Assembly: GCA_013239625.1 (NCBI GenBank)
Contig: MU053156.1
Coordinates: 62,467-126,466 of the forward strand
DNA length: 64,000 nucleotides
Source of the DNA: Lama guanicoe
Lineage: Eukaryota
Reading direction: 5' to 3'
The notes under the pieces were generated by a model. That model was not told where the DNA came from and did no database searches. It was given only the letters and a program-made list of their open reading frames with translations. Both the position numbers and the translations under genes were made by a program. Positions 1 through 64,000 of this stretch are shown here, piece after piece; positions within the stretch are counted from its first letter, which is position 1; the number at the start of each line of letters is the position of its first letter.

Positions 1-349
1 TTATTTTGAAGAAAAATTTTAAAGAACTTACTCAATTTCAGTAATTCAGTAATTCATTCAACGTTACTATCTTTTTTCGAGTTAGTTTTGTTTATATTTG
101 TCTAGATGTTTATTCATTTGATGTAAGTTTTCAAATTTATCAGCTTAAAGTTGTCTGTAACATCCTCGTGTTGGATTCATTCTCACGGCTCCTTTTAAAT
201 TCTTGATGTTATTGATTTGGATCTTTTTTCTTTATCAGTCTTGCTAGATATTTATTTTGTGTCTCTTCAAACACAAAATTCTGACTTTCATATGTTCTGT
301 TTCATTAAATTCTACTCTTACCTCCTGCAACTTTCATTTTTCTTTGTTT
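1..349. repeat. Copy 1 of near-identical direct repeat (matches 63652-64000)
   Basis: Direct comparison: identical except positions 32-33 (ctcaatttca vs ccaaatttca); offset 63,651. The sequence is a T-rich old L1-like remnant. Confidence 0.97.
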
Positions 350-849
350 TGTTGTAGTTCTTTTCTCACTTAAAATTGCAGCTCATTTGTTTTCAGCATT
401 TTTGTATTAGCATTCAACAATACCTTTCACTTTAAATACTATTTTTGTGAAATCTCCATGTTTTGATATGCAACACCTTATTAACATTCAGTTCTAAATA
501 TTCTGAAGATTCCATCAAGTGTTCTTCCTTGACACATGGGTTATCTAGGTGTGTATTTTAAAATATCCGAATATATCAGAATTTTACTTGTCTTTTCCCA
601 AAATTTTATTGTGGAAAACTTCAAACACACAGTAGAGCTGAAAGCACTTGCACCAAACAGCCATTTACCCATTTAGATTTCCCTTCAACGTTTGCTTGCA
701 TTCACTCTAGCGTGTCTGCCTTCTGCATCCACCTAGTCACCCATGAATTTATATTTTTTAATTCATTTCAAAGTACTTGCAGATTTCAGTACTTTACCTA
801 AATATTTCAGCATGCATTGACTCGAGTTCAATATTTGTTTATTTATTCT

Positions 850-1960
850 TTTGCTGCATAATTTACATATAATGAAACACACAAATCTTAAGTGTATATT
901 CATTGAGTTTTGATAAATGCACAGAGCTGTGTAACCCAAACAGCAATCAAGTTATAGAACATTACCATGACCTCCAGAAGTTTCCTTCCCAGTTCCCATC
1001 CTTTCCCCGATGTAACCAGAGTTCTAATTTTTTCCTACCGTAAGATAGTTTTGTATGTTCTGTACTTTCACATAAAATGGTATCATACCGCATATACTCT
1101 TGTGAAAGGCTTCCTTCACTTAGCATAGCGTTTCTGAGGTCCATCCATGCTGTCATGTGTATCTAAAGTCTGCTTCTTCAGATTGCCGAGTAATCTCGTT
1201 GAATGACTCTGCCACAGTTGGTTTTCCCAGTTTCTTACTGATGAGCACCTGGGCTATTTTTGCTCTTTGGGTGAATGAATAAAAGCCGTTTCAAAGTTCC
1301 TGCACTCGTCTTTTTGTGGGTATATATATTTTTTAACATATGCAAAAATCCTTAATGAGATACTGACAAATGAAATTTAAAAATACATTAAAACATTATC
1401 CCCCATGATCAAGTGGGACTTATGCCAGGGATGCAAAGCTGGTTCATTATCTTCATATCAAACAATTTGATGAGCCACACTAACAAAATAAAGAACAAAA
1501 ACCATACAATCTTATCAACAGATGCAGAGAAAGCTTCCGACAATGCCCAACACTCATAAAACCTTTCAACAAAGTATGTGTAGAGGGGACATACCTCAAA
1601 ATAAGAAGGCCAAATGTCACAAACCCACAATCACAATCAACATCTTTTTTTTCAATGGCACATACAGACTATATTGCATGTAATACATATATACAGTATA
1701 CTGCATGTGGGCATGAGATTTAATTTGTCTTAGCTGTGGACATGCTGGGTTATAGGGTTGATGTATATTTAGTTTCACAGGAAACTCCCAGACCTTATTC
1801 CTAAAGTGGTTCTACCAGATTTCATCCCCACCAACAATGGATGAGAGTTCCTGTTGCTGCACATCCTTTCCAACACTTGTTGTCAGCCTTGTCAGTGTTA
1901 GCTCTCCTAGGATGTGTAGTGGTATCTTACTGTGGTTTTAATTTGTGCTTCCCTGGAGGA
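850..1960. mobile_element. Old L1 fragments: minus-strand 3' pieces plus a plus-strand ORF2/RT fragment at ~1335-1640
   Basis: catgatcaagtgggacttatgccagggatgcaaagctggttc encodes the L1 ORF2 HDQVG.PGMQ.WF region; flanks resemble antisense L1M 3' ends. Boundaries approximate. Confidence 0.75.
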
Positions 1961-2129
1961 AAGTGAGCAATAGGATGGTTTCTCAGAGAGATGATGGTGG
2001 AAATCAAGCCTGGTTGTGATCATTGTTACAGCTTTGCTCTTTTTCTTTCTTTTTTTTTCTTTTTTTAGTCTCCATCAAATCCTTTCTCATATTTCCTTTT
2101 GGTTTCCCTTATTTATATTTTTCCTGTTT

Positions 2130-2272
2130 ATTTTTTTTAACTTTTTTTATTGAGTTATAATCATTTTACAATGTTGTGTCAAATTCCAATGTAGAGCACA
2201 ATTTTTCAGTTATAGATGAACATATATATACATATTCATTGTCACATTTTTTTCCCACTGTGAGCTACCATA
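2130..2272 (-). mobile_element. Short lineage-specific L1 3'-end insertion
   Basis: T-tract then attgagttataatcattttacaatgttgtgtcaaattcc, the reverse complement of the L1 3' ends at 29.5 kb and 36.3 kb; flanked by tgtttattt on both sides. Confidence 0.75.
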
Positions 2273-2722
2273 TGTTTATTTTATTTACATATCTATCTAC
2301 CTATCATTAAAAAAATAGACTTTATTTTTTCAAAACCATTTCAGGTCACAACAGAATTGATCAGGAAGTACAGAGAATTCCCATATACCTGCTGCCGTGC
2401 TCACACCAAGCCCCCACTATTGACACCCCTCCAGAATGGTACACTCATGACAACTGATGAAACAATACTGGTGCATCATTATCACCCATAGTCCATAGTC
2501 TACACTAGTGTCTATAGTATTTTTTTTCTTTGTGAATTTTACACATTAATTTTTAAATTAAGGTAAAATTGACATATAACATTCTGTTAGTTTCAGGTGT
2601 ATAACATGATTCAATACTTGTATACTTTGCAAAATGATCACCACAGTAAGTCTAGCTGACATTCATCACTACACATAGTTACAGATTTTTTGTGTGTGAT
2701 GAGAACTTCTAAGATTTATTCT

Positions 2723-2875
2723 GAGGTGGGGGGTATAGCTCAGTGGCAGAGTGCATGCTTAGCATGCACAGGGTCCTGGGTTCAATCCCTAGCACTTCCA
2801 TCAAAAAAACAATAAACAAATAAATAAACCTAATTACCCCCCCAAAAAAACAAAAAAGAGCAAAAATTAAAAAAA
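2723..2875 (+). mobile_element. tRNA-derived SINE (camelid vic-1 type)
   Basis: A box tagctcagtgg, B box ggttcaatcc, A-rich tail, perfect 12-bp TSD aagatttattct (2711-2722 / 2876-2887). Confidence 0.9.
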
Positions 2876-3214
2876 AAGATTTATTCTCTTAGCAACTTTC
2901 AAATATGCAATTCAGTATTATTAACTATAGTTGCCATGCTCTACATTACATTCATGTCTTATTTATTTTATAACTAGAATTTTGTACCTTTTGATCCCTT
3001 TCACCCATTTTGTTCACTTGTCACCTCTGCCCCACCTCTGGCAACTACCATTCTGTTGTCTGTATCTAAGAATTCATTTTTTTAAAGATTGCACATGTGA
3101 GATCATAAGGTATTGGTCTTTCTGTCTTATTTTCCTTGGCATAATGCTCCCAAAATCCATCAATCTTGTCATAAATGGAAAGATTTTCTTCTTTTTTGTG
3201 GCAGAATAACATTC

Positions 3215-3266
<52 letters not shown>

Positions 3267-4035
3267 CATACCTTCTTTATCCATTCATCTATTGATGGAC
3301 GCAAGTTGTTTCCATATCTTGGCTGTTACAAATAATGCAGCTATGAACACTGGAGTGCATGTATCTTTTTGAAATAATATTTTCATCCTCTTCAGGTAAA
3401 TACCTAGCAGTGGCATTGCTGGGCCATATGGCAGTTCTATTTTGAATGATTTGAGGAGCCGCAATGGGTGGGTGCACCAATTGACATTTCTATCACCAGT
3501 GTATGAAGGCTCCTTTTTCTCCACATCCTTGCCAACACTTGTTTTCCCTTGTCTTTTTGATGATAGCCATTCTAACCGATGTGAGATGACAACGCGTTGT
3601 GGTTTTGATCTGCATTTCCCTAATGATTAGTGACCCATGGACCTGCTGGCCACTGTATGTCTCCTTTGGAAAAAGTGTCTATTTAGGTCCTCCACCTGTT
3701 GGATTGTTTATTTGTTCACTATTGAGTTGTAGGAGTTCTTTATGTTTTCAATATTAACACCTGAATAGATACATGATTTGCAAATAGTTTGTCTTTTTCC
3801 TCAGGTTGCCTTTTCCTTTTGTTGACTGTTTCTTTTGCTGTGCAGGAACTTTTTAGTTTGATGTAGTCTCACTTGTTTATTTTTGTTTTTGTTGCCTTTT
3901 GGTGTCAAATCCAAACACTAATATCGCTGTCAGTCTGTTTTCTTCTAGGAGCTCAATGGCTTCAGGTCATACATTCAAGCCTTTAATCCATTTTGAATTA
4001 ATTTTTGTGTGTGGTGTAAGGTAGTGTTTTATTCT
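2731..4035. repeat. ~1.3-kb sequence duplicated at 4784-6080 across the N gap
   Basis: Identical ORFs at offsets 2053 and 2027; copies differ in (GT)n length, a g/a SNP at 3301, and 13- and 5-bp indels. Confidence 0.95.
3217..3265. repeat. (GT)n microsatellite
   Basis: Uninterrupted gt run; the second copy (~5270-5292) is 26 bp shorter and interrupted. Confidence 0.95.
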
Positions 4036-4042
4036 ATTCTTT

Positions 4043-4783
4043 NNNNNNNNNNNNNNNNNNNNNNNNNNNNNNNNNNNNNNNNNNNNNNNNNNNNNNNNNN
4101 NNNNNNNNNNNNNNNNNNNNNNNNNNNNNNNNNNNNNNNNNNNNNNNNNNNNNNNNNNNNNNNNNNNNNNNNNNNNNNNNNNNNNNNNNNNNNNNNNNNN
4201 NNNNNNNNNNNNNNNNNNNNNNNNNNNNNNNNNNNNNNNNNNNNNNNNNNNNNNNNNNNNNNNNNNNNNNNNNNNNNNNNNNNNNNNNNNNNNNNNNNNN
4301 NNNNNNNNNNNNNNNNNNNNNNNNNNNNNNNNNNNNNNNNNNNNNNNNNNNNNNNNNNNNNNNNNNNNNNNNNNNNNNNNNNNNNNNNNNNNNNNNNNNN
4401 NNNNNNNNNNNNNNNNNNNNNNNNNNNNNNNNNNNNNNNNNNNNNNNNNNNNNNNNNNNNNNNNNNNNNNNNNNNNNNNNNNNNNNNNNNNNNNNNNNNN
4501 NNNNNNNNNNNNNNNNNNNNNNNNNNNNNNNNNNNNNNNNNNNNNNNNNNNNNNNNNNNNNNNNNNNNNNNNNNNNNNNNNNNNNNNNNNNNNNNNNNNN
4601 NNNNNNNNNNNNNNNNNNNNNNNNNNNNNNNNNNNNNNNNNNNNNNNNNNNNNNNNNNNNNNNNNNNNNNNNNNNNNNNNNNNNNNNNNNNNNNNNNNNN
4701 NNNNNNNNNNNNNNNNNNNNNNNNNNNNNNNNNNNNNNNNNNNNNNNNNNNNNNNNNNNNNNNNNNNNNNNNNNNNNNNNNNN
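4043..4783. other. Assembly gap (741 N)
   Basis: Run of n. Confidence 1.
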
Positions 4784-4928
4784 GGGTATAGCTCAGTGGC
4801 AGAGTGCATGCTTAGCATGCACAGGGTCCTGGGTTCAATCCCTAGCACTTCCATCAAAAAAACAATAAACAAATAAATAAACCTAATTACCCCCCCAAAA
4901 AAACAAAAAAGAGCAAAAATTAAAAAAA
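4784..4928 (+). mobile_element. Duplicate of the vic-1-type SINE (within the duplicated block)
   Basis: Identical to 2731-2875. Confidence 0.9.
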
Positions 4929-6642
4929 AAGATTTATTCTCTTAGCAACTTTCAAATATGCAATTCAGTATTATTAACTATAGTTGCCATGCTCTACATT
5001 ACATTCATGTCTTATTTATTTTATAACTAGAATTTTGTACCTTTTGATCCCTTTCACCCATTTTGTTCACTTGTCACCTCTGCCCCACCTCTGGCAACTA
5101 CCATTCTGTTGTCTGTATCTAAGAATTCATTTTTTTAAAGATTGCACATGTGAGATCATAAGGTATTGGTCTTTCTGTCTTATTTTCCTTGGCATAATGC
5201 TCCCAAAATCCATCAATCTTGTCATAAATGGAAAGATTTTCTTCTTTTTTGTGGCAGAATAACATTCCAGTGTGTGTGCGTGTGTGTGTGTGCCATACCT
5301 TCTTTATCCATTCATCTATTGATGGACACAAGTTGTTTCCATATCTTGGCTGTTACAAATAATGCAGCTATGAACACTGGAGTGCATGTATCTTTTTGAA
5401 ATAATATTTTCATCCTCTTCAGGTAAATACCTAGCAGTGGCATTGCTGGGCCATATGGCAGTTCTATTTTGAATGATTTGAGGAGCCGCAATGGGTGGGT
5501 GCACCAATTGACATTTCTATCACCAGTGTATGAAGGCTCCTTTTTCTCCACATCCTTGCCAACACTTGTTTTCCCTTGTCTTTTTGATGATAGCCATTCT
5601 AACCGATGTGAGATGACAACGCGTTGTGGTTTTGATCTGCATTTCCCTAATGATTAGTGACCCATGGACCTGCTGGCCACTGTATGTCTCCTTTGGAAAA
5701 AGTGTCTATTTAGGTCCTCCACCTGTTGGATTGTTTATTTGTTCACTATTGAGTTGTAGGAGTTCTTTATGTTTTCAATATTAACACCTGAATAGATACA
5801 TGATTTGCAAATAGTTTGTCTTTTTCCTCAGGTTGCCTTTTCCTTTTGTTGACTGTTTCTTTTGCTGTGCAGGAACTTTTTAGTTTGATGTAGTCTCACT
5901 TGTTTATTTTTGTTTTTGTTGCCTTTTGGTGTCAAATCCAAAAAAGCATCGCCAACACTAATATCAAGGAGCTGTCAGTCTGTTTTCTTCTAGGAGCTCA
6001 ATGGCTTCAGGTCATACATTCAAGCCTTTAATCCATTTTGAATTAATTTTTGTGTGTGGTGTAAGGTAGTGTTTTATTCTTTTGCATGTGGCTGTCCAGT
6101 TTCCCCAACACCATGGATAAAAGAGACTGTCTTTTCCTCATTGTATATTCTTGGATCTTTTGTCATAAATTAATTGACCATATACGTAGGAGTTCATTTC
6201 TAGGCTATCTAGATTCTGTTCCATTGATCTGTATGTCTGTTTTTATGACAATATCATACTGTTTCGCTGACTACAGCTTTGTAATATAGATTGAAGCCAG
6301 AAAGTGTGATGCCTCCAGCTTTGTTCTTCTTTCTCAAGATTGCTTTGGCTGTTCTGGGTCTTTTTTGGCCCATACATGTTTTAATATTGTCTGTCATATT
6401 TCTGTGAAAATAATATCTTAATAATAAACTGCTAAAACCTCTGAGATTGGTGTTTGGATGTGTTCCAGGTATTATATAATATAAATCAAGAACTGTGTAA
6501 AATTTAAGGTGAATAGGCCACAGAATGAAATGCTTTTGCCACAACTTTCCCAGAATTCAACTATCAGTAATAATAAAAAGAAAATCTAAAATTTGAGTGT
6601 GACAGTGTGTCAAAGACTGACCTAAGAACTTTAGGTTTTATA

Positions 6643-7245
6643 GATACCTGCACCCCAATGTTCATAGCAGCACTATTTACAATAGCCAAGACATGGAAAC
6701 AGCCTAAACGTCCATCAGCAGAGGACTGGATAAAGAAGTTGTGGTATATATTTATACAATGGAATACTATTCGGCCATAAAAAACATAAAATGATGCCAT
6801 TAGCCACAACATGGATGGACATGGAGAAAACCATATGAAGTGAAGTAAACCAGAAAGAGAAAGAAAAATACCATATTATATCACTTATATGTGGAATCTG
6901 AAAGAAAAAAGACACAAATGAACTTATTTACAAAACAGAAACAGACTCGTGGACATAGTAAACAAACTTACAGTTACCAGGAGGGAAAGGGGGTGGGAAG
7001 GGATAAATTGGGAGTTCAAGATTTTCAGATACCAAGTACTATTCATAAAATAGATAAACAACAAGTTTCTACTGTATAGCACAGGGAGCTGTGTTCAATA
7101 TCCTGCAGTAACCTTATAATGAAAAAGAATATGAAGATGAATATATGTATATATGTGTATGACTGAAACATGATACCAGAAATTGACACATCACTGTAAA
7201 ATCACTATACTTCAGCTAAAACAGAAAATCAAATAAAAGGAAAAA
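6643..7245 (+). mobile_element. 5'-truncated L1 (ORF2 end + 3' UTR)
   Basis: tgcaccccaatgttcatagcagcactattt, aataaa, A-rich tail; TSD a(a/g)gaactt(t/c)aggttttata (6624-6642 / 7246-7264). Confidence 0.9.
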
Positions 7246-9339
7246 AGGAACTTCAGGTTTTATAAAGTGTAATTCTACCCCAAATTCTATATGATGTTTA
7301 TGACTCCCTCTGATTCTCAGGTCAAGAAACGGTGACACATGGAGCTTGGCAAAACATATGTGGTATTCCCTCTTATCTTTACATCTCCAAGAGTTAACAT
7401 TCTTTTAAAATGTCTGTAGAATATTTGAAAAGCCTGATCCTGCTCAACTAACCATGTTTAACTGAAAATGACTGTGAGAGGATACGTGCAAAATGCGTGG
7501 CGCAGCATCTGGCTCAGCGCAGACCCTGCGAGCCATGGGGCCGAAGGAAACCTCAGTGAGCCGACAAGGCAGATGCAGACCCCTCCAGCCCTGCCCTGTG
7601 TGGCTGCTGGTGCCAGGGCTCCAGGCCAGCGAGTGATGGGCTGAGGGGCTGAGCCCGAGAGTCAGGGCTCCCTCAGGGTTAGGCTGAGCTAACAGAAGAG
7701 AATTTCTGGGCCAACTCTGCCCTGTCTGAGGGGAAGCTGGTGAAGGAGGCACTGATGAAGGGACAAGTGAGGGGTTTCAGCTCAGGGAGGAGCGTAGGCC
7801 CCACCCCAGGCTCTGCCAGCAGCCTGGGTCCCGGTGCTGGGGGACAGCATCAGGTGGAGGTCACATCTTCCTCCTCTGCTTCCATCTTGACCCCATTTGT
7901 TACCTAGGCTCGGGAGACACCTGCTTCCAGCACGTGCTGTGCTCCAGGTCATGTCCTCGGCCTTCTTAAGTGACTCCTTGAAATGCCATTGGGTTTATAT
8001 CTTTCCAAGAGCCACCAACCTAACTGACGCACGCAGCTGGGAGCAGCTTAATTTTATCTATGTAGACGTATACATTTAAAAAGTTTAAGTACGGCCAGTT
8101 TACGACCTTGCGTTAAGATCTAGTGTACAGTACAGTGATTCAGTTGCATATATACATATATTCCTTTTTATATTTTTCCACTATAGGCTATCACATGTTG
8201 TAATATCCCACAGACAAGCTTCATGAAATGTACAAACTTAGAGTGTGTTTAAAACATTCTTTTTTCTTTTCCCTGAAATCAGCTCGCTCTGCTGAAATCA
8301 GTGACGACAAGGAGGTGAGGGCCCGTTCTCAGCACTGCTTGCTTTCTGGGGTGAGGACAGTGCTCCAGGCAGGTCCTGGGTGGCTCACCCGTCCTCACAG
8401 AGAAGGGATGTCTCCTCTCCTTGAGGAGCTGAGCTATTTCTTAGTCGCTGTTTGTGGCCCCTAACGTTCTCTGAGACCAGCTTCCTCCCCTCACAGGGGA
8501 GGTCGTGTGAGAAGTCAGCCCTGCCTGGAGCCTGGGCCCGCGGAGGGAGACGGGACCCTCGCTCCAGCCCCCGGAGCGCGTGCAGGTCCTCCTGGGTCCC
8601 GGGCAGCAGAGCGAGGCCCGAGGCACCTCCCAGGTGTTCTGTGCCCAGCGTCAGTCTGCAAAGACTGTGGAGAGCCCAGCTGGGGAGGGGGCGCTGATGG
8701 TGGCCCGTGGGCAGTTACTGGGCTGACATGCCGGCAAGAGGCCATCCTCCACCTCACTCAGGATCACCTGCAAGTAATAAAAGTCATAATCTACGACTAA
8801 CAGGAAGGATGGCAATAAAATAAGGCCACTTATGTGGTGCTTACATCGCTGTAGTCACTGCAAACCTGTCAGCCCGACAACAACCCTGTGCCCTGCGAAC
8901 AAGCCCACTTCACAGACGTGCCGACTGAGGCGGAGGGTGGTCAGGGGATGTGCCCAAGGGTCCCACGAGCGGCAGGAGTAAAGACAGGATGGCACAGGCT
9001 GCTTTGTGACTGGCTGCCCTACCGCAGGGAAGCGGCAGGTCTTGGTTCCTGCTGGCCCTTCCTCTCAGTGCCCCTCATCCCCCACCGCCTGGCCCTACTG
9101 AGGCTCAGGGATGGGGTCAGACCTGCAGCAAGGACTTTCCTCAGAAGCCCTGGCCTCAGCGGCAGGACGGTGTCACCTCGACAGCCGGGATGCCAACACC
9201 CATCCTATCAAGGCCGCGCCCACAGGGAAGGGCTGGTGATGGCGCGTCTCCTGCGTGAGGTGAGGGCGGCAGCCACCTTCTGGGATCTTCACCCCAACCC
9301 CATCGCCCTTGCCTGATCATAAGAAAAGCAGCAGACAGG

Positions 9340-9700
9340 TCCACAGCAGAACCTCACAAAACACCTGACCAGCGCTCCTCACAACCGCCACGGTCACCAA
9401 AAACAAGGGAACCCTGGGACACTGTCAGCCAAGGGACCCCTGATGTCATGTGGTGCCCTGGATGGGATCCTGGGACAGTAAAAGGATATTGGGTGAGAAC
9501 TAATGCAGTCTGAATTAACGGGCTCCAGTCGATAATATCAATACTGATTCACTAATGGCTGTAAGTATACCGTAGTAAAGTAGGGTCTTAATATTAAGGG
9601 AAACTGGGTGTGGGGCTTCCTCGAACTCTCTGTACTGTCTTCTCAGTTTTTATGTGAATCTAAAAGCTATTCTAAAAAATAAAGTCTATTTAAAATGAAA
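9340..9700 (+). mobile_element. Ancient L1 3' end (L1MC/L1MD-like)
   Basis: gaactctctgtactgtcttc...tgtgaatctaaaagctattctaaaaaataaagt is typical of old L1M 3' termini. Confidence 0.65.
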
Positions 9701-11160
9701 CCTGTCATTCCTGCAGCTCTTGTCTGAGATCTGTCCATGGGAGAGACTCTCGGCAGGGAGGCTGTCAGCCAGGCAGGCAGGTGCCTGAGGGGACCCAGGT
9801 GGCTCAGATGTGCAGCTGGAGGGGCTTTAGGAGTTCAGACTGCACGTAGTAGGTCTTGGGCGATTGCTGAGGAGGGGTGTGTGCGGTGTGTGGCTCTGGA
9901 CAGGGCCAGCAGTGACGAGCCATCCTGCTGACTCACTGGCTCCTCGGCTCTGCGGGTGGGAGCCAGGAGGGTGAGTGGATTAGACAAGGGGCCGGGGCTG
10001 GTGGGGAGCCCAAGCCTGCCCACCTGGAGCTCTGGCACCCATCACGGCTGATGACTATTCCTGTAAATCACGTGTTTTTGCTTATATTCCAGCAGAAAAG
10101 GACAAGGCTTCCCACGTGGACACTTGTTCCCAGGTAGCCCACAGCCCTTGTGAACTCCCCGGGCTGGTCATGGACCCTCTGACCTGCCGGGGCTGCCTGG
10201 GGCTGGTACCAGGGAGGGGGTGGGGCTGGCCTCCTTCCCCCACCTACCCACGTGCTTTGATCCGGATTGCTCCATGGGCCAAAGGAAGATGGTCTCCTCG
10301 ACTAAGCTGGTCCCTGTCCTGACCAGGGAGACCTGGGAGCTGGATGGGTGTGGAGGCTGGGCGTCATGGGCCATACTGAGTGGGGCGTGCGCCCCCTTCC
10401 CTGTACCCCGGCCCCCGGCCCAGCCTGACCCTCAGTGCAGGAGGAGCTTCCCATCCAGCCGGGAGCAAGGGCTGAGTTAGAAGCAGGAGCCCAGACGACC
10501 CGCTTCCCTCCATCTCATGGGGTCTGCTCTCCCCTAGGGTGCAGCCTGCAGTGACCCAGGCAGAGTTTTGCAGCTGTAGTTCCAACCAAAGGGCTTGGCC
10601 AGGTCAGCCCACAGCTGACTGTGACAGCTGAGGGCGACCTTCCCCCAGCCACATCCAGGCTGTGCCCCGGTCACTCACTCCCCTCCAAGATCATGCGCTC
10701 CCCACTGAACACACACTCTGCCGCCACCCTGGGTGAAAACTCCCACTTGTCCCTGAAGCCTGGCCCCCACTGACTGGGTTTTCCTTTTAGGAACTTGGAT
10801 CCAGTGCCTGGCTTGCTGGTGGGGAGGGCTCTTCCCCACATTGTGGCAGGCCCAGCACACATGCAACAGTGAGCTTCCTCGTCTCCAGTTTCTGTAGAAA
10901 CCCTCAAACTCAAAGTGAGGAAGACTCACACTGCACTTCTGTGTGACGTGGAATGATGCGAGCTGTCGTGGTGACGGGATGTCTGGGGGGCTTCCAGGGG
11001 CCACCAGGGGGGTGCAGGGTGGAGTTATTTCTCTGGATGTCTCCTTGGGCACAAGGACCTTTGCTGATATCTCAATTATGTGCTCTCTGCAGCAAAGTTG
11101 CCAAAAGCAAATATTCCCGCAGTGTGCCCCACCGCCCTGTGCTTCCCTGTGCCTGCAGTG

Positions 11161-11250
11161 TCCCAGGGGCTGGTCCCAAGGGCTGCATCCCAGGGATGGC
11201 ATCCCAGGGGCAGCACCCCAGAGGCTGCGTCCCAGGGGCTACAGGGGCTC
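11161..11250. repeat. Degenerate ~14-bp minisatellite (tcccaggggctgca, about 6 units)
   Basis: Repeated ccca(g/a)(g/a)gg cores at ~14-bp spacing just upstream of the OR ATG. Confidence 0.75.
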
Positions 11251-11258
11251 ACTCCCAG

Positions 11259-12213
11259 ATGGCCACAAACAACCACACAGCCCCGGAGGAGTGTGCCCTG
11301 CAGTTTCTCAGCAGAGCCTGTGCTCTGGGGCCTCTTCCTGGCCTTGTTCCGCCTCCTCTACCTGGGGCTCTTGCTGGGACACCCTCGCTGTCACGGCCAC
11401 CAGCCTGCACCTAGGCCTCCATACGCCAGTGTACTTCTTTCCCACCACCCAGGCTATTGTAGACACGGTCCGCACATCTACTGTCCTCCCCAGGTTGCTG
11501 GAGACCCTGGTGGTCAAGGGTGGCACCACCTCCTGCGGGGGCTGCTCGACCCAGCGCTTCTTCCTGACCTGGCTTCTGGGGGCCGAGCTGCTGCTGCTCA
11601 CGGCCACGGCCTGTGACGGCTACAGCCTGTGACGGCCACGAGGCCCCTGCCGCCCGGGGCGCCGCGGTGCGCTGAGGAGCCGGCCTGGCTGCGGCCCACT
11701 GGGGGACGCAGTGTGGCCGGGCAGTGTGGCCGGCGCGTCTGCTCGCACAGGCCTGGTGACGAGGCTGACGCCCTGCAGCTCCGTCAGACCCAGCCCTTCC
11801 TCCATGAAGCCTCCTCCCCGCTGCTGCCCTCCTGCAGCCCTGCACCCCAAACGACATTTGGATCGATCACCGTGGTGGGGGGAGCAGGGGGTGGACTTCG
11901 GGGTGGTCAGCTTCCTGCTCGCCCTGGCGTCCTGCGGCTGCATCACCGCCTGCATCCTGAGCATCTGCTCAGCCATGGGCAGGACGCAGGCCTCCTCCAC
12001 CTGCTCCACCCACGTCCTGGCGGTCTCCGAGTGCCACTCGGCCGTCATCGGCATCTACACCTACACCCGCCCCACGTGCAGTGCCCGTGGGACAAGGACG
12101 AGCTGGTGTCGGTGACCTACACGTCTGTGGCACCACCCCTGAATCCCCTCATCTACTCGCTGAGAAACACAGAGGTCAAAGCTGCGCTCAGGAGGCGGCT
12201 CCCCTGCCGCTGA
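11259..12213 (+). pseudogene. Olfactory receptor pseudogene, family 13 (OR13A-like; from memory most similar to mouse Or13a19/Olfr525)
   Basis: Intronless ~955 bp. OR motifs are spread over three frames: MATNNHT (N-glycosylation site), FSAEPVLWGLFLALFRLLYLG (TM1), LHTPVYFF, TWLLGAELLLLTATACDGY (MAYDRY), ASSTCSTH (KAFSTCSSH), PPLNPLIYSLRNTEVKAALRR. Multiple frameshifts. Confidence 0.93.
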
Positions 12214-12619
12214 GGCCCGCACCCCACGCCCGGCCCCTCGTCTCCCGCCTGCAGCTGCGGCCCCGTGCAGCTCTCCCTAAGGTGGGGCTTGTTTGAAATG
12301 ACTGAATCGGACACTTAAAGTGGGTATTTTGTGGTAAGTAAATTGTGTATCTCATTAAGGCTGCTTTTAACAAGAAAGAGGGGAGAAGAAATTAGTTAAA
12401 GAAGGCAGCTTTTCAGAGTTTGCCGTCCTGTCCCAGGCACTCTGACACCTAGCGCCTGTGATTCAATTTTCGCTGCCGCCCAGACACCTCAGTGGTTTCC
12501 TGGCCAGTCTTCCGCCCACCGTGGACAGACCCACCTCTCCAGCACTAGCAGCTATGAAGTGTTGCTTCGCTCAGAACTGCTGTCCTGACAACATTGAGTC
12601 TCCTGGCACCTAAACACAA

Positions 12620-14400
12620 TGTATCTATTTATTCAGATTTTAATTTTTTCACAATATTTTGTAGGTTTTTTTGTTTTTTACAGTTTTGTCAGAAATATCC
12701 CTAAGTATTTCATATTCTTAAAAACTTGTATTGAAGATATTTGACATGTAACAGCATGTAAATGTAAGGTGTATAATGTTACTCTGACGGATTCGTATAC
12801 TATACTCTGATTGCTGTTGTAGCAAGGGTTATCACATTACGTATTTTTGATGCTATTGTAAGTGGTACTGCTTTTTAAATTGCAACTTCCAGTTGTTTGT
12901 TGCTGGAGTGTAGAAATGCAGTCGTTCTACGTGCACTGACCTCATCCTGCCACTTAGCTGAGCTCATTTCTCTCAGTTTTCCGCTGTCATTGTTCCCAAA
13001 GAACGTTTCACGTGCAGACAGCACTGCTGCCTGCTTTCCAGGTGGGGCATCCTCTGCGTCTTCCTCTCGACCTTCTGTCCTGGCCGAGGTCTCTAGGAAA
13101 ATGTGGGACATAAATGGTGGGAAGGATCTCGTTGGCCTTTCCTTGATCTTAGGCAACCACAGGGTGTTTCACCATTCAGTGGGCCGGGAGCTGCTGCATT
13201 GCAGAGACACCCTGTATGTGGCTGAGGGTGTCCCATTTCCTAGTTTGCTGAGCTCTTATTGGTAATGGACGCTGAGTTTTGTCAAATCCTTTCTCTGTAT
13301 TTAGATGACCTTTTTTTTATTAATTTTTTTAGTATGATGAAATAAACTTACTAATTTTCAAATGTTAAACTAATCTTGCATTCTGGGGATAAACCCCTCC
13401 TGGTCATCATGTTTATTCTATTACTATATCCAGTTTATAAAAGTTGTGTTTAGGGTTTTTCTCTCTCTCTTCATGAGAGACACTGCTCTGTGGTTCTAGT
13501 AGTTTTTCTAGTCTGTTTTTTAATCAGGGTTATGTTGGCCTCATAAAATTAGTTGGGTGGGATTCACTCCTCTTAAATTCTGTGGAAGAATTTGTGTAGA
13601 ATTAGTGTATTTTTCCCTTAAATTTTGGTTGGATACACCATGAAGTCATCCTGGCCTGGAGCTTTCTTTGTGGGAAGGTTTTAAACTACAGAATCAATTT
13701 CATCATTAAATATAGGCCAATTCAGTTCATCTATTTCATCTTGTTTCAGATTTGGTAATTTGTGCCTTTTGAGGAATTTTTTTCCATGTCATATAAGTTG
13801 TTGAATCCTTGGCATGAAATTATTCATCACAGTCACTCATCATCTCAATATCTATAGAATCTGAGGTGACATCACCTCTCTTATCCCTGGCATTGTTAGT
13901 AAGTGTCTTCTGCCGTCTTCCTGGTCACCTGCTGGGTGACGATCCTCTCAGAAAACCAGCTTTTGGTTTTGTCAGGTCCTCTGTCGCTTTTGTAGCTCTG
14001 ATCCCTGCTCCGCTCTTTGTCATCTTTCCCGCTCACTCTGCCTTTTTACTCACCAGTTTCTTTAGGCAGAGGCTGTGTTCCTCAAGGTGAGGCTTTTAAA
14101 TTGTCCTTTAGTAATACTCCTTTAATAATGTAAATTTTCTTATACTCTTTCATCAACATTCCATGAGTTTTGATATGTTATGTTTTCACTTTTGTTCAGT
14201 TCAAAATACTGACGTTCCTTCTACGTTTCAGCCTGGAAGCCTCCAGGCATGGAGCTGGGGCAGTCGCGGGGCTCCGCTCTCACTCCCCGCCTCTCAGTCT
14301 CACTGTCCTTCACTGGCTGATGTCCAGGGCCTTTGAAACATTTTTTCATGTATATTGTCTGTTTTTGTGGTTTAAGCCTCTGGGTAAATCTACTTCCTAG
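12620..14400 (-). mobile_element. Degraded old L1 (L1M) fragments
   Basis: T-rich antisense ORF2-like sequence (catttcctagtttgctgag, ttggcctcataaaattagttgg, ttctgtggaagaatttgtgtagaatt). Boundaries approximate. Confidence 0.75.
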
Positions 14401-16029
14401 TACCCCACAGGGGTACTTATAGGGTCTTCATTGTTGTTTCATTAAAAAGTCAGCCAATTAATGGAATCAGTGAAACTTTTGTCCATTTAGGGCCTCATCA
14501 GGCACTCAGGGGAGGCAGAAGTATGGAGACTAATTCATCAAAGGAGGAAATTAAAACAGAACTAAATGACAAGCCAATCCCAGGGGCAGGTATATTAACA
14601 TTTCTGTGTGCTCCAAAAAGAGAAAACACTCATTTTGCAAATCATCTGCTTAAATGCCCAGCAAAAGAGCACTTTCAATGGACAGCAGGGGTCTAAGGAA
14701 CTTTCTTTCAGGAAGGAATTCACAAATAGGTGACTCTGTTGAGTCTGACAAAGGCTCAAACAAAACTTGGGACTTTGTTTAGCTGTTGGATCTGGACTGA
14801 CTTCTCATGGTTTAGTGGTTTATCTGTCATGGTTTAATGACTGCAAATTGGGTGTTCCAATGTCTTTCTTACCAACTATTTTCTCTGTCTTTGGACTGCG
14901 CACTTGACTCTGCAGAACTCCTTTTCCAAACGTTAATTTTTGTTCTATAAAATAAAAATAACTTTCAAAAATGTTAGGTCAAATATCCAAGTCACAAAAC
15001 TGTAGAGATTAAACTGGCAACAGTGCATCTTCACTCTAAATACAGATTTGTTTTGCCACTTAAATGATTTCACCTTTTCTGTAGGAAGCACGGGGCCTTG
15101 AATAAAAACACAGTGAAACATCTTATTTCCCTGAGGTTTCTGCCTGTATCTAGAATGTCTACTACTAAAATGCCATCCTTGATTAACCGTTGGCAGCATC
15201 TGGTGGCTAAAAATACACTTTTGTATGGGACTAAGGGAAGATAAGGAATCTATTTCTTGATAAGTATACAATTCTCCTGGGTTTGTGGGGAAAAGTACTT
15301 GAAATAAAAGGGTTTGACTAAATGACCTTTGGAGTTCCTGTCTAATCAGTCTTACTGCGGTCCTCCTTCAGAGGAAAGAACTTACCTACTAGATCCAAAA
15401 TGGCAAAATGCACGCACACACACACAAACACACCACATTTCCACGTACAATATGTATCTATGTGTACTTACACAGGAGGGGGTCACAGGAAGGACAGGTG
15501 GAGAGACAGAGAAGAGAGAGGAAAAAAGTGATGGCCAAACGTGTAAAAATGGTAAGCCCAAGAAAATCAGCAGGCAAAGTAAGCAGAGCCTTCCAGTAAA
15601 TCCCGCCCGAGATTTTCGCGTCTGTTCCACACGAATGGAACCAAGATCATCCCGGGGCCCCTTGCAGGTGAAAGCCACATACAATTGCAAAATGATGTTC
15701 CAACTTTAAAGCAAAAAGGCAGACCAAGGAAAAGAAACCACCTCTATAGAAATGGCTTCTCTTCTCTCATTGAGGAAACATCAAAAATTTTTAAATGGGC
15801 AAAAAAACAAATTGTGCGCCCTTAGATAATTAGAAAGGTCAGCTTCTCATGCTGGAGATGGGCAGATGCTGTTTGCGTAGGACTGAATCAACTCTGTGAA
15901 GTACAGTTCCACAAAATTACGATTTTACATATTCCTAACATTAGAATTAAAATCTCTGTGATGATTTAAATACACAGATGTAGCAGTTTTCTTTTATTGG
16001 TTAATTCTAATTATAATGGTACATACTTT

Positions 16030-16250
16030 TAAATAAGTGCCAGGTACCGTCCTCACTATTTCACATTCAGTATACACGTACTCACTGCAACCATATGGTG
16101 TAGGGACCATTATTATTCCCATTTTTACAGGCAAAAGTTTCCCAAGAGCACACAAGCCACTAAGGGTTTGGTGCTGGGATGTGAGCTCAGTCAGTCAATG
16201 TGGGTCAAGAGTCCCTGCCCTGAGCCAGGACACTGCTCCGCCATCTAAGT
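16030..16250. mobile_element. MIR SINE
   Basis: MIR core attattattcccatttttacagg. Confidence 0.6.
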
Positions 16251-17676
16251 GGGCTTTATAGTCACTGTATTCCTTAATCAATCAGTCTTACCCTAAAGAG
16301 TGGAAGGACAGCATGCTCAAGAAGAAAAAAGACAAAAGACAAAAGTTACTAAATCACAGCTCTTTAAGTTCTCTGCTATTTTTCAGCAAAACAAAATTTT
16401 GTTCATCTCTCAAGACTCTAACAGCAAAAGCCCAAGTGAATAATGGATCTTTGGTTTTTAACCAGAACATGTGGGGGTCATGTTCTTGTATCACAGACCA
16501 CCAACCACTCCTTTCTACTAGCAAACACTCTGCTACAGTGAGTGCATGCATTGCTCAGAATTCCAAAGGAGCGCTTTATTGCAAGGAGGTACTAACCACT
16601 ATAATCCTACAACACCTAGTAAACTTTAGTAAAGAGGACGGGGCTAGACCACAGGGAAACGGAGCCTAGCCTCAGCTTTGTGGTGTGGGGATGATTAACC
16701 TGTTCTCAGGAAGGACGACGGCATGAATGAGAAAACAGATGCACAGAGCATTTAAAATTCTTGGTAGCACCTTACCTAGTTAATCTATTGCTTTCTCTGT
16801 TTTCATTATGTCCAAATATAATTCCATGGGAGTTACTGTCAATCACATTCTCTTCAATTTCCACGAAAACCTACTGGCTCATTCTGAATGAATAAAATTG
16901 AGCTGCGGAATTATTATTTCTAGCTCTTTCACTGTGTGTCAGAGGAGTGGTTTCCTTTGAACAGTGGAACAGCTTACTCTAGGGCAACATGATTGCTCAA
17001 TCCACCTCCTTTCACAAAAGAGCTGGAGGATGGAGAACCTCTGGCCTCATAATGCTTTTCTAAACTTATGTACAAAAGAGTCCAAATACTCCCTCAAACA
17101 GGGCAGATCACATTCAGAATCCTGTAAGGTAGGCGCTGAGAACCCCCAGGGATCAGGCAGAAGGGGCTACAAGAGCAGCAGAGGGAAAAGGAGGGCCTGA
17201 GATGGAGAAAAGACAGCACGCAGGAGGCAGTGGAGAGGTGGGTGCGGCAGCGCCGTGGGGAAGGGCGTGGCGGCAGAGACACCTCCGCTCTGGCTGTTCA
17301 CTCTACTTTCCTATTTGTTTACTCACTGTTTGGGGGGGGAAGCAAATGCTGAGGACCTGCCTGGCCCACTGGGCCCCTTGAGGCCTCAGGGAGGAGAGTA
17401 CTTGTTTGTTCTCAGTTTGCTCTCTATTCTTTGGGGATTCAACCAGCTCCATCTCGGCTCCCAGAAGAGTGATGGTTTCCAAACGAACAACAAAGCTGAC
17501 ATCTACTCTGATTCTCCTCAAAAATTTGTCACCTTGGTTATGTGCTGCCTTTAATTGTTTCCCTTTTTATGACCTCAAGACAGACTTAAGGAATAGTGGG
17601 TTTCAGAAATTGAGCTGTCGTCCAATCTCTGCCGTAGTTCATCTATGATCTACAGCTCGGGATGGCCCAAACTCAC

Positions 17677-17798
17677 CTGTCATTGAGTGCTAGGCTCTCT
17701 GCACAAGTGACTAAGTTTAGTCCTCTGATGGACACATATGGCTGGCTGTCACAACTTCTTGGAATACTTTTCCCTTAGCTTCTGAGAAATGTATAAAC
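17677..17798 (-). other. Candidate non-coding (5'UTR/lncRNA) exon of the gene starting at the 35-kb CpG island
   Basis: Minus-strand ttttttttaaag acceptor and perfect CAG|GTGAGT donor; stops in all three frames. Confidence 0.35.
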
Positions 17799-18582
17799 CT
17801 TTAAAAAAAATTCTGTGTCTCTGCAAAGCCTTACAAACTAAATTTTTTTCTGCAAGCCACTGCCAATAGAAAAGGCATGCTATCTTTGCATACCAGAGCC
17901 ATAGGCACCATAAAAAAATAATTCTGCCCTGTCCAAATCCAGTAATGGATATCAATTACTTGGAAAACTGTTTGTAATTGAACTTACTGCTCTCTCTCTT
18001 CAAATGGGCTGTTTATAAGAGGAGTCAGATGATATCCTCTCAAGCTTCATAAAGAGAGTGGTTTTCGGGTGTCTTTAAGTGAGCTCACTTTCAAAACACT
18101 TTTGATTGCTTCCTAAGACTGGAAAATTGCATTACTAGCTTCTGGTCCAAAAGCAAAAATCTATCATTTTTAATAGTCAAGGTAAACAGTAATTATGGCA
18201 CGTTGTTTATTAACATGTCAAAGTAAGAACATAGCATTTTCACTTGGGAAAAAAAATCATGAAGTGAGCCCCGGTAGTACAAAATGAAATCTCTATTTTT
18301 CAAGGATATTTTCACTCAGAACACCCACAGAGCACAGCAATTTCTTACGTAATTCTCCTTAACACTGTTACTTTGGTGGCCACCATTTGAGTCTGGAAAA
18401 TTACAAAGAACTACACGGCTCAATGCACAGTTCCCTTGAGCAGTGACGTTGTGTTAATATCTCTAAATAGAATTTATATTAAAAAAACAATCTAATAAAT
18501 AAACGGAATTGACAGATAACACAGTAAAAAAAGATTATGAACAACCATCAGCATGATTATTCAGAAATTTCCCACATTCAGT

Positions 18583-18968
18583 AACGCCATTTGCAACAAC
18601 ATGGATGGACCAGGAGATTGTCACTCTAAGTGAAGTAACTTAGAAAGAGAAAGAAAAATGCCATGTAACACTTGTATGTGGAATCTAAAGACAAGGACAC
18701 AAGTGAACTTATTTATAAAACAGGACAGACTCACAGACATAAAGAACAAACTTATGGTTACCAGGGGGTAAAGGGGGAGGGAAGGGATGAATCGGGAATT
18801 TGTAATGGCACCTCTTGGGGAGTGATGGAAATGTTAACTGTCTTGATTGTGGTGGTGGTTTCATTGGTGTGTACATCTATCAAACTTCATCAAAACATAC
18901 ATTTGAAATATGTGAATATGTGTAGTTTACGGTACAGGAACCACACTACAATAAAGGTGTTAAAATTT
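18583..18968 (+). mobile_element. 5'-truncated L1-derived insertion with composite 3' part
   Basis: Perfect 15-bp TSD tttcccacattcagt (18568-18582 / 18969-18983); L1 3' sequence and aataaa. Confidence 0.8.
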
Positions 18969-20069
18969 TTTCCCACATTCAGTTACCAAGTCGAAGCCTT
19001 AGAAGACTTAACTGTTGTTGAAATCCTATGCAGCAGCCCCAGAAGGCTGACTTTGCAGCCAGTGGCCAAGACACTTGAAACATACGAGTCCCCCTGATGT
19101 CATCATTGTCAGATTTCATTAATAGAAGTTAAAAAATAGAAGCAAGACTGGAAAGACAGTGATAACTTTGAAGCCATCACTAGTTAATTTCTCAGTATAT
19201 AACAGCCCCCAAACTGAAGTCACAGTAAGAAAAAGACAAATGATCCTGAAGTCTGACCCTGAGCCATTCCACCTGTACAAGCCTGTCTCCTTGATCACAA
19301 AGTGAGACTAACAGGCCTGTTTTACGGCTCACAAGGTAATGATGAGGCTACAGCCACATAATGTATGTGAAAACTGGGTGTAAGAGTGACTATTATTATA
19401 ATATACCCTATATGTAGGGTTTGTGAGAGGTTATTTTTTTCCATCACTGTTCAGATGGATACAATACTTATAAATCACCTAAGGTGGTTTGTCTATTTTT
19501 CAGTAATTATAATTCTTCTCCCTTTCAAGTTTTCCACTTGGGTAAATGGAACATTGCACAGGTAGACATGACATTGGACTTTCAAAGTGTAAATATTTTT
19601 GCTCATTTTGCAACTTTAGCAGCATCATGTCACCATGTAGTCATCATCTGAAGTTAGCAGGAAAAGAAATGAAGCTGAGTTCTTGGTATACTGAGATGGG
19701 AAAAATGAAAAACAGAAAAAAAGAGTTTTGGAAAATGATCCTAATATTTTGAGAGGACAAGTACGTTAGTAAAATTGGTTTCCTTTCACGCAATGATTCT
19801 CCTAGATTTCTGGACTTTTTCAGAAAAGATCAGGCTACTGAGTGAGCTCACAAGTGCAAAACTGCTGGAACAGGACAGGGCAACCCCCCAGTGATGCGGG
19901 ACTTGGGATTGAAGAGGGTCTGTAGCAAGGTACTCTGTAAGTCTGACCAAGTGAGATCAAAATGTTCATTCCTTTGCTTGAATGTTTCAATTAAGGGCTG
20001 AAAGCTCATCCTTCCCTGACTCTTATTTTGTAAACTTTAGCCTTTCTGTTCATGAATTTGTCTCCTGTA

Positions 20070-20462
20070 CCATATAATACCACTCATACATAGAATCTAA
20101 AAAAGAAAAAAGAGAGACAGAGAGAGAGAGAAGAAAAAAGAAGACACTAATGCACTTCTCTACAAAACAGGAAGAGAATCAAAGACATAGGAAACAAACT
20201 TATGATTACTTGGGGAGAAAGGGGGTGGGAAGGGATAAATTGGGAGTTTGAGATTTGCAAATATTAACTACTATATATAAAATAGATAAAAACCCAAATT
20301 TATTCTGTAGAGCACAGGGAATGATATTCAATATCTTGTAGTCTATAATGAAAGAGAATATGAGAACAAACATATGTATGCATATCTATAACTGAAACAT
20401 TATGCTGTACACCAGAAACTGACACATTGTAACCTGACCACACTTCTATTGAAAGGAAAAAA
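20070..20462 (+). mobile_element. 5'-truncated L1 3' UTR
   Basis: Perfect 16-bp TSD gaatttgtctcctgta (20054-20069 / 20463-20478); same family as 6643-7245. Confidence 0.9.
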
Positions 20463-21359
20463 GAATTTGTCTCCTGTAAATGAAAGACACAAACGAACAG
20501 CCACGCGCGTTCCACCGCCGCCCCTGCTCAGGCCCATCCGCTCTGAGGGCGAGGAGCCCACCGGCACGCTGGCCCGCGCTACGCGGGCAGAGCTGCCAGC
20601 CCTCCAGGGGTGGGGGGGCAGCGTGGTGGGAGCGAGCTTCCCGCGAGGAGCCCTTCCACCCAGCCTACGTATGGGTCTGTCTGCACTTGACCACACTTGC
20701 TGGCTCTCCTTTGTCATAAAACAAATGCTCCAAGCATGAATAAAGAGAGGACAGAGCGGCACTAGCATTCCCGGCCTCAGTGAACACAGACCACACGCAA
20801 AACTTCCTGTGGAAAATGGCTCATGGTAACAGGAAGCTGCACATGAAAGAGGAAGGAAAATCATCCATTGTAGGTTTCCGGTGCGAGAAGTAAGGAGGGA
20901 TAATAGCCCGAAGGTCGCAGAGTGGGCATTTTTATCGTAGCGTGTTAAATGTCCATTCCCCTCCCTCTGACAGTTCTGCACAGATCTGGGGGAGACAGGA
21001 AGTGTGCCCGGACAGTTCCCTGTCTGTGGGGCACCCATGACCTGATGTAAAGCGCTCTCTTTATCATCCTCCCTCAATCTAAGTCTGAAAGCGCTGGAGC
21101 AAAGGCCGGGAGGCGCAGCCTCGTGGCTTCAGAGTAGAGGGGTAATACTGAAGTGTTTTAATGACTAATGGTCCTAGGAATGGCTGTGTTCTTTATAAAT
21201 ATTAAAAGAGTAGTAACAAAAGGCAAACAAGATCATGAATAAAATGACTGACAGAGATCAAGACTTGTGTCACCTAAATTTACAGGAATTCCATGTATGT
21301 CTGAGGGGCAAGAATCAAAAGCATTGCTACAGAGAACCCAGAAGGGTAACAACCACTAA

Positions 21360-22260
21360 TTCATTCATTCATTCATTCAACACATACTCAGTGGGCACTG
21401 ACTATGTGCCAAGGGTAAAGGATACAAAGGTGAATAAGAAACAGAATCCCCTCCTTCACAGAGCTTGCATTTTAGCAAGGGAGAGAGAGCTAATAACAAA
21501 CAAACAAATGTATGCTACAGTGTTAGGTAGTCATCAAGACTATGAAGAAAAGCAGGAAAAAGGGACAGAGAGTGATGGGGGCGCTGTTTTATATAGAAAG
21601 GGTGGAGAAGGCCTATTGAGAATGATATCTGAACAGAGACCTGTGTGAAGTAAGAGACTGAGCCATGGGAAACTCAAGGGGAAGAGTGGTCCAGGTAGGG
21701 GAAAGAGCACATGCAAAGGCCCTGACGCAGGTAAAAGCTTGGATCATTTAGGGAACAGTAGTGCAGCAGAAGGAAGGAGGACAAGGAAGAGTCACACGAC
21801 ATGAAGTTGGAAAGACAGACTAAGCGGATCATGTAGAACTTGTGGGTAAAACTTGGTAAGGACAAGGATTTTCAACTTAAATGTGATAAGAAGTGACTGA
21901 CGGTTTTAGGCTGATGGATGAACATCGCTGATTTGCACTTTTATCTGATTATTCTGGCTTCATCTCTGAAGAACCAGCCATTGAAAGCAGTAGTAGAACA
22001 CGGAGTGTAACCAGCCAGCTACTAAAATAATATAGAGAAAAAGTAATGGTGACTTGCATCGAATGGCTCTTGGTGGAGCAAGTGAGAAGTGGTTAGATTG
22101 GGATATATTTGAGAACTGACTGCTGGATTGATTGTGAGTGTTTGGGGGAAATGGGAAATAAAAATAACACCTAGATCTGGGCATGAGTGATTGGCCAGCT
22201 GCGGGGGACAGAGTGAGGAAAGCTGGCAAAGGAGCACAGATCAGGGAAAAGAGTGTATCA
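21360..22260 (-). mobile_element. L2 LINE remnant (host of the OTUB1 retrocopy)
   Basis: (tcat)n terminus followed by caacacatactcagtgggcactgactatgtgcca, the typical L2 3' end in reverse. Confidence 0.7.
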
Positions 22261-22279
22261 GAAGTTCTGTTTGAAGTAC

Positions 22280-23286
22280 GGTGCTGTTTAAAGATGGCGG
22301 TGGAGGAACCTCAGCAGCAGAAGCAGGAGCAGCTGGGCAGCGACTCCGAAGGTGTTAACTGTCTTGCCTACGATGAAGCCATCATGGCTCAGCAGGACTG
22401 AATTCAGCAAGAGATTGCTGTGCAGAACCCTCTGGTCTCGGAGCGGCTGGAGCTCTCTGTCCTATACAAAGAGTATGCTGAGGATGACGTCTACCAACAG
22501 AAGATCAAGGACCTCCACAAAAAGTACTCGTACATCCGCAAGACCAGGCCTGATGAGAACTGCTTCTATCGAGCTTTTGGATTCTCCCACTTGGAGGCAT
22601 TGCTGGATGACAGCAAGGAATCGCAGCGGTTCAAGGCTGTGTCTGCCAAGAGCAAAGAGGACCTGGTGTCCCAGGGCTTCACTGAGTTCACAATTGAAGA
22701 TCTTCATAACACATTCCTGGACCTGATCGAGCAGGTGGAGAAGCAGACGTCAGTGGCCGACCTGCTGGCCTCCTTCAATGACCAGAGCACCTCGGACTAC
22801 CTGGCGGTGTACCTGCGGCTGCTCACCTCGGGCTACCTGCAGCGTGAGAGCAAGTTCTTCGAGCACTTCATCGAGGGTGGGCGGACCGTCAAGGAGTTCT
22901 GCCATCAGGAGGTGGAGCCCATGTGTAAGGAGAGCGACCACATCCACATCATCGCGCTGGCCCAGGCGCTAATTAAGCGTCTCCATCCAGGTGGAGTACA
23001 TGGACCGCGGCGAGGGTGGCACCACCAACCCCCACATCTTCCCCAAGGGCTCTGAGCCCAAGGTCTACCTTCTCTACCAGCCTGGACACTACGATATCCT
23101 CTACAAATAGGGCTGGCCCCAGCCTGCCACTGCCCTGCCCGCCCTCCCCTCTGCCAGGCGCTAGACATGTACAGAGGTTTTTTTGTGGTTGTAAATGGTC
23201 ATACTTCACGCCCCACCCCTTCCCTGTCACACGACCTCGACCTTCCACATTTTATTAAAGGGGACGCTGGTGGTGAAAAAAAAAAA
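22280..23286 (+). pseudogene. OTUB1: OTUB1 (ubiquitin thioesterase) processed pseudogene
   Basis: Intronless full CDS from ATG 22294 (MAVEEPQQQKQ) to TAG 23108-23110 (PGHYDILYK*). Premature TGA at 22399-22401 (codon 36, R), loss of one codon (EDD-VY), 4-bp insertion frameshift ~22972. ATTAAA 23254-23259, poly(A) from 23276, TSD agttctgtttgaa(g/a)tac (22263-22279 / 23295-23311). Confidence 0.97.
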
Positions 23287-24044
23287 GAAGAAGTAGTTCT
23301 GTTTGAAATACTGAGTCAGCTGTTGTACATAAAAGTCTATGGTTCAGACTTTTGTCATCCAAACATACAGGCAGACTACTAAGTTCTCATCTGTCACATA
23401 GTGACTACTCAATAAGTAATGGTTTTATTTTGTTGCTGTTGCTGCCAAGCTGACACCATCTTTTGTGTCTGAGATGTTACTGTAGGAAAATGTCGGATGA
23501 ATTGGAATAGGCGGACTCAGGACAGATTATGCCCTAGTTCTGAAACAGAGAGATGATCTGAGTGAAGTTATTAAATGTTCACAAGCAATAGTTATCTAGA
23601 AAGGAGACCTTAAGGGAATAGCGCTGGTCACTCCAGGGGTCCTTTGCTGTAGCCCAGAGCAACAGTCCTCAAATTCCAGCCTCCCCAGGGGAGCTTTAAA
23701 AGAAGATTCACTTCAGATCTCTTGCCTCAGAATCTTCAAGGATTGAGTCCCAGAATATATAACTTAAAAGTGTTCCCTGGGTAACTCCAGGTTTGAAACC
23801 ACTGCCCAAGGACACAACCTTCTAAGCCCTCTAAGACATAAACTGTTTGCCAATACTGGCTGTTAAAAGAGCAGGATGGAAAGTACAGCATGGGTGTCTT
23901 TATCTACAGTGGGCACATAAAGCCCGTTGCTTAAACACATCAAAAATACCTATGAAAAAGAAGCTTGCTTTTCAGATCAGATTAGCCAGTGAGAGGCAGG
24001 AATGCTGCTGCAACTCAAAGGAAATTTAAGACACCAATTGCTTT

Positions 24045-24560
24045 TGGATAAAGAAGTGTGATATCTACATACAATGGAATACTACTCAGCCATGAAAAGA
24101 ATAAAATAATGTCATTTGCAGCAACACGGATGGACCTGGAGATCACCATACTAAGCGAAGTAAGCCAGAAAGAGAAAGAAAAATACCATATGAGATCACT
24201 CATATGTGGAATCTAAAAAAAGACACAAATGAAATCATTCACAAAACAGACTCACAGACATAGAAAACAAACTTATGGGCTTATGGTTACCAGGAGGGAA
24301 AGGGGAGAGGTGGAGAGATAAATTGGGAGTTCAGGATTTGCAGATACACGCTACTACACATGAAACAGGTAAACAACAAGGTCCTATTATATAGCACAGG
24401 GAGCTATATTCAATAGCTTGTCATAGCCTATAATGAAAAAAGAGTATGGAAAGGAAGTATACATACATTTGTGTAACTGAAGCATTGTGCTGTACATCAG
24501 AAATTAACACAACATTGTAAACTGACTACACTTTACTTTAAAAAGTTAATTTTAAAAAAT
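24045..24560 (+). mobile_element. 5'-truncated L1 3' end
   Basis: acaatggaatactactcagcc...gcaacacggatggacctggag; same 3' UTR family as 6643-7245. Confidence 0.88.
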
Positions 24561-27519
24561 TAAAAGACAGCAGTTTCTTTTGGAACTGTGACTATAGTCA
24601 CTCATGTAAGTCAACGTTATTTTAGACTATTTCATGATAGGGAGTTAGTAACCTGGGGAATAGACCAGGATCTGTCTCCAGCAAAACATGTGACTTGAGG
24701 AAACTTTCTTTGCCTCCTTAGATCAGTTTTCTCATTGTTAAATTGAGGCTTTTACAATATTGGTGATTTTTGAATAGCCCTGAGATTCCACATTGTTGCT
24801 GCAGCTGAGAACTTGGGTAAAGAGAAGACAGCTTTGCTTTTATCTATTTTCCAGGTCTGAAGAAGCCTTCATTTGAAAGATGGGTTCCCTTCCCTAATGT
24901 TTTCAGACATTATTCTAAGTGATCTTATAAACACCATGTAAGAAAAAGAGAATTAATCTGTGCTACATGTTTGTTGTAGATAAAGAACTTTAGGCTTCTG
25001 GTCACCTCATTTGGTCCTCACTGCAATCCTGTAAGCTCTAAGGTTACAAATGCACCGATTTCATAGATGAGAAAATTGAGGCTCAGAAATTTTTTTTTTA
25101 AATTCCAAACTTCTTTAGCTAACACAATTTGTAATCAGAAACACTCTATTTCAGACTCTAGCCTAAAATTCACCAAAGCACAGAGGCTCTATGTTAAACA
25201 TAATGCTCCCTTCTACAATTCTGTGACTTATCTTTGATTTAAAACAGTACAACTTAAATACTTCACTTTAAATGGTTTCTGGCAGTTTTCAAAAACTGCT
25301 CATCATGAAATTCACCCAGAAATAATAGCTTCATACGTGAAAACTATGACTAGATCCGTCCCACCTGAAGGTTCACTGGCTAGCCCTAACTCCGTAAGTT
25401 TAAAACATATTCATTATCGTCCACCCAAACCTGCTCCCTTTTCTCTTTTTGGATAAACCACCATCCACACAGTCCACCTTTAATGCCCTCTTCTCCCTAA
25501 ACCACCCTCTGCTTGGCTCTGAGAAATATTTCTCACACGTATTCCATTCCTTCCATTTTTATATCCCTGCTTTAATGATCTCTCATTTAAGTTATTGCAA
25601 TAGCTTACATTTACTCTGAGTCCACTTGTGTCCTTCAAGTCCTTTTCCTCTGTGTATTCCTCTGCCTTGTAATTTAATCTATAAATTTGAAAGTATTTGC
25701 ATATGTACCTCTGCAAGGATGAGATCTTTCAGGGACTATATTCTATTAATTTTCCTGTCTTCACCACCTAATGGTGCCTCACACATGGTAGCCTCTCACA
25801 ATAATGTGTGCTGAATTTAAAAAAAGATATGTCAAAACTGAAGGCATTTTTGTTAGAGTAACTGGACATTCATAATCAAAAACATAAGCCTCAACCTAAG
25901 TCTTTCATGTTATACAAAAATTAACTCAAAACACATCATGGAATTAAATGTGCAACGTAAAATGATAAAACCTTTAGGAAAAAACACAGGAAACAATCCT
26001 CAGGACCTAAGGCTACATAAAATGTTTTTAATGCTTGACACCAAAAGCACAATCCAGAAAAAAAAATAATGAATAAACTGGACCTCATCAAAATTAAAAC
26101 CATTTGCTCTGTGAAAGACTCAGATAAGAGGATGAAAAGACTAGCTTCACACTGAAAGAAAGTATTTGCAAATGACGTATCTAACATATTCTCTATACAG
26201 AAAATATTAAAAAAAACTCCCAAAACTTAACAGTATAGAAATAAACAATTAAAAAATGGCAAAAGACGTGAAGAGACATTTTGCCAAAGAGGAGATATAG
26301 ACAGCAAATAAGCACATGAAAAGATGTTCAGCATCATTAGTCATCAAGGAAATGCAAATTAAAACCACAATGAGATATCACTACACATTTATCAAAATGG
26401 CTAAAATGAAATGAAGTGATAAAACCAAATTCTGGTGAGGATACAGAGAAACTTGATCTTTCATGAAATATTGGAGGGGGTGTAAAATGACACATCCACT
26501 TTGGAAAAACAGTTGGACAGTTTCTTACAAAACTAAACATCCAGAAATTGCACTCTTGGCCATTTATCTAAGAGAAATGGAAACTTACATTTACACACAA
26601 ACTGATACTTGAATGTTTAGAGCATATTTATTTGTAAGCGCCCCAAACTGGTAACAACCCAGATGTCCTTCAACAGGTGAATGGCTCTGGGGAAAACAGT
26701 ATAGAGATTCCTCAAAAGACTAGGAATAGACTTACCATATGACCCAGGAATCCTGCTCCTGGGCATATATCCAGAAGGAACCCTACTTCAGGATGACACC
26801 TGCACCCCAATGTTCATAGCGTTGTCAGGGGATCACATGGGGAACAGAGTGAGGCACTCCTCTTTCCGGGCTGGGGAGGAATCAGTGAAGACCTAGTGAG
26901 GAGCCTGAGTTCATTCCCCACCTCACAGTAACGTGGAGCCCCCTCAGGTGACAAGGGAGACTGAGTAAGAAGCCTGCACTTCTACCCACACTGGCAGTGA
27001 TGAAGTGGCAACATCCCCATTTTGCCCCCTGGGGTGATGTCAGTGGAAGCTAGCTAGGATCTAGCATCCAGGGTCTCTGAACACAGTAAGATGGCCACGT
27101 TTCATCTGAAATCATTCACCATACAAAGAACCAGGGAAATGAGAAACTGAATGAAAAAGGGCAATGACAGATGCCCATAATGAGGTGACAGAAATGTCTA
27201 AATTGTCTACCAAAGTTTTTAAAGCAGCTATAATAAAAAGTGCTTCAGTGAGCAATTATGAATATGCTTGAAACAAATGAAAAAGCAGAAAGTGTCAGCT
27301 AAATAATAGAACATCTGAGAAAGAACTAAATGGAAATTTTAGGACTGGAAAAAAAAATGTAAAACCTAGCGGGTGGGCTCAATAACAGAATGGAAGTGAC
27401 AGAGGAAAGAACCTGCTGGCTGCATGGTGGACCAGTTGGAATTACCCAGCCTAACAGAGAAAACAGACCAAAACCACCTCCACCAACAACAAAACAACAA
27501 GGCCTTGGAAACTCATACG

Positions 27520-28005
27520 CAGGCTGAATAATGGCTCCTAAAGATATTCAGGTTGGTCCTAATCCCTGGAAGCTGTGAATGTTACCCTATATGGCAAAAG
27601 GAACTTTGCAGATGTGATGAAATTAATGATCTTGAGATAGGGAGAGGATCATGGGCTCTCCAGGCAGGACCTGAATGAAATCACAGTGCCCTTAAAAGAG
27701 GGGCGCAAGAGGAGATTTGACTACAGTAAAGGAAGTAAGAGATGTGATTACAGAAGCAGGAGACTGGAGTGATAAGAAGGGATTGTGAGTCAAAGAATAC
27801 AGATGGCCTCCAGAAGCTAGAAAAGGCAAAGAAGTGTATTGTCCCCCAGGGCCATCAGAAGGAACTAGCCCTTCTGACATCCTGACGTTAGTTCAGTGCA
27901 CCTGATTTCTGATGTCTGGTCTCCATGACTGTGAGAGAATAAGTGTGTGCTGTGAAACATCATGCTTGTGGTCATTCGTTACAGCAGCCATAGGAAACCA
28001 ACACA
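27520..28005 (+). mobile_element. MaLR solo LTR (MLT1D-like)
   Basis: ggctgaataatggctcc...cctaatccctggaa...atatggcaaaaggaactttgcagatgtgat...gttacagcagccataggaaaccaacaca. Confidence 0.85.
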
Positions 28006-29290
28006 CTGCGGCACTGTAACAAAAGAGTTCATGTCCTGGAGACATGGAAGGAGAGGAGAAAATGGGCAGGGATGAAAAAGTGCTCAGAGAAATAGTGGAT
28101 GAATATTTCTCAGATCTGACAAAGGACATAAATCAGATTTGTGAACCTGAGTGCCAAGTGGAAAACCCAGAGAAATCCATGCCGAGACACAGCATTTGTC
28201 TTTCAGCATTTCAAATTTATAAAAACTAAAAACAAACAAACATATATCTTGAAAAGAGCAAGAGAGAAATAACACTTTACCTACAGGAGAACGCAATTAG
28301 AATGACAGGAGATTTCTCATAAGAAAGCATGGAGGCCATAAGGAAGTGACATGACATTCTGAACTACTGAAAGAAAAGATCTGCCAACCCAGAGTTCTAT
28401 GTCCAGTTAAAATACCCTTCAGAAGTGCAGGGGAAATCACGATATTCTTAGATACATTGTTACTGCAAGGCCTGCCTGCTCTGAATGAACGGCTAGAGGA
28501 AGTTCTCAAATATAAAGGAAGCAAATAAAAGGAATGTTGCAACATCAAGAAAGAAGAAAGAACACGGCAAGCAAAGATATGGATAAATACAACGGACTTG
28601 CTTGCTCCTGTGGCACTAACTTGTATTTGACAATTAAAGCAAAAATTTTCAAACACTTTCTGACGTATGGAGAGGAAATATTTAAGACAATTATACTATG
28701 TACGGAAGAGGATAAAGGTACATAAAGGTGAAGTTTCTACACTTCACTACAATTGATGAAATGACAACAGCAGTAGACAGTGATAAATTATATGTATATT
28801 AAGTGTATGACGTAATATTCAGAACCACCTCAGGAAAATCTATATGAAGAGATACACTTAAAAACACTCTAGATAAATAAAAGTCAAATTCTACATATGC
28901 TCAAATAACTAACAGGAAAGCAGGGGGGGAAATCCAGAGGAACATAAAGAAGCAAAAAGAGTGGAAAAAAGGCCAAAAAATAAAATGGCAGACATACATA
29001 GCTTTAATACATCAATAATTATAGTAAATGCAAATGGTGATATATACAAATTAAAAGACAGATCTGCAGAGTGGATTAATTATATAGGACCCACCTGTAT
29101 GTTATGAATAAGGAATTCAAATTAAATAGAACAATATAGGCAGGTTGAAAATAAAAGGACAGAAAAAATAGTGTCATGCAAACATCAATCAAAAAAAAAA
29201 AAAAGAATGCCTATATTAGTATCAGATACAGTAGACCCAGAGCAAATACAATTACCAGGTGTAAAGAGGAATAATATGTAATGATAAAAT

Positions 29291-29622
29291 CTAAAAAACA
29301 ACAACAAACAAACAAAAACAAAGCATAAATACAGGGCAGAAATAGACTCATGGACAGAGAATACAGACTTGTGGTTACCGGGGTGGGGGGCGGGGTAGAG
29401 GGTGGGAAGGGATAGACTGGGGTTTCAAAATTGAAGAATACATAAACAAGATTACACTGTATAGCACAGGGAAATATACACAAAATGTTATGATAAATCA
29501 CAGAGAAAAAAATGTGACAATGAGTGGGTATATGTCCATGAATGACTGAAAAATTGTGCTGAACACTGGAATCTGACACAACATTGTAAAATGATTATAA
29601 ATCAATAAAAAATGTTAAGAAA
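29291..29622 (+). mobile_element. Young lineage-specific L1 3' end inserted in older L1
   Basis: Perfect 15-bp TSD atgtaatgataaaat (29276-29290 / 29623-29637); aataaa tail. Confidence 0.88.
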
Positions 29623-30769
29623 ATGTAATGATAAAATAATCAGTACATTAAGAAGACATAGCAATCCTAAATATATGTATACACCAAACAACAGAGCTGC
29701 AAAATACATAAAACCAAACCAAAAGAAATGAAAGGAGAAATCAACCAAGCCACAATTACAATTGGAGACTTTACGCACTATTTCAACAATCAGTAAGACA
29801 CCCAGACAGAAAATTAGTAAAGACATACAAGAATTCATCAGCGCCATCAACCAACAGCACCCAACGAGCATCTTTAGATGCTCGTTAAACACTGTTTTGA
29901 ACACTGTACCCCAAAACAGCTCAATATCCAATCTTTTCAAGTGCCCATGGAACATATACCAAGATGGACAACATTTTGGGCCATAACATAAACCTCAACA
30001 AATTAAAAAAAACCCTGAAATTATACAGGGTGTGTTCTCTGACCAAAATGGAGAAAGATAACACAGGAAATAAGGTTCTCTGACCTCAAACAGAGAAAGA
30101 ACAATTTCCAAATATTTGGAAGCCAAATACCACAATTCTAAATAACCCACGGGTCAGAGAGGAACTCTGAAGAGAAATTTTTTAAAATAGTATTTGAACT
30201 GAATTACAATGAAAACACAACCCATTAAATTGTATGGGACAGAGCTACTGTTGTGCTTCAGGGAAGTTTACAGCATTAAAAACATGGACTGGATCTGTTC
30301 TAACTACTCGGATTATGTTTGCCAGTGTAAAACAATCATTCGGTATGATTTGTATGTCTATCTGTGTTACTCTTTTACAATAATATATTATAACATATAT
30401 GATACTTCTGTCCATGTTGCTGCAGGTGATAAAAAAGACACACACAAAGCTGTTCAGTTTTCTGTGCCCTGTTGATATTATCAAGTCTCTTCAGAAAACA
30501 CAGCTGCATTGCAAGTCCTGGCAGCGCTCTTCCCTGTGCTTGCTGTCAAAAAGGCTCCCGCCTGCATTTACTCAAGATGAACCAGAGTTTACCATTGTTC
30601 CCTGACTAAATACAACCCCTACTGAAAAAGGCAAATATCACCAAGTTCACAAGTTTAGCTTCTACTTTCTTTGCTGGTGGTTTTATGCAGGAATTCTCTT
30701 CCTGGGCTGAAGTTTGAAAACACAGTTACCACATTAAATCATAAGTCATTTTGATGTGATGAAACTATT

Positions 30770-31185
30770 GAAGGGAACTGGCTAATTTCATGTGGCAATC
30801 ATTAGGTCTGTTCACTAATATTGCAGTTTCTTCCATCTGCACATGTGAGCAATCTGCACTTCTCTTTCATCTTCAAGGTAGGAATGGACATGTGACTTGC
30901 TTTGGCCAATAAAGTATGAACAGAAATGCAAGGTGCTACTTCTGATAGAAGCCTTTGAAGAACTCGTGGGTGATTCACCACGTTCCCATGTGCTTGATTA
31001 ATGAATGATGAGGGTGATGTAGGTGACAGGGCTCCATGAGCCTGCGTCCCTGGGTGCAGAGGATGTAAAACAGATTCTTTTATTGACCAACATGGACATA
31101 TAGCCTTAGCAAGAAATAAACCTGTGTTCTTTTTGTAACCTTGATTTTAGAGTTGTTTGCTAGGACTGCATAACCTAAACTATTA
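30770..31185 (+). mobile_element. Old MaLR LTR (MLT1-like)
   Basis: catgtgacttgctttggccaataaagtatgaacagaa...agcaagaaataaacc. Confidence 0.65.
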
Positions 31186-31323
31186 TAACTGATTGATATA
31201 TTTTATATTTAAACGAAACACATGAAACTCTTTGCAATAGGACCCTGTACTATGGCATCAAATTGTAAACTACAGTTAATGAATTATTCATTGGTGTACT
31301 TGATGGAATCTTCCACTCTGATA

Positions 31324-31325
<2 letters not shown>

Positions 31326-31354
<29 letters not shown>
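31326..31354. repeat. (CA)n microsatellite
   Basis: Direct. Confidence 0.95.
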
Positions 31355-31356
<2 letters not shown>

Positions 31357-32239
31357 GTCAAATCAAGTCTCGCATCTCTTTCCTTATGGTATATATTGGA
31401 ACAATAGTTTACTAGTTACTCCACGATATTGAGCTTTGTATGATGTGGAGCACACAGAGAAATAATGTGGACTATGGAATCAATACTTGAGTCAGCATAT
31501 CTACCTACGTGCTGGTGGTCATGACTACATCCTCCTGCTTTGGCTTCTCCCTCTATAAAATGAGAGTAATGGTGATACAGGCAGGCCTCATATGTAATTG
31601 AGAATATGTAAGTTAATTTACATAGAGCCATAGAATGATGTCCAGCACATGGTAAGTTGTCAATTAATTTAGTTATTATTATGTTTGCTTTAAACTGTTA
31701 ATATACACTTCCCCTAGCATATGCAACACTTAATATCACCTCCCTGATTCTGATGCCTCTTCTCTTCCTACAGACACTTCAGGGAATCTTAGGGATGTGT
31801 GATGAATCAATTACATTTTTATTTTGAAACATTCGGCCACTTTAACAACCCAATACACACAAACACACACAACTACTTATTAAAATTTGAAGGTAGTTGC
31901 TAAGGCAAAGAAAGGAAATGACTATATTTCATTAGATTTAAATAACTCTTTGAAAATAGGATAATAACCAGGCAGAAGATGCTCTACACACTGCAGGAAA
32001 ACTGACAGGAGTTGTGTCATCCTCCCTGCAATACAGTATAATCTTGCATAATGGGGAAGATAACACGTCTGCTGTGAGTACAGAATTGCAGCGATAACCA
32101 GAGTAGGACTTAAGTCTCTGATTCCAAAGACACTGAGGAAAGCACTGAAGACCCCCTGACACCTCCTCACACATCATGCCTCTGTAAACAGGTGGCTTCT
32201 AGGGCATCCTGTTTAAACCTCTGTGTCTGGTCCAGAATC

Positions 32240-32499
32240 TTTTTTTTTTTTTGAGCCTTCACTTGTTTACATTTTTTTTTAACTTTTTTTATTGAATTAT
32301 AGTCATTTTACAATGTTGTGTCAAATTCCAGTGCAGAGCACAATTTTTCAGTTATACATGAACATATATATATTCAAAATTTGTAGATACTGATAGGCAT
32401 GTGCAGAATACATAAACAAGATTATACTGTATGGCACAGGGAAACATATACAAGATCTTGTGATAGCTCATGGCGAAAAAAAAAAAGTGAAAATGAATA
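32240..32499 (-). mobile_element. 5'-inverted (twin-primed) L1 insertion with a short 3' extra segment
   Basis: TSD tggtccagaatc(t/c)ttt (32228-32243 / 32500-32515); minus-oriented 3' end 32272-32376, then the adjacent upstream L1 segment in plus orientation 32377-32499. Confidence 0.85.
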
Positions 32500-34089
32500 T
32501 GGTCCAGAATCCTTTATTCCACATTCTTACAGAATTCCTTTTCTAAGAACATACTCAATTTGTATACAAGCATTTATTTGTATAAATTATTTTATTAAAG
32601 TCTGATCCCTGAGCTGGGAGGGCTCACTTCCCTTTCTGCTCACCACTCCTCCCCAGTCCCCCACCCAGCATCCAGAGCGGAGGGCCTCTCAAGAAACAAA
32701 GACAGTACAACTCTCCCAAAACTAGAGATAGGGGACTTGAAAGGAGAAAATCATGTCAAATCCCCCAGGTGAGATAAAAGTAGCAAGAGAATGCTTTTTC
32801 TAAAATATGTAACAGAAACTAGAAAACTGGAACAGTCGAGTCAGTTAAGAAAGGACATGTATATATACCATAGGATTTATGCCTTAATAACAATCACCAT
32901 CTCATATAGACTTGGAAAATTCAACTTCAATGTCAATATCAAAAAACATTTGTGCTTGATGGCATGTGACTTCCCTGACCACAGCACTGCACCCCAGCAC
33001 CCCCAAATAGAGATGAAGCCACGATTTGAGGTGGGAAAGAGTTTAACCACTGAAGAGTAGGATTCAGTTTTTGTTCACATCCAATGATCATGTTTCTGTA
33101 TATACTTCAGCTGGATTCTAGTCTCTTTTCACTTGTAATGTTGAATAAGTGTGAATTTGAAATATATATACTGAAGTTAATTACACTAAAAGACAAGAAC
33201 TAAGGAAATCTATGAATGTCAAAATAATTTTGGAACTTGTTATGGGAAGAAGCAATTAAATTTCCTTGAAAAAATAACAGATGAAGACTTAAGAGAGATG
33301 TCTGTCCAATGAATATTATGAGAGGTCCATGCTGAGCTCAAATGAAGAGTGATTCTCTAAATATGTGCAGTTGGACTTCACCCCATCAAGACCTTTCTTC
33401 ACATCATGATTCATTTAAAAGAGGAGATTTTTACTATATTTCAACTTAGAACTAATGAGAAAATTTTAGTTCAATCTTCACTGCTATACAACTTTGTATA
33501 GAATGCATACAATTGGTGAAAAGGCATCAAATACATGAACACCCTCACAATACAGCCTGCTTTTAATCACTGAGAGTTGAAAGAGAATTACATAATTCTT
33601 TTAAAACTGCCTAACCTCGTCAGATTGACTGAATTAAAGACGATTAAACTTGCTCAAAAATTCTGCAATGGTGCTGGTGTTCTGAAGAAAATGATGGCCC
33701 CGCTTGGAGCAAAGAACAGACTGATACCTTAGGAAGTTTAAAATTAAGTGCAAATACATAGATTCAGCGGCCTGCTTTCTAATAATTCACTTTGCAGATA
33801 AATCTTAACTGCTGAAAATCTTAACATTGCTGATAAATTACTTATCTATATTATTTTACTCTACAAACTGTTGGAGGAAACTCGGTGAACTGTGGCAAAA
33901 GGAAATGACTCAAAGGATACTTGCCATAATTATAGTACTAAAGATTAGTTAATTGTCCCCAGTGTGTAGCACATAGTTAAGAGGTTCATCTTGGTAAAGA
34001 GAAACAGTCAATACAATAAATACAGAAAACTTTAGGTACACTGGGGTCCTATTTTATGAAAAAAATATATAAGTTGGTTTAAAGTACAT

Positions 34090-34260
34090 CAAAAACTCAG
34101 CTGGGCTCTAACTATGACCTCGGGTAAACTACTTCACCTCTCTGTGTCTGGATTTCCTCATCTGTAAAAGCTGGACAGTATTATTACCTACACCTTATGG
34201 TGTAAGAAATAAGCGCGTGACTAAAGCTAAAGTTCATAGAACTGTCTCTGGGATATGTGG
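34090..34260. mobile_element. MIR SINE
   Basis: acttcacctctctgtgtctggatttcctcatctgtaaaa MIR core. Confidence 0.7.
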
Positions 34261-34719
34261 AAAACTGGTTTGTTTCTTTTTCTCTCTAAAGTTTCTACAT
34301 TTGGAATAGGCAAGATAAGTCTTTTTTGTAAAAGAAATTAATAATGATGCATATTTCAACAATACAGCTACTACTATGTCCAAAAGGAAACAACACGCAT
34401 TAAATACCCAGTGATCATAACCAGTAACAGGAAACTTGAGCAGAACCATCAAACTCTATAAAGACCTTTTTTTTAGAGCAATGAAGAACCAAACGAATGG
34501 TGCTGAACTTCACGGCAAGAATACATCCCCTATCCATTCGCACCCCCACCCAGTTTTACAATTACCTTCTCAAAGCCATAGACCAAGCCTGCCAAAGAGG
34601 AGAGTTTTACTGCCAAGTCCCGGGCATGGTACCACTGAGCCCAGCACCGCCACCTCTCTTCTCTCCTTGGCTTTCGTCTTTTGGCAGACATCTCGCCACC
34701 TCCCACTCGGGTACCAGAA

Positions 34720-35870
34720 CCAACCTCCCGTGCGCCCTCGGTCCAGCGGAAAACTCCGAAGTGGGCAACAGGCTACAAAAGCCAAAGACACTCACCTCTC
34801 CCCCGCGCCCCCGGCCCCGCGCCGCCCCGGGCGCCCGGTGCCCGTTGCCCGCTCCCACCCGGCCCGAGCCGCCCGGGCACCGCGGTGCTTTGCAACATGC
34901 ATAGGCGCCGCCGGCCAGAGGACCCCACCGCGGATTTCCGGCCAACAACAGCCCCCCCAGGCGGCTCCCCACGTGAGTGGCGCCCCTGCTGCAGCAGCTC
35001 GGCCCGCGCGGGCCGCTGAGAGAGCAGCAACGACGACAAGAACAATTCAGCCCGTGGCCTGAGGGAGCCGGCAGCCACCCCCGGCCTGGGAGTGGCGAGG
35101 CGGCGGGGGCTGCGGCGGCCGTGCCGGGCTGGTGGCCGAGATTTTCCTGCGAGGCCCCGCGGCCCCGCCTGGCCGGCGGTCCTGCCCGCAGCCGCTCCCG
35201 CCGCCCGGGGAGGCGCCCCGCACGTGCTTGGCGCCCGCGCACAGGCGGGAACCCCGCGAGTGGCCGTGGGGCGAGTCCCCCTCCCGCCGCCGCCAGCCGC
35301 CCGCTTCCACTCTTGGCTTCGCGGGCTGCGCGGCGCCTGCCCTCGCTCGGGCGGCCGAGCCCCCCGTGCCCGGCCCCGGCGCCGCGGGCGGCTGCGGTCC
35401 CTGCGCCGCGGGGCTGCGCGTCTCCCGCCTGGCGGCTGGCTCCGCGGCACCGGGGAGCGGGGGCCACGCGGGGCAGCCCACCCGGCGCCCCCCGCTCGCC
35501 CGCCCCGCGGGCCCCCTCCACCCCCGCGCCCTCCCGGACTCCGGAGCCGTCAGGGCAGAAAATCCCTCGCACATACCTTGCAACGGACGGGCGGGCGCCT
35601 CAGTCACCGACTCGCCAAACTCCTCGGTGGTGTCCGCCGGTCTGCAGGGAGGTTTGGGCTTGGAGTAGGAGCCGCTTTCTTTTTACTTAGTAATGTTGGA
35701 AGTGCCGGCTCCGCTGCCAGAGTTGTGGGTCCCGTGGGCACAGCAGAGGCTGGCCGCGGCCGGCACCAGGGTTTCCTGAGGATCCGGAACCTAAGAGCTC
35801 ATCCTCCGCATCCGCCTGCCCCGCCCCTATCTCCACGGGCGCGCACTCCCCACCCCATGCCTGCGCGATC
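34720..35870 (-). promoter_or_regulatory. CpG-island promoter of an unidentified minus-strand gene, with two candidate alternative first exons
   Basis: Very GC/CpG-rich; GC box ccccgcccc 35819-35827; minus-strand donors AAG|GTATGT (exon end 35577) and GAG|GTGAGT (exon end 34796). Confidence 0.8.
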
Positions 35871-36139
35871 CTCTTTCCTGGACTGAACTATTCTTCCAGG
35901 GAACTACAGTGTTCATGCTCTTCATTGGGAAGGAAAAAAAAACCCTTCCGGATAAAGATTTTTCTCTTCTAACGCTTGTTTTAGATGCTTTGTTTATTTT
36001 TATGGTTGGCCCTCACACGTGCAAGGGATATTAACACAGCCTCAGAATTAAAATGTAAAATTATCTTCCTCTTATGTTGACCCAGATTTTGGTCAGAGCC
36101 CAAGGACTCAAACAGTAAAGTTTCAACTTAAAACAGAAG

Positions 36140-37230
36140 CAGTAACCAGGGGGGGTAGAGGGTGGGAAGGGATAGACTGGGATTTCAAAATTGTAGAATA
36201 GATAAACAAGATTACACTGTATAGCACAGGGAAATATACACAAAATGCTATGATAAATCACAGAGAAGAAAAGTGACAATGAGTATGTATATGTCCATGA
36301 ATGACTGAAAAATTGTGCTGAACACTGGAATTTGACACAACATTGTAAAATGATTATAAGTCAATTAAAAATGTTAAAAAAATATATAAAAAAGAAAAAA
36401 CTACAATGAGGTATCACCTCACACTAGTCAGAATGGTCATCATTAAGAAGTCCACAAATGATAAGTGCTGGAGAAGGTATGGAGGAAGGGAACCCTCCTA
36501 CACTGTTGGTGGGAATACAGTTTGATGCAGCCACTATGGAGAACAGTATAGAGATTCCTCAAAAAACTAAAAATAGATTTACCATATGACCTAGCAATCC
36601 CACTCCTGGGCATATGTCTGGAAGAAACTGGAATTGGAAGAAACTCTAATTCCAGAAGATGCATGCACCCCAATGTTCAAAGAAGCACTATTTACAATAA
36701 CCAAGTCACAGAAACAACCTTAATGTCCATCAAGAGATGAATGGATAAAGAAGATGTGATGTATATATATTTTTTTTCAGCCATAAAAAAGAATAAAATG
36801 CCATTTGCAGCAACACAGATGGAACTTAGAGATTATCATCCCAAGTGAAATAAGTCAGAGAAAGACAAATATATGGTATCATGTCTATGTGGAATCTAAA
36901 AAAATGGCACAAATGAACTTATTTACAAAACAGAAACAGACTCACAGACATAGAAAACAAACTATGGTTACCAGAGGAGAGAGAAATCAGGAATTTGGAA
37001 TTTGCAAATACTACTATGTATAAAATAGATAAACAACAAAGTCCTACTATATAGCATAGGGAACTATATTCAATACTTGTAATAATCTATAATGAAAAAG
37101 AGTATGTCTATATCTATATTTATATGGGTATAACTGAATCACTACGCTGTACACCAGAAACTAACATAACATTGTAAATCAACCATACCTCAATAAAAAA
37201 AATTTTAAAAAACCAACAGCAACAACAACA
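36140..37230 (+). mobile_element. Two tandem L1 3' ends (young 36140-36400; older ORF2 end + 3' UTR 36400-37230)
   Basis: First piece nearly matches 29390-29620; second has aatgaggtatcacctcacac...gcaccccaatgttc...caataaaaaa. Confidence 0.88.
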
Positions 37231-37317
37231 AAGATATCACTACTTTGGAACTCATTAGCCTCAGACAGAACGTGGCCTTCTGACTTCCTCTGAAATTTGT
37301 AAATTGTGACCTCAGCA

Positions 37318-37590
37318 TGTTACTGAATCCAAACTGGGTTCTGCTCAGTGCATGACAGGCCAATAATTTTTCTATTCTGCAACTTGTTATCTGTATGTAA
37401 GTGCAAACGTGTTAATATCCTTAAAGGTCAGAGCCTTGAGAATAGGCTCTCGTGTATATTTCAGACTATTGGCAACACTGTTTTACACAAAGTGCAGAAC
37501 CAGCAAGGCTAAGCCTAGGAGACAGAGCACAGGGTTAAAGCCAAAGGAACAAATCTAACACGGGAGTCAGATGTGTTCCTTTCTGTTACA
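37318..37590. mobile_element. Probable solo LTR (ERV1-like)
   Basis: tgtta...tgttaca termini (TG...CA), imperfect 4-bp TSD agca/ggca; resembles artiodactyl LTRs from memory. Confidence 0.55.
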
Positions 37591-40500
37591 GGCAATCATG
37601 AAAATTGAAGGGATGTTTACATGGTTTTCATCTAGTCTCCATGTCTCACTTCAAGATGACATTTATAATGTTAAAGTCAGTAGCTGTTTGCCTGAGACGT
37701 TCTGCACTGAGGCACACTCCTGTCACCTGTTACAGAGTAATTGCAAGTCCAGGAGAGCAAAAGTATTCTTCCTTTCATCGCCTGTGTCTCCTGCCCCCTT
37801 ACCTGGACCGGGTGCCCAGTACCTCAGCTGCTCTTTGTGACTCTGCGTCTCCTTGGCTGATCTTCTTGTCTGACTAACATCCTCAGGAGAAATGCTGTTT
37901 GGATTCTCCCTGGATGGACCAAAGGGGAGAACAGAGCCTTAGAACAAGTTTAAGCAGTCAAGTTCACTTTGTTTCCTAGGGTTAGAATAAACAAATCTGC
38001 AGCCATTTTAAATAGCTGTGATTCCACCTTATAATGGCAATTCATTAAATTCATATTATGGTGATTTACACCTCTCAATGGCATCACACCAGTGTGCCCT
38101 TTACTCCTCGGAGAACTTATTTTCTCAGTGGACCATAAACAGAACACAAATTTTTAGATAGAACTAAAGTGTACTGTCACTGGAGACAGTACAAAAAAGC
38201 CAGCTGGAGAGCACAGCTTTTCACAAGATGCTTACAATCTACTTACTTTGCTGCCAAAACTGTTTTGACCCTATTTTTGATTGCTTTGAGACTGAATGTT
38301 TTTGTTTTGCCCAAGAATACAGAATATCTTGGTATATGTAACCCAGAATAATAGTGAATAAGTCATAAACATCAGTAAAAATAAATCTGATCAATGTAGA
38401 TGATCAATCCAAATACTTAAGGCCAAAATAAAAGTGCTATTTATCGAAAATGAGTTATCTGAATAGCTGTCCACATTATCTCAGGGAAATGTCAAATGTT
38501 CCCTTGATGATTTCTAAATAAAACCTAATGTTTTTAGTGATATCAGAGAAACCTGTTACAAAGTGGAAAGCTTAGTCAAAATACTTTTCTTTATGTGAAA
38601 TCATTTGTCTAATTTAATTATTTCCCACTGAAATGATTCTTTATGTATCATATAGACACAGCCCAAATGTCCTGTAGATGGTCAGGAACCCTGTTAACAA
38701 GCAAACATTTTAGCTTAAAACTTAATCCCTATAGTAAATACCATACAATTTATTTGATGCTGTGAAGCCTTGTATTTTATAATGAAAAACTAAATGAAAA
38801 AAAAGGTGGGGGGTAGAGATGAAACTAAATACATCAAATTGTAATCTTTAAAATGTATAGCAAATATGTGAGTAGATCCATAATTAAAATTTGTTATTGG
38901 AAATAATGATATTTTACATTTTAGAAGATACATTTTGAAATAGTTCAGAGTATTCCTATGAGGTGATAATATGAAATTTTTCTTTGTTAATTAAGATGCT
39001 TATCTTTTCTTCATGCCACAAATATCATGTATGATTCTTCTGTCCTTTCCTCCTTTTGGTCCCTGACCTGCATCACCAGATCAGCTTGAACTTTCTATGT
39101 GATTTCAATGCTTTTTCATTTATGTATTACTTCTCCTTTTTCCTTTTCTTGTGTCAATCAACCTGTCAGAAAGGAACAGGAATAGCAGAGATTTCACAAT
39201 ATTTTATCAAAACCAGAAGCCTTACAGTGTAGCCAGTTCCTAATCTAGGATCAGCATTGTTTGTGCCGCTCACTGGACACCCATGAAAGTTTCCTGATTT
39301 TGAAGTCATTTTTGTTTGTTTGTTTGTTTGTTTGCACAGAACTCAAAAAGCATTTTAAGATTCTCAAGGACAGGGTTCATGATGAAAACATCCCCCCCCT
39401 TTTTTTCCCCTCGCTAGAGAATCAAGCATGTTTGTTTCTTATAAGAAGTGCTTAGAGAATAGTTGTAGGTATGAGATGAGGATGATGGTGAGGAAAATTA
39501 AAAACTGCTGCCTCTGGCACAATGCCACATATGGAAATAATCCTTTTAAGGTTGTAAGTCCCTTTGGCAGACCATGTTTTGGTATATTTTATGTAAACAA
39601 GCTGAACTGGATACCCTGTATGGCTTGTGTGTGCTATTGGGATACAGAAACATTTCTCTTTGTATATTTAAAACAAACTCCCCAAATTTTTGGATGGTGG
39701 AACTATGCACATGTAAAGATATTCATTTACATCTTTCAATCCATACCAGGGCAGTAGACTTCCCTTTGTAATGCTATCTCTTCAATTTAACAGAGAAAAA
39801 TAATTACAATCTCACTGGTCTCTATCTGTGTCTTAAATATTTAGAGGAAGTGACTCTCAGCATTTAAAAATATTTTACAGTTTATGTTAAAGGAAATAGT
39901 GGATATTTTAAGATCTTCTGTTTATTATTTCAAAGATGATAGAAACAACTTACTTGTATTATAGTAGAAGTAGAGTGAATACATTAAGTGTTGCATGCAG
40001 GGCATAAATCAAGTATTCTATTCCAGGTTCTGTCTTGTTTTTCCTGTCATTAAATGTTCATTCTCTGCCTGAGTGCTTCCCATCCTCTTTGAACTCATAG
40101 GAAAGACTTCATTCGTGGAAGCCCTGTCTTGGCACCTATTCACATAATGTGTTGTTATCTAATCATTTCGTGTGTATTAGATATCAAGACTCTCTCCTTC
40201 ATCAGAGCTGTGAACTCCTTAACCTGTACATCTCTTGAACATTGCATAGCATCTTGTAGTTATTCTGTAAATACTTGCTGATTTCTTTGTTGATTAACTG
40301 AAAATGGATTGCTATTTTGACATGATTTTGCCCCAACTGTAAAAGAGTGATGTCTTCTATTTATGGTTAACCTGCGTGCATTTGCAAGTCTTTAGATATA
40401 CATTCCTAGTATGGCTTTACATTTTTTATAATAATGATGTGAAGTTTGATAACAGTAATCTTTCCTCTATGTCTATAAATAAATGAAGAAGAATTTTAAA

Positions 40501-41969
40501 ATTCTTGTTGTTTAGCTGCAAGGAGTAATTTTACTCTACCTATGATCTCATAAATTTCTATCTTAACCAAAAAAGATTATTATGTATCAGTATACACAAC
40601 TTAGGTTAAATTTGGGGCAATATAATTTTATTTCTTACTTGAAGAGACTTAAAAACGAACGTGGAGGTATTTAAGTAAAAAAGATTTTCTTTCTTTGCTG
40701 TTTTTCTCAGTGTTGTAAATTTTTGATAATCTAAAATTTTCAGCTGATTTATTTTTCCAATTAAAAGCTCATCATGACTACAGAAGGCTTACATTTGCTC
40801 AGAGAAAATGAACAAATATTTCAACAGCTGAACATATTTTTAAATGACCTATATATATATTAAACACATTTGTTTAACAATAGGTGGTATCAAAGAGCTA
40901 CAATCTATTATCAATACTGTTTGGGAAACTCAAATTTGCTACCTTAATTTTTATTTTCTAAAATTATCTTTTGTTTCTCAATGATAATTTTCTTCATGAC
41001 CTGAATGAACAAAACTAAATATACTAAGACCCGTTCCGCTGCTACCGCTGCCTTGTCTGGTGTGGAAACATCTCTGGCCCTCTCTTCCGTTAGCGGGAAT
41101 GCTTCTTACCGGGCAGTGACCACGGATTTGGCCCCTCTCTGAGCTTTCACTCGCAGTGCCCTTGGGGCCGCTTTAGCCTGTCAGACCTTCCTGCGATAAG
41201 ACAATCACTGGCACCAGCCCTCCAGCCTGAACAGCTCCCCCGGCAGGTGTCCTGCATGCGGGCTTTTCGCACTAACAGTGGGGCATTAGAATAGGGCAAA
41301 GTTTTTTTAAGCTTTAAAGTAGTTATTCACGAAAAGTAAATAAAAACGTCTCTGGCCATAGCCCACTTCTTTTATGGCTACTAAGGTTTTCTTTAACTTT
41401 CTTTCAAACATGTGTAATGATGCCCTTTATCCAGCTATAGCAGTCATTACCCACGGCCAAACTCTCATACATGCCATTCATCTCTCTGCCCGTGTTATTT
41501 TGAAGCACACCCTAGACATCACATGTATTCATCCATAAGTATTTCAATGTACGGTTAAAACAGGTTTAATTTGGAATTGCACAACGGGAGCAGATAAGGC
41601 AGAGCCCCACAGTCTTGTCGGAGTTCAGGGGCTTTACACATCTTAACTTGGTTCTCACACACGCTTACTTAAAGCCAGTGTTGTTATGTATAAAACAGAC
41701 GTCACACAAACACAAATTATCACCAGAGCAAGTGTTTGGATGCAGAGTAAATAAAGGCTGTTCGGCCCTGGAGGCACCTGTCCATTCTCTAGAGGCTGCG
41801 CCTTCTTACTTCAGCATTTCCCAGGCTGGTCTTTTTTTGGAATGCTTCTCTGCTTTTGACCTGGTTTAGATTAATTTTTGCCTCCAAGACGCTGACCAGC
41901 ACTTTTCTTTCCTTGTTGTCCCTTCATATTCTCTCTCTCTCTGTCCTGCCTCCCCTCCCTTTCTGTCTC

Positions 41970-42188
41970 TTTGATGATAAGTGAACAGCCTGATGATTTA
42001 GATAAATGTATACACACCTGTAACCCACCCGCACCCATAAAGGTACGGGGCACCAAGAAAAGTCCCTGGTGTCCCTTTCTAGTAAATCCTTGCCCACCTC
42101 CTCCACCTGGAGATAATCACTGTTTCAATACCTGTGCCAATAGTTTACATTGGTCTCTTATAGAAATTTCTATAGATGGAATTACATG

Positions 42189-42224
<36 letters not shown>

Positions 42225-43660
42225 TTGTGTCTCTTTTTTAGTCCAGCATTTGGTGTGTGAGATTTATCACAGCCAGTGTCATTGTGTGTATGCAGAGTTT
42301 GTTCCTTTTTATTGCTGAGTTTAGCCCATTGCATGAATATATCACAATTTGGGTATTCACTCCCTTATTGACAGACACTGGGTTTTTTACAATGTTTAAC
42401 TATTAGGAATGAAGCTGTTATGAATATTTTTGTACAAGCATCTAGATTTTCATCTGTTGAATAAATATGTCTGATCAGTGGTTGGTTGGTTGGTTGGTTG
42501 GTTTGTTTTTGATGTATATTTTCATTTCTCTTCGGTAAATTTTTGGTACGTCATGGGGGCTATCCATTTTATTTATCCATTCAAAAAATCAGCTTTTAGT
42601 TTTATTAATTGTTTCTTTTGGGGTCATATTGTTTTCTTTTTTATTGCATTCCCTCTTTATTTCTTCTTTTTGCTTATTAGAGCTTTAATTTACTATTTTT
42701 TCTAGTTTCTTAGTGTAAACATATCATTAACATAAGACCTTTCTTCTTTCCCGGTGTTAGAGTTTAGTGTGATCATTTTGTCTCTAAGCCCTGCTTTACC
42801 TGAATTTCACTGTTACATACCGCTTTTCATTTATATTCAGTTAATTTTTTTTCTAATTTTCCCAGTGATATCTTTTTTGATCTCTTTTATTTAGAAGTGG
42901 ATTTTAACGTCCCTACGTTGAGGGGTGTTTCCAGACATTGTTCTGTTGTTGATTCCTTAATTCCATTGTGGACAGAAAACATAGTTTGAATGATTTCCAT
43001 CCTTTTAAATTTATTGAGGTTTATTTTATGGTCCAAAATATGTTCTATCCTAATAAATAATCTGTGTTCACTTGAAAATAATTCATTTTCTTCTGGTACT
43101 GACAGAAGTGTTTTATAAACTACATTTAGGGCAAATTGAGAATATTTTTAGAGTCTTCTATATGCTGATTTTCTATCTATTTGTTCTACCAATTATTGAG
43201 AGAGGGGTATTGATACCTCCAATTATAATAATTGTATTAGTTATTTATTGCTGCATAGCAAATTACCCCTAAAATTAGTGGCTTAAAACAGCCACACATG
43301 TCTATTATCTCAGAGTTTTCAGTTGCCTATCTTTAGACTTTCTCTGAATCTTTGGTATTCATCATTTTGGCTGTGATGTACTGATGAGTGTTTTTCTTCA
43401 TATCTTTACTGTTTTGGGTTTTCTGAGAATCTGGAAACTATTAAAAACAATCTGTATCTATATCTATATATATATATATATCTATCTTACCAAATTTTAG
43501 AACTATTCAACCTTTATGTAGTCAAATATTATTTCTGCCCCATTCTCATACTCCTTGACTAATTAACTTTAATTACATGCATATTAAACCTTATTGTCCA
43601 ACAGAACTCACTTCTTTCTGGTGGTTATTCCCTCACTTTCCAAAAGCTGTAGGCCCCTTG
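41970..43660 (-). mobile_element. Degraded old L1 fragments containing a (TG)n microsatellite (42193-42221) and a short MLT1-like piece (~43235-43320)
   Basis: T-rich antisense L1 patterns (ttaattccattgtggacagaaaacatag, ttgagagaggggtattgatacctcc). Confidence 0.65.
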
Positions 43661-43679
43661 AAGTCTGTCCTTTGTTTCT

Positions 43680-43856
43680 TTTTCAGCCCAGCTTTATTGA
43701 GAGAGCACTGACATGTAACACTGTGTAAGCTTAAGGTGTACATGTGATGCCTTGATATAGTCACATATTATAAAACAATTAACACCATAGCATTAGCTAA
43801 CCCCTCCCTCATGTCATAGAATTATTATTTCTGCTTTGTGATCAGAAGGCTTAAGA
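43680..43856 (-). mobile_element. Short L1 3'-end insertion
   Basis: Perfect 16-bp TSD tctgtcctttgtttct (43664-43679 / 43857-43872); tttattga polyA signal on minus. Confidence 0.8.
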
Positions 43857-45478
43857 TCTGTCCTTTGTTTCTGAGGGTCAGAAAGTCTGCAGGTGTTCTG
43901 TAGGAATTTTATCCAGAAGCATTCTTTCAGGCAAAGAACTGTAGAAGTGGTAAAAGCGTCTGCATGATTCCTTTTCACAAATACTAACCTCCTCCGACAT
44001 CCACCTGCTGTTCTCCACCTTCCAGTGCCATCAGGTGGCTGTTTGGTTGAGTAGGCAACCGTTGCAGGCACAGTACGTGTTGACTGAAGCCTGTGAACTC
44101 TGTAACCACACGCTCACTTTGCCCCGGGACTGCCACCCCAGGACCGTGTAAAGCAAGGGAAGAGTTCCAATATGCACGAGTTTCAGTGAGCACGTAGTGT
44201 GCACTCTGAGGACTGCCTGTGTTTTGTTCAGAGCCTGTATTGTTATCTGGAGGTTGGTTGTTCTGGTTGGATCTTTGTTGTCCACACCAGAAGAGCAACC
44301 TCTCTCCTGAGAGTTTTTATTAAAGCATGGTCTTATGCTTCTTTCCTTCATAGCACTTTTCATAATTTATAATTATTTAATTTATGTCTGTTTGCTTACT
44401 TATTTTCACACTGTGCTGTTAAAATTGTATGACAAACAGGAGGCATAATGAGATAGGCATTGAATGAAGGAATGACATCTTCCATGATGGTAAAACACAG
44501 GTTGCAAAACAGTTTCAATTATAGTCCCAAGATTCTTTTAGGGACCACAATCAAATAAACAGTATCATCAGAGAAACCCAGACAAGATCTCCATGTATGT
44601 TTAAGATCTAAGTTAGGCATTATTGGATATTGTACTAACAAGATATTTGTAAGATATTTCCTTAATAGTGTCTAACTGGGGAAATGCCTGGAAGTGTTAA
44701 TAGTTTATAATCAAGCTGTTTTAAACATATAGAATTTTATAAGTTATTAAATGACTGAAAAGCTATGTATTTATAGTTTTTATGGCTGTGACAGATCACA
44801 ATAATACCATATTTATGTGGTTAGAGAACAGGTCTCAAGCTTAACATTTGAGAGACCCTGGTGCTTTATGAAAAACATCTAGCATGGTACTCAGCACAGA
44901 GAGATGCTCAAGAAACAGTTTATTTCCTTTTAACTCCCCCTTCTCTTCTTCCTACCAAATCAAACAGGTACTCTTTTCAGTCAGTTCAGTGTACTTGTTT
45001 ACAAGCATCATTGCAACCCTGTATTTTTCAAAAGCTTAGTGAAGCTTAGGCAAGCAATAGTCCTTTGTGTATGACTTAAAGCAATTCCTACAGCAAAGCT
45101 GTAGAAGAATGGAACATTTGTTGCAAAATGCATAAGAACATATGTGTCTTCCATACAGCTCCCCAAATGCACTTTGTGCCCTGGTGAAAGCAGCAGCAGA
45201 TAATGGAGAAAGTTGGTTGAAATTTTTGCACTGAATTTCTCCTGGTGCTCCTTGGCTAGAGTAAGTGGAGGAGGGTCCCATGAATGGGCTATACCACACT
45301 TAGAGGAATCTAATTCAAGCTACAGGGTTATAGATCTCCTTTTAACTAAGCATATGACATTAGGGCAGATGACATCATAAAATGTGATTAGCTGAAGACA
45401 AGGCAGATGTGGGATCTCTGTAGGTGGCTGATGCAAATTTCCTCACTCACAGGGTGTAGATCCAGTAGGATTGTGTAT

Positions 45479-45636
45479 CAGCGCTTCTCAAACTTTAATA
45501 TGCATAGGAATCACCTGTGGATCTTGTTAAACTGAAGATTCTAATTCAGTGGTTCTGCGTGGAGTCTAAGAGGCTGTATTTCTAACAAGATTCCCAGTTA
45601 TGCTGAGGCTGCTGATCTGAGGACAACACTTTGACC
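45479..45636. mobile_element. MER5A-like hAT DNA transposon
   Basis: cagcgcttctcaaacttt...gaatcacctg...tttctaacaag...cacactttga-like end. Confidence 0.8.
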
Positions 45637-47894
45637 TGCTAGAGTCTACCATTGACTTGCTGTGCCAACCAAAATGGGGCTTAGAATATTTGTTCCTATT
45701 CCCTCCCTTTTTAGACTGTGATTACTACAATAAGAACCCATTAAGCTTCCTGGATTAAAAAAAAGCTTAGTGTAAAATAAATTCTAGACATTATCAATTA
45801 CAGCATCCCATGATTTTAGATGTTCTTGGCAAGAGTTCTTTCTGGCACATTGTTTAGTACACCTGTTTTCCCAAGATTTAGGGTTTGCATGTAATAAAAT
45901 GCACTAACTAAAAGATAGCTCAGCTATCATTCCAATTTCTTATTTTGCAGGTGAGGAGACTAAGGCTAGATTACTTACTTACGTGTTTTGAGCCTCTTTA
46001 ACAATGCCAAAAAACTAACATATGCTGATTTGGAAGCAGATCACATTGTGGTTTTACTTACAAAAGTTACTAAATAATGGCTTTGATTGTGATTTAAGCA
46101 ACAAGTTTATAAAACAGAATTATTTTCTCACCGCCTTGAGCTACTCAGTTACTTTGACATTATGTAGACATAGTATACCCAGACACCTCTTTTGCCCGGA
46201 AAACTAACACTTGACATGTTGTTGGAGGTATTAAGTGGGAGCATCCACTTAAATGGTAACGATTTCCCTTTCAGCATAAACATTCATTTTACTAAGTTAA
46301 TCTCTGCCAAATCAGAAGACATTGCTTATAATGTTCTAGCAAAGCGCATACACAAAAGAGATGTGATTAAATGCAGAATTTAACCAATATGTTTGAATGT
46401 AATTTTAAAACATGGTAAATAAAAAGTGGCCAAGTCCTTTCAGTTTTCAAATGTGATGTTCAAGTTGAAACTTTAATATTTTAGCTGCTTATTTTTTTGG
46501 TGAAGCTTTTAAATTAAAATGGATGCACCCCTGACCTCTCACCTCGTCCTGCAGTTTCCACAGCACACAGCACATTTCCTCACATATATATATACTTGTG
46601 TTTTGAATGAAAAGTCTTTAAACTGAACTCACATTTTCTCTTTTTTCTATATGCTTTCCATGTTGAAGTAAGTGGAAATATAATTCTCCTCACATTAAAT
46701 TGGAATTGTCTTAGAACACTTTCTTCTCAGTTTCACTGATTCTGTTTTCCAAATGCTTCTGTTACTCAGTGACTTAGTGACATCACCCTTCTCAAGCCAT
46801 CATAGCTCACACCTATTTTAGGAAACATCCCCTCTATTGACTTTTCTTCTTTCAGCCTCGCTCCCCTTTAATCCATCCCTAAGTGTTAACACCAGATCAT
46901 TCCTTTTAAAACTATGATTAGGCTTACCTTAACCTGGATCCTTACAGCAGCGCTCCATTATCTGTAGAATAAAATACAAATTCTTTAGGCCAGTATTCAA
47001 GGCTCTTTGTAATCCAAGCTCCAGTCTACCTTTTATGATTTACATTATACTAATCCCAACATAAACCCTCTACTGTAGTCAAATTGCTTGACTTTCTGTC
47101 TCCCAAACATGCCATATACTTTCCAGCCATCATGTCTTTTGCCACTTCCCTGGCCTGGTAGGCATTCCCTTCCCTTCTATTCCCATGAAGAGAAACTGAA
47201 GTGAAAATGACAATTTGGGAAAGGTAAGAAGCATTAGAGTTGATGGAGTTCAACCTCTCACTGCTTCCGCTATTTTAAGAAACTAAAAACCACAAAAATG
47301 CAGGTTCATGCTTATTAATATCTAATGAGCACTATGCTAATCATTGTATAAGTTGGTTAGTTTTTTAATCATGTGGTTCATTTCATATCTACCATACTGC
47401 CTGAGTTTTTGATAAATTTTTTTTGTAAAGACCAAAACTCTACTAAGTTTGATCATCATAAACTATCCTGAGGAAGTTCAAATGAAGCCAAATTTCCTAC
47501 ATGTCCTATGGAGCAGTTAATGACATCCGAACTGATGTCATATCATGAAAAAAAATCTGAACTGATTTTTCATTGAATCTAAAATTTTTCTGGTCCTAAG
47601 AAAGGGGTGCTCACACTTTATGCCTCACTAATATCAGGATAAGTCTAGTAAAAATTCAGAAGCTGGACTTTAAGTAGCATTTAAAAAGTTCTCAAACTTT
47701 ATTAGTGTGTGTGTAGGTGGGGCGGTGTGTGGAAGCAGAAACTGGCTGATTATAAAAAGCAAATTAACTAATATTTAGTTGAGTATAGCCCTTAATGGGG
47801 GATGATAGTGAAAGAGATTTTTCTCTATACTGAGAATAAATGAACCGTGCCACTTACAAGTTAACATTCCTAAGATTAAGAATTAAAACACAGT

Positions 47895-47991
47895 GGGGTG
47901 GATATAGCTCAGTGGTAGAGCACATGCTTAGCGTGCATGAGGTTCTGGGTTCAATCCCCAGTACCTCCATTTATAAAAATGGGGGAGAAAA
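47895..47991 (+). mobile_element. tRNA-derived SINE (vic-1 type), older copy
   Basis: tagctcagtggtagagc...ggttcaatccccagtacctcca, A-rich tail, diverged TSD aagaattaaaacacagt / aagagtgaaaacatatt. Confidence 0.85.
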
Positions 47992-48814
47992 AAGAGTGAA
48001 AACATATTCTGCAGTGACCTTGAAATAATGTATTGCAGATGACTTTATTGGTTGCACAATATTTCGTTGGGCATGTAGCACCACCAGAGTGAATCAGCAA
48101 CAGGCATTCATGATGATCTGCTATAACCTGAGGTTTGGAGGGCTATGATTTACCAGACAACCTACGTACTGTGATTTCAATTTTAAATGCATAATAACTG
48201 CAGATATTTGATAATAACCTGTTCTGGTTTATGGAGGTAATATTTTCAGTTGACAAAGAATAATAAATTGGTGTATAAATTTTCTAAAAGTGAAGCACAC
48301 CAATCCAAAGGCATCTTCAGGAAACTGTCTGTCTCAGAAAGTGCCAGCACAGGCGAGAACAAGACGTCACCTCCTCACCAAGGCAGTGGTATGATATACA
48401 CCCCAGAGCTTCGAATCAGGAAGGGAAACCGGGGACAGGGGATGGTAAGACTATGAAATCTTTATTGACTGGGTGAGTTCACTTGGAAATGACTAAGGCT
48501 GCACATGCTGTCACCAAGTCAAACGGTGTCTCAACAGATGTGTAGTTTTAGGAAAGTAAAAGATACTTTTATGCCCACTTGAATTCATGGCTTGCGCTGT
48601 AAGCAGTCATGGTCTCAGGCTGAAGTCTACCAACAGTAAAGCAGATGCTGCCCAACTCTGTTTTCTACAGAGACTGTCCAATCAGCCAGTGCTGACTGAG
48701 TGCCAGAGTCAGTTTGCTGTGGGTAATTCACTTGCCATATAAGTGCATTGTTATGAACTGTTGTTTAGTTTGGATCCAGAATTCTAGAATTAATGATGAC
48801 TACGACCTTCAGCA

Positions 48815-50370
48815 ACCAGTTAAAAGAATGTTCACAGCAGCTTTATTCATAATGGACAAAAATTCCAAACAACCCAAAAATTCAAGAACAGGAGAATGCA
48901 TAAACAAACACAATGGAATACTACTCAGCAATAAAAAAGAATAAACTGACCTGTCTCCGATCCAACATCTAAAGAGCTTGGAAGTTACTACTACCTCTGT
49001 TCTTATATATTAAAACAAATAAAACAACAAAAAACCAGAACAAATTGAAAAGCAATGACTTTTCCTGAATCCTATCAGATTGTTGAGGTTGCAGGGCAGA
49101 TCATCACCCTGAAATCTGAAGACACAGGCAATAAAGAGAATCACAGCCAAGATGTACTCATGTGGGACAGAAGCCACTGGAGCTATACACTCACTGGAAG
49201 ATTTAAATGGAGAATTTGATGAGTTGTTTAGAGGCCGAATGTAGACTTGTGTGAGAGTGAGAAATTCTTGAGGGTTCATAGTGGGGGAGACTCCCCCAAC
49301 ACTTTTACGGGTATTACTTCCAGTAACCCTTCAAGGTTCTTATGCTGAAGATTCAAGAAAGATCTTTTCGTGGAGATGTACTTATGAAGGTCACAGCCTG
49401 GAGACATATGCCCACAGATTTAACAACTTAGATGAAGTGGACCATTTTGGGGGAAGACACAAATTACTAAAACACACACAAGAAAAATTTGATAATTTGA
49501 ATAGGTCTGTATCTATTAAAAGAAGTTGAATCAATAATTAGTAACTTTCTGGGAAGAAAAGCACCTAGCTCAGATGGTTTCACTAGTGAATTCCACTGAG
49601 CATTTAAAGAAGAAATGATACCCAGTCAAATTCTGGCTCCTTTGAATAAATATTTCCCCAGGTCAGTGTTTGATTTTTGTTCTGACCTCAGAAGATCTCC
49701 TCCAAGGTGTCCTATTTCTTCTTTTCTCCCCAAAACTAGCTAGTCTGTGGTATAGCCTCTGTCTTGAATATCCTTCCAATGTCTGGTCACCACAACCTCC
49801 ATTTCTCTTCTAAGGGCCTTTAGGCTTGAACTTCTTCCCTCTGCTGCAAATAAAGTCAGTTCCTTTCAGAAGAGTTTAAGAGCTGTTTTATGGCCCATTT
49901 CTCCCCCAGGCACAGGGTATTCATGTTTGTTCAGTAAGTTAACCTGCAGTCTCATTATGGTTTAAAATATAATCACTTACCATCCCCTCCCCTCAAAACA
50001 CCCACACATCACTTGCCCACAGCAACTTTACCCCTTTGTACCCAAGAGAAGTGAAAATATATGTCTACTTAAGAACTTAAATGAATGTTCATTGCAGAAT
50101 CATTCACAACAGACAAAAACTGGAGACATTCCAAATGTCCATAATCCAGTGAAGCATCCAATTAATTACTGTTTGATGACAAAAAGCAACATAACTACTT
50201 GTCCTAGCAATAACATGGACGAATCTCAAAATACTATAAGAAAACACTAGATAAAAAACTTTTTGGAATGATGAAAATGTTCTAAAACTGTGGTGATGAA
50301 TGCACAACTCTGTAAATCTGCAGTGAACTGAACATTTACATTTTATACTATGTTGATATAGTTGTCTTAA
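48815..50370. mobile_element. Mosaic of old L1 fragments in both orientations
   Basis: aatgttcacagcagctttattcataat (3' end); gatggtttcactagtgaattcc (ORF2 PDGFT.EF region); L1M 3' tail ~50040-50370. Confidence 0.7.
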
Positions 50371-53300
50371 AGTAGAAAACAAGGGACAGCCTCCTGTTGC
50401 TTGCTGTTTGGTCAATTTTTTAAAACTCAGTATGGTATAAAGAGAGGGATGAGCATTTTAAAGGACCTTGTAACATGAATTAATGAAGTCCAAACTGCAA
50501 GATGTGGGACCCCGAGAGTTAGCAGCTGCTGCAGTCTCAAACTCTCCCCCTAAGCCCAGCCCCTCCAGCCTGCCTTAAAGGCAATTCTCAGAGTCTGCAC
50601 TGGACCCCACCACCAGCAACCCCCCAGCACCCGGGCAGGAGGCTCTGGGAGGACCTGGGCTTGGAGACACAAACCCATCAGTGCCAGCACTAAATGCAAA
50701 GCACAGCGAAAAAGTTTGAAATTTGTGTAGAAGATTCTGACTGGCTGAAAAAGAAACTTTCTTTTCTGGGTTAGGATGTGCCATCAACTTTTTTATTTCT
50801 CAACCACAGCTTTATGTCTTACAACAGACTATGTAATTCTTAAATAGGGGGGACAATCATGTTTCAGCTTCAAAGTCTCAAAATTATTTTATGGGACATA
50901 TGTAACAAAAAGAAAAGGATCTGCTAACTCCAAGAACTGCTCAGAGATCGTTTAATCTTCCTTTAATAACAATAAAAAGAGTAACTTACTTTAAAAATAG
51001 GTTTGTGCATGAGCCACCTCTATCAGTTTTCCAAAGGCAGAAAAATAGGCAGTCACTTAAAATTAAATGATTTATGAATAAACTCTGGGGAAAAAAAAAA
51101 GTATCTTAGACCTGTGTCTGTGGTAAGTGCTATAACAAAGAGAAATAAAAGGAAACTCACTAGAAGGAACCTAAAGCCAAGGCCTAACCAAGCCTTCTTA
51201 GTCCTCCCTCCAAGCCAGGCATCCACTGACCACGAGCTGCCTGGGGACCTGGTGTTTTGTTCACTGAAGCAGCTGAACAGCTAGTCTGTGTACTAGTACA
51301 CACAGACAACACTTGCTGAATTAATTAGTAACTGGGAAGCCCAGGTGGAGTTAAGTTTGCAGCTCTGTCCAGAATGATCTTATATCAGTGTTTTCACACA
51401 GTGACACAGTAATCTATTTCCTTATCAGTCTGTCTCCAACAGGCTCTGCAGCATCCCTCAGGGAGGGCGGGAACATGGACCAGGGCCTGGCAGAGAAGAT
51501 TCTCTGACTGTTAAATCTCACCAGGAGAGGGGGCTGCCCTAACCCACACAACTGTGGGACCCAAGTCTAGCAGTCTCACTTTCACGGACTCTGCTTTGCA
51601 CTCCAGGACGATGTCCAAGAGACTGAGGTGACGGAGGACCCTGGCTCTGCCAGGCCCACTCACTTCCAGGCAGTAATGACCAGAGCACTAGCCCGAGGCT
51701 AAGGGCTCAGCGCTCACCTACATGTTTCACCCAATCCCCCCAGCCCTGAGGTGGGTATCACTACCCTCTCTCTATAGGACAGAAAAACAAGCTCAGGTCA
51801 CAGACAGGTGTCCAGAGCACAGACTCTTACTTACTCTACTGTACAGACTCCAGCCACGGATCAGAACATGGGCCTCAGATAATCTGCTCTGAAGTCACTC
51901 AGTGGGTGGTGGGTTCCTGGGTGTTTACTGTTAGGCTGCATGGCTCACACATTATATATGTATCCAATATTCAATAGATTGTAAAGAATGCCACCCCTAC
52001 ACCGCCAGAGACAGGAAGGCAGAAGAGCCCTAAAAGCGACCCAAAGCCCCTCTCCTGCCTAAACGACTTTGCCCTCCCCTCCTTTCCTCCCCACCAGCAC
52101 CCAACAGCAGGCCTCCGCCCAGCACAAGAAGAGCAGGGGAAGCAGCACGGAGAACTACCCTAGTCAGTCAGAGGTCAGCGGGAGACAGCTCCTAACCACC
52201 CCCACTTCACTGCGCCACCCTAGAGAGGTCCAGCCTTATCACATGACTCCATCTGGGCCTCAGGTGCCGGGACCAGTGGTGCACACTGGCCCAAGCTGGA
52301 TCAGATTCTCTCCCCAAGGGGTCAGGGTGCTCTGGGCAGCTAGGGGCAGTGCTCTTCTGCCAAGTGCACAGGGATGTGGTAAAAGTGAAGAGAGGAAAAA
52401 AACAAAAAAACAGCTGTGCAGAGATGCAGGATGCAAGAAGATTTTGTAAATGTAAAGAGGGAGGGGAGTAGCTGCCTTGGTCTAGTTTTTAGTTCCTGGT
52501 TACATCCATACCTGAAGCTTTAACTGCTCTTCCTGTCCCTGCAACACCATGCGAAATATCCCTGGATCTTAATCACAGACTCCCCGATTTCTACAGCCCA
52601 TTTTCTACAAGTCGTGCCCGAAATGCTTTAGCACCCTTCCCCACCTTTCACCCAGCTAGCTCCACGTCATTCTCCATGTCCCAGCTTAAACAGCACTTCC
52701 TCCAGGAAACCCTACCCTCCCAGACTACTCTTCAAATCTTTGCTCTACTTTCGATGGGTACAGAAGGGAGCACTCTGCACCTCGTCATCTACTGAGTAAA
52801 CGGGATTACTTTCCTGTTAGGCTGTAAACACCAAAGTGTAAAAACCACTTCAATCCTACCGCTTAGCACGTAAGTCAGGTACACGCTCAGTAACGTTACC
52901 AAGTGAATGAAGATCAAGAAACTGGTGGAGAATGTAGGAGTGAGAAGGATAAACACTGATGAACACCCTTCTGATAAAAATGAAGCTGCTTTGACCCTAC
53001 CTCCGTCACCCCTTCCAAGTTTCTGGTTCCTCTCTCTTCTATCTCCACAACAGGCCCAAGTTGGTCACGACAATCATCATTTTATACTTTGGTGCTAACA
53101 CATTCAGGAACCCGAACTGCAGGAAGTACGTTTCCAGGTAACTCGCTCTAATAGAGGAAAGTCTAAAGTAGTTCAGGAAAAAAAAAATTTACACGTTTTG
53201 AGGTCTAGACAAATCTCAGTTCTGCTGCACATTTACTGGCTGTGAACCCTAGACAAGGCACCTGCAACCTGGTTTCCTTATCTGTAAGGTAAAAAATAAT

Positions 53301-53719
53301 AATAATAATAATACCTCAAAGATGAGGATGAAATGACCCTGAAACCACAGCACCTAAGGCAAGCTTGCAACTGTTAGATGGTCTGCACCCCACCCCCAGC
53401 TCCTACCAGCCACGGACGGGTTCAGAGCCCAGAGCCTGCCCTAAGACTGCGCATCTAAGAGGGACCTTGGAGAACATCTATCCTGTTGGCTTTCAAAGGT
53501 ATGGGAGCCCCAAGAAGTGAAAGAGAAAAGAGAAACAAACAGGAAGAAAAAGCCTCTCAGGGTCAGGCGGGTGGGCGGGCACAGCAGGCTGGACGCGGGG
53601 TGGGGTACCTTGACATGTTTCTCGGGGAATCGGTTGTGCTCTACTTAGTAGGTACATTACTGCGAGCAAAGTCAGGAATAAACTATATATAGTTCCCGGA
53701 AAATTCAACTTGCCTGTTT

Positions 53720-54116
53720 TCCACAAAAATCTTTTTATTAATGCTTGAGAACTGAGAACATACAAATTAAATTCAGCAGAATGGCATATCAATTATAGTC
53801 AATTATAGCCACCACCAGGAGCACATTATTAGGGATGTTACTAACATCAAAATGAATTTTGTTTGCATTTTACTTGCACTCAAAACTGTTTAGAAACTCT
53901 GGGTTTCCTGTTGCTCATGTAAGATGGTCTCCTCAAATCTTTGAGCTCCAAAAACCACACGAGACTTCTTTATTAAAAGTTACATTAACACTTAAACCAG
54001 CACAACTAGGAATCTAGTTTGGAGCGTCTGTACATGATTTGTACTACTGCTGGTCCTGCCTTTCAAACAGGTGCTACCAATACCCAGCAAAGTTCCAGAG
54101 AGGGATGGGCGGAGTG
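53720..54116 (-). other. Candidate terminal exon/3' end of the transcript from the 58-kb CpG island
   Basis: Minus-strand acceptor ttatttctcttggctctag|; AATAAA at 53969-53974 followed by GU-rich gtgtggttttt; second AATAAA at 53734-53739. Confidence 0.45.
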
Positions 54117-57089
54117 CTAGAGCCAAGAGAAATAAGGACAAGTTCATGGAGGAGATGAATCTCAGAATTCAGGACCTGCCTAGGGCCCAGTCTTTCTTGG
54201 GGACTGGCTGCTGGGAAACACTACTGGCATCTTAACAGGACGCTCCTCTGGTGCAGGGACTGACTGCTGCATGCACACTGCACGCGGGTCGTTTGGCACA
54301 TCCACCTCCACCACAGACACCCCGAAGGCCAGTAACACCTCCAATCAATGTAACAACAAAAAGCGAAACAAAACCCACATACATTTCAAAATGGCCCTGG
54401 AGATGGGGAAGAAAAATCACACCCACTGAGTACCCTTAAATAAGCAGAAAGAAGAGAGAACAAGCACAGTGGGGAGGAAGTCAAAGACAGATGAGGGAAA
54501 CACAAAATTTAAAGAGGAACCAGCAGAAAAAAAGGCATCCTTCAATGACCTTCACCTACCAGGTCAAGTCCCAGCTCCTTAGAAAACAAAGTCCTTCAGG
54601 ACTCGGCCCCACCCATCCCAGCTGCCTCCCCTCCAGTCTTCTCCCCAAGGTGCCTCCCACACCCTCTCTTCCCAGACAACTCCTGCTTTTCCTGACCACA
54701 TGTGCGGCACTCAGACCTCTGTGCCCTGGCATGTGAACTCTTGTCTACCTGGAATGCACGTCTCAAGGCAAACTCCCAGTCATACATCCACACCCAACGC
54801 CAAGGTTTGTGAAGCCAGACACACCAGCCCGGCCTTCTGCCCCCACAGCACTCCCCATGGGCATTCCATACTTCCGCCCAACTGCACCCCACTGTCTGGA
54901 CCAGCAGCTACTGAAGGGCAGGCGCCCCTTGAGTCCTCGCAGAGAACTGCTGTTCAATGAATTCTAAGTGAATGACCTTGCATGAAACGTTCCGTAAAAG
55001 GCTAAAAAAGCAAATCACAAAGAAAGCAGACAATAGATATTTTCTATTATTGAAAGCATGTATTTTCTAAACTCTGACCTTTGGTTTAGTATCACTTAGG
55101 AACCAGAAAGAGATGCTCTACCACTTCCTAGTTGGGTATCTGTGGGTAAATGAATTAACCTCGCTGTGTCTCAAATTTCCATTTTACTGGAAGGAACCAC
55201 CCCTTGCAGGGTGGATAAGAGGACTAATTAATATCTGCCTAAAAGAAAAAGTAGCAGAAAGTGTTGACTAAACGGCAGTTCTCACTAGCCTGCCGCAATT
55301 ACAGAGACCTTAACAGGACAGGACACTACCATCAGGAACGTGAGCACAACGAAATTTTGGTTAAAACTATGTTTTTTGGAGAGCTGGAAGTCAACAAATC
55401 CAACAGCTTGTCCTCCAGCTGTGCTGTGCTCTCTACAATCCTCAGTACCGATTCCTAGTTAGCACTATGTCCCCAGGCTCCTCTGACAATGTGGACTCTC
55501 AGGTCTCTGGTCTCTGACGACACCTCTTCCTCCTCCTCTGTAGCTAGCCCACTCTGGACACCTCAAGTCAGGCATTCCTTCAGCTCAGCTCACACATTTC
55601 TTTCTCATCTTGTCCCTTCTCAAGGCTTCAATTAAGATCTCTACGGAGATGACCTGACTTCTCAGTCACATTCAGAAAATGTTTCAAGCTGAATTTATCC
55701 AACATATCTACCTTAATTATATCATGAACCATACAACTTCAGCTTCTCTCTTTCATATCATTTTTTTTTCCTTTTCTCCTGAGTCTTATACAACTCACCA
55801 ATCCTCAGCTTCCTCTTCTTTGCCCACCCCTTAAAACTACTTCCTTGTCAAGTTTTCTTCTTTGCTCTTTCTCTTCTGTCTCACTGGTTCTTAAACTCTC
55901 TGGGACAATGAATGCTTTGAAAATGTACTGCATACTATGGATTATTTACTAAAACGATAAACACAAAGAATATATGCATGCAATTTCACCTAACCAATGA
56001 TCTCAAATAAGAACCTGTGTTCATTCACATCAGACTACCACTTGAACTAATTTTCATCTCCAGATGCTAAATCCCTTTATTTTCAGGACGCCTTCCAGAG
56101 ATAGTCTAAAGGGCCTCATAAACCAGCATCATGAACTTAACGAGTCCAAACCAGAACTCAGTATTTCTCCTTAACAAACCTCTTCTGCCTACACTATTCC
56201 TTCCACCATCCCCCCAGGCTGCAAGCCTTGGAATTAACAACCTTCCCCATATCACATCACCACGTCCTGTCTCAGAATCTCTCCTAAATCCCAATCCCAC
56301 CTCTTCAGCCTCTTACCCTGTAAGACCTCATCATCCTTTGCTTCATCCCATACCTGCCATGATGAAAAGTCCACCACTCGTCTGACAAGAGCCCCTTACT
56401 GACTCTACCATCTTCATCTCTCACGCCACTACGTAACTCCACCTCTAGAAGGTCACACAATCTGATTCTTCACCTCAGTTTTCTCCTCTTATTTCCACCA
56501 TTTTATCTAGATTCTCCAAATACCTGAAAAACTTATCGGGCGCCTGCCCCTTTTCAATTACTCTGATGGTTCTGCATTGCAGAAATATAAAATTGAACTC
56601 TCTTCTGCCTACAGAGTCCTCCACATTTCCCACCTACTCCCTTTTCCAGGATTGGATTCCACAGCTTCAATTGTGACTTGTACCTAATGGCTTTCTATCA
56701 AAACCACACCCACTGGGAAAGGCTCACTTCAAACTCTACTCTTTATATCCTATACGTAATGATTAGGAAAAGACATTGTATAAAAAAGGCCAAACTCATA
56801 AAGAACAGATTCAGAAAATAAATCACACACTCTTCATTAAAACATTTACGTCTTTCGAGAACATTAAGCTTTAAAAAGGAACGGCTCCACAAGTACCCAT
56901 CAGCACAAAATAGCCGGTTCTAATAAAAAACAACGCTGTCTCACCCCATTCGACGAACGCTTCTGAGGGATCTGGAGCCAGACAAGGGAGCCTGCATGCG
57001 CTCCTGCAAGAACTCCTTCGGGGCCACTGAGCACTAAAGCAGCAACTGGAAGAGTCCAGTCACTGTGCTAAAACGTCTGGATGCCTTTA

Positions 57090-58120
57090 TGCTAGTACCG
57101 GAGCTCACGCGCGGTAAAAGGGGAAAAAAGTCCAATTAGGCCCAACTCCAAATGACCCCTGAAGAAATCAAGACAGGAATGCCGACTTATCCTTCCTGAA
57201 ACGCGAACNNNNNNNNNNNNNNNNNNNNNNNNNNNNNNNNNNNNNNNNNNNNNNNNNNNNNNNNNNNNNNNNNNNNNNNNNNNNNNNNNNNNNNNNNNNN
57301 NNNNNNNNNNNNNNNNNNNNNNNNNNNNNNNNNNNNNNNNNNNNNNNNNNNNNNNNNNNNNNNNNNNNNNNNNNNNNNNNNNNNNNNNNNNNNNNNNNNN
57401 NNNNNNNNNNNNNNNNNNNNNNNNNNNNNNNNNNNNNNNNNNNNNNNNNNNNNNNNNNNNNNNNNNNNNNNNNNNNNNNNNNNNNNNNNNNNNNNNNNNN
57501 NNNNNNNNNNNNNNNNNNNNNNNNNNNNNNNNNNNNNNNNNNNNNNNNNNNNNNNNNNNNNNNNNNNNNNNNNNNNNNNNNNNNNNNNNNNNNNNNNNNN
57601 NNNNNNNNNNNNNNNNNNNNNNNNNNNNNNNNNNNNNNNNNNNNNNNNNNNNNNNNNNNNNNNNNNNNNNNNNNNNNNNNNNNNNNNNNNNNNNNNNNNN
57701 NNNNNNNNNNNNNNNNNNNNNNNNNNNNNNNNNNNNNNNNNNNNNNNNNNNNNNNNNNNNNNNNNNNNNNNNNNNNNNNNNNNNNNNNNNNNNNNNNNNN
57801 NNNNNNNNNNNNNNNNCGCCCGCGAACCATCTCGGGGCCGCACCGCTGCCGCCGCCGCATTCGGCACGAAGCTCCGCGGCAGCCGCTCGGTCAGCGCCGC
57901 GCTTCCCGGAGGGACTTCGCTGCCGCCGCTGCAGCCGCTTCAGCTGCCTGGAGGGAGAAGGGCCGGCGCCGCTCGGGAGAACCGCAGACACGTCTGCCCC
58001 TCGGAAAGGCTGCCGCGTAACTGCCTGGCAATCTGACCTTCGGGAGGGCGGAGAGAGGGCGCCGGGGCGTGGCCTGGAAGCGTGTGCGCGGATTGGCTGT
58101 CGTCTCTGGGGGCGGGTCTG
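57090..58120 (-). promoter_or_regulatory. CpG-island promoter (core lost in the gap), gene unidentified
   Basis: CpG-rich on both gap flanks; Sp/KLF boxes ggggcgtggc (~58064-58073) and ggggcggg (~58109-58116); CCAAT box (attgg 58092-58096); strong-Kozak minus ATG (gagATGg) at 57830-57828. Confidence 0.8.
57209..57816. other. Assembly gap (608 N) inside the CpG island
   Basis: Run of n. Confidence 1.
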
Positions 58121-58391
58121 GTGGCCCCTTGGATTTGTACTCTTTTTGCCTATCAGGATTTTTTTTTTTGAAGGGGGGGTAGTGATTTGTTTTATTTTTA
58201 CAGTGATCAGCTATCAAATTGTTTTACTTTGATATTATAGCCCCAAACTGGAGTACAATTGTCCTAGACAGACAGTGGTCTAAGAACTGAAGATCTTGAG
58301 TCCAACCACCTGAAAAAATGAAGTATAAAACTCTGGCTCCAAATGCTTATTCTGGTACTTGTTGACAATGTCGGTGATTTTCTGTTTCCGG

Positions 58392-61300
58392 CGGACATGT
58401 GTCATCCCTGAAGGACCCATGAGTCCAGCCAGGCACCCATGCCGGGCTCACAGTGGACCCTGCCTATGACAGTGGCCCTCATCATCCTGGGGTCCCTGCT
58501 GGGCCTTGTCTACAGTGTACTGGTGGCTAATATGATGCTTTAGAAGCTGCAGGGCAGGGGTGAGTGTCCTGGGAATTCAAAAGGCTCTGGCTCTGCGGAA
58601 GGTGCTTGCGACCCAGGGAGAAAATAGGATGTGATACATGTCTGCCACTCACAGTGGGGGCGGGGGGGGCATGGAGCTACTTCGGTCCTCCCAGGAGTTC
58701 ATGTGCTCACAGACCTGGCTCCACCACCAGTATCTGGACCACATAACTCTCTGTGGGTGTCCTGGCACTGCGGGATGTTGAGCAAGACCCCTGGTCCCCA
58801 CCCACCAGATGCCAGTGCAGTACCCTCCCACCCATGGTCATGACCCACAATGTCCCTGGGGGCAAACCTGCCTGGGCTGGGAACCCCTAGGCCAGAGGCA
58901 GGCTTGATGGGGTGCTGGGCATGTCTCTAAACCACTACCAGCCTGTAGGATCTGACAAAACAGGTTTTCTTACATATGAATTTGTTTGTGTAAAAAGCCT
59001 TAAAATGTGAAGATGTTAATTAACTCCTTAGTAATTACACAAATAATGAATCATCTTCATCGAAAAGAATATTACATAGAAAAAATGTAAATTTTAGCCA
59101 AGTTGTAAGATGGAGAAGGTTTTGCCAAGCTGGAGCTTGAATGGATATTTCGACTCTCTGTGGCAAGTCTTCCGGTGTTTCACTTACACTCAGTGTTCAC
59201 TAACGGTTTACCGCTCTCCTAAAAACGGTCACTTTTGAGACTCTGAGCAGCAGCACTGGAGCTGGGGGGGGGGGGTTCAGGAAGTCTTGTCTTATTTGGA
59301 ATATTTTCCTTCTTGTGATAGAAATTCTCGCTTACGTTTTCACCTGTTATGTTTGTCTTTGTTCACGTGATGAGTTAGCATTTAAGTATAATTGAAGGAA
59401 CAGTATTTCTTACAGAGGTTGAACCACAGAACAGAGTGGAGCACTGCCTGACCCGTGGCCCGGGGGGCCCGGGGTGGTGGAGGCAATTTGAAGCCCCTGT
59501 TTGCAGCTGGAGATGTGAACTCAGACACAGTCACTCGGGAGCCTCCCTGTCTCAGGTGCTCACGGGGTGGGGACATGTGGCTGTGGTGTCGGGGTCTGTG
59601 TCTCAGCCCTCATTTGGTAGCACTAGCAGAATTACAGCACCCCGGGTTCAACCAGAGGCGGATTCAACTAAGGGTGTGGGGTTAAACCCTGACCCAGCCA
59701 CGTCGGAGCCTCAGGACCTGCAGCTTCCTCACCCTGGAGTGGCTGCAGGGACTTCAGCGCATGGTGCCATCACAGAGAAGTCCGACAGTGTTTGAGTGTG
59801 CAGGTGATCAACAGTCAGGTATCATTACTGTGCCCTTTAACCACAGCTACCAGTGTTGGTGATGCAAGTGTTCCCCATCCTCTGCAATTATCCAACAACC
59901 CCAGAAAGAGGTTCTCTGAGTGTGAGTGTTGGAACTTAGCGCAGACGCTGTAGTGAACACCTGCAGGGTTTTATCGACAAGTAGGCAAATGCTCAGAAAG
60001 GAAGTTGTGGTTTCTTAATTGCTGACCTCACATACTGTTCAACAGTTTAATAAAGATATAACCATCAATACTGGGAACCCTTTTACACTTATGGACAGAA
60101 GGATGGAGTTTAGCCAAATTCCAGTTGCAAATCTTTTGAGCCCTTGAGCAGGAAGTTTTATCTGCTGCCTCTGGGTTTAGGCTGTGCTCCCAAAGGGAAG
60201 CAGTAGGTGCCGGGTTGATTGCTCAAGGCCCTGCCACAGTCCTGACCTGGATTCCATCTCCCTGAGCCCAGCCTCCATCCTGTCCCACCTTGTGTGGGCT
60301 CCCAGCTGCCTTCACAGACTCAAAGGTGGAGAGAGATGACGGCTCCAGGACATGGCTTGGACTCCGCCTCCCAGTTTCTGTCCATTTGGAAGCAGAAGTG
60401 GTGCCCTAAAGGGGCAGGGACAGATATAAGAGGTGCCAGGGACAGTGAGGACACTCTGAGTCCCTGGTGCCCAGGGAAGGGCATCCACAGCTCCAGGGCT
60501 GGCAAGGGCATTGAGCATGAAATGGGATTTGAGGACCCTGTCACCTGCCAACGCCCACTTTAGTCACAAAGTGGCCCTGGCAGGCCAGCCTCCCTCCCCC
60601 ATTGTGTCTGGAGGCTGGTTTCCTTCTCCAGGACCTCCCAGGGAGGGACCTCTCTCAGTGTGCTCCTTTGCAGGGTCCCAGGGACATGGGTAAGTCTCCA
60701 AGGTCATCTATGAGCAGATCCTTGAAGACTGCATGGACTTGAATGGTACAAACCTGAAGCCTGGGGACTCTAACAAGTGAGTGTGGGGCTCCTGCACCCT
60801 GCCCTCACTCTGACATCAGGACAGGGAGGCAGCCCTGGAGCTGAGAGTTCAGGGGCGGAGATGTGATGGCATGGGTCTCAGCCCTCCTGTGGCATTTAGT
60901 GCAGGCCCCTTCGGGCACCAGGTGTGCAGAGGGAGGAGCCTGGAGCTCCTAGGATGGCAGGAGGCCTGTGAGGGGTGGTCAGAGAGGCAATGGGGCCAGA
61001 TTCCAAGGCTCCCAGACCCACTAATATGTGCATCCCTTCCATCACCCTATGGGGTGGGCTGGCTCCACCCTCTCTTGCTGTCCTGGGTTCCCTGAGACCC
61101 CCTTTGCCCCGAGGAGACCCAGGCAGGCCACCCAGCCTCCAAGACCAAGGGGGGGGCTGAAAGAAGGTACCTACAAATCAGTAAATTTTGTCCCCATCCC
61201 TGGGATCCCCACACTCTGCTCTGGTGGTTAAGGGGAGGGGAGCCTGACACCTTGAGCCCACCCCAGGAGTTAAGCACCTGAGCCAGGTCTCCCCGGGACC

Positions 61301-61903
61301 AGTCAGAGGCCCCAGCACAGAGCTGGTCGCATCCACCCAGCACTGCCCACTGGCAGGTTATGTGCTGGGGCGGGGCCAGGAGGACGAGTGGGCAGCACCA
61401 CAGGCTAGGCAGCCCCTGGGTGGGGCCGTCCTTAGCTCTCCTCCCCAGGGACACGGCCTGAACTCCTGCGAGGGTGCATCTTTCTGGCAAAGCAATAGCC
61501 TCACTGGACCAGGGTGTCCTGGGCAGCCCCCTGAGACACCCTGACAGACTGGGGTTGGAGACACCCCTGGGACCTGACAATCAGGTGACCCGTGCTCCTT
61601 CTGGCCTGCAGGTGACCCACCCGACCCGCTGCAGGGAGGCAGCCCCTCAGCGGTGAGAGAGGAGGCCCCCCTCCCGGGCGTCCTCGTGCTCCAGCTACAA
61701 CGACATGGCTGCGGTGGGCACTGGGGTGGCTGCGGTGGGCACTGGGCCGTGAGCCAACCGCTCCTCCATCTGCTCCTGTCCCTTGTGGTGCTTCCAGGGA
61801 GGACCTAGGTTTTCCTGGACAGATTCATCCTCGGAACCTTCGTTAACAAGCCCTCCCCGCCCCCATTGCAATGATGTTAATAAAGGTCGCCCAATTCAAT
61901 AAA
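58392..61903 (+). pseudogene. Orphan 3' fragment of an SRCR group-B receptor (SCART/CD163/WC1 family, possibly SCART2-like): TM exon 58392-58559, cytoplasmic exon 60674-60776, terminal exon from 61612
   Basis: TM exon encodes QWTLPMTVALIILGSLLGLVYSVLVANMML*KLQGR and ends at a phase-1 G|GTGAGT donor. The next exon (ctttgcag|) continues in phase 1 as GSQGHG*VSKVIYEQILED (cf. WC1/SCART EAVYEEL/YEDI motif). The last exon ends SYNDMAAVGTG...P* (cf. YDDV motif), with AATAAA at 61879 and 61898. In-frame stops at 58409, 58541 and 60691; TM acceptor degraded (ttccgg). Confidence 0.62.
58710..58890. mobile_element. MER20-like DNA transposon
   Basis: gtcctggcactgcgggatgttgagca...ccaccagatgccagt...aatgtccctgggggcaaa. 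Confidence 0.75.
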
Positions 61904-62590
61904 GTTAGAACCTCTGTCCAGCCTCGCGCTAGTGGGAACAGGGTCAGTAAACCACCAGAACCCTGGACGATGCCGGTTCCCACCCAGTGGTGCCCAGAGG
62001 TTCCAGAACCCCGGACATGCAGCGGGAGACCCTGCCCTGGGTGCCTACTGCTTTCCCATCAGCCTGGAACTCTGGGAACTCGGCCTCCCCAGCCCTTCCT
62101 GCCACTGGTGCCACGGGGCCCCACTGGGTCCAAGCCCGGTGCCCGCGCCGCGCTCCATTCCGACCCTGCACTAGAGCTTTGCGCTCCCCACACACGTGAC
62201 CCGGGGTGAGGGCTCCGCTGTCCCCACTGCCATCATGTTATTCCGATTTCAGGTGACATTTTTGTTCTTACGAACAAGATATTCTTTGCAGAGAACGTGT
62301 TAAAGAGAGAGGTCTCCAGAAGAAAAAAAACGCTCACTGTGCACAGTTGGTAACAACTGATTCCTTCCTAAAAACGTACTTGGAGACCCTGAAGGGTACG
62401 TCTCCCTGCGGGCCGGGTGCCACGCTGCGGGCCGGGTGCCAGCCTGAGACCACTGACTGGAAGGCAGCGAACTAGCAGAAAGGGGGAGGGTGTGTGAAAC
62501 GGGTGGGGCCCAACCTGGGAAAGGATGGACACTTTTCATGGGGTACACACGAAGGGGTCCAGACCTCCAAGCCATGAGAGTATTTGCAGA

Positions 62591-62618
62591 TACACGCACA
62601 CACACACACACACACACA
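62591..62618. repeat. (CA)n microsatellite; a (TG)n tract also lies at ~62915-62936
   Basis: Direct. Confidence 0.9.
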
Positions 62619-63651
62619 AATCTGCATGCAGACTGCACACGTGGGGCTCTGCCTCCACCTCCTCCCTGGGCCAGGTCCATGTGCCCACCCGCCCCAGGCC
62701 TTGGAGCCACGGTGGTCATGGTCAGCCACCAAGAATTCCCAGCGAGGGCAGCCGGTGGCCGAGGACAGACCCTCAGCTGTATTTTTGCTGGCAATAAAGC
62801 TGACATTTTGGGTTCCATTTGCTTTAGACCTGTTTCTGTATCTCAGTTCCTTTTTCTGTCTGGCAGGGAGGAGAATGCTCTTATTGGAACCCTGCGGCCT
62901 GATGCCTGCTCCTGGTGTGTGTGTGCGTGTGTGTGTCCTTCGTTCCTGAATGCAGCCTCCCCTTTCTACAGAGAACACAGCCCGGCGTGGGTACTTAGCC
63001 TGGGGAGAGCTTCCCCTACAGCTGTCAGAGGTCAGAGCTCACCTAGCAGTGGAGCAGCATTTCCCTTGAATCACACTTACTGTTCCTTCTTCATCTAACC
63101 CATTTTCTCCTCAGCGTCCTGAGACTAATGGCTTTTTACAGGCACAGATTCTTCCAATGAGCCACGGTTTCCTAATTGTTTAGCAGCCCCACTCCTGTGG
63201 CAACCTGGCAGTGCGGGTCCTCAGACATCTCCTTGGGGTCCTCCCCAACTTCTCGAAGAATCCTTACTTCTCAGCACTTACTGATGTCTCCTGGCTTCAT
63301 TTCCACAGCCCTGGGATCTCTGTTGGCATCTCTCCAGAGCCCTAGTTCCTTTAAATGGATGCAGGCATGAGGTTAAGTCGTGCCAAACTGACCTCACTCC
63401 TGGTTTTTACACTCTTTAGCTACTATTAGTCTTTTAATACATCACGTGATTTGGGATTCTCTTGTGCATGAAGCATTTGTGTATGTATGTTCATGCTGGA
63501 AATTATCCTGTCATGTTTTTTCTTCTTCCTTGTCTTTGATTTCAAAATAATGGCCTCATAGAATGAGATGCGGAAGATTTTGCCTCTTTTTCTATGGAAG
63601 AAATTATATATGGTTGGAATGATTTCACCTGTAAAACGTGGGACTATTTAA

Positions 63652-64000
63652 TTATTTTGAAGAAAAATTTTAAAGAACTTACCAAATTTCAGTAATTCAG
63701 TAATTCATTCAACGTTACTATCTTTTTTCGAGTTAGTTTTGTTTATATTTGTCTAGATGTTTATTCATTTGATGTAAGTTTTCAAATTTATCAGCTTAAA
63801 GTTGTCTGTAACATCCTCGTGTTGGATTCATTCTCACGGCTCCTTTTAAATTCTTGATGTTATTGATTTGGATCTTTTTTCTTTATCAGTCTTGCTAGAT
63901 ATTTATTTTGTGTCTCTTCAAACACAAAATTCTGACTTTCATATGTTCTGTTTCATTAAATTCTACTCTTACCTCCTGCAACTTTCATTTTTCTTTGTTT
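63652..64000. repeat. Copy 2 of near-identical direct repeat (matches 1-349; runs off the window end)
   Basis: 347/349 identity to 1-349. Confidence 0.97.

Follow-up and report, generated by a model that had tools for sequence, protein, structure and literature searches.

How a single stretch of chromosome comes to begin and end with almost the same sequence is the question raised by the window analyzed here (64,000 bp of Lama guanicoe DNA; contig MU053156.1, positions 62,467 to 126,466). The original prediction was a composite unit of unrelated loci that is tandemly amplified or arose via a circular intermediate. The reading favored here, with modest confidence, is that an old duplicon mosaic was genuinely and recently duplicated in direct orientation, at low copy number and probably in tandem (period 63,651 bp). 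This would be a known kind of genome structure and not evidence of a DNA circle. The features are compiled in Table 1.

Table 1. Features of the 64,000-bp window and the evidence on which they are placed.
Feature	Position	Strand	Evidence or remark
Direct repeat, copy 1	1..349	+	clipped by window start; 347/349 identical to 63652-64000
Gap 1 (N 4043-4783) and the 1.3 kb repeated on its two flanks	2731..6083	+	pair 2731-4042 vs 4784-6083
Upstream piece, first exon of both dromedary olfactory receptor (OR) models	8580..8705	+	tblastn with KAB1255325.1 and KAB1271530.1; 20/21 and 19/21 residues
OR13A/13G-type olfactory receptor pseudogene (frameshifts, stop)	11259..12213	+	Pfam sub-cut-off matches and dromedary models
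Candidate junction A, end of antisense L1-type remnant after OR block	14380..14400	.	skew change
OTUB1 processed pseudogene	22263..23307	+	poly(A) and a target-site duplication of 13 bp; frame broken by one frameshift and one nonsense codon
CpG island 2, promoter-like	34401..35900	-	GC 0.69, CpG o/e 0.87; candidate first exons, donors near 35575 and 34796
Candidate junction C, from AT-rich DNA lying upstream of island 2 to the GC-richer stretch below island 1	50400..51200	.	composition only
Start of intron 1, MAPK1-like duplicate (probable)	51150..57208	-	skews
CpG island 1 across gap 2 (N 57209-57816), putative decayed MAPK1-like promoter and exon 1	56801..58150	-	CpG o/e 0.68-1.11, both flanks
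Candidate junction B, MAPK1-like promoter / GC-rich 3'-exon block	58150..58410	.	GC 0.35 to 0.56
3' exons, type I membrane protein pseudogene	58412..61903	+	translations
Direct repeat, copy 2	63652..64000	+	clipped by window end; offset 63,651

The terminal identity, with its two mismatches, was reproduced as originally described (BLAST E about 1e-180). Both mismatches are adjacent (positions 32-33) and probably represent one event. Since both ends of the match are clipped by the window edges, 349 bp is a minimum length; visible identity to another copy comprises these 349 bp at 99.4%, the remaining copies being compared as protein only. Within the window, 299 25-mers are shared at the offset of 63,651. 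Comparable sharing occurs otherwise only at offsets of about 2.0 kb, from the two flanks of gap 1; next in rank is about 6.76 kb, where two young repeat ends have 28 + 24 words in common. The terminal repeat is the sole long, distant, near-identical pair. It lies in an old antisense remnant, which we take to be of L1 type. At E<=0.01 the 349 bp match no further site of the window. In line with the earlier argument, the identity therefore cannot be due to independent insertions of an old repeat, and chance was rejected as its source as well. A tiny scaffold closed on itself was likewise rejected, because the same contig runs at least 133,800 letters past the window end.

The proposal that an old repeat reads through the join was borne out against one reference copy and not against another. 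Aligned with the old repeat copy at 13381-14400, the addition of 63381-63651 beats 300/300 shuffles and that of 350-620 beats 293/300, and the read-through from 64000 to 350 is colinear with this copy over about 790 bases. With the second reference copy (42501-43250) the read-through finds no support, the observed scores being reached by 210/300 and 300/300 shuffles. That one old repeat spans the 64000-to-350 join is therefore moderately supported by these alignments.

Near-identical copies are also produced by draft assembly, and gap 1 is a case in point. Its flanks differ by 2 substitutions, the length of a GT microsatellite, and small indels near the contig end; they represent a local artefact in which two haplotypes, or two contig ends, stand side by side as a false duplication. 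This pair, the OTUB1 retrocopy, and the MAPK1-like character of the island at 57-58 kb had all been missed by the original prediction. The terminal copies could by analogy be haplotypes or overlapping contig ends of a misordered single-copy region, with the old mosaic real and the recent repeat not. Such an artefact is considered unlikely, although several points speak for it: the divergence of the terminal pair (one event) is as low as between alleles, false duplications in draft assemblies share such near-identical copies, a false duplication is present in this very window, and gap 2 separates the middle from the right-hand block. However, the gap-1 copies abut an assembly gap, whereas those of the terminal pair lie 3.7 kb and 5.8 kb from the gaps of the window and neither abuts one.

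Gap 2 and the alpaca annotation argue further against misordering. Both CpG islands of the original prediction are present. Gap 2, which had been flagged as a possible point of scaffold misordering, is most likely internal to a single CpG island and not the site of a mis-join, since both of its flanks are CpG-rich; the G-C skew (-0.09 to -0.54) fits one minus-strand gene starting at island 1. Next to the gap, positions 57943-57818 equal the alpaca protein XP_072807794.1 over 42 residues, starting at a splice acceptor of the window (57947). This RefSeq model on a 26,839,285-bp contig carries the island exon DNA in two copies, each in a different reading frame, flanking the 42 window-identical residues (residues 1-27 versus 115-140 give 0/26 conflicts; next best 12; 200 shuffles 10-15). 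No other readable copy of that exon is present within the window, which places the second copy outside it, as a 63.65-kb period predicts. A further island copy on the same strand thus exists in the alpaca assembly. Unlike false duplications in draft assemblies, the distant pair lies off gaps, and an annotation on a chromosome-scale contig requires two colinear island-exon copies.

Same-strand near-identical copies, as expected of a tandem duplication, are hence observed both in the 349-bp pair and in the doubled island exon. The two exon copies of the alpaca model need not be 63.65 kb apart, and the repeat could be much shorter than that. In the extreme, only the DNA from island 1 through the L1 remnant would be repeated (no less than 6.5 kb and, were it to reach junction A, about 20 kb), flanking a single-copy middle. 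Direct evidence of duplication is confined to the island and the L1 end, and there is no sign of the middle in two copies. Look-ups among annotated windows gave 0 look-alikes for 30.2-41.9 kb and 50.4-57.2 kb, and 0 as well for 1-12000 and 57817-64000. This partial form requires an extra event, a deletion or insertion, beyond a duplication and is regarded as distinctly unlikely.

The favored direct duplication concerns DNA of composite origin, and island 1 looks like a decayed MAPK1 5' end in sequence comparison. The first 28 residues of XP_072807794.1 find MAPK1 (7e75) as best PDB match, weakly (E=0.11, 15/27 columns); the 24-residue piece from the window itself has 0 matches, and the whole alpaca protein no kinase match. 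The remaining part of the MAPK1-like exon 1 probably lies within gap 2, and promoter DNA is retained at island 1. The C-terminal part of the alpaca model contains an exon which we presume to be CTDP1-like, and database comparison did not confirm this resemblance.

The OR13A-like gene of the original prediction proved to be of OR13 type, as a pseudogene. Pfam matches on its frame (7tm_1, E=7.7e-6; 7tm_4, E=0.0016) are both below cut-off. Of 10 clusters consulted, 7 carry a name, and 5 of these 7 are OR13G1 or OR13A1(-like). Compared with dromedary KAB1255325.1, located on a 24,923,383-bp contig, 44/45 and 100/105 residues agree; for KAB1271530.1 on an 85,443,229-bp contig, 38/43 and 19/37 agree. 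Given the better fit to the former, the reading of the window as the native OR13 locus was rejected. By these residue counts, the OR of the window is taken to be orthologous to the derived dromedary copy, and the window would hence be a derived copy older than the camel/llama split, with at least the OR block in place before that split. Both dromedary models share the upstream exon as well as the OR body 2.8 kb away; therefore, the copy is an intron-bearing DNA duplicate and not a retrocopy. The derived copy probably sits on chr32. In alpaca, chr32 corresponds to human 12q/22q (22.7 Mb) and chr11 to human 1q/10q (77 Mb), according to Table 3 of PMC6598621.

The derived location bears on the postulated circular intermediate, a circle of the 3' exons and OR joined to other loci that opened elsewhere or re-inserted by homology. 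Circle-mediated permutation turns the order A-B/C-D into B-A/D-C, and the circle-mediated duplications described in the excerpts of PMC7450558 likewise have donor and derived copies on different chromosomes. It is possible to draw the window as a closed loop and to arrange it in donor-other-donor order, as in cattle KIT colour-sidedness and the human circle-mediated cases, which are interchromosomal copies too (PMC3420103 and PMC7450558, as excerpted). The same loop, however, is drawable from any direct repeat of this period. Insertion of one permuted copy leaves no terminal repeat, so that circular permutation was rejected as its cause (PMC7450558, in the passages used); this repeat is a feature of the window and not a signature of the KIT and circle systems as portrayed in the excerpted parts of PMC3420103 and PMC7450558. 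Repatriation of the KIT type, in the portion of PMC3420103 consulted, occurs at the donor locus and is disfavored, since it is the derived, small-chromosome copy that the window matches, and the OR of the window fits the copy on the 24.9-Mb contig, not that on the 85.4-Mb one. Within the visible block there is no sign of an order flip either: the 3' exons, L1, and OR are colinear and the block reads through. Re-insertion at its own locus would be indistinguishable from a tandem duplication. Unlike the KIT and human cases in those excerpts, the window thus combines a position off the donor locus with the absence of a shown flip, an intact gene, or a phenotype. The circular intermediate of the original prediction finds no support here and is extremely unlikely.

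A high-copy CNV array collapsed in the assembly, comparable to amplified camelid duplicon families, is judged very unlikely. Multi-megabase alpaca blocks do carry 10-19 pseudogene copies, and the eight OR-frame variants recovered from sequencing runs (at most 3.4% apart, with all four combinations at two nearby sites) could be collapsed paralogues. Yet the eight variants resemble the dromedary type and are explained just as well by allelic variation, differences between species, or chimeric contigs, and four look-ups by sequence or place among annotated windows found no look-alike. The alpaca blocks, which contain NEK10-, ATF5-, FMN2-, and ABHD17A-like copies, are moreover assigned in the excerpted text of PMC13751797 to chr11, 17, and 36, not chr32. 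The window and these blocks share a camelid duplication landscape rich in gene fragments; according to the same excerpts, the blocks are dispersed, satellite-rich, 4-10 Mb in size, and absent from camels, whereas the window unit measures about 64 kb, lacks a satellite array, and has its OR block in common with dromedary.

The remaining pieces of the low-copy mosaic favored here are less readily named. The exons at 58.4-61.9 kb may be SCART/WC1-like, SCART being the label of the original prediction. In the SCART comparison 0/24 candidates scored, and no Pfam match was obtained; Atlas matches comprise only unnamed short hydrophobic clusters, and no SRCR exon occurs within the window. In this block, the hydrophobic exon contains a stop (near 58540), short exons follow near 60690-60777 and 61612-61652, and AATAAA occurs at 61879 and 61898. 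The segment 57817-64000 is carried at 0.81-0.88 of 664 words by 19 among the 24 runs listed (5 organism labels, 7 studies), a measure that does not extend to the junction or to copy number; three runs at 0.03-0.04 and two raw-read runs were left out of this count. The derived block is therefore real and widespread. At candidate junction A, the T-A skew, +0.25..0.47 before about 14.4 kb, becomes negative there; junctions A and B have only an 18-base match in common, which is at chance level.

The middle had been described as one other locus. It is indeed distinct DNA, but probably derives from two loci, given a GC step near 51.1 kb (best change point 51150, 0.37 to 0.47). Its OTUB1 ORF matches Peptidase_C65 (E=1.7e-66) and, across 88% of its length, agrees at 96% with mammalian OTUB1; no camelid retrocopy record able to place the middle in another assembly was present among the best 120 of 197 matches. 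The Pfam scan covered 260 stop-to-stop ORFs, i.e. 233 on the minus strand, selected from 329 of at least 35 aa at 14.0-58.3 kb after repeat regions had been dropped by eye, and 27 on the plus strand, a minority of the ORFs there. Only OTUB1 exceeded the cut-off, with OR pieces below it and no match above it for island 2. Home-made exon scans of the middle revealed no convincing coding exon by which the donor gene of island 2 could be named. By exact look-up, 0/10 window ORFs were found in the collection.

It is supposed that two events of different ages shaped the locus. Early DNA-level duplicative transpositions would have built a pseudogene mosaic on the small camelid chromosome that corresponds to human 22q and is probably chr32. 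Its parts would be (i) the 3' exons, L1, and OR13 pseudogene, derived from a large chromosome that is probably chr11 (human 10q), (ii) a CpG-island gene's 5' end, which became a target of OTUB1 retroposition, and (iii) the 5' end of MAPK1. A recent direct duplication would then have made mosaic DNA recur 63,651 bp away. Its simplest form would be head-to-tail, with two or few copies arising via unequal exchange or template switching, and one of the junctions A, B, or C would then be the duplication breakpoint itself.

Bailey and Eichler (2006; cited in PMC13751797) reportedly described segmental duplications of mosaic type (duplicon mosaics) in the pericentromeric and subtelomeric regions of mammals. 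As in these, intron-bearing pieces of unlinked genes, copied at the DNA level rather than as retrocopies, appear to have been joined, decayed, and re-duplicated as a unit; unlike them, the window is camelid, apparently low in copy number, and without sign of an expanding gene family. Joining of at least two unlinked loci, as the original prediction held, is seen where the OR13 block, with its counterpart on the 85.4-Mb contig, adjoins the MAPK1-like 5' end (a weak label, E=0.11). In the literature searched, no description of the OR13 block and the MAPK1 5' end as duplicon donors was found, nor one of the locus itself in titles, abstract openings, and passages.

No working gene or phenotype is shown at the locus. 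There is a slim chance that it represents gene birth, caught midway, from a promoter-bearing CNV duplicon of South American camelids, whose tandem copies would splice a MAPK1-derived exon into the next copy and then to the CTDP1-like exon. For annotation, the locus is a warning, as at least two database proteins (alpaca XP_072807794.1 and dromedary KAB1255325.1) have been read from pseudogene pieces, and in the vicinity of MAPK1, OTUB1, and the OR13 locus short reads or CNV calls are liable to mis-mapping. The proposed history, if correct, puts dates on two stages in the growth of camelid duplicons: a transposition before the camel/llama split and a very recent re-duplication.

The two ends of the window carry a direct repeat in which 347/349 positions are identical at an offset of 63,651, with the two mismatches adjacent, confirming the terminal identity claimed in the original prediction. 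Since the window edges cut the match at both ends, the repeat measures at least 349 bp; it has no further match within the window. In a 25-mer dot-plot of the window this offset holds 299 shared words and is surpassed only by the 1.3-kb pair flanking gap 1, and the next offset, 6.76 kb, joins two young repeat ends. Any direct repeat of this spacing would give the same picture in a 64-kb window. Reading across the 64000/350 join and comparing with the old repeat copy at the edge of the OR13 block, adding 63381-63651 gives a score that 0/300 shuffles attain, and adding 350-620 one that 7/300 attain; read-through against the copy in the middle segment is unsupported (300/300 and 210/300 shuffles). 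By these alignments, a single old repeat, presumably L1, may run through the join with moderate support.

On balance, we regard the region as an old duplicon mosaic that has undergone a recent duplication in direct orientation, probably into a low-copy, head-to-tail arrangement. The mosaic would have formed first and been duplicated later; the new breakpoint would be one of three candidate junctions, the remaining ones being old seams. A haplotype or scaffolding artefact producing the repeat is fairly unlikely, but the 349-bp copies diverge at allele level only and the same kind of error is present at gap 1. There, near-identical 1.3-kb flanks, differing by 2 substitutions, GT microsatellite length and indels near the contig end, are a false duplication that inflates the assembly by ~2 kb.

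Positions of features in the window
Feature	Position	Remark
Terminal repeat	1-349; 63652-64000	
tRNA-derived SINE copies	2725-2810; 4784-4862; 47895-47978	~80% alike; presumably camelid SINE
Duplicated flanks of gap 1	2731-6083	
N gaps (two in window)	4043-4783 (gap 1); 57209-57816 (gap 2)	
Upstream piece of dromedary models	8580-8705	
Run-derived variants of pseudogene frame	10922-11629	P0002, P0152-P0158
14-bp tandem repeat	11161-11240	5.8 copies; just upstream of OR start codon
Broken olfactory receptor (OR)	11259-12213	
Old repeat copies	13381-14400; 42501-43250	
Candidate junctions	~14390; 58150-58410; ~51 kb	
OTUB1 retrocopy	22263-23307	
Young repeat 3' ends	29389-29627; 36149-36386	94% identity; ordinary interspersed repeats
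Middle CpG island	34401-35900	
CpG island around gap 2	56.8-58.15 kb	
Block compared with runs	57817-64000	
3' exons	58.4-61.9 kb	

Further evidence for duplication comes from the island around gap 2, which is CpG-rich on both flanks (o/e 0.68-1.11), with skews below it compatible with a minus-strand gene. Searched against 2349 candidates, its ORF matched a single protein, alpaca XP_072807794.1 (26,839,285-bp contig), whose residues 29-70 are identical to window 57943-57818 and start immediately after a splice acceptor. For its first 28 residues, MAPK1 (7e75) is the best of 5 PDB matches (E=0.11, 15/27 columns identical). The window flank of gap 2 ends in MVRG, residues that it shares with this match; the window's own 24-residue MVRG piece, searched alone, gave no match. 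From the weak PDB match, the island exon may tentatively be termed MAPK1-like. Residues 1-27 and 115-140 are encodable by one DNA in two frames with 0/26 conflicts (next best placement 12; 200 shuffles 10-15). As a colinear gene model holds the same exon twice, the annotated assembly, which we take to be the long-read VicPac4, should contain two near-identical copies on the same strand. The second occurrence directly adjoins the window-identical part and so probably fills gap 2; the first is unmatched elsewhere in the window and must therefore derive from an island copy outside it. A direct repeat at offset 63,651 would predict such a copy, provided that it reaches back 6.2 kb or more from position 1. 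A partial direct repeat on either side of a single-copy middle is an unlikely arrangement. The "uncharacterized protein" itself is a chimera of pseudo-exons, with the MAPK1-like exon twice, in two frames, followed by a further part that is absent from the window and may resemble CTDP1/FCP1.

The block beyond gap 2 is real and widespread: 0.81-0.88 of its 664 words occur in 19/24 runs listed (5 organism labels, 7 studies), shares that speak to presence, not to junction or copy number. Its 3' exons comprise a hydrophobic coding stretch containing a stop, and short tail exons; they may resemble SCART/WC1, a homology for which three tests gave no match.

The broken olfactory receptor, with Pfam 7tm pieces below the cut-off, yielded 401 proteins at E<=0.001 among 1.84 billion representatives; the 10 matches looked up included 7 named clusters, 5 of them OR13A1(-like) or OR13G1. 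Two dromedary models among the matches, KAB1255325.1 (24,923,383-bp contig) and KAB1271530.1 (85,443,229-bp contig), both use the upstream piece, and each looks like a composite of pseudogene frames that starts from this shared exon. The window agrees with KAB1255325.1 in 44/45 and 100/105 residues, a broken reading frame being common to both, and with KAB1271530.1 in 38/43 and 19/37. These matches and the shared upstream piece point to two dromedary copies, a parent-like one on a large chromosome and a derived one on a small chromosome; the better match to KAB1255325.1 and the same broken frame indicate that the window OR corresponds to the derived one. The split of camels and South American camelids, 11-25 Myr ago (PMC13751797), would thus be the minimum age of the OR block's move. 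Alpaca chr11 corresponds to human 1q/10q (77 Mb) and chr32 to human 12q/22q (22.7 Mb) (PMC6598621), and carnivores carry SCART1 and CYP2E together (PMC9597770). The donor was probably chr11 and the host is probably chr32, the latter not identifiable from size by itself.

The OR frame is ~91% identical to dromedary-type ORFs derived from sequencing runs, and the window comes nearest to alpaca, which suggests a South American camelid source. Eight run-derived variants are 96.6-99.6% alike, with all four combinations present at two nearby sites; they are paralogues, alleles or chimeric contigs. Only these mosaic variants hint at a collapsed high-copy array, a quite improbable reading that overlaps with the duplicated mosaic; look-ups with four stretches of the window among annotated windows gave no look-alike in its support.

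The diagnostic signs of circle-mediated duplications are a flip from A-B/C-D to B-A/D-C together with a non-tandem location (PMC7450558), and the cattle case ends with repatriation to the donor locus (PMC3420103). In contrast, the window shows a terminal repeat, no visible flip and a site other than the donor locus. A circular intermediate, expected to leave a permuted single copy without a terminal repeat, is therefore highly improbable, and the window is not classed as circle-mediated. This part of the original prediction is not supported; a composite of loci and a same-strand second copy are, and the prediction holds in part. In the features tested, the window behaves like a mosaic segmental duplication. 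Pseudogene-rich blocks have been published on alpaca chr11, 17 and 36 (PMC13751797), and a CNV survey of these camelid species exists (bioRxiv 10.1101/2025.08.28.672513); literature searches, within the accessible parts of the sources, found no description of this locus, which the survey's supplementary table may list.

GC content steps up near 51.1 kb, from 0.37 to 0.47, which suggests that the middle (~14.4-58.3 kb) stems from two donors. The middle CpG island is well preserved (o/e 0.87), with a GC box, a TATA-like stretch and, near 35575 and 34796, strong minus-strand splice donors; no coding exon was found within 21 kb downstream. There is a slim chance that the duplicated mosaic is a promoter-bearing, copy-number-variable unit whose tandem copies would splice into a new transcript. 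The OTUB1 retrocopy is a young processed pseudogene that carries poly(A) and a 13-bp target-site duplication and is interrupted by one stop and one frameshift; it provides a marker to date the middle segment.
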